Source: Phaeosaccion multiseriatum (taxonomy: Eukaryota; Protista; Ochrophyta, other classes). From it: a DNA stretch of 64,000 nt. A model generated the notes under the pieces. It had not been told where the DNA came from. It saw only the letters and a list, made by a program, of their open reading frames with translations, and made no database searches. Below are positions 1-64,000 of this stretch, piece after piece. The position numbers and the translations under genes are program-made. Position 1 is the first letter of the stretch. Each line of letters opens with the position of its first letter. Location of the stretch: assembly GCA_965112735.1 (NCBI GenBank), contig OZ218961.1:1922001-1986000 (forward strand), read 5' to 3'.

Positions 1-10
1 ACAAACCTAC

Positions 11-1748
11 CTGTTCCGAACCAATCGCTGCGGAAGACCGGACTAACGGTTTCAAGATCTCCGTAGTCGAGATGGTCAGACGTGTCAATAACGTGTGACT
101 CAATCGTCATGTCCCAATATGGGAGGGCGAGGGTAGGGTTAATGCTCTGGAGAGAGACCTCGAAGCGGTTCGTCATGAGGATGTGGGAGGTGAGGAAACC
201 CAGTCTGATGAAGGAGAGGGGGGGAGGGGTGAGGGAGGAGGAGGAGGAAGAGGAGGAGGAGGAGGAGGGGGAGGAGGAGGAGGAGGAGGAGGAGGAGGAG
301 GAGGAGGAGGAGGAGGAGGAGCAGGAGGAGCAGGAGGAGGAGGAGGAGCAGGAGGAGGAGGAGGAGGAGGAGGAGGAGGAGGAGGAGGAGGAGGAGGAGG
401 AGGAGGAGGAGGAGGAGGAGGAGGAGGAGGAGGAGGAGGAGGAGGAGGAGGAGGAGGAGGAGGAGGAGGAGGAGGAGGAGGAGGAGGAGGAGGAGGAGGA
501 GGAGGAGGAGGAGGAGGAGGAGGAGGAGGAGGAGGAGGAGGAGGAGGAGGAGGAGGAGGAGGAGGAGGAGGAGGAGGAGGAGGAGGAGGAGGAGGAGGAG
601 GAGGAGGAGGAGGAGGAGGAGGAGGAGGAGGAGGAGGAGGAGGAGGAGGAGGAGGAGGAGGAGGAGGAGGAGGAGGAGATAAGTGTAAGGAGATGAGCAC
701 GAGTATGGCCTGGTAGGTGGATGGCTCAGCACTTCGACATTCGGAATCGAGGAGGTCTATTTTCGGGGCCTGAGTTTGGGGGGTGGGTTGTGTTGTCAGA
801 GTAAAGAAGCAAGGAAGTTGCGGATCCCCTTTCGTCCCCTCCCTCTGTAGACCGCGTGCTCCCTCTCTGCCCCCAACCCCCCCGTCCGGCCCCTTGTCTC
901 ACAAGGAACCAGCCATCACCTTCGCTCCCTCCTCCCCCACTCGCTCACTCAATCACACACTCACTCACTCACTCACTCAATCACTCACTCACTCACTCAC
1001 TCACTCACCCACTCACTCACTCACTCACTCACTCACTCACCCCTCGTGGAAATGGTCGCACACTATATCCGCCGCGGCTCGGAAGTGCAGCTGTGTCAGT
1101 GTCTCAATGTCGGCATAGTGGCTACCGAATCGCTTCTGCCCCTCCGCGGTGCTGATACGCCACATGGTGAACATCGCGTCAAAGAAGGCTTCTCGGTCTT
1201 CGTCAGAGAGACGTCGAATCTCCCTGCGGACGTACTTGCACACCACTGTCTTCTGGAACGTCTCCACCACTACACCACCATTGCGACTGCTGCTGTTGCT
1301 GTTGCTGTTGCTGCTGCCCTCCTTCCCACCGTGGTCTCGACTTGTCTGATGTGCTTCGCCTGGACCTGACGTGCTTGGAGTGATGTGAGGAGCACCAGCA
1401 GCAGTGTGGGTGGTGCCTGTGGTGACAGTAACTCGAATGTCGTGGACTTCCAGCTCCTCAAATACGTGCGTGGCGCCGTTTCCTTCCAATACGGTCTCTC
1501 GCCCACTCGGACTGGTGATGGTCCACACTACACGGCTCAGCTGCTGCTGCTGCTTCTGCTTCGACAACTGCGGGTGCAAAAGGAGAAGCGTAGACTCCAC
1601 ATACGGCTCCACCAGCTGCTTGTCACCGCCTTTGTCGTCGTCTGCCTCCTCAGACTGTAGCCAGGACAAGTGCGAACCGTCGAATGGGCCGTCTCTGCGC
1701 GTGTAGTAGTTGTCAATCACCACTTCTGCAGTGCCGGAGGTTGGAGCC

Positions 1749-1806
<58 letters not shown>

Positions 1807-2152
1807 CTTCTCGAAGAGTAATGGCCGCTCCTTTCGCTTTCATTATAATCCCTCCTCCTCCTCTTCCTCCTTCTGTAACTGAGGCTTTTGCTACGGGTAA
1901 TGACGACGCCGCCGATGGGGTTGAAGCCGAAGAGGAGCCACCATCCACTAAGGGAGAGGATACAGGAGCAGGAGAAACGGGGAAGAAGCCTCTTACTGCC
2001 GCCATGCCTGCAACGCCCACCACTACCCCCCCCATCACCATGACAGCCCATGTCCCTCTTCTCGCTCGCCAACGCCTCCGCCGAGAGGAGAGTAGGGCCT
2101 TCGTCTCCCCACCACCGAGGAGGACATCACGTTGTCCATGCTCCCACCCCAT
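11..2152 (-). CDS. Tyrosinase / type-3 copper protein with N-terminal membrane anchor (5' part only; continues beyond window start)
   Basis: Exon 2152-1041 encodes a TM segment (WAVMVMGGVVVGVAGMAAV) and CKYVRREIRRLSDEDREAFFDAM...LHF...CDHFHEG. After GT-AG intron 1040-205, exon 204-11 encodes LGFLTSHILMTNRFEVSLQSINPTLALPYWD...DWFGT, which gives the CuA histidines and the PYWD motif. A further donor sits at 10-9. The start ATG at 2152 is tentative. Confidence 0.88.
231..678. repeat. ~450-bp (GAG)n microsatellite, read as (CUC)n just before the tyrosinase intron acceptor
   Basis: Near-perfect triplet run inside intron 205-1040. It explains the poly-E/G/L/P pseudo-ORFs. Confidence 0.97.
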
Positions 2153-2381
2153 TTCTTCCCCTTGTATCAGGCTCAGAGGAGCCAAGGGGGGACACAAAGG
2201 GGTGAAAGTGAAAGTTCGGCGGTTACACCTAAGAGTAAAACCTGGTTGAACGGATGAGATCGCATTAAAATCTGAGTTTCTCTTTCGTTCCCTCCCGCCC
2301 CGTTCTCCGTCTCACCCCCTCCCTTCCTCCCTCTCGACCCCCGACAAGGCTCCCAGGTTCCAGCTTTCCAGCTGAAACCCT

Positions 2382-3303
2382 CTACGTGGGCTGTTGACTC
2401 GCCAGCATTCTCTTCTCCGCTGCCTCCGCCGCAATGACTCGGCGGTGATTCGTCGAGCACGTCGTGGAGCAGTAGCGGTAATCAAAACGTGTGATGGTGT
2501 CACGCAGCCGTGTCCCGAGGGGCCTCCGACAGGAGTCACACCGTCCTATTGAGTTTGCCTCGTCCTCAATCCTTTTCTTTTCCTTCGCTTCCTCCTCCGC
2601 CTTAGCAACTTGCTCCGCGGCCTTTTGCTCCTTCTTGCGGGCCTGAGGGTGGGTAGTATGTCAATGGGCGGGTGTATCATGTCAATGAATCAATGAATAC
2701 ATGGGTGGGGTGGGTGGGGTGGGTGGGTCAGGGTGCGCGTGTGAGGGGGGGGGGGGTGGGGGTTGCATCGTCTACGTTCGTCTCTGTGCCTCTCCGTTTC
2801 CCACCCTGTATTTCTCTCAATCTCCCTTTCTCTCCCTCTCTCTCTCCCTGACCTTGGCTTTCTTCTTCTTCTCCTTCTCCTTCTCTTTCCTTCGCAGCTC
2901 TGCCTCCGCCGAGACAGGCTCTGGCACTGCCGCTGCGTCCCAGTCCCACAAGGAGGGCCTGGCTGCTCGCCTCGCTCTGCAGTAGTTGGTGATACAGAAA
3001 GGGAAGGGAGGGAAGGGAGGAGGGGAGGGAAGGAGGGGAGGGAGGAAGGAAGGGGGAGGGAGGGAGAAAGAGGGACGGACGGAGGAAGGGAAAGAGAGGG
3101 GGTGGGTGGGAGGGAGGGAGGGAGGGAAGGAGGGAGAGAGAGGGAGGGAGAGAGGGGGGCACAGAGAGAGAGAGAGGGAGAGAGGGAAGGAGGAAGGGAG
3201 GGAGGGACGGAGACGAAGGGGAGGAAGGGGCAGCGAGATTGGTCAGAGCGAGGACAGGACCAGGAGGAGAAGCAACAGTACACCAGATGGTGATACAGCA
3301 GCA

Positions 3304-3334
<31 letters not shown>

Positions 3335-6300
3335 TTTCCCTCCCCCCCCCTCTTTCCCTCTCACCTAAGAACGTCTCTGACCGCCGTAGTGGAGGCTATC
3401 AGATAGGGTAAGCGCCCCTGAAGGTCCTTTTTAGTGGGATCTGAACCCGCGTCGAGCAGCGCACTGACGATGGACGACACACCGCGCTGGCAGGCGAAGT
3501 GTAGGGGCTGTGGGTGGGTGTAGTATGTCAATGGGTTAATGGGTGGGTAGGTGGGTGTGTCAGTGGGTTTGCGGGTTAGTTGTTGGGTCGGTGGGTGGGT
3601 GGGTGGGTGAATAGGTGCCTCCCTCCCTCCCTCCCTCCCTCCCTCCCTCCCCAACCCAACCCAAGTCACGTACCGTCATGAGAGTGGCGAGTGAGGCAGG
3701 CATGTTGAGCACTTCTGCAGCCTCCCAGTGCGTCCCTAGCGAGTCCTCACAGCCCCCTTCTTGCTGTAACCGTCCCACCACATCCCTCACCAGGGCCTCA
3801 TCGCCCTTCTCACACGCCTCAGCAAGCTGAACCAGGGCATCGCACGCCACACCAACCTCCTCCTCCGCCTCCTCCTCCACCTTCCCTCCACCCTCTCTTC
3901 TGCCCTCTCCTCCACTAGCAGAAGAAGAAGAAGCAGCAGCAGCAGCAGCGGCGGCGCTTTTGGCAGCCTTTGGCCCCATTCTATCTTCCTTTGCCTTCCC
4001 TGCAGCTGCTGATGTGCCTGCTTCATTGGCACCCTCCACCTCTGGCACGAAGGAGCTGAAGGTCACACGAGTGGCCTTGGTGTGGATGGCGCACACCTGC
4101 ACGCGTTGGTGATTCACACGGCGCGTGTGGCGTTACAATGTGAGTCAAGTGCGGACAGAGGGTGGGAGGTGTCAGGACAGAGGGGGGCAGAGAGAGAGGG
4201 AGAGAGAGGGAGAGAGATGGAGAGGGAGAGAGAGGGAGAGGGAGAGAGAGAGAGAGGCAGAGAGAGGGAGAGAGGGAGAGAGGGAGAGAGAGGGAGAGGG
4301 AGAGAGAGGGAGAGAGAGGGAGAGGGAGAGGGAGAGGGAGAGAGAGGGAGAGGGAGAGAGAGGGAGAGGGAGAGAGAGGGAGAGGGAGAGAGAGGGAGAG
4401 GGAGAGAGAGAGGGAGAGAGAGGGAGAGAGAGGGAGAGAGAGGGAGAGAGAGGGAGAGGCGGAGAGAAGTGAGAAGAGAGAGGAGGGGAGAGAGAGAGAG
4501 AGAGGGAGAGGCGGAGAGAGAAGAGAGAGGAGGGGGGAGAGAAACGCAGAGAGAGAAACACACACAGCCGCATCCACACCTCACCTCTTCGAAGAAAGAG
4601 AGAGAGGCAGAGAGAGAAAGAAGAGAGAGGCAGAGAGAAAGAAGAGAGAGACCCGCACGCATACACACGTGTCACTTAAGCCAATAAATCACACATCCAC
4701 ACCCACCACTATTAAGTCAATAAATCACACACCCACACCCACCACTCACCTCTTCGAAAGTGGGCTTGCCGATCATGAAGGGGATGCGGCGGATGCGCCG
4801 GTCAGTCTTGAATAGAGGGTGTCAGGACAGAGAAGTGTCAAGACAGAGTGTCAGAAGATGATTTTATCAGCACAGAGCGTGTCAGCGAACAGAGAGTTGG
4901 AGTGTGTCGGGACAGATCGACCGAGTAGCAGGACAGATGCTTTCAGTTTCCATGGAATGTTTATGATGTATCGCACTTCCATGGAATGTTTATGCATACC
5001 ATGGAATGTGTATGTATCGTACCTTTTGGAGCGGGGCGGTGTCGGCCTTGTTCTCGTCTTTGAAGAGCACTCCCCTCATGGTCACGGGAGCGGACAGGAG
5101 GACTACGGAACACGCCTTGAGGTACGGCCCCCACTCCCTACAGGCATATGGGCAAAATCAAGCAGTCAGCATATGGGCGAGAATCAGGCAACCAGCGTAT
5201 GTGCAGGGTAGGCAGGCAGGATAGCAGGCAGGGATACGCAGGAATATGGGCAGCGATACGCAGGAATATGGACACGCAGCACTAGCAGCAAAGGAAGAGG
5301 ACAGATATGGAGAAGAGGTGTGCGTTTCTGTGTTTCTTGCCCATTGCCCTCCGGAAGACGGGGTCTCAAGTCTCCCCGGGGCAGGCAAGCCGATACGAGC
5401 GTTACAGAACCCATCCTCCTATGCCTACGGTCCATCACTCACCTCAGCAGTTGGCGAGTCTCCTCACGCAGCCTCACCTCGCCAGCGCGGCGGAGGGTCG
5501 CCCCTGTTACAGTTACAGAAGACGTTACAGAAGCTGGGTACAGACTAGGGGACATTCTACATCCAGCCCACACGCTCTGACGATGAGAGAGGGAAAATTG
5601 ACACCCACTCCCTTCCATCCACCCCTACATCCACTGCCATCCATCCATCCCTGCATCCATTCATCCCATACGTACGTGGTGCCCACATAGTCCCAACCCG
5701 CCGCAATGACACCCCCCCCCCCCCCCACACACACACACACCTCCCCTCCGCTCCTTCCGACTCCTTCCACCCACTACCATCACCCACGCACCCACCCACG
5801 CACCGTATGATTTTGGCCTGTTACCCCCGCTATCGTACGAGCTCTGGGCCCCTCCCCTCCCTGCTCGCACAGTGTACCTCCGAAACACCTTGTGACAGAG
5901 CACTGTAGAGCCATCAAACACGGCCCCTGCGAAGCGACCGCTGCGCAACACCAGCACGGCCCACATCCGGCCATTAACCCCATTAAACCCATTCACCCCA
6001 TGAACCCCATTAACTCCATTAACTCCATTCATCCCATTCGCCACGGATGGCGTTGTTGTTACGGTTGTGGTTGCTGTTGTGCTTGCTCTCCCGGCGGCGG
6101 CGGCGGGGGCGGCGCCAGAGGCGGAGACGCCACCACCTCTGTTACCCCCTTCCCCGCTGCGGCGTGTGCTGCTGCCGCTGCTGGTGCTGCTGGTGCTGCT
6201 GCTACTGCCCCCGTTGGCGCTCCGACTATCGCTCCGATTACCTCGGACCGCGAGACCGCCCCCTCCAACGCCGCCCCTTCCCTCGGATGAAAGGTGGCAG

Positions 6301-7250
6301 AGGCTGCTACCCAGCTGGAGCAGTTGCTGCCAAGGCTTGCCCTTCAACTCGGGGTCCAGGGCAGCAGCGCTGATGGCAAAGGTATATCGGTACGGTGCCG
6401 TTCTCGCCTCTTCCATTGCCTGGGGGGGGGGGGCGGCGGATCCGGTGGCGGACGGCGAGGAGTCTATATCTGGAGACGCTTCTGCTGCTACTGCTGGTGG
6501 TGATGGTGCTACTGCTTCTGCTGCTGCTCCTACTGCTGCCGCTCTGGTCTGGAGAAAGTGCCTGTTGAACTTATATTGCGGGCCACTATGGGGCGTAAAA
6601 GCCAGTTTCACGGTGCCTGCAGCGCTTGCCGGAAAGACCTGGCCACGGTTCCCCTCCTCCTCCTCCTCCTCCTCCTCCTCCTCCTCCTCCTCTTCTTCTT
6701 CTTCATCTCCCTCCGAAGCCGAGTCCTCCCCGCTGCTATCGCTGTTCAAACCCTCTTCCCCCCCATCTCCCTGCTGCTTCGCAGTCTTGTGGTTGTTGTC
6801 TCCCTGCTCCCCGTCCTCCTCCGCATCATCATCTTCCTCTCCCACCTCCACCTCTGGCCGCAGACTCTCCAAACCTCGGAGCTGGCGCTTGAGATTGACT
6901 ATATGCCGCTTGGTCTTGAAGTGCGCTTGTTGCTCCCCTCTATCCGCAAACGTCAGCCCGCCACAAACCCGACAAGTCAGGCCTTTCTTCGACTTTTCTC
7001 CCCCCTCAGCAGAGTCTATAATCACCCCGACTGCCCTCCCCCCTTCCTCCTCCTCCTCGTCGTCTCCTTCACCTCCAAGGTTGAACAGCCAGGGGAGCAC
7101 CGCCCGAGGAATGTCAAAGACTGATAAGGCCACGCCCCCCCCGTTGTCACCCCGCTCCCCTCCCCCTTTCACGGCTTCCCCATTCCTCTTGAGGGCCTGA
7201 ACAAGCACTTCGTCCAGCTTGCTCTCTCGCTCGCGCACAAACTCCGTCAT
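2382..7250 (-). CDS. ANKZF1: ANKZF1/Vms1 ribosome-quality-control factor (C2H2 ZnF, VLRF1, ankyrin, coiled coil, C-terminal Cys/His finger); multi-exon
   Basis: Zinc finger CRVCGG...HFKTKRHIVNLK and VLRF1 motif GRFAGAVF...HKVFRRYTVRAGRGGAQSSYD. Later exons read ATLRRAGE (~5440-5505), REWGPYLKACSVVLLSAP (~5023-5140), TDRRIRRIPFMIGKPTFEE (~4750-4806), ankyrin PLHFACQRG...LLDAGSDP (~3365-3510) and WDWDAAAVPEP (~2855-2978). The last exon CDSCRR...RFDYRYCSTTC...QQPT ends at TAG 2384-2382. Confidence 0.93.
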
Positions 7251-7460
7251 GCACACTACAAAGGGGAGTAAGGACAACAAAACAGTGCTTGTCCCTGTGA
7301 ATAGCCCAGAGACAAGGGAAGTGTTTTTCTTCTAATGAGGGAAGGAAAAGTCTGGGATCGGTGACATGTGACATGACGACTCGACGGGCATCTGTGATAG
7401 GGTCATTGGTTCTACGCCTGACCCACTGCCCTTTGTCCCTCCTTAAGTTCGCATGTCCTG

Positions 7461-10400
7461 ATGAGATGGACCCTCTTGCTGGCCACGGCTGCCGTGGTGG
7501 CGGCGGCTGCTGCTCCCGCTGCTTCTCGGACAAGGGGGGGCACGAACGTATCGGCACACACCCTCCCGCACGGTCCTTCCTCGAAGCTGCCTCTCGAGCA
7601 GGAGACGCAGCAGCAGAAGGACCCAGCCAGGGCGAAGAGGCAGAATGATCCGACCGATAAGAAGCCCGGTGGTTCTAAACCCAAGCCTTCTCCCGCGGGA
7701 GCCGCTGCAGCCCCTGCAGCAGCATCGCCCCCCACCCTTCCGCCAACCCACCCACCAACCACCAGCGACAGCGAGGGCGAGGGCGAGGGCGAGGAGAGGG
7801 TGTCTACGCCTCACTTTGTGGAGATTAGCGACAAGTACATTGTAGATGCGAGTATCCATGTGGAGTGTGATACCCCAGGAGCCACCATGCACTACTCCTT
7901 GGGGGGCGAGGACCCAACTCGACACAGCCGCATCGTGCAGGCGGAAGGCATCTTCGTGGATACCATAGGGAGGTGAGTAGGTTGATAGGTGGGTAGGTGG
8001 GTGGGTGGTTGGGAAGTTGAGTGCGTGAGCGAGTGAGGGAGGGGAGGAGGGAGGGAGTGAGGGAGGGAAGGAGGGAGTTAATGAGGGAGTGAGGCGTAGT
8101 ACCTGGATGTAAGTGAGGAAGAGCATGCCACCCTGCGTTACTCTCTCCCTGCCTACCCAAGGCGGAGGCCTATATGTATGTTTATGTCTCACTCACTCAC
8201 TCACTCACTCACTCACTCAATCAATCAATCAATCAATCAGTATACGAAGGGCCACACTCCATTTCCCTCCTCTCGGAAAGGCAAACGCTCACCCTCTCCA
8301 ACCCCCCCTCCCCCCCCCCGCCCTCCCGAGAGCAGCACTACCATCAAGGTGGTCGGTGTTAAGGTAGGAGAGGAGGACAGCTTCATTGCCTCCAAAACCA
8401 TTGAGGTGGAGGGGCGAGCCTTGCCCCCGACCTTTGAAGTAGAGGGCAACGTAACCCAGAACCCTTACGACAATGGAGATGAAGCCTACCTTCGCAAGGC
8501 CAGCATCAGGCTGCGATCCACCTCCTCTCCTCTTGCTACCATCTACTACACCGTGGATGGAGAGACCATTCCCAGCGTCGACTCCGACCTCCACGTCAAG
8601 TCTGGCGAGTCCTTTGTGTGGACAGAGGAGGGGGTCACCATCTTTCATGCCATTGCTGAGGTCAGTGAGTGAGCCCTGCCCTTCGTTGTGACGAATGGCG
8701 ATGGAGCTAGTCTTATCGCGGTGATCGGGTGCCACTTTTTATGCCCCTCTCTCTTTCTTACCTCTCTCTCTCCCCCTTCCTCTCTGTCCTGATCTTTCTC
8801 CCTGCATTTCCTTGTCTATTTCTTGTGCCCCTTGTCCTTGTGCGGTGTTACCCTCTTTCCCCTCCCCCTCCTCTTTCCCCTCCCCCACCCCGTCCTCCTC
8901 CTCCTCCTCCTCCTCCTCCTCCTCCTCCCCCAGGTGCCCGATATGTACCCAAGTCGAGTGGAGTCATTCTCGGTCACCATCGTGGCCCCTCTCCGCGACG
9001 TGTTCCCCCTCCCTACAGAGCAGTTCAAACTTGCGCAGGACTCTCTCGCTGACGTCATGGCTGAGGTATGCATTCTTATGTATGTTGGAAGTCAATGATT
9101 TGATGGGGGGGGGGGAGATGGGAGAGGGAGGATGGAGAGGGGGAGGGGGGAAGAGGCAGACGGGGAGAGAGAGAGGGAGACTGACTGCTCTCAACAAGTG
9201 GGCACTGAGAGAGAGGGAGAGAGGCCGTATCCACGGTGCGATATCACAGGGGTTTCTACACACCCACACACGCCCAGAGCTCACAGCCCAGAACGAGATA
9301 CATGAATCAATGGCCCGTGCAGCAGCATCATGAGGGGCTTCACTTTCATTGACTTAGAGCACCAGGCTCTCATTTTCATGGACTTGATCACACCTTACAC
9401 CGCTAACAGGTGGAGGTGCATGCCTTCGTCCGAGTCTTGCGAGAGAGTACCACCAACACGGGTATCATCTTCCAAGGCGGCTCCTTGCGTAGGGATGGAG
9501 ACGACAACGACGGGGCCTCCCCTCCTTACTACGACGATGACCCAAGCGCCCTCGTCACCGGAGAGGGGTTGAGCTCTGACACCAACACGTGTAGGGATGT
9601 AACGCGCGTGGTTCGAGGAAAGGCCGTGTTTGTGGCCAATCCTTCCGGGCACCTGTCCCTCCTAACTTCCTCTAGCCGCAGTGATGGTGGTGGTGGTGTA
9701 GGTGGCGATGGCTCCTCCTCCTCCTCCTCCTCCTCCTCCTCCTCCTCTTCCCCGCTGCAGCTAGGGCTTGGGTCGGAGTGGAGCAGAGCCTTCTCCCCTC
9801 CAAGGGAAGAGCGAATGGTGACGAACGGCGCAGGAGCAGCCGACCAAACTGCGTCTCTGAGGCAGTCGCTTGACCTCGATCGAAGGGAGACCCAATGGAG
9901 CGCGCTGGGCCCCAAGGGCGTGATTCCGGGCTGTCATGTGTCGCTGGCTGCGCAGGCTGCAGCACCGTCGGGGTACCTCGTGAGTGGAGGCAAAGTACTT
10001 TACTCGGCTTACTCGGCTCAGCAAGGAGGAGGAGGAGGAGGAGGAGGAGGAGCGGCTGGGGCCAAGCTCGTGAGCTTTGGCATCCTACAGGAGAACTATG
10101 TGGTGGGGCACATCCCCCCCGAGCAGGTGCGATACTGCAGTGCTTGCTTGCTTGCTTGTTTGTTGTTTGTTTGCTTGCTGGCTTGCTTCCTTGCTGGCTT
10201 GCTTCCTTGCTGGCTTGCTTCCTTCCTGTTGCAGTGTCTCTTCTCTGTATTCTCTGTTTTCTGTGGCCCTCCCTTCCCCCCCTCCTCCCTGTCGGGGGGG
10301 TAGCAGTCACCATACCGTATCACCAACTGCTGCTTTATGTCCCAGACCCAGACAGTACTCAGCCTCTGCTCTGTGGCTGGCCCCGTTTGGTCAAGGGCCC

Positions 10401-12514
10401 GTCTGTCTGTCTCATGTCTTGTTGTGTCTTGTCTTGCTGCCTCACCACGCATCTGTACGTCTGGTAACTGTAACTGCGTATATGTAACGCTTATCCCGTA
10501 CCCTCGCCCCTATCATCCTCTCTCGATTTCTCTGTATATGTCTCTCTCTCCTTCTCTCTCTCTCTCTCTCTCCTCTCTCTCCCTTGCGTAGGTGCAGCGG
10601 TTCTCACTTCTGGTGAGTGGTGCGGGGTGGATTGTGAGGGACGGATTCAACCACGTGGAGGCGTCTCTCATTGACGGTGACATGGACAGCGTAGCCTCGG
10701 TCTCCTCCTCCTCCTCCTCGGGGGGGGTTGGGGAGGACGCTCGTGCCTTCGCCAACGCCCGTATGGCCAGAGTCGCCGTTGCACACAATAAAGACGGGCA
10801 CTTGATGCTGGTTCAAGTGGAGGGCAGCGGGAGGGGGATGGCAGTGGATGGTGGTGGGGGTGGCAGTAGTGAGGAGGAGGAGGAGGAGGAGGAGGATATC
10901 GATGGAGAAGGGGACGGAGTGGACTTGTTCGAGTTTGCTGATATACTTCGGGATTTGGGGGCTGTGAATGGGGTCAACCTCGCGGCGGGAGGGGGGTTTG
11001 CCAGCCTCATGATCAACGGCAGCGCTGTGCTGGACTCCGGGTCGACGTGCAGCAGTAGCAGCAGCAGTCCTATGGGCAGCGGGGTTGGAGAGGATGGTGG
11101 TCTGTCGTTCAGGCAAGTGCGGGTGGAGTCTGCTGACATCTCTAGTGGTCTGACCGCTCCTTTTTCCCGTCCTTATGTGCAACCTTTCTGTCTCCCTGTC
11201 TCCCTCTCTCTCACACTCTCTCACTCTCTCTCTCTCTCCCTCACTCTCTCACTCTCACTCTCTCTCTCTCTCCCTGTCTCCCTCTCTCTCTATCTCTCTC
11301 TCATCTTTTCGTGTCTCTCCCTTACCCTTTCTTTCCCTCTCCCTCTCCCTAACTCCATCTGTCTCACCCCCCCCCCTTCCGTCCCTCCCCCCCCCGCCCC
11401 CCGACTCCCACCCCCCACCCCCTCTCTTAGGTGCGAAAGCCCCGTGACGGCACTCCTGTGCGTACACGCCGCTCCTCCCCCCGTCATTGTCCAACCCCCC
11501 TCTTGGCACCCGCTCGACGACGACAGCATTGACCATCGCGACAACGACCAATATGACGGTGGTGGTGGTGTGGCTGACGGTGGATACAGAGGTGATAGTA
11601 GCGGCGGGTATGATGTCAATGAAGGATCGTCCTCCGACCCCCCGGGGATTGGCAATGGGCAAGCAGGGGATTGGAACTGGGGGCAGGCGCTTCCTCCGGA
11701 CGTGTGCCACACGGGCAATGGCACCGCCACCAACCTCACTGTCACTGACTTATGGCAGGAGCTGGAGGAGCTGGAGATGGTGAATGAGTGGTACAGGGTT
11801 GCGTTGGCGGTACTGGTCTTACTCGGTGTACTGAGTGTATGCTCAAATATACAACACTATCAAGAGAAGCAGCAGAGAAAGCGGCAGCGGGCAGGACGAG
11901 GATCAGCAGGTGAAGCAGGAACAGGGGCAGGGGTAGGGGCGTGGAGCGGAGGCAGGGGTAGCAGGAGGGGGAGACAGCAGGGCGTTGGAAATGAGCATGG
12001 GATGAATGGTTACGGTTTCAGAAAGGGGGCGGAGGAGTACGATGGGGGCTTCAACAGTGGTGATAGTGAGGAGGAGGATGATGATTATGATAGTGATGGA
12101 TATGACCAACCCGGATCTTTGGAGCTGACCGAAGTAGGGTCGGGTTCGAGAGGGAGCTCTCGTGCTGGGTCGCACAGGGGGGGGGGGTCTCCTGCCTACG
12201 ACTACAGCAGTGGAGGAGGAGAGGGAGGAGGAGGAGGAGGAGGAGGGCGGAACAGCAGGGGCGGGAGGCGAGGAGGGGCGGGGCACGGCGGCAGTGGCGT
12301 CGGGGTGGGGGGTGGGATCAATCTCCTCGTGGGTAAGCTCAAGGGAAGGAGTGAGCGAGCAGGAGGAGGAGGAGGAGGAGGAGGAGGAGGAGGAGGGGGC
12401 TGGTCGGCATCGAAGGGGGGCAAGAGCAGCTCGAGGGCCGGGTACGCCCGAGTAGGGGCGGATGAGGACTCAGACCGCGAGGCAGATATGAACCCCTTCA
12501 TGCTCGGCAGCTGA
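7461..12514 (+). CDS. Type I membrane protein: signal peptide, two Fn3-associated/CHB_HEX_C-like domains, NAGPA (uncovering enzyme)-like domain, TM, cytosolic tail
   Basis: Signal peptide MRWTLLLATAAVVAAAAA. Domain motifs ECDTPGATMHYSLGGEDP and ATIYYTVDG. NAGPA-like blocks SFGILQENYVVGHI, LLVSGAGWIVRDG, ARVAVAHNKDGHLMLVQVEG, GVDLFEFADILRDLGAVNGVNL and RCESPVTALLCVH. TM is VALAVLVLLGVLSVC. Exons approximately 7461-7972, 8336-8660, 8934-9065, 9410-10126, 10592-11112, 11431-12514. Confidence 0.85.
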
Positions 12515-12727
12515 GAGGCTGAGAGGGGGAAAGGGAAAGGGACAGGGAAGCCCCTGAAATAAAAGGGGTCAAAAATGAAAATGTGTGGAAAATTACCCCG
12601 CGGTGAAAGAATTCAAATTTTTTTGCGTCTTCTTCTCATTGTTTGCGCGTTGCTTTTTTTGCGCGGGGCGGCAAAGGCCCCACAAGCAGCGGGCGCTTTC
12701 GCGGCACACAGCTGCGGAGGGCTCAGA

Positions 12728-12758
<31 letters not shown>

Positions 12759-12883
12759 GAGCTCTCTGTCCTGGTGCGGCCGTGGAACGAAAGGAGAAAG
12801 GGGAGAGATTTGGATTAGACAGTTTGGCGAGGCTTTGCGGCACACCCAAGTGTACACGTCTTAGAAACGATATAGTAGGCTCG

Positions 12884-13631
12884 ATGGGAGAGTGTGTGCT
12901 CGACTGCAAAGATGAAGTGGTAGCAACATGGGGCGGAGGACATGGCATGCGGCATGGCTTGTGTGTCCAGGGGCTGTGTACTGGCTGCGGTGGAGGTGCG
13001 GAAAACACCAATTTCTACGGGGCTTCGGGGTGCGTTAACAGGAGATACACCCTCACAGTAATGAGCCTACTGCTCTTTGTGCAGGGCGCGCATTTGGTCC
13101 ACATGCTGTGGGTGGTAGGCATGTGCTATTGGAGGACGAGGAACGGCCCAGACATGGACGTGGCCTCTGCCCCTGCTGGAGCCGCGGCTGCCTCGGCTCG
13201 GCGAGCCAAGAGCTTGAGGTTGAGGCTTGTCGCGGCGGTGATGGCCATTGTCGACTCTCTCGTCACGATTACACTGCCCATTCGCTATCTCAGCTCGGAG
13301 GGGAAACTTGGTAAGGAGGAAGGGGGGATGGGGTGTATCCCTGGACGGGGGTATGTTGGTTGCGTGTTCGCTATCTTTTGCTCAACCCTCGCACCCCCTC
13401 TTCTCTCTGGTATGCTCTCCTCTCCTCCCCAACTGCTCCTCTACCCTACCCTACCCTACCCTACCCTTCTGCCGCTGCTCGCACGTGGACAGACGTGAGG
13501 TGGCTGTGGTGTGCTCTGCTGCTCGTCTCTGGTCTGCGTGTATGGGTGTGCTGGATTGTAAGCAGACTACTCTGGTGAGTGAGTGGAGGAGTGAGTGAGC
13601 GATGGGTCTCTGTCTGTCAGCTTCTTTCACC

Positions 13632-13677
<46 letters not shown>

Positions 13678-15751
13678 CACGCACTCTTTCTCTATTTCGC
13701 CCCAACTTTCTCCCTGAATACGTGAACCGAACCTTTTACCAACCTACCCCCCCCCCCCCCCCTTGCGATGCCCTTCCTTCGCTTTGCCTACTACCCTACC
13801 CTACCCTAACCCCACCCCCGCCCGAACCGAACCGAACCCCCCCCCACCCCACCCACCCAACCCCACCCAACCCAACCCTACCCATCCACTGCCATCCTAT
13901 CCCAATCCGACTCCGACCCCAACCACCAAGGGGCTGTGTGCCAAGCATCTTCCTTGCCCGGAGTCCCAAAGTGCTTGCTGTCAAGAACTGGGTACACTAC
14001 CGACGGAGGCTTCTGTTGGGCTTTTCCCTCACCTTTTGGCTCACCCTCGTTGTGGTCTTGGGTGCCTTGCCTCCCAAGCCCACCCACTTTTGGCTCCTGC
14101 TTCTCCTGTCGCTACCCCTGGCCACTGCTGCTTCCCTGGCCACGGGCGTGGCTTGCGCTTGCCTGGTTCAGATCTTGAACCGAGCCCCTCCACCGCACTC
14201 ACCCTCCGTCAAGAGCTTCAAACGGCTGTGCTTGGTTCTGGGCATTGCTGTAACGGTCTACTCTGTGGGGTCTCTTGTGCTCGTGGTGAGCTTTGTCCTC
14301 ATTGGCCCGACCAGGGACTTGACGGAGAGCCGTCCTCTGGTACAGCAGACTCTCTACCAGGCACTGGTGACGGGTTTCCAAATCCTCGTGTTTAATCAGG
14401 GGTTGAAAGGCGGGCTGCTGCGGCAAGGCATGGGGAGCTCGGGAAGCAGCGCCGGTGGCGGCAGTAGGGTGGGAGCGGCAACGAGAAGCAGCATCGACAG
14501 CAGCACCAGGCCCAGCGACCCTCACAACCCTCGCAGCAGCCGCAGCCGCCGCAGGTGGGAGAGCGGTGGGAGGTGCGGTGTGGTAAAGAGGTGTGCAACA
14601 AGGTGTTTTACCAACTTGTGGTGTTGTGGCTTGCTACTCCGTAAGCAGCAGCGCATCAAGGCGCACGAAGACTTTTCGGCGTCGGGCAACACTCAGAGTG
14701 AAAGCCGCGGCGGCGTCGTCGTGCTTGGCAACCACCACAACAACACCAACACGAACACCAACAACATCATCAACATGCTCAACAGCAACACCAGCAATAG
14801 GGTGTGCGTCGAGGGTCTTGAGATGGCAACCAACGGTGGTGGTGGTGGTGGTGGTGGTCGTGGTCGTGGTGGTGGGGCAGGGGGTGCAGGTGGGGGTGGA
14901 GGACGCTTCGACGACATTGTTGCTGGGGACATTGTCGACGGCTTTTATGTTGGCGACGTCGCGGATAACAATTCCAACAGCTCCACCGCCTCCTCCATGG
15001 CCACTGTGGAGCGTCTATCCTCGGCGTCTTGTTCGGGAGCGTCGATTGCCTCCATCAGTATTGGGGGACTCTCTTCAGCGGCAGCGTCACTCAACGACAA
15101 CTATGAGGTATTTTGTGGGGTATATGCTTACGGTCCGTCCTTGTCCTTGTCGTCCCCCTCTTCCCGCATGCCTCTTTGGAATCCCCCACCCATATGCCTC
15201 TAATGTATCCGTGCCCCATACACCCTCTCCCTTCTGCCTCTTACTGAATCCCCTCCCCATCATCACAGGAGGCGAACTCCCCCTTTGGTCTTCTCATGCA
15301 AGAGTCAGATCGACTGATGAAGGAGTCGAGGGAGTGGGGAGCGGGGGAGGAAGAGGAATCAGGGGAAGGGGAGAGGGACGGAGGGGAGGGGAGGCAAGGG
15401 GGCTGGAAGCTGCATGACGGACGATGGGTGCGGGGCGGGGGCTTGGGGGAATGGGAAAGTGAGGAGTGGAATGACTACTGGGGAGGCACTTCAGGGTCCG
15501 AGTTGGTGATACGGCAGCAACAGGAGAGGCAAGAGAGGCAGCAGGAGATGTTGCAAGAGAGGGAGGAGAGGAAGCAGAAGCAGGAGAAGGAGGAGGCGAG
15601 GGAGGAGAGAGGGGAGGGGGAGAAAGAGGAGGACGGCTCACCGATGGCGACTATGGATGCTGCCTTCGGAAGGCTGTCCAGCGCTAGCAGCACCGCTTGG
15701 AACGCCTTGCTTGGGCTGGGGCGGACGGAGATGTCGTCACCGAAGGAGTGA
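12884..15751 (+). CDS. Cys-rich (EGF-like) N-terminus + 7-transmembrane protein, paralogue A
   Basis: N-terminus MGECVLDC...GLCVQGLCTGCGGG..NFYGASGCV, then seven hydrophobic segments across exons ~12884-13310, 13493-13574, 13931-15107 and 15269-15751. It aligns by eye with the gene at 42892-44572. Confidence 0.75.
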
Positions 15752-16956
15752 AGGAGAGAGGGAGGGGGTGAGTGGGAAAGTGTTTGAGTGAGAACGTGAT
15801 TTCCTTGAAGGAGGGAGTGAACTCACACGAAACGAGTCACTCTCACTAAGAACGACTCACTCAGAAAGTGAAACGTAAGTGAGTGATTTTAATTTAAGTT
15901 AGTGGTGTTATTGAGTTAGTGAGCGAGAGTGAGTAATAAAATAAGTGAGGGAGTGAGCAAGTCAGCTCACTCAAACCACCTCACTCACTCACAATTTGCG
16001 AATAACCGGTGAATCATATTTTGAGCTGACCAACACCAACACCAAAGCTGCTTTTGCTCAAATCATCTCTCGACTGACCCTCACCGAGGGCAGAGACGTT
16101 TGTGCGATACCTTCTTCTAAAAGGCGGACAGTAGTATCACATCAAGGGGAGAAACCGTACTCCTCGATACTCCTCGATTCTGTACATGTAGAGCGTCCAC
16201 TTCAAGTTTCAAGTTTCAAGTAATCAGCCCTTGTCGCCCCCCTGGGGGGAACGTCGCTTCTACGCTCACCGCCGTGCAAGCGCACGGTGGGGCAGTTCGG
16301 AGACTGCTGTACTCTCCACGTGCGAGATGGTGCCCCCGACGAGCTATGCTGAGCTATGGACGCTGAGGTACGACATCATGTAACCGTCCAAGAGTGGAAT
16401 GAAATGAATCCATTGTTCAAATGTGCGCATATTTGTTTACTTGAAAGCAATCCATGGTCATGGATGCGCGAGACGTGCTTCCCTCGTGAGGGCTTGTCCT
16501 CGAGAAGGGCTTCCTTGGAAAAGGAGAAGACAGCCATCAAGCTCACAAATAACACAAAATCAAATCAAAAACACATACATACATACGCACACGCCTGTCG
16601 GATATCTGGGTCGGCGTCTCTCTCTTCCTGCCCCCTGTACCTCGTCAACAAAAAAAAGTGTGATGCCCTCCCTCCCCCCCCCCTCTCCCCCTAACTAACC
16701 GTCGTTGAGCTGCTGCGATCATGAATGAAAAGAAAAAAAAGAACGAAAAAGGCTCCTACCAACTACTACTCACACCCACACCCTCCACCCCTCAAGCTCT
16801 CCATCCACGCTTCCCCCTCCACTCGTGCCAAGCCTGCATTCAAGCCTCCACACATCACATCCGCCTCATCCTCCTCGCTCTCGGCCTCGTGCCTCCAGGC
16901 TATAGTCCTCCCACTCCTCCTTCCCAGCCTCCTCCATCGGTGGTCGCCTCTTGTCC

Positions 16957-19900
16957 TCAATCCTCCTCCTCGTCCTCCTCGTCACTCTCCGCCTCAGCCT
17001 CCGTGAGCCACTTGGTGAAGGGCTGTGCCTTCGCCTGCAGCTCGGCCACAGCCTCTTCGGACACCAAGGGAGGCGTGTACGTGTCGTTCTTGCCCTCCTA
17101 AAGGTCATAAAACGTTACGAAAATGGGATCAAAACAAAACATGGCAAGGTAAGGCATGGCAATTTAAAGTGAACGCCCTTCTTCTGCTCATCGGTTTTTT
17201 TGGTTTGGTTTGGTTTGGTGTGATTGGGTTGGTGTGTTTCGTGGTTGGGGTGGGTGGAAAGGCTGTCAGAACCACAGAGATGATATCTCACAGCGCCTCT
17301 AGGACGCTCATAAAAGTTTAGAAAAGTTAAGTTGTTTTTCCTCATCGCCTTTCTCACACACCACAACCTGAGTCAACCATTCCTCCTCCCTCCCCCTTTC
17401 TTCATCCCTCCCTCCCTCACCACCCCACCCACCCACCTTGGCCCACTCCAGCACGTGCTCCTCCTCCACCACATCGTGGTCATAAAGGAACTTGAGGGCC
17501 ACCGGAAAGAAGGGGGCGAGTTGAGGACGACGCACCGCACACAGCAGTTCAAACCCCCCAATCACATGGCGAGGACTGGCCACCTTGCGGAGCTCTTTGA
17601 AGACAGCCACCTGGTGGTGGTGGTGGTGGAGGAGGAGGAGGGGGGGGAGAGCGGTGTACAGAGGGAGGGGAGGGGGGCACAGAGAGAGGTACAGTGTCGT
17701 TAGATTTTGTAACGGGCACACAGCACAGGTGTGTATCACCAGACAGCAAAGAGCCAGCAGGGACTCTGGACTGACTGGGCTACCCTCTCCCTCCTCTTCT
17801 TCCATCACTTCGCTCATTCCTTCTCTTGCAACATGAATGCTACACCAACCAATCAACCAACCAACCATCCACCCACCCACGCAAGCACGAACCTTGTCCT
17901 GGATGTCCTTCTCAGTGATGGAGGTGGCCTGCTCGAAAGCGGCACTCACGTAGAGATGCACGCGGAACGGCACCGGGAAGGCACTAAACGTCTGCGCCGT
18001 ATTGCACTCGTCGGCAATCACAGCGGCAGGCGCACCGTCCTCACAGTGTCTGGCGATGGAACGCACGCAGTCGTTGAAGGCCGTCATCTCCCCTCCATCC
18101 CCGTCCCCATCGTCAATGTCGAGGTCATCGACGGCGGCGCTCAGACCTCCAAAGTCGTCACCCGAGTCGTCCTCGCCATTTGAGTCTCCGCTCAGCTTGG
18201 AGTCGTCCTCCAGGGCTTTATTTTTATTATTTTTTTTAATTTTGGATTTGGTGGGGTTTTTTTGTTTGTTTGTGCAGGAAGCAGAAAGGCAAGGGGAGAT
18301 AAGACAGACGCAAGACGCAGAAAAGCAAGGAGAGCGTTAGGACCAGGGGTTTGGCGCATGTGTATGTGTGTGGACAGTGTTTGTATACTGTATGGACAAC
18401 ACGGTCATGGCATGACTTCCTCCTCCTTCTCTCACCCACCCCTTCCCCCCTCCAATCACTGACTCACAATCAGCCTCCCCGTTGGTCTTGTCCTTGTCCT
18501 TCTTGTCCTTCTTGCTCTCCTTGTGGCTCCCGTCCTTATCCTTGTCTTTCTTATCCTTCTTCTTGTCTTTCTTGTCTTTCTTGCCTGGGGGGTTCCGTAG
18601 TAAGGGAGAGACAGACAGCGAGAGAAGAGCCGAGAGCAGGTCAGTAAGTGACACACACGGACATGTGAAGCGGAGTGGAACATAAACAGCTGGCGCGGAG
18701 GCCTCCGTGTCCAATTAATTCCCCAACAGAAGACCTGCATCTTCTTACTCAATTCCCTCCCTCTCCTCATCCTCCTTTGCCACCACCTCCTCTCGCCTCT
18801 CTTCCTCCTCTTCCCTCCCTCCCCATCCTCCCAACGGACGGACCTTCCTTTTTGTCCTTCTTGCTCTCCTTATCCTTGTCCTTCTTGCTCTTTTTGTTCT
18901 GTGCGAGGATAAAGGTGGTCAGCTTGTGGCCCATATCCACGAGCTCCTTGGCACCGCACGCCAAGCACTTGTGGTAGATGAGGCCTTCCTTGCTCTTGAT
19001 GGAGTATTTGGACTCGGGCAGACGGCACTCAGGGCACAGCACGAACAGCTCGATGTACTGTTGTTTGATTGTGGTTTTTGTGTTTGGGTTGGTTGGGAGG
19101 GTTCGTTGACGGGTTGTAGAGTTGGGGTCGGGCCGAGACGATGGGGGGGGGGGGGGAGTGAGGGAGTGAGGGAGTGAGGGAGAAGGGGGGGGTGACGGGA
19201 AGAAAGGGAGGGAGAGGGAAGGGCCGAAAGGGGGGAGAGGGAGGAGGACAGAAGGGGAGGAGAGGAGTTGTCAGATATTTTCCATTGAGGGGGGGGGAGA
19301 GATGATTGCCAAGGATGCACCAAAACTTCTGCACCACACTGCTGTACTGCTGCTGATCGGTTGGTTGGTGAGTTTCTTGGTTGGGGTGGGTGGAAAGGCT
19401 GTCAGAACCACAGAGATGATATCTCACAGCGCCTCTAGGACGCTCATAAAAGTTTAGAAAAGTTTTAAGTTGTTTTTCCTCATCGCCTTTCTCACACACC
19501 ACAACCACGAACACAGATCAAATCACAATGAGGTCCACCAAATCATCCCTACCTACTGTCTACTGTGCGCTCTCTCTTCGCCTATCCCTCTTTTCTCTCT
19601 TCTCCTTCGTATTTCTCTACCTGCCTCTCTCTCCTTTCCCCTCTCCCCTTCACCTCCCCCCCCCCTGCCTTCTCCCCATATGCCTCCATATTCCTCACCT
19701 TGTGGACGAGATCCTGCAGTGTCTTGTCGGTGTGCGCTCCGTTGACGATGAAACGGTCAGTGTCGTACCCGAGGATCGTCTGCGCACCAAGCTCGCATCT
19801 GATCATGGGGTAGGTAGGTAGGTAGGTCGGAAGGAAGGTGGGGAGGTGGGGAGGAAGAGGGGGAGGTGGGAGGGCATGGGACGGCGATGGTGAGGTGCGA

Positions 19901-20507
19901 TGATAGGTGCGTGTGTGAGAGTGCGTGTGGGTGTGTGAGTACTGTGTGTGCGAGGGAAGGGGGGAGCAGCAGTACGGAAGGAGAGGGAGAGAGGGCAGCG
20001 GGGTAAAAGCCCTTCTCACAAAAGCAGCAAGCAAGCCAGGCAACTCTCTTTCCCTCTTTCGCCCCCCCTCCCTCACTGACCCGAAGAACTTGGTGATCTC
20101 CCCCGCGTCTCTGTTAAGAGCAAGGGCGAGGTCAGAGACGTTGAAGGCGCAGGTCTTGATGCCGTTGCCGCGCCCCTCCACCTTGCCGATGATGCGGGGC
20201 ATTTTGTACCTGGGGGGTGAGGAAGGGAGGGAGGGGCGAGGAGAGCTTGGGGTTAGTGAGAGATGCGGGGGGGGGGGGGGTTGGAAGGTGTTTGTTTCCA
20301 TGGGTCTTGCGGTGCCTCCCCCGAGGAGGTTCCTGATATCTAAAATAAATTTAGTATGATTCTCCCCCGCTTCCTCACTCAGTCAGTCAGTTCTTCCCTC
20401 CCTTTCTCGAAACACGTCTACGCCCCGCTCCGCACACAGCCTCACCCTCACCTGTACTCAGGGTCATCCACAGGCTCCAGCCCCGCTATGTTAATGTTCC
20501 CAGACAT
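16957..20507 (-). CDS. EIF5: Eukaryotic translation initiation factor 5; multi-exon
   Basis: [19 protein letters not shown]|[19 protein letters not shown]...KFFG|CELGAQT...FIVNGAH, zinc finger [11 protein letters not shown]...CLACG, and W2 domain [18 protein letters not shown]...[21 protein letters not shown] at 16959-16957. Confidence 0.97.
17243..17368 (-). ncRNA. Candidate intronic box C/D snoRNA, copy 1 (last eIF5 intron)
   Basis: Sense to the host gene. Terminal stem GAAAGGC/GCCUUUC, C-like box GCGAUGA, D box CUGA, and the element AUCUCUGUGGU immediately before D. Near-identical to 19379-19506. Confidence 0.65.
19379..19506 (-). ncRNA. Candidate intronic box C/D snoRNA, copy 2 (eIF5 intron)
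   Basis: Second ~125-nt copy in a different eIF5 intron. It differs mainly by a 2-nt indel, and the flanks are unrelated. Confidence 0.65.
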
Positions 20508-20764
20508 GGCACAACCGAGTGTGAGCTTTGCGCGGGAGGCCTCGGGAAGAGGTTATTGCTGTTGCTGTTGCTGTTGCTGCCGCTTCTGCTGGTGCCGGCG
20601 CCGCGCCGATACGGTCTACTACCTCTGGTGGTGGGACGACTGGTGTTATTGCCAGCAGAGCTCTGTGCCCTTACTGAAGCGGAACATTCAGTGCCGCACA
20701 GCGTTATGGTGGGAGCGGAGTGAGATAGAGGTGGCCGAGGGGTCTTTGGGGGCGAAACGTTCAT
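20486..20764 (-). promoter_or_regulatory. Weak-context uORFs in the putative eIF5 5' leader
   Basis: uAUG at 20764 (tgtATGa) opens an out-of-frame ORF ending at 20486, which overlaps the eIF5 AUG (gccATG, 20507). uAUG at 20687 (tgaATGt) encodes MFRFSKGTELCWQ*. The TSS is unknown. Confidence 0.55.
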
Positions 20765-21282
20765 ACACAACGTCGTTGTTGCGGTCTCAGCAGCAAGCTC
20801 TGGGTAATATGCCCTCCGCAGATGAATTCACAAGTTTCCCTTCTCCCTTCGCCTCTCCTCCGCCGTAAGTCCGCTGATCTTCGCTACCCGCGTCCCGCAA
20901 AAGTCCTTTGATCCCTTTTTGTCTCCTCTTCTTCCTCCTTTCCCGTGTAGAGCCTTGTATGTGTTGAATCGGTCTGGGGCCAAGCACCTCAGGCAAGGTC
21001 ACCCAGGGGGGCGTTCTGGCTGAGAACCTGAAACTAAAATTCTCCAATTTCCACTCCCCCCCTTCTTCCGTTGACTCGCCCACTTGTTGGGGGAGAAGAG
21101 AGGGCATGGGGAAGAGGAAAAGGTGGGAGGTTGCTTTGGTGGCCGACCAAAACTGGCTCTGACTCATCGACCTTTCCGAGAGCCTCCCACTGTCGTAGCA
21201 ACAAGAGGGAGCCGTTTTGGTAAATCTCTCCCTTTTTCCCTTGAATCTCTTTACTTGCATCTTTTGCGCGTAGTGGGTAAAG

Positions 21283-24200
21283 ATGGGAGGCGCCGTGAGC
21301 CACATGTTCCGGAAGGAGGTGGAGTTCGTCGATGCCTCCAAGTTCCAGCACAAGAAGCAGCAGGACACGAGGAGGAGGAACAGCTTGCTGGCCAACATGA
21401 TCGAGTGGGAGGTGGTGCAGACGGATGCGACGGAGAGAACTCTGGCCATGGGAAAGGTGCGTTTGCGTTTCTGTTATTGTGCTTCTGTCTGGTTCTCCTC
21501 CTCTTCCCCCCTCCAGTGCCTCATGCGTCGCCCCTCGCTCGGTGGCAAGTGCAATCCAATTTTCATCCTCATTCGGCTCTCTTCCTTCTATTTTTATTAT
21601 TATGCACCATCTCTTACTCCTACTCGGCCGTCGGACCCATACTTCTCTCTTCTTCCCACTCCCCTCCGGTCCCGTCAGGTCCAGAAGTATTGGAGGCTCC
21701 AGGCCAAGAACGATGCCGACAACTACGATCCAGTGCTTCTCAAGATGCTCAAGGTATTCATCGTACTACTCCTTGCAGCGCCACTCTCTCTCGCTCTTTT
21801 GCATCTCTCTCTCGCTCTCTTTCCTCTCCCTCTCCCCCCCCCCTCTCTTCTCCCTCGCTCCCTCTCTATCCTCTCTCTCCCTCTCTCATTCTTTCCCACC
21901 CTCCGTCTCCCTCTGTATCTGTCTCTCCTCTCTCTCCCTCTTCCCTCTCCATCCCTCAGGGACCCATCCTGGTCGAGCAGGGGGACATGCGTCGCCTCAG
22001 ACACCTCGTGGTACACAAGTGGAAGGACATCAACAGGAGCTTCCAAGGGCCCATGCTGGGCGACTCTCTGCTGCACGTGGTGTGCCGGTGAGTGAGTGAG
22101 TGAGTGAGTGAGTGAATGAGTGAGTGAGTGAGTGAGTGAGTGAGTGAGTGAGTGAGTGAGTGAGTGAGTGAGTGAGGGACTGAGAGAAAGAGGGAGAGGG
22201 AGGGTGGGGGGTGGGAGGGAGGGTAGGGGTGGGAAAGAGCGAGTGAGTGAGTGAGTGAGTGAGTATTGATGGAGATCAAGAGCGTGCGTGAAGTGAGGGA
22301 GTGAGCAAGGAAAGAGGGGGGGGAGGGAGGCAGGGAAGGAGTGAGGGAGTAAATAAGTGAGGAAGTGATTTGGTGTGTGAGTGAGTGAGTAAGTGAGTGA
22401 GTGAGAGATCGAGGGAGGGAAGGAGGGAGGTAAAGAGAGTGTTCTGATCTGATCTGCTCCGCCTCTGCTCTGGATTCCTCCTCCAAGCATCCGCTGGCTA
22501 GTACTGAATGTCGAGTGCGGATCTAGTACGTCAGAATGAACTCCCTTCCCTTCTTCCACTGCCTCTTGCCCCTGCCCTCTGCAGCGAGGGATACGCTGAG
22601 ATGCTCCGCTTTATGGCGGACCCCAAGACCAAGAGCGTGTTTGAAACCGTCACACTTGATGCTAATCTTGAGAACTCAAGGAAGAGGACACCGCTGATGG
22701 TGTGCTTTACACCGCCCCACTTTACACACATGGCTAGGTAGGTTGGTGGGGGTGGGGGTGGGGTGGGTGGTTTGGAGAGGGGGGGGGGAGGGAGGGAGGG
22801 AGGGAGGGAGGGAGGGAGGGAGGGAGAGAGAGGGAGGGAGGGAGAGGGAGGGAGGGAGAAGACGGGAGAGGGCACCTCTTTGATGCTCGCGCGAGGTGTC
22901 CACGGCGACTCAAACGGTCCACAGACAGCTCCACCATTGCTCGTTTGTATGCCAGGCTGCTTGGAAAGCATTGCTTCCTCACCACTCCGGTGTGCCCACC
23001 CTACATTTCCCGCACCTCTGCTCCTCCCCATCCTCTGCCATTCCCCCCCTACAACACCCCCGTTGCAGGGACTTTGGGCTGGAGGAGGATGCGGAAACCG
23101 GTGTTGCCATGCCCAAAGCGGTACGTACGCTTACGTAAGATAGCGTTACGCCGTTACATCGTGGGTATTGGATTGGAGGGAGGGCGAGGGAGAGGGGGAG
23201 AGGGGGGGGAGAGAGGCAGAGAGGCAGAGAGACACACACGCACAAACATATACTCTTGCCCCCCCAGGGGGGTGCGGCAGCTATATGCACGGAGATGGGA
23301 GATGAGATGCGATAGGGTGAACGCAGTATAGACCCAGTATATGCATATATATATATGTATATATATATGTATAAATATGTATAGAGGCACCCAGTATATA
23401 GACCCAGTAAAGAAGCAGTATAGATCCAGTAGAGACGCAGTAAAATAGAGGCATATGCATAGACCCAGTATATGTATATATAGAGGCAGTATTAACCCAG
23501 TAAAGAAGCAGAAAAGACAAAGAAAGAAGAAAAAATGAAGATATGCGTAGACCCAGTATATGTATATATAGAGGCAGTATATAGACCCAGTAAAGAAGCA
23601 GTATGGAGGCAGTATAGACGCAGTAAAGAAGCGGCATAGATCCAGTATGGACGCAGTAGACAAACACCTTCATCCCTTTCTCCCCTCCCTCTGCTGCCAT
23701 CTCCACCTCCACGCAGACGAAGCCCGAGGCGATGGTCAATGAGGGGGATTGGGTCAAGCCGGGGGGCAGGAAGGAGAGGGAGGAAATCGCCAGAATGTTG
23801 GTGAGTCAGGGAGGGAGGAGGGAGGGAGGAGGAACGCGGAGGTGTAGGGGGAGGGAGGGGATGAGGGAGAGAGTTCGAAGGGATGGTGTGAGCTCTGAGA
23901 GTGTATTGGTATCAGACATTGAGATTTTTGAGGTGAACAAGCTGAAACGGAAACTCCATCGTCCCTGTTTGCCGCCATCTGTGACTGTGAACGCGTACCG
24001 TACGTGGTGCTCAATCACCCACTCACTCAATCACAACCTCACTCCCTTCCTCTCCCTCCCTCCCTCCCCATATGCCTCTAGATCACCGACTTGAAGGCAG
24101 ATCCCCACAAGCTCGACATGCACAGCTACAGCTGCCTGCATTATGCTGCCATCCGTGGCTGGGAGGACACAGTGGAGCTCCTGCTGGAGCAGAAGGTAAG

Positions 24201-26565
24201 GGAGGAGGAAGAAGGGAGGAGGGGGAGGAGGGGGAGAAACAGACAGCACAGCTACTCTGCGCGTGTGCTCGCGCTTGTCCCTCCCTCCTCCCTCCCTCCC
24301 TCCCTCCCTCCCTCCCTCCCCACCTCCCTCCCTCCCTCCCTCCCCACCTCCCTCCCTCCCTCCCTCCCTCCCTCCCTCCCTCCCCACCTCCCTCCCTCCC
24401 TCCCTCCCTCCCTCCTCTCCCCCTCCCTCCTCCCTCCCTCCCTTTTCTCCCCCTCCTCCCTCCCCTCCCTCCCTCCCTTTTTCTTCCCTCCCTCCCTTCC
24501 CTTCTTCCTCTTCCTCCCTGCCTCCTCTCTCTCCCTCCTCCCCAATACCCACCAACACATGCCCAATAATGCCCAATAATGCCCAATAATTGACCCCCAC
24601 CCCCAACCAGGTGGAGATTGAGCACCAGTGCCTGAGTGGTGAGAATGCGTTACACTTTGCTGTGCAGAACAGACACGGAGCTGTGGCAGAGATCCTCCTT
24701 GACGCGCTGCCCAGCCTCGTTAATGTCACCGATGAAGAGGGCGGCAGGTGGGAGAGAGGGGGGAGTGGAGGGGTGGGGGGAAATTCATTTAACTTACAGA
24801 AATCAACATAAGAATTACGTATGTGTGTGTGTGTGTGTGAGGGGTGGGGGGTGGGAGAGAGGAAGGGTTGAGAGAGAGTGCTTAGGGAGTGTGAGTCCTC
24901 AGTCCTCACTCAGTCAGTCAGTCAGTCAGTCAGTCAGTCAGTCACTACCTTGGTACCACTCGTTCTCTCTTCTCATCCGCTTTCTCTCTTGCTTTTTCTT
25001 CCCCCCCTTCCTTCTTCCATTCGCAGAGCAATTCATATGGCAGTGAAAAACGGCCACAAGGAGATGGTGCTGATGCTCTTAGATTGGGATGTCGACCTCA
25101 ACACCCCCAATCACAAACACTTCACCCCATTGATGACCGCTTGCGATAGGCAGGTAAGTCAGTGAGGATTTCCTGCCCTCGTTTTGGCAAGGAGGAGGAG
25201 GAGGAGGAGGAGGGGAGGAGGGAGGGAGAGAAGGAGGAGGGGAGGAGGGGGAAGGGAGGGAGGCACGAAAGCACTATTATCCCATATGCCTATACCCTCC
25301 TACTACCTTCATACGCTGCTGCTTGCGTGTTTGTTTGCTTGCTTGCTTGCTTACCTCCCGTTCTTGTTCCAATGTCTCTGCCCAACCCCACCCTCCGCAC
25401 CTACAAACTCGCAGTGCAACAACCTGTCTGTCATTTAGTTTCAGTGTTTCAGTTTATATAGAACCCTGGCTAAGAGGTGTAGAAGTACACTGCCATCTAC
25501 TGCCATCTCATCCCATGCCCGCGCTCTCGTTGCCGTTGCTGCCCAAATGCCAAACTGTTTTCACACATGACACTCATCATACGATAACAACACATTGACA
25601 CAATACGTGAATCATATAATGATTCACTATCGATAAAATTTATCGACGTCGACAACACCATACGATTCTATCATGATATCGACAGGACTGGGAGATGGCC
25701 TCTCTCCTGCTGGACGTTGGCGCCTCCAAAGACGAGGAGGCCTTCAAGCTTCTAAAGGGTGACTCCGAAACAAAGATACGCGCCAAGCTGAGGAGGATGG
25801 AGCTCGAGGAGCTACGCAAACTGCAAGAGCTGGTGAGGACGGAGATGATTTAGAGGCATACATGGGGTGTGGTTGAGTGAGGAAGTGATTTGGAGGCATA
25901 TGGGGTGAGGGGAGGCGATGGAGGGAGGTAAGGACGGAGGGAGGGACGGAGGGAAGAGACGGGCGAGAGAGAGAGAGTGGTATCAAGCTAGTCTCCTTCC
26001 TCTTCCCCTCCCTCCCTCGGGCCGCTCTAATCTATGCACCATCCTCAACTTCGCGACCCCCCTCCTCTCCCCTCCCGTGCAGAAAAACTCATCCAATGAG
26101 GCTGATCGTCTTCGAGCAGAGAAAGCGTACGGGGCATGGGTACCCTACCTCGACAAGTTTGGTAGAGGCATCTTTTACTATAACAAGGTTAGTGAAGCAA
26201 GGGGAAGGAGGGAGAGAGAGAGGGAGGGAGGGGGGGGGAGGGAGGGAGGGGGGGCTTTAGGGGGGGGGAGTACTCGTGTGTGGTGTTCGTTTTGGGGGGG
26301 GGGAGGAGGGCGTGGGATCCAAGAGGAGAAGGTATGACATTCAATAGCATGATGGGGCGCTGTGTCGCCCATATGCTTACGGCATTCCCCGTGTGCTTGT
26401 ACTGACCCACATGCTTATGCTTCCTCATATGCTTGTGCTTACCCATATGCCTGTATGCTTACCTAGGTGAGCCGACTTAGCCAGTGGGAGGTTCCTGCGG
26501 ACTATCACATGAACAAGAGCCACATCATGAAACCGGCCACCTTCGGAATGCACTTTTATCACTGA
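21283..26565 (+). CDS. Ankyrin-repeat protein with C-terminal WW domain and likely N-myristoylation; ~12 exons
   Basis: Starts MGGAVS. Ankyrin motifs GDSLLHVVCR|EG, SCLHYAAIRG, GENALHFAVQNRH, AIHMAVKNGH and FTPLMTAC. The WW domain is split by an intron: GAWVPYLDKFGRGIFYYNK|VSRLSQWEVP. TGA at 26563-26565. Confidence 0.9.
23325..23660. repeat. AT-rich degenerate minisatellite (GCAGTATATAGACCCAGTA-type units) in an ankyrin-gene intron
   Basis: Repeated tagacccagta / gcagtatata units. Confidence 0.85.
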
Positions 26566-26689
26566 TGGAGTCATATGGAGCACTCGGAAGGCAATGAAGG
26601 CCCTGATGGACCACCGCTGGACATAGATGGACGAGCGTCGAGCGTCATAACGTCATAACCCTTGTGCGAGAATCTGATTGATGGAGTCG

Positions 26690-26966
26690 AGCACTGAGCA
26701 CTGACGGGAGGAGTCTCATCACTGAGTGCAGCACTGAATGGAGCGCTGAGTGGAGCACTGAATGGAGCGCTGAGTGGAGCACTGAATGGAGCACTGAATG
26801 GAGCACTGAGTGGAGCACTGAATTGAGCACTGAATGGAGCACTGAATGGAGCACTGAATGGAGCACTGAGTGAAGCGCGATGCTCTGTACCACGGATGGA
26901 CCCGTGATGGGCCACGGAATGGGTGTGATGGGCCACGGAATGGGTGTGATGGGCCACGGAATGGGT
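26690..26966. repeat. Tandem 12-mer (GAGCACTGAATG)n followed by a 21-mer (GTGATGGGCCACGGAATGGGT)x3
   Basis: Directly visible arrays downstream of the ankyrin-WW stop codon. Confidence 0.92.
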
Positions 26967-27777
26967 GAGAGGAGGTACGATTGCTCTACTCCTTTTGGGG
27001 CGGAGGAGTGCACCTCTTCCAGTGCATCTCTTCTGCAGAAGCATGAGTGAATTCATCTGCCGATCGTTCTACCACTGATGGCGGAAGGAGACTGTCGCTT
27101 GTACCACAGACTTGTGGATTTGTCTGCGACACGTTGCAGCAACGCTGATGAGTGATGAACTGAGGGGTCGAATGGCACCTGCTTTGATGCTTTTCGTTCG
27201 CTCGATTGGAGACAGCCCCGAGGCAAGTCAACAGTCGGCGACTCGTCGTCCACCCTGCCTCCCACACTGCATTTCATCTCTACTTCACTTCAACTGCAAC
27301 TTGACTTGACTTGACTTGCCCAAGTGTGGGTGGGACAGCCAGCGCACAGGACTGAGGCGCCGAGGAAGGCGAGGGCGGAGAGCGTGTGGAGGTGTTGACG
27401 TTCGACTCCAGGCTACGGTCATGCTTACTGGCATCATCAGCTTCAGCTTCGGCTTCGAGTTCGTGTACTTGCGGTGGATGAGCAGCAGCAGCAGTTGGTG
27501 ATACAAAAACAGCGGCAGCAGGAGGACGGTGCTTGCGATGTTCCACCCGGGGCAGGGAGGGGTGGGGAGGGAAGGCGCTTCCCCTGGCACTGGGGTAGGG
27601 AGGGAGGGAGGGCATCCCCTGCTCAGCAGGCTGGGTTTCAGGCAGTCCTGAGCTGTCTTGGGCGGCCCTGAGGAGCCCTACGGCAGCCGCCACAGCAGGT
27701 GGTGATACAGCAGTCCATAGAAGGGTGGTCTATCAGTCCATCAGTCTAACAAGCGCAAGGAAGGGCGTCTTCCAGCT

Positions 27778-28070
27778 AATAGCAGGGAGGGGACTAAAGC
27801 TCCCCACAGAAAAGAGTCTCCCGACACGGCTCAGGAGGTTCCGCCCACGGAGCTGAGAGAGAGGCCTCGAGGAGGACGTATGAAACACTCCATCCCGCCG
27901 CCGAAAGTCAACAATAGAGAGTGGGGCAATGGCGGACTGCAACAAGGAGAGGGTGGAGGGGGATTAAGGAGGCGGGCGTTCGAGGGCGTGGCGGTAGAGG
28001 CCGAGGTACTCAGGGCCAGAGGAAGAGCACATCAGCTTTTCTTCAAAATCGCTTCTCTCCACTAAAACAA
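27778..28070 (+). repeat. Left arm of the ~300-bp inverted repeat pair flanking AMSH
   Basis: Reverse complement of 31121-31425, e.g. gagtggggcaatggcggactgcaacaaggagagggtggagggg and ccgaggtactcagggccagaggaagagcaca. Confidence 0.85.
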
Positions 28071-28690
28071 AAGGTTCCATTAATCAAAGCAAGGCTACTG
28101 AAAATGGCTTGTCCTTCATCTCTCGAGGGAAGCACGTGTCCCCACGCACCACCGTGTACTGCCATCCCCACAATCCCTGTCCCTGGTTCTCTTCACTATC
28201 CGAGAGAGAGTGCCTTAAGCCCCCCCCCCCCCTGAAGGTGTTTAGGGGAGAGAGCGAAGCGTCATGTGAACACGTGGTACTACAAACTCACCCTACTCCG
28301 ATGCGACTACTACCACTACGCCCCGTCCCGGTCTTGAGAAGCAAAAGCAAGGCCCTGCCCTGCCATCCAAGCGAGGTTAGATAAAAAAAAGGGAAAGAGT
28401 CCCCCCCCCCCCCCCCCGTCGCCTGCTTGCGTCTGCACCACGGCCAGACCGCTCCAAATCCCCTCCCTTCCCTAGAAGTGCGTGCGTGGCTGTCAATGAA
28501 AAAAATTGTGAAGGGCTCACAGGAAAAGAGAACCAACACCTGAGGGGAAAAGGGTCTGATTGTGGAACGTTCCCCCCTCCGCATTGTCATTGCTTCGCGT
28601 TATGTGCAGTTGCCGCGGCTGATGTCCTCTCTCTAGGGGGCGAGAGGACTCGCTTGAGACGGCTCTCTGCTTTAGGGAAAGGGAGCCACC

Positions 28691-29351
28691 ATGGCTTCGG
28701 GAGGCAGAGACGGGCCCACGGTACAAAGCCTACAACGCCATTGTGGAGTCGCTGAGGTGGGCAGCCTCAAGATGGAGAAGTACTTCCAGATAACCAAGCA
28801 GATGCTGGTTCAAACCAAACACTTTGAGGTGGATAACGATACCGAGGTGCGTGCTTCTTGCGTGGTGTACAAGTCGATGTGCTGCCCCTTCCTCCTCCTC
28901 CTCCTCCCCTCTCATCCGCATCCTCCTCTCTCTTTGCCTGTCTGTCTCTATTGTTCACTGCGGCACACTGGTTGGTCTCTCTCTCTCTCTCTCTTGTACC
29001 CGCCTCGCCTCATTGCATCTTCGCGCCCTCCCCAGAACCTCTATATATTCTGCAAGCGCCTCTTAAAGTTAGCCCTCGACCCAAAGGGGCTCCAAAGCCA
29101 CCCCTCGTACAATGAGGCTCGCTTCAAAGCGGATCGTCTGTGGCTTCAGAAGGAGATCCCGCGCGTAATGGACGTGGCATTCGCAGCCAAAAACGCGCTG
29201 AATGAGGCCGACGCACGGGCAAAAGAAGCAGCTGCCGCCCAACAGCGGAGGGCAGCAGCTGCCGCGGGTACTGCCTCCTCCTCGGATGTGCCGAATTATA
29301 TATATGATATTCCCGTCGCTCCTGGACAGGACGTGTCACCATCTTCGTCTT

Positions 29352-29383
<32 letters not shown>

Positions 29384-30691
29384 CATGTACCCGGTTACGT
29401 GCTCGACATGCCGTCCGCACCAGGCACCACTGCAGGAGGACGCACAGCAGACCATCACAGACCACCACAAGGACAAGGAGGAGGGCGAGGTGGACCAGCA
29501 GCAGCAGTTGGTGATTCAGGAGCAGACCCAGCAGCAGCAGGGTCGATGAGAGGACCGCATATGCCTACCGCGCCCTCCGCCCCTCCTCCTCCTCCTCTTC
29601 AGCAGCGGCTCTCCCTGGACCAGGCGATGGACGTGCTGCGAGGAGGAGGAGAGGGGGGCCACCAGGGCAATGTAGATGGCAGCAGACGGGGCTCGGGAGG
29701 AGAGGACCAACTGTACCCGACTGTGCAGAGCCCTGAGCACGTGTTACCTTCGTCTTCGGAGTGGAGCAGCAACAGTAGCATGGGCATGGGCGCCGCAGTG
29801 GGTATGCGCAGGATAGTCATGCCTTCAGGCTTGATTGCGAGCTTTGAGAAGCTTGCCCAGGCCAACACCGACCTGGGCACAGAAGGGATTGAGACGTGTG
29901 GCATTCTCGCGGGCAGGCAGGGCAAAGGGGTGCTGGAGATGACCACCCTCATCATCCCCAAGCAGGAGGGCACTGCCAACACTTGCAGCACCACCGACGA
30001 GGAAGGGCTGTTCAACTACATGTTGGCAAACAGCCTCATCACCATGGGGTGGATACACACACACCCTTCGCAGAGCTGCTTCCTCTCCAGCGTCGATCTC
30101 CACACGCACTGCTCCTATCAGGTAATGGTAATCGGTCAGGTATATATCTATCGCGGTACCGGTGTCCGTCCGTCTGTCTGTCTGTCTGTCTGTCTGGCCT
30201 CTATGTGCGTATGTATCTGTACATCCCCTTTCTTGCTTGTGTATGTGCATGTGCAGTCGTGCCCGTTTCTGCGTGTGAGCCCCCTTTTCCCTTGACGCAG
30301 AGCGAAGCTGAAAGACCCCAATCCTCTTCCTTCTCCTCCTCCTCCTCCTCCTCCTCCTCCTCCTCCTCCTGCGGCTTGCCTTGCGCTACACAACACCACC
30401 CCACTTCCCCCACCTCTCTCTCCATGAACATTTCAATGCTTTCAATATGTTCCATTGAACAACCAACAGCTCATGCTACCCGAGGCCGTGGCGATCGTGG
30501 TGGCCCCTCGTGATCAGAAGAAGCGAGTAGGAGTGTTCCGCCTCACCGAGGGAGACAATAGCGGCCTCAAGCTCATTCAAGCGTGCAAGTTGAAGGGCTT
30601 CCACCAGCACCCGGAGAACATTCAGATATACACGGACGTGCCCGTGGAGTGGGTACAGCAGGGGGCTCTCAAAGTGGTGGACCAGCGATAA
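28691..30691 (+). CDS. STAMBP: AMSH/STAMBP-like JAMM metallo-deubiquitinase
   Basis: N-terminal MIT/USP8-dimer-like helices, ETCGILAG, JAMM motif GWIHTHPSQSCFLSSVDLHTH, and YQ|LMLPEAVAIVVAP...GFHQH. Exons 28691-28846, 29036-30121, 30470-30691. Confidence 0.95.
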
Positions 30692-31120
30692 GCAGCAACA
30701 GCAGCAGCAGCAGCAGGAGGAGGAGGAGGAGGAGGGAGGAGGGAGGGGAGGAGAAGGAGAAGGAGGAGGAGGAGGAGGAGGAGAAGGAGGAGGAGGAGGA
30801 GGAGGAGGAGGAGGAGGAGGAGGAGGAGGAGGAGGAGGGGAGGAGGAGGGGAGGACGAGGAGCAGCAGCAGCAGCAGCAACAGCAAGTGGTTTGGTTGGG
30901 CCGGATGGCAACAGATGAGGTGCGCGGCGTGTGTGTGTGGCCCAGCCATGGGCGACAAAAAACAACCACAGCCCCTACCTTCACCAGTTGAATGCCTTGT
31001 CATTAGTACAGCTTTGCGCTTGTGGGCATCGAGGGGGTGGCAGTGGACGGCGGTGAGTAGGCACAAGTGCCTCCCTGGAGAGGTGAAGGACACACAAGTT
31101 GACGTAACCTTTGATTCAGG

Positions 31121-31425
31121 TTACTTCAGCGGAGAGAAGGGATTTTGAAGAAAGGCCGGTGTGCTCTTCCTCTGGCCCTGAGTACCTCGGTCTCTACCGC
31201 CACGCTAGCCCCTTTCATTCCCCTCCACCCTCTCCTTGTTGCAGTCCGCCATTGCCCCACTCTCTATTGCGGTGACTTTTGGCGGCGGGACGGAGTGTTT
31301 CGTTGGTTCCTCCTCGACGCCTGTTTCTCAGCTCCGGGCGGAACCGAAGCCGTTGTTGCTTGGAGGGATTCTCTTCTCTTGCGAGAGGTGGTCTGGCTGG
31401 GGAGCTTGAATTCCCTCCCGCTAAA
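31121..31425 (-). repeat. Right arm of the inverted repeat pair flanking AMSH
   Basis: Reverse-complement match to 27778-28070 with scattered substitutions and indels. Confidence 0.85.
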
Positions 31426-31766
31426 GACAACAACCAGTTCGACTTCTGGTTTCGGGCGGCACGTGGCAGCTTTGGCATTTGCTCGATTTCGGATTGGGGT
31501 TTGAAGCGGAACTTCGGGGGGGGAGTAGCTACGGCTCTAAGGCGCGCTTGGGGCGAGCTGGGGTCGTTGCTTAGTAGGGGGAGGGTTACTCGCCGACACA
31601 CCTTTGCTTAGCTAGCTAGGGGCGTCTTGTACGCACCCAGCGGGGGCCGGGGCTCTGCCCTCTCTGCCCAGTAGAAAAAGGCTCCCTGTTTGGGGACCTG
31701 CACCAAGCCTGGCCAAGTCACCGGGGGAGAAATGCGCGATGCTCAGAGGCGGCTCTCATCCGTCCG

Positions 31767-32406
31767 GGGCGGCAGCGGTCAGGGGAAGCGGAAGGCTGCT
31801 TACATGGACGAGGAGGAGTGGGTGGCGGACTCTTCAGAGGGTGAGGGATCATATCAGAGCGGAGGGAGGACAAGGGGAGATGTGGGGCACAGGCACCGGA
31901 GGGTCCAGAAAAAGGTGCAGCGAGCCAACAAGGTGAGGGGCGCGGGAAGAAAATCAAGGGAAACAGCAAAGAGGGGGGGGGGCGGCAGCGGTCGGGGGAA
32001 GCGGAAGGCTGCTTACATGGACGACGAGGAGTGGGTGGCGGACTCTTCAGAGGGTGAGGGATCATATCAGAGCGGAGGGGGGACAAGGGGAGATGAGGGG
32101 CACAGGCACCGGAGGGTCCAGAAAAAGGTGCAGCGAGCCAAGAAGGTGAGGGGCGCGGGAAGAGAATCAAGGGAAACAGCAAAGAGGGGGGGGGCATATC
32201 TTTGCTGTTTCCCTTGGTTCTCTTCCCGCGCCCCTCACCTTCTTGGCTCGCTGCACCTTTTTCTGGACCCTCCGGTGCCTGTGCCCCTCCATCTCCCCTT
32301 GTCCCCCCTCCGCTCTGATATGATCCCTCACCCTCTGAAGAGTCCTCCACCCACTCCTCCTCGTCCATGTAAGCAGCCTTCCGCTTCCCCCGACCGCTGC
32401 CGCCCC
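31767..32406. repeat. ~210-bp unit present twice in tandem and once inverted (long fold-back)
   Basis: Direct units at ~31767-31978 and ~31979-32185; inverted copy at 32199-32406; loop at 32186-32198. Confidence 0.93.
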
Positions 32407-32494
32407 ACTGGCTGCGGTGGTGGAGGGGGGAGGGGGGCAAGGGGGTTACTCGCACAGTTCAAGGCTTCAGAGGGGGGGGGCGAGGGGGCGGGAC

Positions 32495-32802
32495 AGAGGC
32501 CGAGGCTCGAGCATGTCGGGGACCTTTAAGGTTTGCCTTCTCTCCTCGTCGTGTGGGACCTTTAAGGTTTGCCTTCTCTCCTCGTCGTGTGGGACCTTTA
32601 AGGTTTGCCTTCTCTCCTCAGAGGCCGAGGCTCGAGCATGTCGGGGACCTTTAAGGTTTGCCTTCTCTCCTCGTCGTGTGGGACCTTTAAGGTTTGCCTT
32701 CTCTCCTCAGAGGCCGAGGCTCGAGCATGTCGGGGACCTTTAAGGTTTGCCTTCTCTCCTCGTCGTGTCCAAGGTTTGCCTTCTCTCCTCGTCGTGTGGG
32801 AC
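32495..32802. repeat. Compound tandem array with core GGGACCTTTAAGGTTTGCCTTCTCTCCTC
   Basis: The core occurs about 6-7 times, alternating with two fixed linkers (GTCGTGT or AGAGGCCGAGGCTCGAGCATGTCG). Confidence 0.92.
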
Positions 32803-33159
32803 ACGCAAGGCCCCCTTCCCGCCGTTGCTTCGCCCGACACTCGGTGAAGCCACACGCGTATGAACTTGCCACCACCCCTGGGGGGTTGCGACCTTCCTAC
32901 GTCGAGAGGCAGCGGCCCTCTCTACTGCCTCATCGAACAGCTTAGTAAGTAAGTAAGTAAGGAAGGAAGGAAGGAAGTAGGGAAGGAAAGGAATTAAGGA
33001 AGTAAGAAAAAATTGTCGCGCATGTATACATCCTCCTTCTCTCGCGGCCTCGGCTTGCCAGTATCGACGTTCGTTGAACACAGAGCCTGGCAGGTTTTGA
33101 CGTCGCCGTCGTCTCGCAGAACGGGTCATCATCTCTATTTTGTACATGGTGTGTAAGCC

Positions 33160-33360
33160 GCAGTCGTTGGAATAGCTATAGCCCCTGCTGGGGGGCTGGG
33201 ACTACCACCTTACGTACAACTACGAAAGAGTCGTCTCCGCTGCTCGTAAACCTGTGCCAGCAACCGTGGAACTCGGTTCCCATCTGGCGTCATGTCAAGG
33301 GCTACAGCGGCAAAAGAGGTAACAAGTGGCCTATCGCTCTAAGCACCGCATGGGGCATTG
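33160..33360 (+). pseudogene. Frameshifted RNase H relic, probably from a non-LTR retroelement
   Basis: One frame gives LLGGWDYHLTYNYERVVSAARK. A shifted frame gives WRHVKGYSGKRGN, and another shift gives VAYR. This resembles the RNase HI C-terminal motif W.HVKGHSG..GNE.AD. Confidence 0.5.
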
Positions 33361-34399
33361 CTCGGAGCAGCAGCCCGGATCTCACACGGTGCAGGCCCTC
33401 AAACACGGAGCCCTCTACAGGGCACAGCCCGTGGGTGCGTACAAGACGCATCGCACAGTCCCAACGCGGAGGGTATGCCCTGGTCAGTGGGTGTGCAGAC
33501 ACGCTCTGCACACGATAGGGGGTTGCGTTGGCCTCTCGTCGATGACAGTCTGCCTCCCGATAGACGCGGAGGAGACGGTCGGGGTAGGCTTCGATTGAAA
33601 GGCCTGTCACCGGTGGACTGGTCTCCTCCCCACTCACAACACTCTCGCTCATTGGTAAATGTGCAGCGTCCGCAGAGCATCATGCTTGTGGATCGCAAAA
33701 AAGAAGCATGGCTAGGCTACCCGGGCCTCCAACGACCGCCGTCCTCCTTAGCTCCTTCAAGTTCGTCCTCCAGCTCAGCCGCGCGACCTCAGGATTGGGA
33801 TCGTCCAGCGCAGAGACGTTCCGAGGCCCCCAACCAGACGATGCGCTCACCTCCACAGGAGCCTTCAGCATCTGAAAGTCCCCCCACAAAACCCTCGCTC
33901 GCTTTGCATACATCCTCATCCCAGGGTCCCTGGGATGAGAGAAGGCGGTCACGGCGGCTGATCGGCATGGACGACATCAACAAGTGCGAGGCGTTTCATC
34001 AATGCGGGAGGCTCCCTAACGAGCAGCGGCGCTGAACCCCTCCCCCGTAAGCTCATAGCCGTGCTTCTCGGCCCAGTACACACGCTCTATGGAGGCCACT
34101 ACATTACCACGGGCTTCTCTCTCATTCTCTCAGGGGCCCTATCTCTCCTCTTCCAGAATGGGAGCGTGGGCACAACTTGGTGGGCAGGGCGGCGGTCGCG
34201 ATCGCCAAGCCAGCTCCAACAGTTGGCGTATCCGGATTCTATGACGCCTACTTCTTCCACGCCTTCATTTCTCCTGATTTTTTCTTTCAGCCTCCACCCC
34301 TACCCCTTGGGTGAAGGTAGGGTGTAGGAGGAGTAGTGGGGAAGGGGCTGGTCCATCGAGTATTTGGTAGTAGAGCGGGATTTCTCTTCATCAGTCGAG

Positions 34400-37300
34400 A
34401 TGTGCGTGGGCCCCAAAAAAATCCCTAGGGAGAGCGATGCAGGCGTCCTGCTTGGGCTCGGGGTTGGGATTTCCACGACATTCACTCTCCTGGGGATCTT
34501 TTTCGCCATCCCTGTGTCCATTATTTACGGTCTCTACGCGGCGCCTCTCTCCACGGCCCTTGTCGTGACGCTTTACTACTTTTTCTGCATGGACGGGGCA
34601 GAACGGAACGGAGAGGGTCGACCGTGGCCATACTTCTCACAGGTATGTTGTTCCTCCCTCACCCAGTAACCCCCATCCAGGTACCAGGTCTCCTCGCTCA
34701 CCCGGCTCTCGGTCATGTATCCTCCCCCTCTCGCCTCAGAACTTTCCTCTCACGGCGGCCGGCCGGAAGTACTTCAATTTCACAATGACTGTCCACCCGA
34801 AACTGCGAGAGAGTCGCGACCAGCATATCATCGCGATACACCCTCACGGAGTCATGTCCGACTTTCGGTTGCAGCTCGACGGCGTCGTTCACAACTACCT
34901 ACCCAACGTAAGTCACTGAAGGAGTGAGCAACTGAGTGAAGTGACTGAGATGTGGAAGTGAAGCTTGTTCGTCACTTCGTTAGCACATACAACTCGGCAT
35001 CTCTCCCCGCTCTCTCACACAACTGTGTGAACTCCCCCCTCTCCTCTGCGCCGTATTTTCCTCCCCCGCTGTCCATTCCGTGTGCGTGTATCCCTCCCGT
35101 GCGTGCAGCTCAAGTCATGGCGTGCCCTTGCGGCAAGTGTGCTGTTCAAGTTGCCAGTGATGCGTGAGATGGCCTTGTGGACACACTGCATAGACGCAAG
35201 CAGGACTACCGCAGAGCGAGCACTTGCCAAGGGCCACAGCCTGTTCATAGTGGTGCGTTGCTGAGCCTTGGGAGGGAGAGAAGGAAGGAGGGAGGGAGGG
35301 AGGGACGGACGGAAGGAAGGAGGGAGGAAGGGAGGGAGGGAGGGAGGAAAGGAGGAAGGAAGGGAGGGAGGGGCGGGGAGAGAGGGAGAGGGAGGGAGGG
35401 GAGAGGGAGTGGGAGGGAGGCAAAAAGAGGGAGAGGGAGCGGAGAGGGAGAGGTAGAGGGACGTATGGAGGAAGTCCGTATACCCTCACACCTATTGATT
35501 TTGCCTTTACAATCGAACGGGAGCTGTTGTGCCTCCCGACTGCTTGATTGATGCACCAATGGCACTAACTGAAGGACTAAATGGATGCACCAATGGCACA
35601 GAGTGAAGAACTAACTGAAAGGTGCCCTCTCTATTGATTGATTGATTGATTGATTGACCATTATACCCTCCCAGGTGGGTGGGGAGAGGGAGCAGATTTT
35701 GGGCTCGTTCGGCACTGAGGTAGTGTATGTGAAAAAGCGCCTTGGCTTCATCAGACTAGCCCTGAGCAACGGCGTGTCAGTCGTACCCAGGTGAGTGAGT
35801 GAGTGAGTGAGTGAGTGAGAGAGGGAGAGTGAGTGAGTGAGTGAGTGAGTGAGTGAGTGAGTGTGCATTAGCTAAAGGGTACTGCTGTTAGTCTTACGGG
35901 GCGGAAGGGACGCACACACGCAGCGAAGGCGAGACACACACACACACACGTACATACACACACAGAAGGAAAAAAACCACACACACAATCACATTCGCGG
36001 TCGTGCTTGCTTGTTGTGTGTCATCTCCACTCAGGCAGATAGACAGACAGGCTTTCTGCAGTGAGGATCAAAATAGCTCTTCACGTCTCTCAACTCCCTC
36101 CCCCCTCCTTTTACGTGAACACTTATCAATGCCCATATGCGTTGTGTGGGGCTGGTGTGGCACTCACTACCCTGCCCTGCCCATACACCTCTATCCTGCC
36201 CTATCCATGCACCTCTACCCTGCCCTGCCCATACACCTCTACACTACCCTGCACGTACACCTCATACACCTTAACCCTACCCTGCTCTACCCTGCCCATG
36301 TACCTCTACTCTATCCTGCCCTGCCCATACTCCTCTTCACCCATGCACTTCTACCCTACCCTTGCCCTGTTATACACCTCCGTCCACCCACATCCATCGA
36401 CCTCTGGCATTCTCAACAGCTACTGCTTCGGGGTTACTGATGCCTATCGGACATCACGCTTTCTCCACGACTTTCGCTACTGGCTCGTCTGCAAAGCACA
36501 GGCAAGCAACTATGCAGGCACAAATTTCAGTTTTATTTGGTTTAGCAGTTGAAATTTCGGTTCAGATCGGAGATAATCAATCGACGCACAATATCGAACG
36601 TATCGATACACTCCAGAGGTCACACGAACGCTTCCGAAACCTCCAAGGAACTAGCGCTTGATCCCACGCACAAGTGGCGCCTGACCTGAGCCTGAACCCC
36701 CCCCCCTCCCCTTCGATTGCTCGTTTCGGTCGCGTATTGGTGGTACACGTGTGGTGTTCACAGGTGGCTATTCCCATCTTCTGGGGGAGGTGGGGTTTGC
36801 CCTGCCCCTATCCGGTACGTGGGGGGGTGTCAGGACGAGGGTGGGAGGTGTCAGGACGAGGGTGGGAGGTGTCAGGACGAGGGTGGGAGGTGTCAGGACG
36901 AGGCAGAGGAGAGGAAAGGAGGGGAGGAGAGAGCAGGGACTCGTCCACGCCTTGTCCTCCTTGTGCTCCTCGGGGCGTGTGCACATTGCGCATATATACA
37001 CTACGACGTGTGCACATTTCGCGTATCTATATATTACTTCGTAGTATACATACGGTCATATGGAACATGACCATGCGCGGAGGGGGAGCGAGGGAGGCGG
37101 ACGATTGCTCTAGGTCCAAGACGGGTCGGTCTCTCTCTCAATCGTCTCTGTATATCTCAGCCCTTCTTCTCTTTCATGTATCTCTCTCGCTCTCTGCCTC
37201 CCACACACTCACATTTTCGTCTCCCTCTCTCTATTCATCTCCCTCATACGCTACTCTCCGCTTCCCTCCCTCTTCAGCTCCTCCTCTCTCTCTGTCTCCC

Positions 37301-37723
37301 TCTCTTATTCTGTCTCTCTGTCTCTCTGTCTCCCTCTCTCTTATCCTCTCTCTCCCTCTTCTCTTCTGTCTCACTGTATCTCTGTCTCCCTCTCTCCTTA
37401 TGTATAATCATGTAAACAAATACGTGTATCTCTCTCCCTCCACTCCTCCTCTCTCCTTCCCACTGCTCCCCCCGCAGGTGAGAACAAGTATGGTACTGGG
37501 CGAACCTCTCGTCTTCAGCACGCCCAAGCACAAGCAAGCAGACATCAGCAGCAGCAAGGGTGGCAGCAAGGGCGGCACCAACGGATCTGGCGGGTCCAGA
37601 TGGCAACCGACGGAGGAGGAGGTGACGAAAGCGCATCAACAGTTTGTGGATGCGCTGACCAAGCTGTTTGACGAACACAAGGAGAGGTTCGGTTACGGAG
37701 AGCGAGAGTTAGTCATTTGCTGA
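34400..37723 (+). CDS. DGAT2/MGAT-family (DAGAT) acyltransferase; 7 exons
   Basis: N-terminal TM region, [24 protein letters not shown]|[37 protein letters not shown], and [27 protein letters not shown]. Intron 36502-36763 has a GC donor. Confidence 0.93.
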
Positions 37724-38232
37724 CTAGCTTAACTCTTTTTTTTTTGTGTGACTTTCCTACTCCCCTTTTTTGTGAGTGACTAAACTTGATTGAGCGAGTG
37801 TGGGTGTCAAGGCATAAGTGAACAGCGTGCCACAACAACAGACTTGAGAGCAGGAGAGCATGAGGAAGGGGGGAAGGGACGGCCACGTCACGCCTCTCTA
37901 TCCATTAATTAAAATTTTATAGCATGGCAAGCTCGCTCCCCTCCTTCCTTCAAGGAAAGGTTTTTAGCTTGGGTCACTCACTCTGTCAGCTTGGGTCACC
38001 ACTCACTCTGTCAGTCAGTCTGTCTCGGTCTCCAGCCCCAACACCCTCCTCTGCCTTCACAGGCAAACGCCTTCACAGCAATACCCGCAGCATTCCGCAG
38101 TACTAGCGCTTAGCTTTTAGCGCTTAATTTTTCTTTCGGATGACGTACCCTACTTGACACACTTCACGTCCTCCCCGGGGGGCGATGGGGTTCTCGTGTC
38201 AAAGATGGCAGCACATATGGCGACAGTTACTC

Positions 38233-40555
38233 TCACGCCGCCGCTGCTTGCAGGGCTCCTCCCTTCGCCCCCCGGATCCCCCCTGCTGCTGCCACACCGA
38301 CCTTCCCCTCGTCCCCCTCCTCTTCCTCGTCCTCCTCCTCGTCCTCCTCCTCCTCCAGGTCCTTCTTGTCCAACCCAATGCGATCGTCCCCTGTTTTGAA
38401 GAAGGTGTAGCTAAGGGTAATGTTGGTGACATTGTTCATGGCAGGGTCGCTGAGCATTTCGGGGTCCAGGAAGAAGAATACGGGCATATCTATCTCCTCC
38501 CCCGATCGAAGGCGCTGCTCCTCGAAGCAAAAGCACTGAATCTTGTTGAAGTAGATACCCGCCTTTGTGTGTGTGTGTGTGTGTGTGGTAGGGTGGTAGG
38601 GGGGGGGAGGGCAGATACAGAGAGCACGCTTTGGTTTGACTTCAAGCTTCACCACTTCCAGTTGAATAGGATATGATTCTCCCCTACTCGCGAGGACTAC
38701 ACCATCGCATCGAGAGAGCAAGATCACAACCATCCAGAGTCGAACATCCGAACAGACCAGACTAGCACCAGAGTATCAATGAATCAGTGGCTGACGAAGG
38801 AATCAGTGACTGGCGAATGAATCAGTGACTGCCGAAGTATACGCAAGCGCCAACCTTGAGGGGAAAGACGTTGTATGTGGCCACGCCGGTGATGTTCTTG
38901 TCGGAGGGGTTGCGAGCCGTAAAGAAGGCTAGGGCTGTCTCTCCAGGGAGAACCTTTGGGCACCGTATAGGGCGGGCGGGGGGGGGGGGGATGGCAACCG
39001 ATGGCAGCGATAGGATGTGGTGACGATGGGTGATGTGAGGTCGTAGCCAGCAGTAAAAAAACACCAATGGTATTACAGCAAGGCAGCAGTTGGAGAATCA
39101 GAGCAGCAGCAAGGAGGGAAGGAGTAGAAGGAGTAAAAACGAGCAGCAGGAGGGAACCGGCGGCCCCCTGAGAGGTGGGTATACATCGACAAGTGTGAGC
39201 CTTGCGCTTGTCCCGCAGAGAGGTCTGCCCATTCGCCTGCCCATACGCCTGCGCTACCGCTCCAGTTTGCAGTGCCAGTTTGCCTGCCTGCCCGTATGCC
39301 CGCCTGCCTTCCACCCCCTACCCCTGAGGCCGCCATTCCCTTCTGCATTCGCTCTCTCGCTGACGCACCCACGCACTCACGCACTCACCCACTCAACCAA
39401 ACTCACTCACTCATTCACACACTCACTGTCTCACTCATTGACTCACTCATTGACTCACTCACTCACTCACTCCTTCCTTCCTTGCCCTACTTACCTTGAC
39501 GTCTCTCTGTGTGGGATAGAACTTCCACGGCATTGTATCCGCGCAGCCTCCGTCAAAGACGACTCGGATCAGACGCGCCCCCTCCACAGGCTTCACCAAG
39601 GCGGCCTGGTCAGCGTCTGCCACTTGAGTAGTACCGCCGAAGCCCGTAGCCTTTGCAGTACCGGGGTAGAGGGGAAGAGTGGAGCGGGGGATGTGGGGGG
39701 GTTGAAGAGCTAAGGGAGAGCGAGGGAGGCAGGCGGGGGTACAAGACCTCTCTCTCTCTCTAAACGGTCTACAAGCTGGCAGGGGTGGGAACGGGGCCAC
39801 AGCTCAAAGGAGAAAAGAGAAAGGAGGAGGGAGGGCCAATTCTGCCGCATAGATCGAGTTACATCCACCCTTTCCCTCTCTCTCTTTCTCTCCTCTAGTT
39901 GCCTGAATTGCTTTCCCGGTCCTTCGCTCTCCTTCCCTTTCCCTTCGTTGGTTTCGACAATTTACCTCCCTGGCCATCGTACCTGGCAAAATACTTTGTA
40001 GAGTGGCACAGCGGCGTAGCTCAGGCCCAGGAAGGCGATTACTGCCGAGATTAGATACATTCCCATCCTTTCGCTTCGCTCATCCACCGTTTCCCCACCA
40101 CCACCATCGCCTCTGCCTCGCCCTCCTTGTTCCGCCCCAGCACTGTCCCCCTTGGTGCCGTGCTGCCTAGCTGCCGCTCTCCCCGAGGAAATACTCCTGG
40201 AAGCGATGGAGTGGACTGCCGCCATCTCCACGCGCGCTCCGTGTCGCAGATGCGAGGAGCAGAGGTGGAGGTGGGCAGCCTGTCGCAATAGCTGCTGCTC
40301 ATCCACCCCTCCTCGCCTCTGCGGGGGCGGGACGTTGGAGCCAGTGCTCCCGCCTCGCGTCCACAGAGACCTACATCCCGCCCCCCACTTGTTACTACTG
40401 CTGCTCGCTAAGCTCCTTCGGACACCTTTGTTCGCCAAGCCTTCCCTCCGGCCGACCGTCTCTGGTGCTGCTGCTCCTGCTGCTGCCGAGGAGGACGCAG
40501 CAGCTGCACAACGGGCTACATGATACGTTCGTGAGGACAGCGCTTTCATCATCAT
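38233..40555 (-). CDS. COX11: Cytochrome c oxidase assembly copper chaperone COX11; 4 exons
   Basis: Arg/Ser/Ala-rich mitochondrial presequence, SYAAVPLYKVFCQ|ATGFGGT, MPWKFYPTQ, VLPGETALAFF, GVATYNVFP, YFNKIQCFCFEEQRL and TLSYTFF. Confidence 0.97.
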
Positions 40556-40849
40556 CCTTCTTTGTTGTTATTTTATGTCTCTCTATCTCCTATAACAAGG
40601 CTGAGAAATTGGAATTGGAAAATCTTTCTCAATGTTTGGTTTCGGGTTCGGCACGGCAGGGGGTTGGGCCTCGATTCCTCCATTCAAACCGATTCAATCG
40701 AATTCAAGTGCTCCGTTTGGAATTAAATTGGCGGGGCTACATTGTAGTGAGGTCGAGGACACGGCCTTCGTCTTTGGCCCAGACGGACCAGGCAGCAGGT
40801 CAGCTCACCCTTCCTTCCTCCCTTAAATGCATATTTCTGATCGACCCTG

Positions 40850-41350
40850 TGACGCACGCACTCACGAAGTACGCATACTCGGGCACCTCAGTCTCTCTGT
40901 GGAGCGGCCGACAGCTGGGGCGAGAGCGGGCTCCAGTAGACCGGTCTATGGCCGAGCCTATGGTAGGAAACACTCTGCGAAGCAGCAGCAGTCACGCACG
41001 CACTCGCACTCCCTGACATCAAACAACCCCCCTCACACGCACGCCCTCACGCACGTAATCATTCATGTCCTCCCTCACGCACTCACACATGTGGAGCGGA
41101 GCGGATCGACCGCCGGGAGCAGAGCGTGCCCCAGTAGGTCGGTTTCGGGTCTACTCTTTGGGGGAGGACACCGCCCCCCCCTCTTACGAACTTACGAACG
41201 AGCCGTCACGTACGCACCCACTCCCTGACCTACGTCTCCCTCAATCACTCACTCAAATGTGTGTCGAGCGGAGCTGGTCGACCGCCAGGGCCAGAGCATC
41301 CCACAGTAGATCGGTTTGGGGCCGAATCGTTGGAGGGAGACACCTTGCCC
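40850..41350. repeat. Three degenerate ~170-190-bp tandem units
   Basis: The shared block tgt(g/c)gagcgg...cgac(a/c)gc...gagc...cagtag..cggt recurs at ~40898, ~41090 and ~41262. Confidence 0.7.
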
Positions 41351-42028
41351 TCCTCGATCCTCGAAGTCCCCCCCCCCTGTCCCCATGTGAGCAAGCTCCG
41401 GCCCCCCAACACAATAAACAATCTAATGTAATTATTTTAAATTAACAAATGTAAAGTATAGTAAGGTTGCCTGTTATACATAATAGCAGGCAAACATGTA
41501 AATGACTAAGCACCTAAGATGTGGTAAGGATGTGCAAGCCGCCTGCCCGCGGACCTCTCGATCACGCGGGACGAGGCCTAGCTGACCAAAACCCCCCAAC
41601 TTGGGGGTGGAGGGGCGGGGAGAGACAAGTCATGCCTTCCGCCAAGAGCCGAATCCCCGCTGCTGATGCTCCCTCTGCTTGCCTCAGGTGGGGAAACTGC
41701 AGTGCCACTTTTAAAGGTAGCCTCGTGCCCTCCCTTGACCCAGCAAGTTCATTCTCTCCCTCTCCACCGCCACCTCCCTTTACGCTCTCTCCCTATATAG
41801 ATATATATGTATACTCCTCCTCCTCTCTCTCGTTCTCTCTCTGCAGTTGTGTGGCGCTCCCACAACCCGAGCACGGCTCCACTCACTTGTTGGCTCCTCC
41901 CACCTCCAACACGGAGTGCAGAATTGATTAATATGACAACATGCGCCTTGTGCGTCCCTTCCAGTGCCTCCAGCGAAGCACTGCAGCCCCTCCCCCCCCG
42001 TAGTCCGTCCGACAAAAGCCCCGGCAAT

Positions 42029-42472
42029 CTACTCCAGCGGAGAGTCCTCTCCCTCCGGTATTACAGGCAGAGACGGTCTTCGAAATTCGGGTATTCCGTA
42101 CTCGACAGGCCCGCTGTGAGCCGGAGCACGCATGGAGGACTCCTCCGCCTTCCCGTCCGAGAACATCCTGTCGATAAGCATCATGGCGTCCTCATTTGGT
42201 CGCTGTGGAGAGTTCTGCGGTGGCGGTACGCGATAGCCTTGATGTTCTCGGTGTTGTTGTTGCTGCTGCTGCTGATACTGCTGATGGTGTTGATGACGCC
42301 CACGCTTCGGCTTCCTCAGGTTCCAAAAGATCATAACGAGGCTCGACACTGCACATAACGTGGCCAACAGAGGCTCTGGCATGTCCAGTCCTGCTTGCAA
42401 CCTACCTGCCCAACTTGATGCCCTGTCCAAACTGCCTTTGAAAGAAGCACTTGGGAAATTTTCGTGACGCAC
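42029..42472 (-). CDS. Possible small membrane-protein exon, unknown function
   Basis: Non-repetitive ORF with one hydrophobic stretch (LLATLCAVSSLVMIFW) and a Q/H-rich run. No recognisable motif; start and exon structure unresolved. Confidence 0.25.
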   Translation of the reverse strand: MRHENFPSASFKGSLDRASSWAGRLQAGLDMPEPLLATLCAVSSLVMIFWNLRKPKRGRHQHHQQYQQQQQQQHREHQGYRVPPPQNSPQRPNEDAMMLIDRMFSDGKAEESSMRAPAHSGPVEYGIPEFRRPSLPVIPEGEDSPLE

Positions 42473-42891
42473 GGGTTCACAGCCTGCTGCACCGTTGCAG
42501 CTCCTTCCTCCTCTTCCTTTCCGACCCAGTCGTGGTGATGGAGGCGTTAAGGTTGATGTTTGTAGTGCGTTATCAAAGGCTGATTTGTAGTAGCAGGGGG
42601 GCGGGCGTGAGCGACGCGCGCTAAGGGGTCACAGATGGCGTCAGGATTCAAATGCGAATACAATTGTAGATCCGACAATTTTTGGGAACGGTGGGGGGGG
42701 GTTTCATCCACTTTATTCGTGCTAGGTGCAGACAGCAGCTCCTAGCGAAGGGCAACACCTATGGCAGCCTCTATGGCTCGCTCTTGGACCACGGGTCCAG
42801 TCCTCGGGTCCAGTCCGGGCCAGCCTAGAAGAGGAGGAGAGAGGAAGAAGGAAAAAGAGGAGGAGGGGAGGAGAGGGGAGAAGTATCTTTC

Positions 42892-44572
42892 ATGGCGTCC
42901 AGCAGCTGCATCCTCCACTGCCAAGAGGAGCTCTCTCAAACCTTCCCCTTTTCGTCTGACAAGTCAGAGGGGCAGTGTCAGGAGGGCAAGTGTGTTGGAT
43001 GCGGCGAGGGCCTCAGGTGCGTGGACACCCGTAGTCCCTGCTCTTCAATTTATAATTTTGTTTGACGATGAACGTAAAGGCATTTCCCACCCCTCTCATC
43101 GCCCTCCCCCCTCTTCATTACCCTCTTGCGCGCTTCAGCGACTTGAACACTTTCGGCAATGCCGCCTGCGTTTGGAGGGCGTTTACTATGTAGATTTAAC
43201 ACCTCTTTCCCGCCCCTTTGCACCTCGCGCGCGCGCGTGCCTCCCTTCCTCTCTCCCCCTCTTGCCTCTTGCTCGATTCAGTGACTTGAACATTTACGGC
43301 TGTGCCGCCTGCGTTTCGAGGGCGTACAATGCCGGTTTGATGTGGGCCTTACTCGCCATGGAAGCACTCCTCCTTGCTCAAATCGCCTGGGCGCTCTTCC
43401 GCTTCGGACGCCGGACAGACCAGGGCAAGGGCTCCATTGGAGTGAAGCTGAGGCTCGTTGGTATTCTGTTCGTCTTCCTTGGCGTTCTTGGCACCGTCAC
43501 TCTGCCCGTTCTACACCTGACGCGGGGTCGGCACCTGGATTCCCCTTTCATGTGGGGGTCTCTCTTGTCGACCTGCCTCTTGGGAAACTGCAGTGCCTGG
43601 CTGGTCGCAAGACTTTGGATGGATGTTCTTCCAAGTGCCTTGATGCACAAGAGCCCGGAGGTATTGAAGCTGCGAACCTTCATGCACCAACATCTGCATC
43701 TCATCTTACTGTTCGTCGGTTTGCACGGGATTGGCCTGGAATACTTCCTGCTGCACGGCTCCAACGCAAGCCCCGAGCGCTTTTGGCTCGGAATGATCGC
43801 CTGCATCCCCAATGTCAGTATCGTGTGCGTCCTCATCCTGGTCGCCAGCTCTCATCTCCTCAAGGTGCTCCGGGGAATGGGCCAGCTGTCCCCAATTATG
43901 GTCAAAGTCAAGAGGGAGTGCGCCGGCATTCGGGTGGTGACTGCAGTGCTCCTTGTGTGCCCCCCTGTGTTCATATTTTTGTGCAATGTCGAGCCCATGC
44001 GCGCTTGGTTGCTCCAGCGGGCCTTGCTCTCCTACAGCGTCTACATTGCGAACTGCCTCTTCTTTCAGTTCGGCGCCTTTTTCTTTGTGTTCCGCGGAGG
44101 GGTCACGGGGCCGCCCAAAGTGCATCCCGAGAACTCACACTCAAACAAACACTTCGTATCGAAGCCTAGCAGCTTCCACGGTCCTAACTCGCGACCAAAA
44201 GCAGGGGATCATCAACATCTACTCTCGGACGGCCCCCCGCGTACCTCAGCGCAAACAGGACAGCTGCAACAGCAACAGCAACCGCAGCAACAGCAGCAGC
44301 AGCAAAAGCAGCAGCAGCAGCAACAGGGGCAGCCGCAGCCGCAGCCGCAGCAGGAGCAGGAGCAGCAGGAGCAGGAGAAGCTGTTCCTATCGATACCCCC
44401 ATCGTCGCGTGGAGTAGACGTGCTGTCTTTTAGGTCCCTTGCGGAGTCTGAGGTGACTTATCAGGACCCTTGGGGGGCAAGGCATGAAGAACGAGGTGCG
44501 ATTGAGCCCAAGTCAGCGGGGCACACGCGGAGTGGTGGTGCACGCAAAGAGGCACACGTGTCGCCAGTGTGA
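42892..44572 (+). CDS. Cys-rich (EGF-like) N-terminus + 7-transmembrane protein, paralogue B
   Basis: Exon 1 (42892-43016) reads MASSSCILHCQEE...GQCQEGKCVGCGEGLS and is missed by the ORF track. Intron 43017-43281. Exon 2 reads DLNIYGCAACV, then seven hydrophobic segments and a poly-Q tail. Confidence 0.8.
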
Positions 44573-45373
44573 GTGTGAGTGTGTGTGTGTGTGGCCGCCC
44601 TTCCTTCTCCTTCGTACGCTCTTGAAAGAGACTTACGGCGTGTGTTTTGGACTGTCTGTGATATTGACGTGCAGGAATCAACCAAAGAATTACACTTGTG
44701 TATGTTTTGTGTGTGTGTGTGCGTGTGTCGAGGACACTGTGAGAACAGCTCTACCCAGAAACAGTTTGTGTTCAAGAAATCCAACACCATAGAGAATGGG
44801 TAGGGAAAAGAGCATGGAGGTGATAACAGACAAAGGTGTGATAGGGGTTGGAAAGAGAAGAATTATGTGGATGAGTGAGTTTCCAGCCAGCGTACGAGTG
44901 TGGGTGAGGGAACGAGGGGAAGCCAGGCCACTGTTGGGTAATTCAAAACTTCCATATCGTCTTCTTTTTTTGCCTCGTTTTGGGTCAAATCAACTGGGAA
45001 AACAATGGATTCGATATAATGGCGCAGCATCTGAAGACTCAAACGCACAAAACCCTATACATTATGTCTTAATTAAAAAAAATATACAAACAATTAATTC
45101 GATACAATATTTACACGGCGCTTTAACCCTGTTCTACAAGAGGGGTCAATGAATCAAGCCATGAGTATCGAGACACCCTTTGTGCCTCACGAGGCTAGGC
45201 CTGTAACGGCAGCTTGAGCTCTATGTACGGAGGGGTGAGAGCGTCCGCGCCTGGCCCTAGCCCTGTCCCTAGCCAAAGTAAGGCTCAGTAAAGCAGCACC
45301 CCTCGTTAAGCCCTTGCTAACACCGTCATTCACCACTCATTAACCCCGCGTTAACTCCCACGTTAACCCCTCG

Positions 45374-48300
45374 TCACGGGAGGTTAAGCTCTAGGTACTG
45401 AGAGGTGAGAGCGTCGGCTTCTGTCCGCAGCGAAAGGAGGTCCCTGAGCAGCTCCACATAACGCTTTCGCTCGTGCGCATTGGAAGGGGCGACCTGTAGC
45501 AGTACATTATGAGATGCGAGGGAGGGAGGGCGGGAGGGAGGGAGCGGGGGAGGGGGGGAGACAAGAAGATGAAAGAGTCAATGCCCATCCACCCACACAT
45601 ATCGACGCAGTTCAGACGCAACCACCTCCAGTGAAGCGTAAAAGAGAGCAGTGACTGCCTGCCTGCTGCCTCTGCTTGTGTGTGTGTGTGTGTGTGCGTG
45701 CGTGTGAGTGTCTGAGTGTGTGTGCGCGTGTGCATGTCCGTGTGTGCGCCTGCCTCCCCCTCCCCTCCCCGACCTCCCTCCCGTGTCTTTGCCCCTCCCC
45801 CCTTTCCCCTCTCCCTCACCCTGGATAACGTGGCTATCCACTCGGACAGGGGCGGAGACGGGTGCCGCTGTTGGAGCCCCACAGCAGCGGCAGACCCCGG
45901 AGTGGAAGACGCCGGCGTGGAAGAGGAGGAGTACGGGGCAGACCCCGGGGTGGAAGAAGAGGAGCCTGGTGTCGGGACGTGAGAGGAGCCCGCAGAGGCC
46001 TTTCTGAGCTGCCCAAAGGCCTCCTTCAGAGCCGCGACGACGGTCGCTCGCCCTTCCTTGTCGTTCAACAGTTCATCCCCCTGTCCCTGTCCCTGCCCCC
46101 CCGACCGAGAGGCAGCAGTTGGTGATACAGCAGCAGAAGCAACATTGGCCGCACCCCTCGAAGGCACCTCGATCTCCAGCCTGTAGTTGATGGTCCCCAG
46201 CCCCGCTTTCGCTACAAACTCCGCCAACGTTTGTTTGCCCGGATCGTCGTCCTCCTCCTCGTCCTCCTCGTCCTCCTCCTTCTCCCCCTGCTCCTCCCTC
46301 TCCTCTCCCTCCTCCTCTTCGTCGTCTTGTTCTCCTTCCTCGCTCCCATCTTCCCATTCAATGTCCTCTTCACCCGCCCCCCCACCCTCCTCTGGACCCC
46401 TTGCCTCTCCCATGCCTTGCCCTTTACCGTGATCCGTGCCCGGCAGCGGTGGTGCCCATGCCCCACCCTCCCCTCCCCTCCTTTTTAGAGTTATTCGGTA
46501 TCCCCGAGGGGGGGCGGTATCAGCAGCTGGCAACACTGGCAGCGCTGAGTCGTCCCCTCCGCGGCTTCGCTGCTGCTGTATTACCAACTGCTGCTCCTCT
46601 CTCTCTTGGAAGTCCTGAAAGAAATCTCTTGGCTTGAGCAGCGAGAAGCACTCCTTCATCTGTGTTACGCAGCCCCGGAGACCGTCCAGCCCTCCCTCGT
46701 CAAGAAGTTCTCGAGCAACCTGCCGCAGCAGCAGCAATTGGTGATACAGCAGCGGTGAGGCCAGATGGAGGCACAGAAGGATGGCAGACAGATAGACAGA
46801 GAGAGAGACAGACGGACGGAGAGCAGACGCGTGCCCTGAGCAGAGGAGGGACAGCACTGTGCCTCTAAGACCTGTTTCAGCCATTGCCCCCCCCCCCCCC
46901 GGTCAGATGGAGATCCCTCCTCATAGCAGGGCACACACACACACGCGCGCACACACACGCAACACGCACGTACACACACACGCACACACATACTCCCGCT
47001 CTCTCTCTCTCACGCACCTGTACGGCCTTGATCTTGAGGAGCCGCTCCGTCCTTGCCTTACGCCGCTCCTCCTCACGCTTCCTCTTCTCGTCTCCAAGGC
47101 TGGGGAAGACCATGCCTTTGCTCTCATTCAGAAACCTTTTTTTGGATTGGTCGAAGGGAAGGTGAGTATAGGAGAGAGAGATTGTGCGTGTGTGTGTGAG
47201 TGTGTGAGAGAGACACAGAAGAGAGAGAGAGAGAGTGTGTGTGTGAGAGAGAGAAGAGTGAGCGAGAGTGACAGAGCGGCCCGGACCCACGCGGGCCAAG
47301 GGACATCCACCTACACACAACAACTGCTTCTATAGACACGGGAAGGAAGGAGGAGCTCCGGGCGAAGAATGCACACACACGCGCATACACACAAACGCAC
47401 ACACGCATACACACACAGACAGATACACACAGACACTCCCAAGGGGGCTGCTTCCTCGAGAGTTGGAAGAGCAGTGTCAGGACAGTGTAGCAGTGGGTGT
47501 CAGGACAGGCAGGGATAGACCAGCAGTCCATGTGTGGATGGCGGATGGATGGGACTCATCTCCCGAAACTCTCATGTCTGTGTGCTATGTGTCTTCTTTC
47601 CCCAAGGCCCCCAAGGCTTCAAGGCTCAATGGACGGCGTCGCTGCTCCCCTCGCCTCCCTCCTTACCTACCCACCTCACCTGTATGCCACACGTATCGGG
47701 GGCAGAGCGCGACCGTACGCTGTGTCCCACCCCTCCAGCGTGGCCAGAGCCCTCTCTCGAAGGTGCTTGGCCGCCGCTGGAGGGCCTGGTAAGGGGTGCT
47801 TCACCTCTACGCCCACCGTCACTCGGAGGAGGGTCTTGAGCTCGCTCACCACCACCTCTCGGGCGGACTGGGGATGGATGGCAGTACACATCAGAGAAGG
47901 GGAAGTGGAAAACAGCAGTTAATGCTCTCTCCCTCTCTCTCTATCTCTCTCTCTCTCCCTGTCTCTGTTACACTGTCTCTCTCTCTCCCTTTCTCCGCCC
48001 CGCTTTCTCGCTCTCTCTCTCTCCTTGCCCACCTGCGAGCGAGAGAAGAGAAGGTCCAGCAGCAAGAGGGCCAAGCAGCGAATGTCCGATGTCTTGGCCT
48101 CTAACCGCTGAGAGGGGCGCGAGACGCCAGCCGTGGAGGGAGTGGGGGATAAGCATGAGACGACAGCAAATAGAGGGGGGAAGGGGAGGGAGGGAGAGAG
48201 GGAGGAGATGGTGAGGGAGGGCAAGAGGAACGCCCACCAGAGACAGGGGGGAGAAGGGTTGGGCCGTCGGCAAGTAGGTCGTCTCGCTCACACACAACGA

Positions 48301-48775
48301 CCGCCCTTACCTTAAGGGCGAACACCGCGGCCCCTCTGGCGAAGGTGGGGTCCTGTCTGGCCAAAGCCTTGATTTCGCGCACCACGCTCGTGTCCAGCTG
48401 CTTGTATTGGTAGGCCGCCGAGTGGCTGGGCCGGAAGCCTCCTGCCCGCATTGCTCCACCCGCGAAGGTGGACGACGAGGAGATGTTTCGACTGCCACTG
48501 CCGGCCTTCTCCTTCCCTTTGCTGCTCTTGCCGCTCTTCTTCGCCCCCCGCGTTCCAGCAGTGCCTTCCGGCGAGGTGGCCAGCGTCACGAGCTGCATCA
48601 GCCGCTTGTACGAGTCGACGGGCGGCGGCTCCTCCTTCTGTCCGGCCTCCGTTCCCCGCCCTCTCCGCTCGTCCCTCCTCCTCTTCTTACTCGAAGTGCC
48701 TCCTCCACTGCTGCTACCTCTGTCGCTGCTCCCGCTGCTCCCGGAGGCAGCCGCAGGAGCGCGGGAAGCCTCCAT
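45374..48775 (-). CDS. UVSSA: UVSSA-like transcription-coupled repair scaffold (VHS-like N-terminus), apparently C-terminally truncated
   Basis: RLMQLVTLATS...VREIKALAR...|RLEAKTSDIRCLALLLLDLLFSRS|...TVGVEVKHPLPGPPAAAKHLRERALATLEGWD...YG, RFLNESKGMVFP and CVTQMKECFSLLKP match remembered UVSSA blocks (AEIRLSA..LFVRS, PLPPP..AA..LR, EGW, CF.LL.P). The last exon ...YLELNLP* ends at TGA 45376-45374. Confidence 0.82.
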
Positions 48776-49193
48776 AGTGCATGTACCGTTGGAAATGGGG
48801 GGAAGAGATCGAGAAAAAATCGACATAGTCGATTTCAAGGGCTGTGTTGTTGGTTGGGTCTGACGCATTCGTTCCTCCGTCCATTAGCTAGCTCATTGTG
48901 CCCAGGTATTTGCAGCTGAAGGAGCAAGCTCATAACTGTAGTGAAGAAGGTACAGAAGGTAAGAGTTGCTACTGAGCGGCCAGGACTGCGGGGACGTTTA
49001 AGAGCAGCGTAGGAGGAAGGAAGAGCGAAAGGTCAACCCCTTTCTTCCCCCCGCCCTCCTCTGCCCGCCGTGGGGAGGCCGTTCCCCCGCATGGCGCTAT
49101 TACTCACGTGCATGTCCTCATCACCCCCCGCAAACTCTCCCATCTGTGTCTTGTGCAGGGTATCAAGCAGTGGAGTGAGCGAGAAAAGGAAGT

Positions 49194-52695
<3,502 letters not shown>

Positions 52696-53457
52696 AGAGA
52701 GGGATAGAGAGAGGGAGAGCGAGAGAGACCCAGGGAGGACAGGAGAGAGAGAGAGAGGCGGGTGAGGGAGAGGAAGGAGAGGGAGAGATAGTATTGGGTA
52801 GAGTGGAGAGGGAGAGGGAGAGGGAGAAGGATTAGAGAGACGTGGGCACTCGCCTTCGCTTTAGAGGGAGAGCATATACATAAGGGAGGGAAGGGAGGGA
52901 GGGGAGACAGGAGAGGGGGAGGGGACGAGGGAAACCACACTGCCACTCATACTACTTCCGGTCTTCTTGTAAGGAGGGGGTAAGTGAGAGTGGTCGGCGG
53001 CCAACATTCATTTGTAGGAGGATAGGGTGGAGATGGAGATATGTGAAGGCCCCAGCCCGCAAGCTTTGAGCCTGAGCTCGGGACGGTACGACAGGCTGAG
53101 CATGTTCATATTGTTTTTCGTACAATAGTAAGAGATTTTCTGTTCTTCATTTTGTGAAGCGAAGGAAGGTAGGAGCGAGAGACTGATTCACTCGGTCAAA
53201 AGACTATTCATTCTTTGGTTTCAACAAGTATCGAAATTCAAATTTAAATTATATATACACCATCATCACAAAGAGAGGCTCCTCTCTCTCTCTGTGCCTC
53301 TTCTGACCTCTGACTGCCTCTTCTACTGTATTTCAAAAGCTGTAGTGTGTCGTTTTGACACACTTCGAGGAGCCGTTTCAGTTTCTCTCTTACGGTTTGA
53401 TTTGGACACCTCGGCATACACATATTGCAGTGTGTCATCCATCACCTCTGTGCCTCC

Positions 53458-53706
53458 TTACATCAAGCAAAAATGTTCCAATCCACGAATTTGCGCTTCT
53501 TGGCCGCTCTCCGACACAGACAGCCCCCTCCTCCACTCCCCCCCCCCCTCCTCCCCCTCCTCCTCCTCCTGTGGGCACGGCGAAAGTCGCACCCTCACTG
53601 CGCCATCCTCCAGCCTGTCCACCCCTAATCCCAACACCGACTTGAGCCCCTCAAACATGTCAAACTCTGCGTTCGCCACTCGCGAGAAAAATCCCCCAAC
53701 CCCGAC

Positions 53707-53739
<33 letters not shown>

Positions 53740-56700
53740 ATGCTGCGTTGGGTACTTTGTGCGGTGAATTTTTTGGTTACGGTGAAACCAGCTCCGGCTG
53801 CGGCGGCCGCTATCGGCCAGAATCACCTGAGGGAGTTGCGAGAGGGAGAAGGAGTGAGTGAATGAATGAGGGAGGGAGAGAGGGAGATCGGGGAGGGAGG
53901 GGAGGGACGGAGAGAGGAGAGAGGGGAGAGAGGGAGAAAGAGGGGAGGGAGAGGAGGGAGAGGAGGGAGAGGAGGGAGGGAGGGAGGGAGGGAGTGTGCG
54001 TGTGTGAGTGAGTGAGAGTGTAAGTGATTGAGGAAGTGAGTGAGTGAGTGAGCGAGCGAGTGAGCGAGCGAGTCCTCTGGCCTTCCTTCGTTCGATCGCT
54101 GGTCAGTGAGTGAGGAGGCCTTTCTTCCTCCCCTCCTTCCTTCCCTCCTCCTTCCTTCCTTCCTTCCTTCCTTCCTTCCTTCCTTCCTTCCTTCCTTCCT
54201 TCCTTCCTTCCTTCCTTCCTTCCTTCTTTCCTTCCTTCCTTCCTGAGTGAGTGGGTGGTGACTGCGTGCCGCTGTCCGCTGGACTGACCTCTAGGTAGTT
54301 GCTATCTCCGCAGTTCTCGCCATTCTCCGGCAAGTAGGCGGCGTTGGGGGGCTCGATCTCGACGTTGAAGCCATAAGGGTAGTGTATGTCATAGTTCTAA
54401 CGAGGAGGAGGGAAGAGGAGGAGGAGGAGGAGGAGGGGGGGGGCAGAAGGAGAAGGAGGAAGAAGAGGAGGAGGAGGCGACGGAGGTGAAGGAGGACGAC
54501 GAGGAGGAGGAGGAGAAGGAGGAGGAGGAGGAGGAGGAGGAGGAGGAGGAGGAGGAGGAGGAGGAGGGGGAGGGGGAGGAGGAGAAGGAGGAGGAGTAGG
54601 GTGAGGAGGAGGAGGAGGGTGAGGAGGAGGAAGAGGAGGAGGAGGAGGAGGAGGAGGAGGAGGAGGAGGAGGAGGAGGAAGAAGAGGAGGAGGAGGAAAA
54701 AGAGATGGAGGAGGAGGAGGAGGAGGAGGAGGAGGAGGAGGAGGAGGAGGAGGAGGAGGAGGAGGAGGAGGAGGAGGAGGAGGAGGAGGAGGAGGAGGAG
54801 GAGGAGGAGGAGCAGGAGGAGGAGGAGCAGGAGGAGGAGGAGGAGGGTGAGGAGCAGGAGCAGGCGGCAGGAGGGGCGGGGGGGGGGTCGTCCGGAGGTT
54901 CGCAAAAGCACGACTTAACTGCAGGACAGGACAGCCTTTGGGAAACTCACATTCACATTCAGGCGTATAGGCAGGCATACAGACAGCCCCATAATCAGCT
55001 GGAACTGAAACTGTGTTGGATAGACAGTTACGTACTCACCAAGTAGATGACGGACGTGTGTGCGGTCCTCTGAGCGCCAGTGAAGGGTGCGTGCTCCTGG
55101 GGCTGTCTCTTGCTGCGCGGCCAGAGGTACGAGAATACGCCCCTGGCCCTGCTGCCGTCATCTGTGACTTGCCTGCTATTGCTGTTGGGCATACTGTTGC
55201 TGTGACTGCTGCTGCTGCTGCTGTCATCTGTAACCGTATCGGCATTGGCCGTAGCCCCTGCTCCTCCCCCTGCCCATGCACCACTTGCTGACCCGCCACC
55301 ACCGCCGCCACCAGCAGCAGCAGCTTGAGCCGCTGTGGCAGCAGCTTCAGCGGCAGTGATACCACCAGCGGCAGCAGCAGCGTACTTTTCAGCGCCAGGG
55401 ATAGAGTCGGTCTGTGGGGGGGATGGCAGTGGATGGAATGGGGTTTCCGACTCGTCGGATCGAGGCATGAACTCAAGCACAAAGTCCTTGGAAGTAGCGT
55501 CGAAGTGCATCTTGAGAGGGACTCCCGCCACGATCTGCAGGGGATGGATGGCAATGGATGGGTGGTAGGGATTGGTAGTGGATGACAAGGATGGACGGCA
55601 GGGGATGGATGGTAGTGGATGTATGGCAGTGGGTGGCAGTGAATGGGTGGTAGTGGATGGCAGTGGATTGATGGCAGTGGATGGTAGAGGAGGGTGATGG
55701 GTGGCAGGGATTGGTAGTGGGCAGTGGATGGATGGCAGTGGATGGATGGCAGTGAATGGATGGCAGTGGATGGCAGTGGATGGAGAACGTCGACATATGG
55801 AGTCAGGATTTGGTTGTGAGATGGGATCTCTCCAGTTGTCCCTCTTCCCCCTTCCCCTCCTTCCCTCCTCACCACTCACTCTACTTCTTTCCGAACGAAC
55901 GATCGCCCCTCCTCCCCCTTCCCCATCCCCCGATACTCTACCGAGAGATGTACCGATATACCTGCGCATACGTTCGGCTGAGGACGGCGAGTTTCTGATG
56001 TACAGGCTCCTGCCCGCCCTCATACATGGCCTGCTGCCCGCCGTTGATGGTGGTGACATCATGGTAGTCCTTGGGGGGGCAGGGATGGACGGCAGTAGAT
56101 GCGGGGGGGGGAGTGGATGGGGTTATAGCTTGGAAGGAACGTTCGTTTATGCCCTTGTGTGTCCTATGGTCCTGCCCTGTGTTCTTTCTACCTCTCCTCT
56201 CCTCTCCTCTCCTCCCGTCTCCTTTCTTCTCCTCTCCTCTCCCTTGTCCTCTCTTCTCCTCTCCTCTCCTTCCTTCTCCTCTCTTCTCCTCTCCCCCATC
56301 CTCTCCTCTCCTCTCCTCTCCCCTCTCCTGTCCTCCCCTCCCCTCCCCTCCTCTCCTCTCCCCTCCCCTCCTGTCCCTTCCCCTCCCCTTGGTTCTGTGA
56401 GCCCACCTTGAATGACCAATACGCCCAGCTGGTGTAGTACTCGTCCGCCAGTGACATAATCTGCTCCATCTGCCGCATATGGTCAGTCGAATTGGGCACC
56501 GCCCCAAACTCAGTGAGGAAGCTTCCTCCTCCGAGCCGCTCGACATCTGTGAATCGCATGTAGTAATACTCCCTGCAGGTAGGGAGGGATGGAGGGGGAG
56601 ATGGCGGTGGATGGTGGGATGCCAAGGGGATGGCAGTGGATGGGAGTGGACGGCAGTGGATGGTTATATGGTGTAGGAGTGGTGGTTGTGGGGAGGTAGT

Positions 56701-58798
56701 GGATGGCAGTGTCTCTCTCGCAAGCACCGCCCTGACACCCACCCACTGTCCTGACACCCCCTGTCCAGACACCCTCTGTCCTGACACCCACTGTTCAGAC
56801 ACCCTCTGTCCTGACACCCTCTGTCCCGACACCCCCTGTCCAGACACCCTCTGTCCTGACACCCACTGTTCAGTCCCGCACCCCACCCCTCACCTGTTCA
56901 TAGGATCGCACACTCTCGAAGCCACCCCTGTGTCCGCAAGGGGGCAGTAAATGTGGTAACTCAGAACATCCCTGCGCCAAATATAAAAGAGAGATGGGAG
57001 GGGAGGGGGAGGGAGAGGTGGACAAGGACCAAAGTGAGAACACAACAACATACAGACACTAAACGCCACACGGGGGGTGAGAGGGACCTCCCTCCCTCCC
57101 TCCCTCCCTCCCTCCCTCCCTCCCTCCCCCCCTCCCTCCCTCCCTCCCTTCCTCCCTCCCTTCCCTCCGTCCTTCCCTCCCTCTCTCCCTCCCTCCCTCC
57201 CTTCCCTCCCTCCTTCCCTTCCTCCCTCTCTCCCTCCCTCCCTCCCTCCCTCCCTCCCTCCCTTCCCTCCCTCCTTCCCTCCCTCCCTCCCTCCCTCCCT
57301 CCCTCCCTCCCTCCCTCCCTCCCTCACCTGTCCTCATACTCCTCTCCTCCCGGTGTCTCTGTGAAGCCCTGAGGCCAGTAAGCCCAAGCGAAGCCCTCAT
57401 AGAACAGCAGACTCTGCAATTCCCAGGGGGGAGGAGGGAAGCAGGGGAACACATCGTAAGAACAAGCAGCTTGATACAACTGGTGCTTCTCTCTTCCTGT
57501 CTCCTCCTCCTCCTCCTCCTCCTCCTCCTCCTCCTCCTCCTCCTCCTCTTCCTCCCCTTCCTCCCCTTCCTGTAGTTTGAGTCTCACCTCGTTATCCACT
57601 TCTCTAATGGCTTTGTTCAATTTGGTGTACATGGGCTGCAGATTGACCTTCAAAATGGGGAAAGGATGGCAGTGGATGGGGAGAGGAGAGGAGAGGAGAG
57701 GAGAGGAAAGGAGCGGACGAAGGGGGGGGAGGGGATGGCAGTGGATGCACAGGGGAGAGCAGAGCAGAGAGGAGGGAAGGGGAGGACAGGAGAGGAGAGG
57801 AAGGGATGGCAGTTGATGAGGGAGAGAGAGAGTCATTCTCATTTCTTCCCCGACGGGCTATTACAGACACTCTCTCTTTGCTTACTTGCGCCTTGCCTAC
57901 CTTCCCCGTCTGGGGCCCAATACGGAGCCCAAGCCCCACATAACTACTGCCTGCTTCTCTACCTACCTACCTACCTACCTACCTACCTACCTACCTACCT
58001 CCCTCCCTCCCTCCTTCCTCCTCCCCCCTTCCTTCCCACCTACCTACTTACCTACCTACCTACCTACCTACCTACCTACTTACCTACCTACTTACCTACC
58101 TACCTACCTACCTACCTACCTACCTACCTACCTACCACCCATCTCTCTCGGACTGTCCTCCCTCTACCTCCCTCTACCTCTTCTATTTGTGCCCAACCTG
58201 TCGAACCTGTCCAGCCTCCATCTCCCTTCGCTTACCTTCTCCGCGAGCCCCGGCTGGGCCAAAAGCCTCGGGCGGTTGACAACATCTCCGGCCCACTGTG
58301 TGCGAGGATGGAAGGGGGGATGGCAGTAGAGGGGAGGGGGAGGGGGGAGGAGGAGGGCGTGAGGGTAGAGGGGGGGATGGAAGTGGATGGGCGGGTGTGA
58401 TAGGGTGGAGGGGAGGGTGAGTGTGTGTTAGGGGTGAGGAAAGGGATGGCAGTAGAGGGGAGAGTGTGTGAGGGAAAGGGAGGTCCCGAGGTCCAGTCCA
58501 GCAAGGCAAGAGAGACAAGCCCTAGTCAGACACACACAGAGAGAGGTAGAGAAAGATACACAGACACACACGCGCAACCACACACACATACACATACACA
58601 TACACAACGCACACACACATCCATACACACACTTATTTCTGTAAGAAGTTCATTACCGGCTCATTCATAATCTCGTAGCCCAAGACCCAGGGGTTGCCTG
58701 CGAAGCGGTTGGCGACGACTACCCAGAAGTCAGTGAAGGCGTCCAGCAGCCCCTCCGCGTTGTCGTATAGAGACTGGAAGGCAGCAGACACCTGTACG

Positions 58799-58838
<40 letters not shown>

Positions 58839-60606
58839 ACAGCAAAGACCCGATCAGCCTACCTTTGTTTGACGAGCCTCCCTCACTTGCCCCTCTCTTC
58901 TCTTTGTCCTCACACCTCGCTCTCTCTGTCTAGACATCCTCTGTTCTGACACCCCTTCACACCGCTTTCCACACCCCATACACCTCCATTTGTGCCTAAC
59001 CAGAGCGCTCAAGTGGTACTTGAGGAAGGCAGCGGACTCATCCCATACACCCCTATATTCTCACCCGGTATACCTCCAATATGCTCTCCATATGCTTCTA
59101 ATTTACACCCCATACACCTATGTATGTACCTAACCTGAGCGCTCAAGTAGTACTTGAGGAAGGAAGCGGACTGACACTTTGCCCAACTTGGTCCTTCTTC
59201 GTCTTCGTCATACTGAAGGGGGAAGGGGGGAGGGGAGGAGGTGAGAAAGAGAGAGGGGAAAAGAGAGGGACGGAGGGAGACGCACTCCTCCCCTGCGAGA
59301 GACCATACAAAGTAGCCAGTAGCAGTGCCTCTTGCTACCCAAGCCTTCACCGATCCACCTACCCACCCACCCATTGACTTACTACCCCTCCCCCCGCTCA
59401 CCCACGTACCCTGTATTACCAACACCCCTACTCACTTCATAGGTGCCCCCCGCCGGCCAGGGAAAGCCCTTGGTGTCCTCTGCCTGAGCCTTGAGGAAGA
59501 GATCCTCCACCCACGTCGGCACACCCTCACCACAAAACTTGCGTGCAAGAAGGTCCTGGTGGAAGTCAACGATGGTGTAGATGCCATGCTTTGCCAGAAG
59601 CGCAATTATGTTGTTGATGTGGTCCAGGTACTCCATGTCATAGACCCCTCGCGTGCTGGGTTCCACGCCTACCCACATGACGCCGAGACGGACGACGTTG
59701 AAGCCCCAGTTCTAGGCAAGGGTCAGGCCCAGCGTTGTAGGGTGGGGGGGAGGAGGGGAGAAGGAGGAGGAGGGAGGAGGAGGAGTGTGGAGGAGGAGCA
59801 GGAGGAGGAGTGTGGAGGGGGAGGAGGAGTTAGGAGTAGTAGTGGTAGTAGTAGCAGTAGTAGTAGTAGTAGTAGCAGTAGCAGTAGTAGTAGTGGTATC
59901 AGTAGTAGTAGTAGCAGCAATGGTAGTAGTAAGTAGTAGTAAGTAGAAGAAGTAGTAGCAGTAGCAGTAGTAGTAGTAATAGTAGTAGTAGAGGAGGAGT
60001 AGTAGGATAGTAGAAATGGCCGCAGCAGTAGTAGGGCCAGTAGAAAAGGCAGTAGAGGTAGAAGAAGTAGGGGGATGCGTTTGTTTGCCTAGTGCCCCCA
60101 CCAATGTGGTGTGCTCGCCCTACACACCTTCAGATTGATTGCATCCTCTTCGCACAGAGACTCCTCGTTGTGGAACTTGTCGTAGATGGGGTAGTAAGGC
60201 TCCTTCTTCATCACCTGATTTCGGCGCACGCGAGCAGTAGACAGCGGAAGGGAGAGAGAGAGAGAGGGAGGAAGAGAGAGATGAGAGAGGGAGGCGGGAA
60301 AGGCAGAGCCTTCTTTGCGCCTCCAACCCCCCTCCTCACCGCGTTCATGCCGTGGAAGATCCGCGTCCTTCCCAGCGTGTCGTGGAAGAGGTGGTTGGTC
60401 TTGTTGACCTTGATTAGCAAACCTGGGGGCATTTGGGCGTCCATCATCCCGTCTTTGATGCACGAGCCTTCCAAATCCACAGTGCATTGCTGTCCATCGT
60501 CTTTCGCCCCTGCTGCTGCTGCTGATGCCTCTCCCACCGGACTGAGTCTAAGAATGAGCGCGAGAGGCAGCAGTAGAAGCCTTGCGAACAGGCCCACACC
60601 ATCCAT
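53458..60606 (-). CDS. Secreted GH5 endoglycoceramidase/glucosylceramidase-like hydrolase; many exons
   Basis: Signal peptide, GRTRIFHGMNA, WGFNVVRLGVMWVGVEP, IVDFHQD, GEGVPTW, acid/base motif GYEIMNEP, LSYHIYC, nucleophile motif FLTEFG, SWAYW and C-terminal LSRTYAQ|IVAGVP...HYPYGF. Confidence 0.93.
54400..54860. repeat. ~460-bp imperfect (GAG)n, read as (CUC)n abutting a GH5 intron acceptor
   Basis: Lies at the 3' end of intron ~55040-54397 of the minus-strand gene. Confidence 0.95.
56730..56872. repeat. 15-bp minisatellite (CTGTCCTGACACCCN)n, member of a dispersed intronic family
   Basis: About 9 units. The same core occurs at ~4170, 4818-4915, 36828-36900, 47473-47510 and ~58930. Confidence 0.88.
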
Positions 60607-60942
60607 GGGTCTTCTCTCTGCCCCTACGATGCATCCAAGTGGCTGGGGGTATTCCACATCCGAACATAATCACAGATGACGATTTCAACTGCCCGCCTTC
60701 CTCTTCTCTTGTGCCTCCCGCTCTTCCGCCTGCGGCAGGGGGAATCCTTTGCTGACCGTGACCATATTGATACAGTGAAGGTGTAGCAGGACTCGCAGCA
60801 GGAGATCAGAAGAGAAGCGGCCGAGAAGCGGGTATGTAACGCTTCACGGGACGCTCCTCGTCACCCACCTCCCTCCTCACTCGTCAGGGTGCCGCATAGA
60901 TAGACCCTCCGTGTGAGCAGGCAAGCACATATCCTCGCAGCC

Positions 60943-63900
60943 ATGCCTTCGTACTCGCAGCAGGGGCACGGACAGGGCGGGCAGAGGTCCACGAAGATGT
61001 CCCAGCGCACGGCGTGCCTGCTCAAGAAGAAGGAGTTGTCTCAGCTTGTCAAGGACCAACTGGTCTATTGCCAGAACCTCAGGCAAGCAGACGTAAGAGG
61101 CATCATCGAGAGGAATGCCACGGAGGCGGGTCGTCTCGCGGACGCTCAGGTGAGTGGGCGAAGGCTCAAGCTCAACGCATTGAAGGCAAGCGCCGAGACG
61201 ATGCAACAGGGCGGAGAGAGAGAAAAGGGGGCGCGCGTGAACTGTGCTCTGGAGTTCGTGAGTAGCAACTTGAGGAGGGAGATTAGGGGGAAGAGGACGA
61301 ACGCTCAGCTGGAATCGAGGGTAGCGACTCGAGAAGATTGTCCCGGCTTGAGCAGGGAGGGGGAGGGGATGTGGAGAGGACAAACGCTAAGCCCCCTTTG
61401 TGAATCGATGTAAAGATAATGCCTCTTCTCCACCCCCACCCTTTTGAGCACCCTCTCACTGCGTGGGATGTGCTTAACTAAACACGCTCCACCTCTCATG
61501 ATATCAGGGCAAGGTAGTGGAGCTAAAAGCCGACATACGGGCGCTGAACGAGTGTGCAATAGTCCAGCGCCAGCGACTTGACCTCGTCATCAACAACGGG
61601 GCCACGGATGCAGCAGCAGCAGAGAGGGACAAGCAACAGTCCGGCGAGGGACGAGGCGGGGATGGAGGAGGGGCTGGGCCGAAGGGCAAGGGGGGGCGGC
61701 ACGAACCCTTTGACGTGCAGGCCATGGAGAGAGCGTTTCAGAAGTTGGGCCTCGCGGATGACATGTCCCAGGCAGTGTCGGCCTTCACCTTACTCATCAA
61801 TGTGAGTCGGTGATACAGTTGGTGCAGTTGGTGGTACAGGGGAGGGAGGGAGGGAGGGAGGGAGAGAGAGGGAGGGAGGGAGGGAGGGTGGGCGGGCGCG
61901 AGGGAGGGAGGGAGCGTAGCTGGGTGGGTGGACTGCCTGGGGGTTGCAGAGAGGAGGCAGGCCGGCGTTGTTCTAATGACTTACCCTCCCTCTCTCCCTC
62001 CCTCCTTCGCAGATGCGGGACAAGGTGGTGACAACGCTGAACCACGACCTCCTGACCCTTAAACGCAGTTTAGACAAGGAGTTTGGTGCCGCCTTTGATG
62101 ATGTTCGAGCCCTCCTCCGCTCTGAGAAGAATACGCACACCATCGCTAACTCGGGCCAAATGGTCTCCCCGGCCACCAGACTCACCGTGGAGCTCTGCAC
62201 GTCCTTCGAGGTTAGGATGAGGAGGAACATCGGAGGGCAGTGGAGGGCAGTGGAGGGCAGTAGATGGCAATGGATGGATGGATGGATGGATGGATGGATG
62301 GTTGGATTGGGGGAGGGAAGGAGGAGATCACTCGGTAGCTTCCACCAGTGCGCACCACGAGCGATCGTACTCTGCCTGTCGCCGCCGTCAAGTGTTGCGT
62401 GTTTCGGTCTGAAACGCCCTCCTCAGCGGCGTGCTTGCTTGCTCTGCTGTTTTCGAGAGGGTCACTTCTCCCCCCCCCCCCTCCCTGCCCCCGACTGCAA
62501 CCTCACTCACCTTGTTTGCCACCTTTCCTTTCCCCTCTTCCTCTGCCCCCCTCCTCGGTCGCGTGATGACATCTCTTGGTGCTGGCCTGCCTGCCTACCG
62601 GCGCATATGCCTGGCTGCCTGCCTGCCCGTATGCCTGCCTGTCCATATGCCTGGCTGCCGTGTGGTGCCATCCCTCACTACGGCCTGGCTGTCCAGGTGC
62701 TGGTGCACGCTGTGCAAGGCCTTCGTACCGTCAAGGAGGGGCTCGATCAAACGATGGTGCTCAAGCAGCTGAGGCTCGACAATGATCGCCTTTCGAGGGA
62801 GGTAGAGGAGCATGTCACGGAGCTCAAGAGTGAGTGGAGGACTGACGGGAGGGAGGAGGGGGTAGGGGGGAGGGAGGGAGGAAGGGAGGGAAGGGAGGGG
62901 GGAGGGAAGGGAGGAGGGAGGGAGGAAGGGAGGGAGGGAGGGAGGGGAGGGGGGGGAGGAGGACGAGGAGGACGAGGAGGATGAGGGGGAGGAGAAGGAG
63001 GAGGAGGAGGAGGAGGATGAGGAAGGTGAGGGGGAGGAGGAGGAGGAAGGGGAGGAGGAGGAAGAGGAGTAGTTTCCCTGTGCTATGGGCCTTTGTGGTC
63101 TGCATGGTCTGCATGTGCGTGTGCGTGTGCGTGTACGTGTGTACGTGTGCGTGTATGTATGCGTACTTTGTGTACTTACGTGTGCCTGTGCAACAGGAAT
63201 ACACCACACATACCGAGAGCTGCAGAGCCCCGAGCTTGCCCTCGGATTGGGCAATCGGCAGCGCAGAATCATAGAGGAGCAGTTGCAGGACCTCAACAAA
63301 CTCAAGGGACAGGTGAGATGGGGGGAGGGTTGCGCTTGACAATTGCGCTTGACACTTGTGCTTGACTGTTGTGCTTGACATTGGTGTGGTTCGTCGCCCT
63401 CCTGGGGGCAGGTCGTATTTATTCCTGGTGCTGTAAGTAGCCTACTGGTTCGCGTCTGCGTTCCGAACCCCCCCCCGCCCCCAATCTGACCACCCCTCCT
63501 TCCCCTACTTCATCTGTGTGTGCGCGCGCGTGTGCGACCCCACGGCGACGTTAGGTGAACGTTCTCCTGCGAGAACAGTCTCTGCTACTCGCCGAGAACG
63601 GTCGGCACAAAGACGCCCTTGGTGAGGTGACCTCTCTCATGGCGGCGAAGACAAGTCTGTACGAGAGAGAGAAGGCATGGCTCATGCCGAGGGTGAGTAG
63701 CGTCCCAGTTGTGTGCATATGAGTAGCGTCCGAGTTGTGTGTATATGAGCGTGTGTGAGTGTGCGTGTGTGTATGAGCGTGTATGTGCATGGGTATGTAT
63801 CTAACGAGGAAGAAGAGCAGATTAATTATGAGAGAGGAGGAATGAAGCGAAGGAATGAAGCAAAGAAAGACGGAAGAATCACTTGGTGCTGCTGCTGTCC

Positions 63901-64000
63901 TCCATCTGTGATGGGCCGAACAACCAACACGTCTACAGGTGGAGGCTGCCCAGAAGCGTGCTCAGGAGGTTGAGGAGACGATGAAGCAGCTCAGCCTTGA
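60943..64000 (+). CDS. Uncharacterised coiled-coil protein, multi-exon, continues past window end
   Basis: Spliced helical exons: MPSYSQQ...LADAQ|VVELKADIRALNE...|RDKVVTTLNHDLLTLKRSL...|VLVHAVQGL...|...IIEEQLQDLNKLKGQ|VNVLLREQ...MPR|VEAAQKRAQEVEETMKQL. Confidence 0.7.

What the first reader, a model, noticed from the sequence alone, without database searches (positions are those of the whole stretch)
12884..44572. Two paralogous EGF-like/7TM receptor-like genes of a family I do not recognise
Seen: once spliced, the genes at 12884-15751 and 42892-44572 share a collinear design. Each has a signal-less six-Cys N-terminus (C-x3-C...G-x-C-x2-G-x-C-x-G-C...YG-x3-CV), followed by seven hydrophobic helices and a long low-complexity, Ser-rich tail. 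Matching anchors are LRLV..., VTITLPI/TVTLPV, LW..LL/MW.SLL, WIVSRL/WLVARL, VPSIFLARSPKVL/LPSALMHKSPEVL, FWL, LVQIL...SP..K/LLKVL...SP...K and terminal KGG/RGG. Their intron positions differ and the sequences are well diverged, so the duplication is old. Established: an extracellular Cys module on a 7TM with a phosphorylatable tail is GPCR-like architecture. Inference: a lineage-specific algal receptor family. I see no DRY/NPxxY motif or retinal-binding Lys that would place it in a known class.
Basis: partly seen in the sequence, partly recalled or inferred. Interest (0 to 1): 0.78.

Follow-up and report, generated by a model that had tools for sequence, protein, structure and literature searches.

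The report
Orphan algal GPCR-fold receptor family
The two genes are real, anciently diverged members of an unnamed family of at least 22 seven-helix membrane proteins in this alga, each with a small cysteine-knotted cap; they fold like animal G-protein-coupled receptors, have relatives so far only in a yellow-green and a brown alga, and what they sense or signal to is unknown.

Summary
Observation confirmed. Both genes splice with canonical GT-AG sites into collinear proteins: a signal-less six-Cys N-terminal module, seven helices and a low-complexity tail. The exons match each other (E 8e-8 and 9e-6, about 25% identity).

A and B are not a local pair. They are two deep, unresolved branches of a family with at least 22 intact copies in this genome. 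Eighteen are compact, intronless and in tandem arrays. The scan already noted one such array on other DNA (s1-345960).

AlphaFold2 models (pLDDT 86-88, pTM 0.83-0.84) match only GPCRs among solved structures. All top 50 hits have Z 14.9-18.7, 219-263 residues aligned and 6-14% identity. No class motif (DRY, NPxxY, retinal Lys) and no Pfam 7TM model fits.

A profile search of 1.84 billion representative proteins found three relatives: two in Tribonema minus, one in Undaria pinnatifida.

In the compact clade the Cys module (dN/dS 0.15) and the cytoplasmic face (0.30-0.35) are conserved. The outer halves of TM3, 5, 6 and 7 vary freely (0.63-1.06). That is a chemoreceptor-like pattern.

The genome has at least six G-alpha loci. 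Coupling, ligand, location and expression are untested.

Verdict: a new, lineage-restricted family of a known kind. Interest is moderate.

The parts
12884..13310 (+). Gene A exon 1. Starts at the Met and encodes the six-Cys N-terminal module, TM1, the first cytoplasmic loop and TM2. The donor is G|GTAAGG in phase 1.
   Evidence: ORF and sequence. Family profile hit E 5.5e-22 over profile positions 1-134. BLASTP to B exon 2 gives E 8e-8, and to L021 gives E 1.6e-17.
13493..13574 (+). Gene A exon 2. Encodes the end of outer loop 1 (the conserved Asp, then Trp five residues on) and TM3, ending in the W-I-V-S-R-L-L-W motif.
   Evidence: Acceptor gacAG|AC and donor CTG|GTGAGT restore the frame and the family's invariant D..W and L-W positions. 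On its own the exon is too short for significance (E 0.45).
13931..15203 (+). Gene A exon 3. Encodes the conserved cytoplasmic loop 2 (VPSIFLARSPKVL), TM4 to TM7, and a 260-residue Gly/Ser/Asn-rich tail up to the stop at 15201-15203. Any further exon up to 15751 is unverified.
   Evidence: Family profile hit E 7.3e-19 over positions 163-323. BLASTP to B gives E 9e-6, and to the compact paralogues gives E 4e-14. Tail composition.
42892..43016 (+). Gene B exon 1. Starts at the Met and encodes the first five Cys of the N-terminal module. The donor is CAG|GTGCGT in phase 2.
   Evidence: Sequence. Family profile hit E 1.4e-5. BLASTP to L021 gives E 2.4e-11 at 47% identity.
43091..43182 (+). A diverged duplicate of B's intron end, acceptor and first 45 nt of exon 2, lying inside B's intron. 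If it were used as an acceptor, the reading frame would hit a stop after 18 codons.
   Evidence: Local alignment at about 85% identity to 43239-43325. Sequence. Function unknown.
43282..44572 (+). Gene B exon 2. Encodes the last Cys of the module, all seven helices in one open frame (to about 44110), and a 153-residue Gln-rich tail.
   Evidence: Family profile hit E 1.8e-92. AlphaFold2 gives pLDDT 88.0, pTM 0.84 and seven long helices. Fold matches are to GPCRs only.

Best explanation
Genes A and B encode two old, intron-bearing members of an unnamed 7TM family with the GPCR fold. The family is restricted, as far as the databases show, to ochrophyte algae (this genome, Tribonema, Undaria).

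Shown here: each protein starts directly with an acidic, roughly 55-residue six-Cys module, predicted as a short helix plus two beta hairpins and loosely EGF-like. Seven helices arranged as in solved GPCRs follow. There is a short extra helix in the TM6-TM7 loop carrying a conserved [DE]-P-x3-W-x3-R-P motif. The cytoplasmic face is strongly conserved (TM3 end L-W, loop 2 A-L-P-x-x-L-x-x-x-P, loop 3).

Inferred: the Cys module and the outer loops face outward as a constant disulfide-bonded cap. A ligand binds in the cavity formed by the outer halves of TM3, 5, 6 and 7, which is the part that diversifies among the tandem copies. The conserved inner face passes the signal to one shared partner, most plausibly one of the alga's heterotrimeric G proteins. 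The long low-complexity tails of A and B would serve regulation or scaffolding.

I therefore read the family as a chemoreceptor-type repertoire, with A and B as its diverged single-copy members.
For: - Paralogy and family. There are 22 intact copies plus 4 broken ones.
- The genes are real coding genes: open frames are kept in all copies. Overall dN/dS is about 0.5, and 0.15 in the Cys module at dS 0.59.
- Fold: AF2 pLDDT 88.0 and pTM 0.84 for B exon 2, and 86.4 and 0.83 for L002. By VIA-align the top 50 of 48,161 chains are all GPCR folds (solved GPCRs of several classes plus two de novo designed GPCR-like folds), with Z 15.8-18.7 and 14.9-17.1, rmsd mostly 3.5-5 Å and 219-263 residues aligned. 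Foldseek's top hits are all GPCRs, with TM-scores mostly 0.5-0.6.
- N-out topology: positive-inside counts.
- Chemoreceptor-like pattern: entropy and dN/dS by region give an inner face of 0.30-0.35 against outer TM3 0.63, TM5 0.78, TM6 1.06 and TM7 0.84. The copies sit in tandem arrays with pseudogenes.
- Possible transducers: at least 6 G-alpha loci in the genome. Stramenopiles are known to hold most GPCR-pathway parts (PMC3971589), and Ectocarpus has six G-alpha genes (PMC3879662).
- Other GPCR classes are scarce here: no 7tm_1 hit, no Dicty_CAR hit and about four 7tm_3 genes.
Against: - There is no transcript evidence, no ligand, no localisation and no evidence of G-protein coupling.
- The GPCR fold is also used by proteins that are not surface receptors (THH1/TOM1, GPR137, the GOST group). 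The language-model Atlas puts B nearest to THH1/TOM1 and PRRT3 clusters, at 0.90-0.91.
- The models rest on only 21 sequences, and AlphaFold2 may lean towards the GPCR arrangement for any 7TM protein.
- dN/dS near 1 in the outer helix halves fits relaxed constraint as well as diversifying selection. The pairs are not independent. Lower dS in some conserved parts (0.31-0.38) hints at gene conversion.
- The variable-pocket pattern was measured on the compact clade, not on A and B themselves, which have no close relatives to compare.
- The Arg of the R-L-W motif is not conserved outside this genome (E-L-W in Tribonema and Undaria).
Confidence: 0.6

Rival explanations
1. The family is a distant branch of the THH1/TOM1/TOM3-GPR137-PRRT3 group. 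These are GPCR-fold proteins of endomembranes (tonoplast, lysosome) that act as scaffolds or regulators rather than as ligand-sensing surface receptors.
For: Atlas feature search. For B, 14 hits at 0.9 or more fall in the THH1/TOM1 set (best 0.91, 177 of 256 shared features), with PRRT3 at 0.90 and GPR137_N at 0.89. The same families appear at 0.80-0.83 for L002. A choanoflagellate orphan family (RSF) with an extra TM6-TM7 helix also shows weak structural links to TOM1 (10.1101/2025.04.15.649019).
Against: PF06454 hits none of the 21 family members even at E 10. In the genome it hits four other loci (C3, C10, C11), not this family. hhalign of the family profile against one of those THH1-like ORFs gives probability 0.2%. 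TOM1/GPR137-type genes are usually low-copy and lack a Cys-rich cap. This family shows tandem birth-and-death, a disulfide-type N-terminal module and a variable outer cavity. Atlas scores in this range also occur for unrelated sequences.
Confidence: 0.2
2. The proteins are GPCR-fold 7TM proteins that work without G proteins. They could be adhesion or self-recognition molecules acting through the Cys module, or ligand-gated or transport-type 7TM proteins.
For: No DRY or NPxxY. The most conserved extracellular parts are the Cys module and the TM6-TM7 loop, which could be a protein-binding surface. Arrestin-type domains are barely detectable in the genome.
Against: The module is only about 55 residues and nearly invariant among the copies, so it cannot explain the diversification. 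The strongly conserved cytoplasmic loops 2 and 3 argue for a shared intracellular partner. No channel or transporter fold appears among the top 50 structural matches.
Confidence: 0.12
3. A and/or B are decaying or mis-modelled genes. The long branches, low-complexity tails and the decoy acceptor in B's intron would then be signs of pseudogenisation.
For: End branches of 1.4-1.9 substitutions per site. A has lost two otherwise invariant positions, the Gly in TM2 and the Trp in the TM6-TM7 loop. No transcript data are available. The family does have clearly broken copies elsewhere.
Against: Both keep uninterrupted frames across all seven helices and canonical splice sites that restore the frame and the family register. 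They also keep most invariant residues: all six Cys, D..W, L-W, the two loop-2 Pro, the TM5 Pro and R-P before TM7. B's 7TM exon folds with pLDDT 88.
Confidence: 0.07

Closest known systems
Solved GPCR transmembrane domains (bitter-taste TAS2R14, class C TAS1R/mGlu1/GPRC5D, class A GPR35, CMKLR1, HCAR1)
   Same: Seven helices in the same arrangement, with Z 15-18.7, rmsd about 4 Å and 220-263 residues aligned. N-out topology. A short N-terminus without a signal peptide, as in many class A receptors. Tandem arrays with a variable outer cavity, as in taste and odorant receptor repertoires.
   Different: Identity is 6-14%. No Pfam 7TM model matches. There is no DRY, no NPxxY and no class-specific motif. 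No single class stands out above the others. There is an extra short helix in the TM6-TM7 loop. Coupling is untested.
THH1/TOM1/TOM3 (PF06454), GPR137, PRRT3/4
   Same: GPCR-fold 7TM proteins of similar size. They are the nearest named clusters in language-model feature space, at 0.89-0.91.
   Different: No HMM or profile-profile signal. Those families lack a Cys-rich N-terminal module, are low-copy, and are endomembrane proteins (knowledge from the literature, e.g. PMC10576174 and 10.1101/2025.04.15.649019).
RSF ('Remi-sans-famille') orphan GPCRs of choanoflagellates and other protists (10.1101/2025.04.15.649019)
   Same: [quoted passage not shown] Its distribution across eukaryotes is patchy.
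   Different: The RSF motif NxLQxxMNxL is not present; here the helix carries [DE]-P-x3-W-x3-R-P. RSF proteins have no extra domain, whereas this family has the six-Cys cap. RSF was not reported from stramenopiles in that text.
Cys-rich-module-plus-7TM architectures: EGF-TM7 adhesion GPCRs, Frizzled (CRD-7TM), fungal PTH11 (CFEM-7TM)
   Same: A disulfide-rich extracellular module placed directly in front of a GPCR-fold 7TM domain.
   Different: The module is a single one of about 55 residues, immediately at the N-terminal Met, with no signal peptide. There is no GAIN/GPS domain and no CRD or CFEM pattern. No 7tm_2 match appeared in the Pfam scans of the family members. The architectures are analogous, with no evidence of shared descent.

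Membership tests
GPCR-fold 7TM superfamily | Seven transmembrane helices | tested here: met
   Seven hydropathy peaks in A and B. AF2 DSSP shows seven long helices in B exon 2 and in L002.
GPCR-fold 7TM superfamily | Helix arrangement superposable on solved GPCRs | tested here: met
   By VIA-align the top 50 are all GPCR folds, Z 14.9-18.7, 219-263 residues aligned. Foldseek's top 50 are all GPCRs. These are predicted models, not solved structures.
GPCR-fold 7TM superfamily | N-terminus outside, C-terminus inside | tested here: met
   Positive-inside rule: K+R is 4.6, 5.0, 3.9 and 3.0 on loops 1, 3, 5 and the tail, against 1.3, 0.0 and 2.0 on loops 2, 4 and 6. The N-terminus has 8.3 acidic against 3.7 basic residues. 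This is computational only.
G-protein-coupled receptors in the functional sense | Ligand-dependent activation of a heterotrimeric G protein | not testable with these tools
   I could only show that the genome has at least 6 G-alpha loci.
Class A rhodopsin-like GPCR (PF00001) | 7tm_1 profile match; E/DRY at the TM3 end; NPxxY in TM7 | tested here: not met
   No Pfam hit. TM3 ends in R-L-W or E-L-W, and TM7 ends in F-Y-F-V-F-R-G.
Class B/adhesion, class C, Frizzled, cAMP-receptor GPCRs | Match to the family's 7TM profile (7tm_2, 7tm_3, Frizzled, Dicty_CAR) | tested here: not met
   hmmscan of 21 members at E up to 10 lists none of them. The 7tm_3 hits in the genome lie at other loci.
EGF-like domain | Six Cys with the C-x-C-x2-[GP]-[FYW]-x(4,8)-C signature and a two-hairpin fold | tested here: inconclusive
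   Pfam gives EGF_2 at E 0.0066 in one member and hEGF at E 0.056 in two members of 21. The Tribonema and Undaria proteins have C-x-C-x2-G-[FY]-x10-C, whereas this genome has C-x2-C-x2-G-[FY]-x10-C. AF2 predicts two beta hairpins after a short helix. Disulfide pairing was not checked, and the module was not folded alone.
THH1/TOM1/TOM3 (PF06454) | Match to the PF06454 profile | tested here: not met
   No hit in 21 members. The genome's PF06454 hits lie elsewhere. hhalign against one of them gives probability 0.2%. The Atlas feature similarity of 0.91 is only a lead.
RSF orphan GPCRs | Short extra helix between TM6 and TM7 carrying NxLQxxMNxL; no additional domain | tested here: not met
   The extra helix is present (H284-290 in L002, H241-247 in B), but the motif is different and a Cys module is present.
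Microbial (type I) rhodopsins | Retinal-binding Lys in TM7; rhodopsin-type helix packing | tested here: not met
   There is no conserved Lys in TM7 and no microbial rhodopsin among the top 50 structural matches.

The most novel reading that the evidence does not exclude
The family is the chemoreceptor repertoire of the brown-alga/yellow-green-alga lineage. Its variable, largely hydrophobic transmembrane cavity would bind small lipophilic cues. Members could then include the long-sought receptors for the hydrocarbon gamete pheromones of brown algae (the ectocarpene receptor is still unidentified and has been suspected to be a GPCR; PMC3879662). Signalling would run through the lineage's six-member G-alpha set.
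Probability: 0.07. Interest if true: 0.85.

Novelty: new variant of a known kind. Interest (0 to 1): 0.5.

Why it matters
Surface receptors of photosynthetic stramenopiles are almost unknown, even though these algae have a full G-protein toolkit. This genome shows no class A or cAMP-type receptors and only about four class C genes. This family, with at least 22 copies, a confident GPCR-fold model and a chemoreceptor-like pattern of variation, is so far the largest candidate receptor repertoire I could detect in it.

The family is absent from Pfam and appears in public databases only as three 'hypothetical proteins'. Defining it gives a concrete gene set to test for chemosensing, for example of nutrients, of conspecific cues or of gamete and zoospore attractants.

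It also adds one more independent 'Cys-rich cap plus 7TM' design to the catalogue of eukaryotic GPCR-fold families. The step is modest, because orphan lineage-specific 7TM families are common in protists and function is unproven.

Tried and rejected
- Pfam scans of the exons and of 21 family members found no 7TM family.
- A profile search of PDB sequences found nothing.
- The word-index protein search was blank for L002 and for a THH1-like ORF, and returned only the Undaria protein for the alignment. So I could not build alignments of THH1/TOM1, GPR137 or PRRT3 for a proper profile-profile test.
- hhalign of the family profile against a single THH1-like ORF of this genome gave probability 0.2%.
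- Scans of viral contigs and JGI metagenome contigs with family patterns found no relatives.
- PF27607 is not in the local Pfam copy.
- A tree meant to place A and B left the deep branches unresolved, so I make no claim about sisterhood or order of duplication.
- Viral or retro-element origin of the intronless compact clade was considered but not tested beyond the blank viral scan.
- Zinc-binding cytosolic N-terminus (C-x3-C and C-x2-C) was considered and rejected. It would put the basic loops outside, and the Tribonema and Undaria modules carry the EGF C-x-C-x2-G-[FY] signature.
- Microbial-rhodopsin and insect-OR-like (inverted) readings were rejected on topology, the lack of a TM7 Lys, and the fold matches.
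- The joined (spliced) proteins of A and B were not handed to any search or folding tool. All searches were done exon by exon by reference. A joined translation was made only inside a local script for a hydropathy scan. Full-length fold prediction of A, and of B including exon 1, was therefore left out.

Full report
WHAT IS THERE

The window is part of contig C12 (1,922,001-1,986,000) of a 67-Mb, 22-contig eukaryotic assembly. Earlier notes of this scan call the organism a stramenopile alga. That fits my result that the only outside relatives of the genes come from Tribonema minus and Undaria pinnatifida.

Gene A reads as three exons:
- Exon 1, 12884-13310, donor G|GTAAGG.
- Exon 2, 13493-13574, acceptor gacAG|AC and donor CTG|GTGAGT.
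- Exon 3, from 13931, acceptor ccaAG|G, open to the stop at 15203.

Gene B reads as two exons:
- Exon 1, 42892-43016, donor CAG|GTGCGT.
- Exon 2, 43282-44572, acceptor ttcAG|T.

These junctions restore one frame. They also restore the register of residues that are invariant in the family: the Asp and the Trp five residues later at the start of TM3, and the L-W at its end.

Both proteins begin at the Met with a six-Cys module and no signal peptide. Both have seven hydrophobic segments. Both end in low-complexity tails. A's tail is Gly/Ser/Asn-rich, and B's is Gln-rich rather than Ser-rich.

IS THE SIMILARITY REAL?

Yes. Tested exon by exon, B exon 2 matches A exon 1 at E 8e-8 and A exon 3 at E 9e-6, collinearly, at 25-26% identity.

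More tellingly, a six-frame search of the whole genome with B's 7TM exon found 25 matches. A family profile found the following:
- 18 compact copies. They are intronless, 349-413 residues long, and arranged in tandem arrays on contigs C2, C7, C10 and C11, with single copies on C13 and elsewhere on C10.
- Two single-exon copies on C13 (L021, L022) with a long insert in cytoplasmic loop 3.
- A and B.
- Four broken copies or fragments.

The profile hits A exon 1 at 5.5e-22, A exon 3 at 7.3e-19, B exon 1 at 1.4e-5 and B exon 2 at 1.8e-92. A and B each match other family members better than they match each other. In a maximum-likelihood tree they sit on long, unresolved branches. They are therefore two old lineages of a family of at least 22 members, not a duplicated pair. 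One of the tandem arrays had already been noted by this scan on other DNA (s1-345960). My analysis of variability was made independently and agrees with it.

ARE THEY GENES?

All 22 copies keep open frames. Among the 18 compact copies, dS ranges from 0.03 to 1.2 and overall dN/dS is about 0.5. In the Cys module it is 0.15 at dS 0.59. That means purifying selection on the protein. No transcript evidence was available.

FOLD

AlphaFold2 was run on B's 7TM exon with an alignment of 21 family sequences. It gave mean pLDDT 88.0, pTM 0.84 and seven long helices. A compact copy (L002) gave 86.4 and 0.83. Its N-terminal module was predicted as a short helix followed by two beta hairpins at pLDDT 80-90.

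Foldseek against the PDB returned only GPCRs in the top 50. TM-scores were mostly 0.5-0.6 (range 0.35-0.61), with E from 1e-3. The independent all-against-all VIA-align search of 48,161 representative chains returned only GPCR-fold chains in the top 50 for both models. These were solved receptors such as TAS2R14, TAS1R2/3, GPR35, mGlu1, GPRC5D, CMKLR1 and HCAR1, plus two de novo designed GPCR-like folds. Z ran 15.8-18.7 and 14.9-17.1, rmsd was mostly 3.5-5 Å, 219-263 residues aligned, and identity was 6-14%. These Z values are above the level of about 13 that the tool warns helical bundles can reach by chance, and no other fold intrudes. No GPCR class stands out.

Charge counts follow the positive-inside rule for an N-out, C-in topology.

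WHAT IT IS NOT

- No Pfam 7TM model matches any of 21 members, even at E 10.
- The PDB sequence profile search is blank.
- TM3 ends in R-L-W (E-L-W in Tribonema and Undaria), not DRY.
- TM7 has no NPxxY and no conserved Lys.
- The Cys module is only loosely EGF-like. Pfam EGF models reach E 0.0066-0.056 in three members. The Tribonema and Undaria proteins carry the classic C-x-C-x2-G-[FY] spacing, while this genome has C-x2-C.

DISTRIBUTION

A profile search of every one of 1.84 billion representative proteins found three hits:
- Two Tribonema minus 'hypothetical proteins' (KAG5177583 and KAG5177565), at E 6e-22 and 2e-17.
- One Undaria pinnatifida model from EukProt, at E 5e-6.

The Tribonema loci hold at least three intron-rich copies, and the deposited gene models miss some helices. 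Viral and metagenome contig scans found nothing. The Phaeoexplorer brown-alga genome paper does not mention GPCRs, 7TM or EGF families in its text. The family is thus undescribed and, on present sampling, restricted to ochrophyte algae. Sampling of such algae in the databases is thin, and this genome itself is not in them.

HOW IT LIKELY WORKS

Among the compact copies the pattern is sharp:
- Conserved: the Cys module (dN/dS 0.15); TM3's inner half plus cytoplasmic loop 2 (0.35); TM5 inner half, loop 3 and TM6 inner half (0.30); and the short helix in the TM6-TM7 loop.
- Variable: the outer halves of TM3 (0.63), TM5 (0.78), TM6 (1.06) and TM7 (0.84).

In solved GPCRs, those outer halves line the ligand pocket and the inner face binds the transducer (established knowledge). 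Together with the tandem birth-and-death, this fits a chemoreceptor repertoire with one shared intracellular partner.

The genome has at least six G-alpha loci, as Ectocarpus does (PMC3879662). Stramenopiles hold most parts of the GPCR pathway (PMC3971589). Class A and cAMP-type receptors were not detected, and class C counts about four genes.

What is shown is the fold, the topology prediction, the family and the variability pattern. What is inferred is ligand binding in the cavity, a surface location and G-protein coupling. A dN/dS near 1 does not prove positive selection. The pattern was measured on the compact clade, not on A and B.

RIVALS

The main rival is a distant link to the THH1/TOM1-GPR137-PRRT3 group of endomembrane GPCR-fold proteins. 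The language-model Atlas suggests it at 0.89-0.91 for B. The direct tests I could run were negative. However, I could not assemble proper alignments of those families, so it stays open at about 0.2.

[quoted passage not shown] Its motif and domain make-up differ.

Pseudogene or artefact readings are unlikely for the reasons given under 'Are they genes?'.

LIMITS

The spliced proteins of A and B were never handed to search or folding tools. Work was done exon by exon by reference, and only a local hydropathy script joined them. A was therefore not folded at all, and B was folded without its first exon.

VERDICT

The genes belong to a new, lineage-restricted family of a known kind (GPCR-fold receptors with a Cys-rich cap). 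The same family was already met by this scan elsewhere in the genome. Interest is moderate (0.5). It would rise sharply if the family proved to be the chemoreceptor or pheromone-receptor set of this algal lineage.

Noticed in passing
window 43091-43182 (compare 43239-43325): Inside gene B's only intron lies a diverged copy (about 85% identity) of the intron's own polypyrimidine tract, acceptor and the first 45 nt of exon 2. Spliced there, the message would read 18 codons and stop. It could be a decoy acceptor or a remnant of a small tandem duplication.
   Followed up: partly
G000 C10:2.349-2.367 Mb, C11:0.694-0.705 Mb, C7:2.447-2.451 Mb, C2:1.713 and 1.727 Mb (L002-L019): The 18 compact family copies have no introns and sit in tandem arrays. 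A, B and the Tribonema copies have introns at unrelated positions. The compact clade may descend from a processed (retro-copied) gene that was then amplified.
   Followed up: no
L020 (G000:C5:3802498-3803467); G000:C10:2356880-2357882; C10:2367475-2367747; C11:2958892-2959095: These are broken family copies. One is frameshifted near the start of TM4, one is split over three frames, and two are short fragments. They are signs of gene birth and death.
   Followed up: partly
C-terminal tails of L002-L019, L020, L021: A short K-V-[LF]-P motif is conserved a few residues from the C-terminus of otherwise variable tails. It may be a sorting or docking signal. It is not evident in A or B.
   Followed up: no
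L009:2502-3845; L006:1-1269 (minus strand): Next to one array copy lies a very long open frame made of a perfect (SLTH)n microsatellite. Next to another lies a 423-residue unidentified ORF with an acidic, low-complexity start (possibly from a mobile element; not checked).
   Followed up: no
L027 and L028 (Tribonema minus JAFCMP010000524.1): The deposited Tribonema gene models KAG5177583 and KAG5177565 omit some helices, for which matching exons exist in the DNA. L028 holds a second, unannotated tandem copy (about 14629-16478).
   Followed up: partly
window 12720-12760 and 44560-44700: (CA)n/(TG)n microsatellites flank both genes, in A's 5' region and just after B's stop. They create the spurious Cys-Val repeat ORFs seen in the six-frame list.
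   Followed up: no
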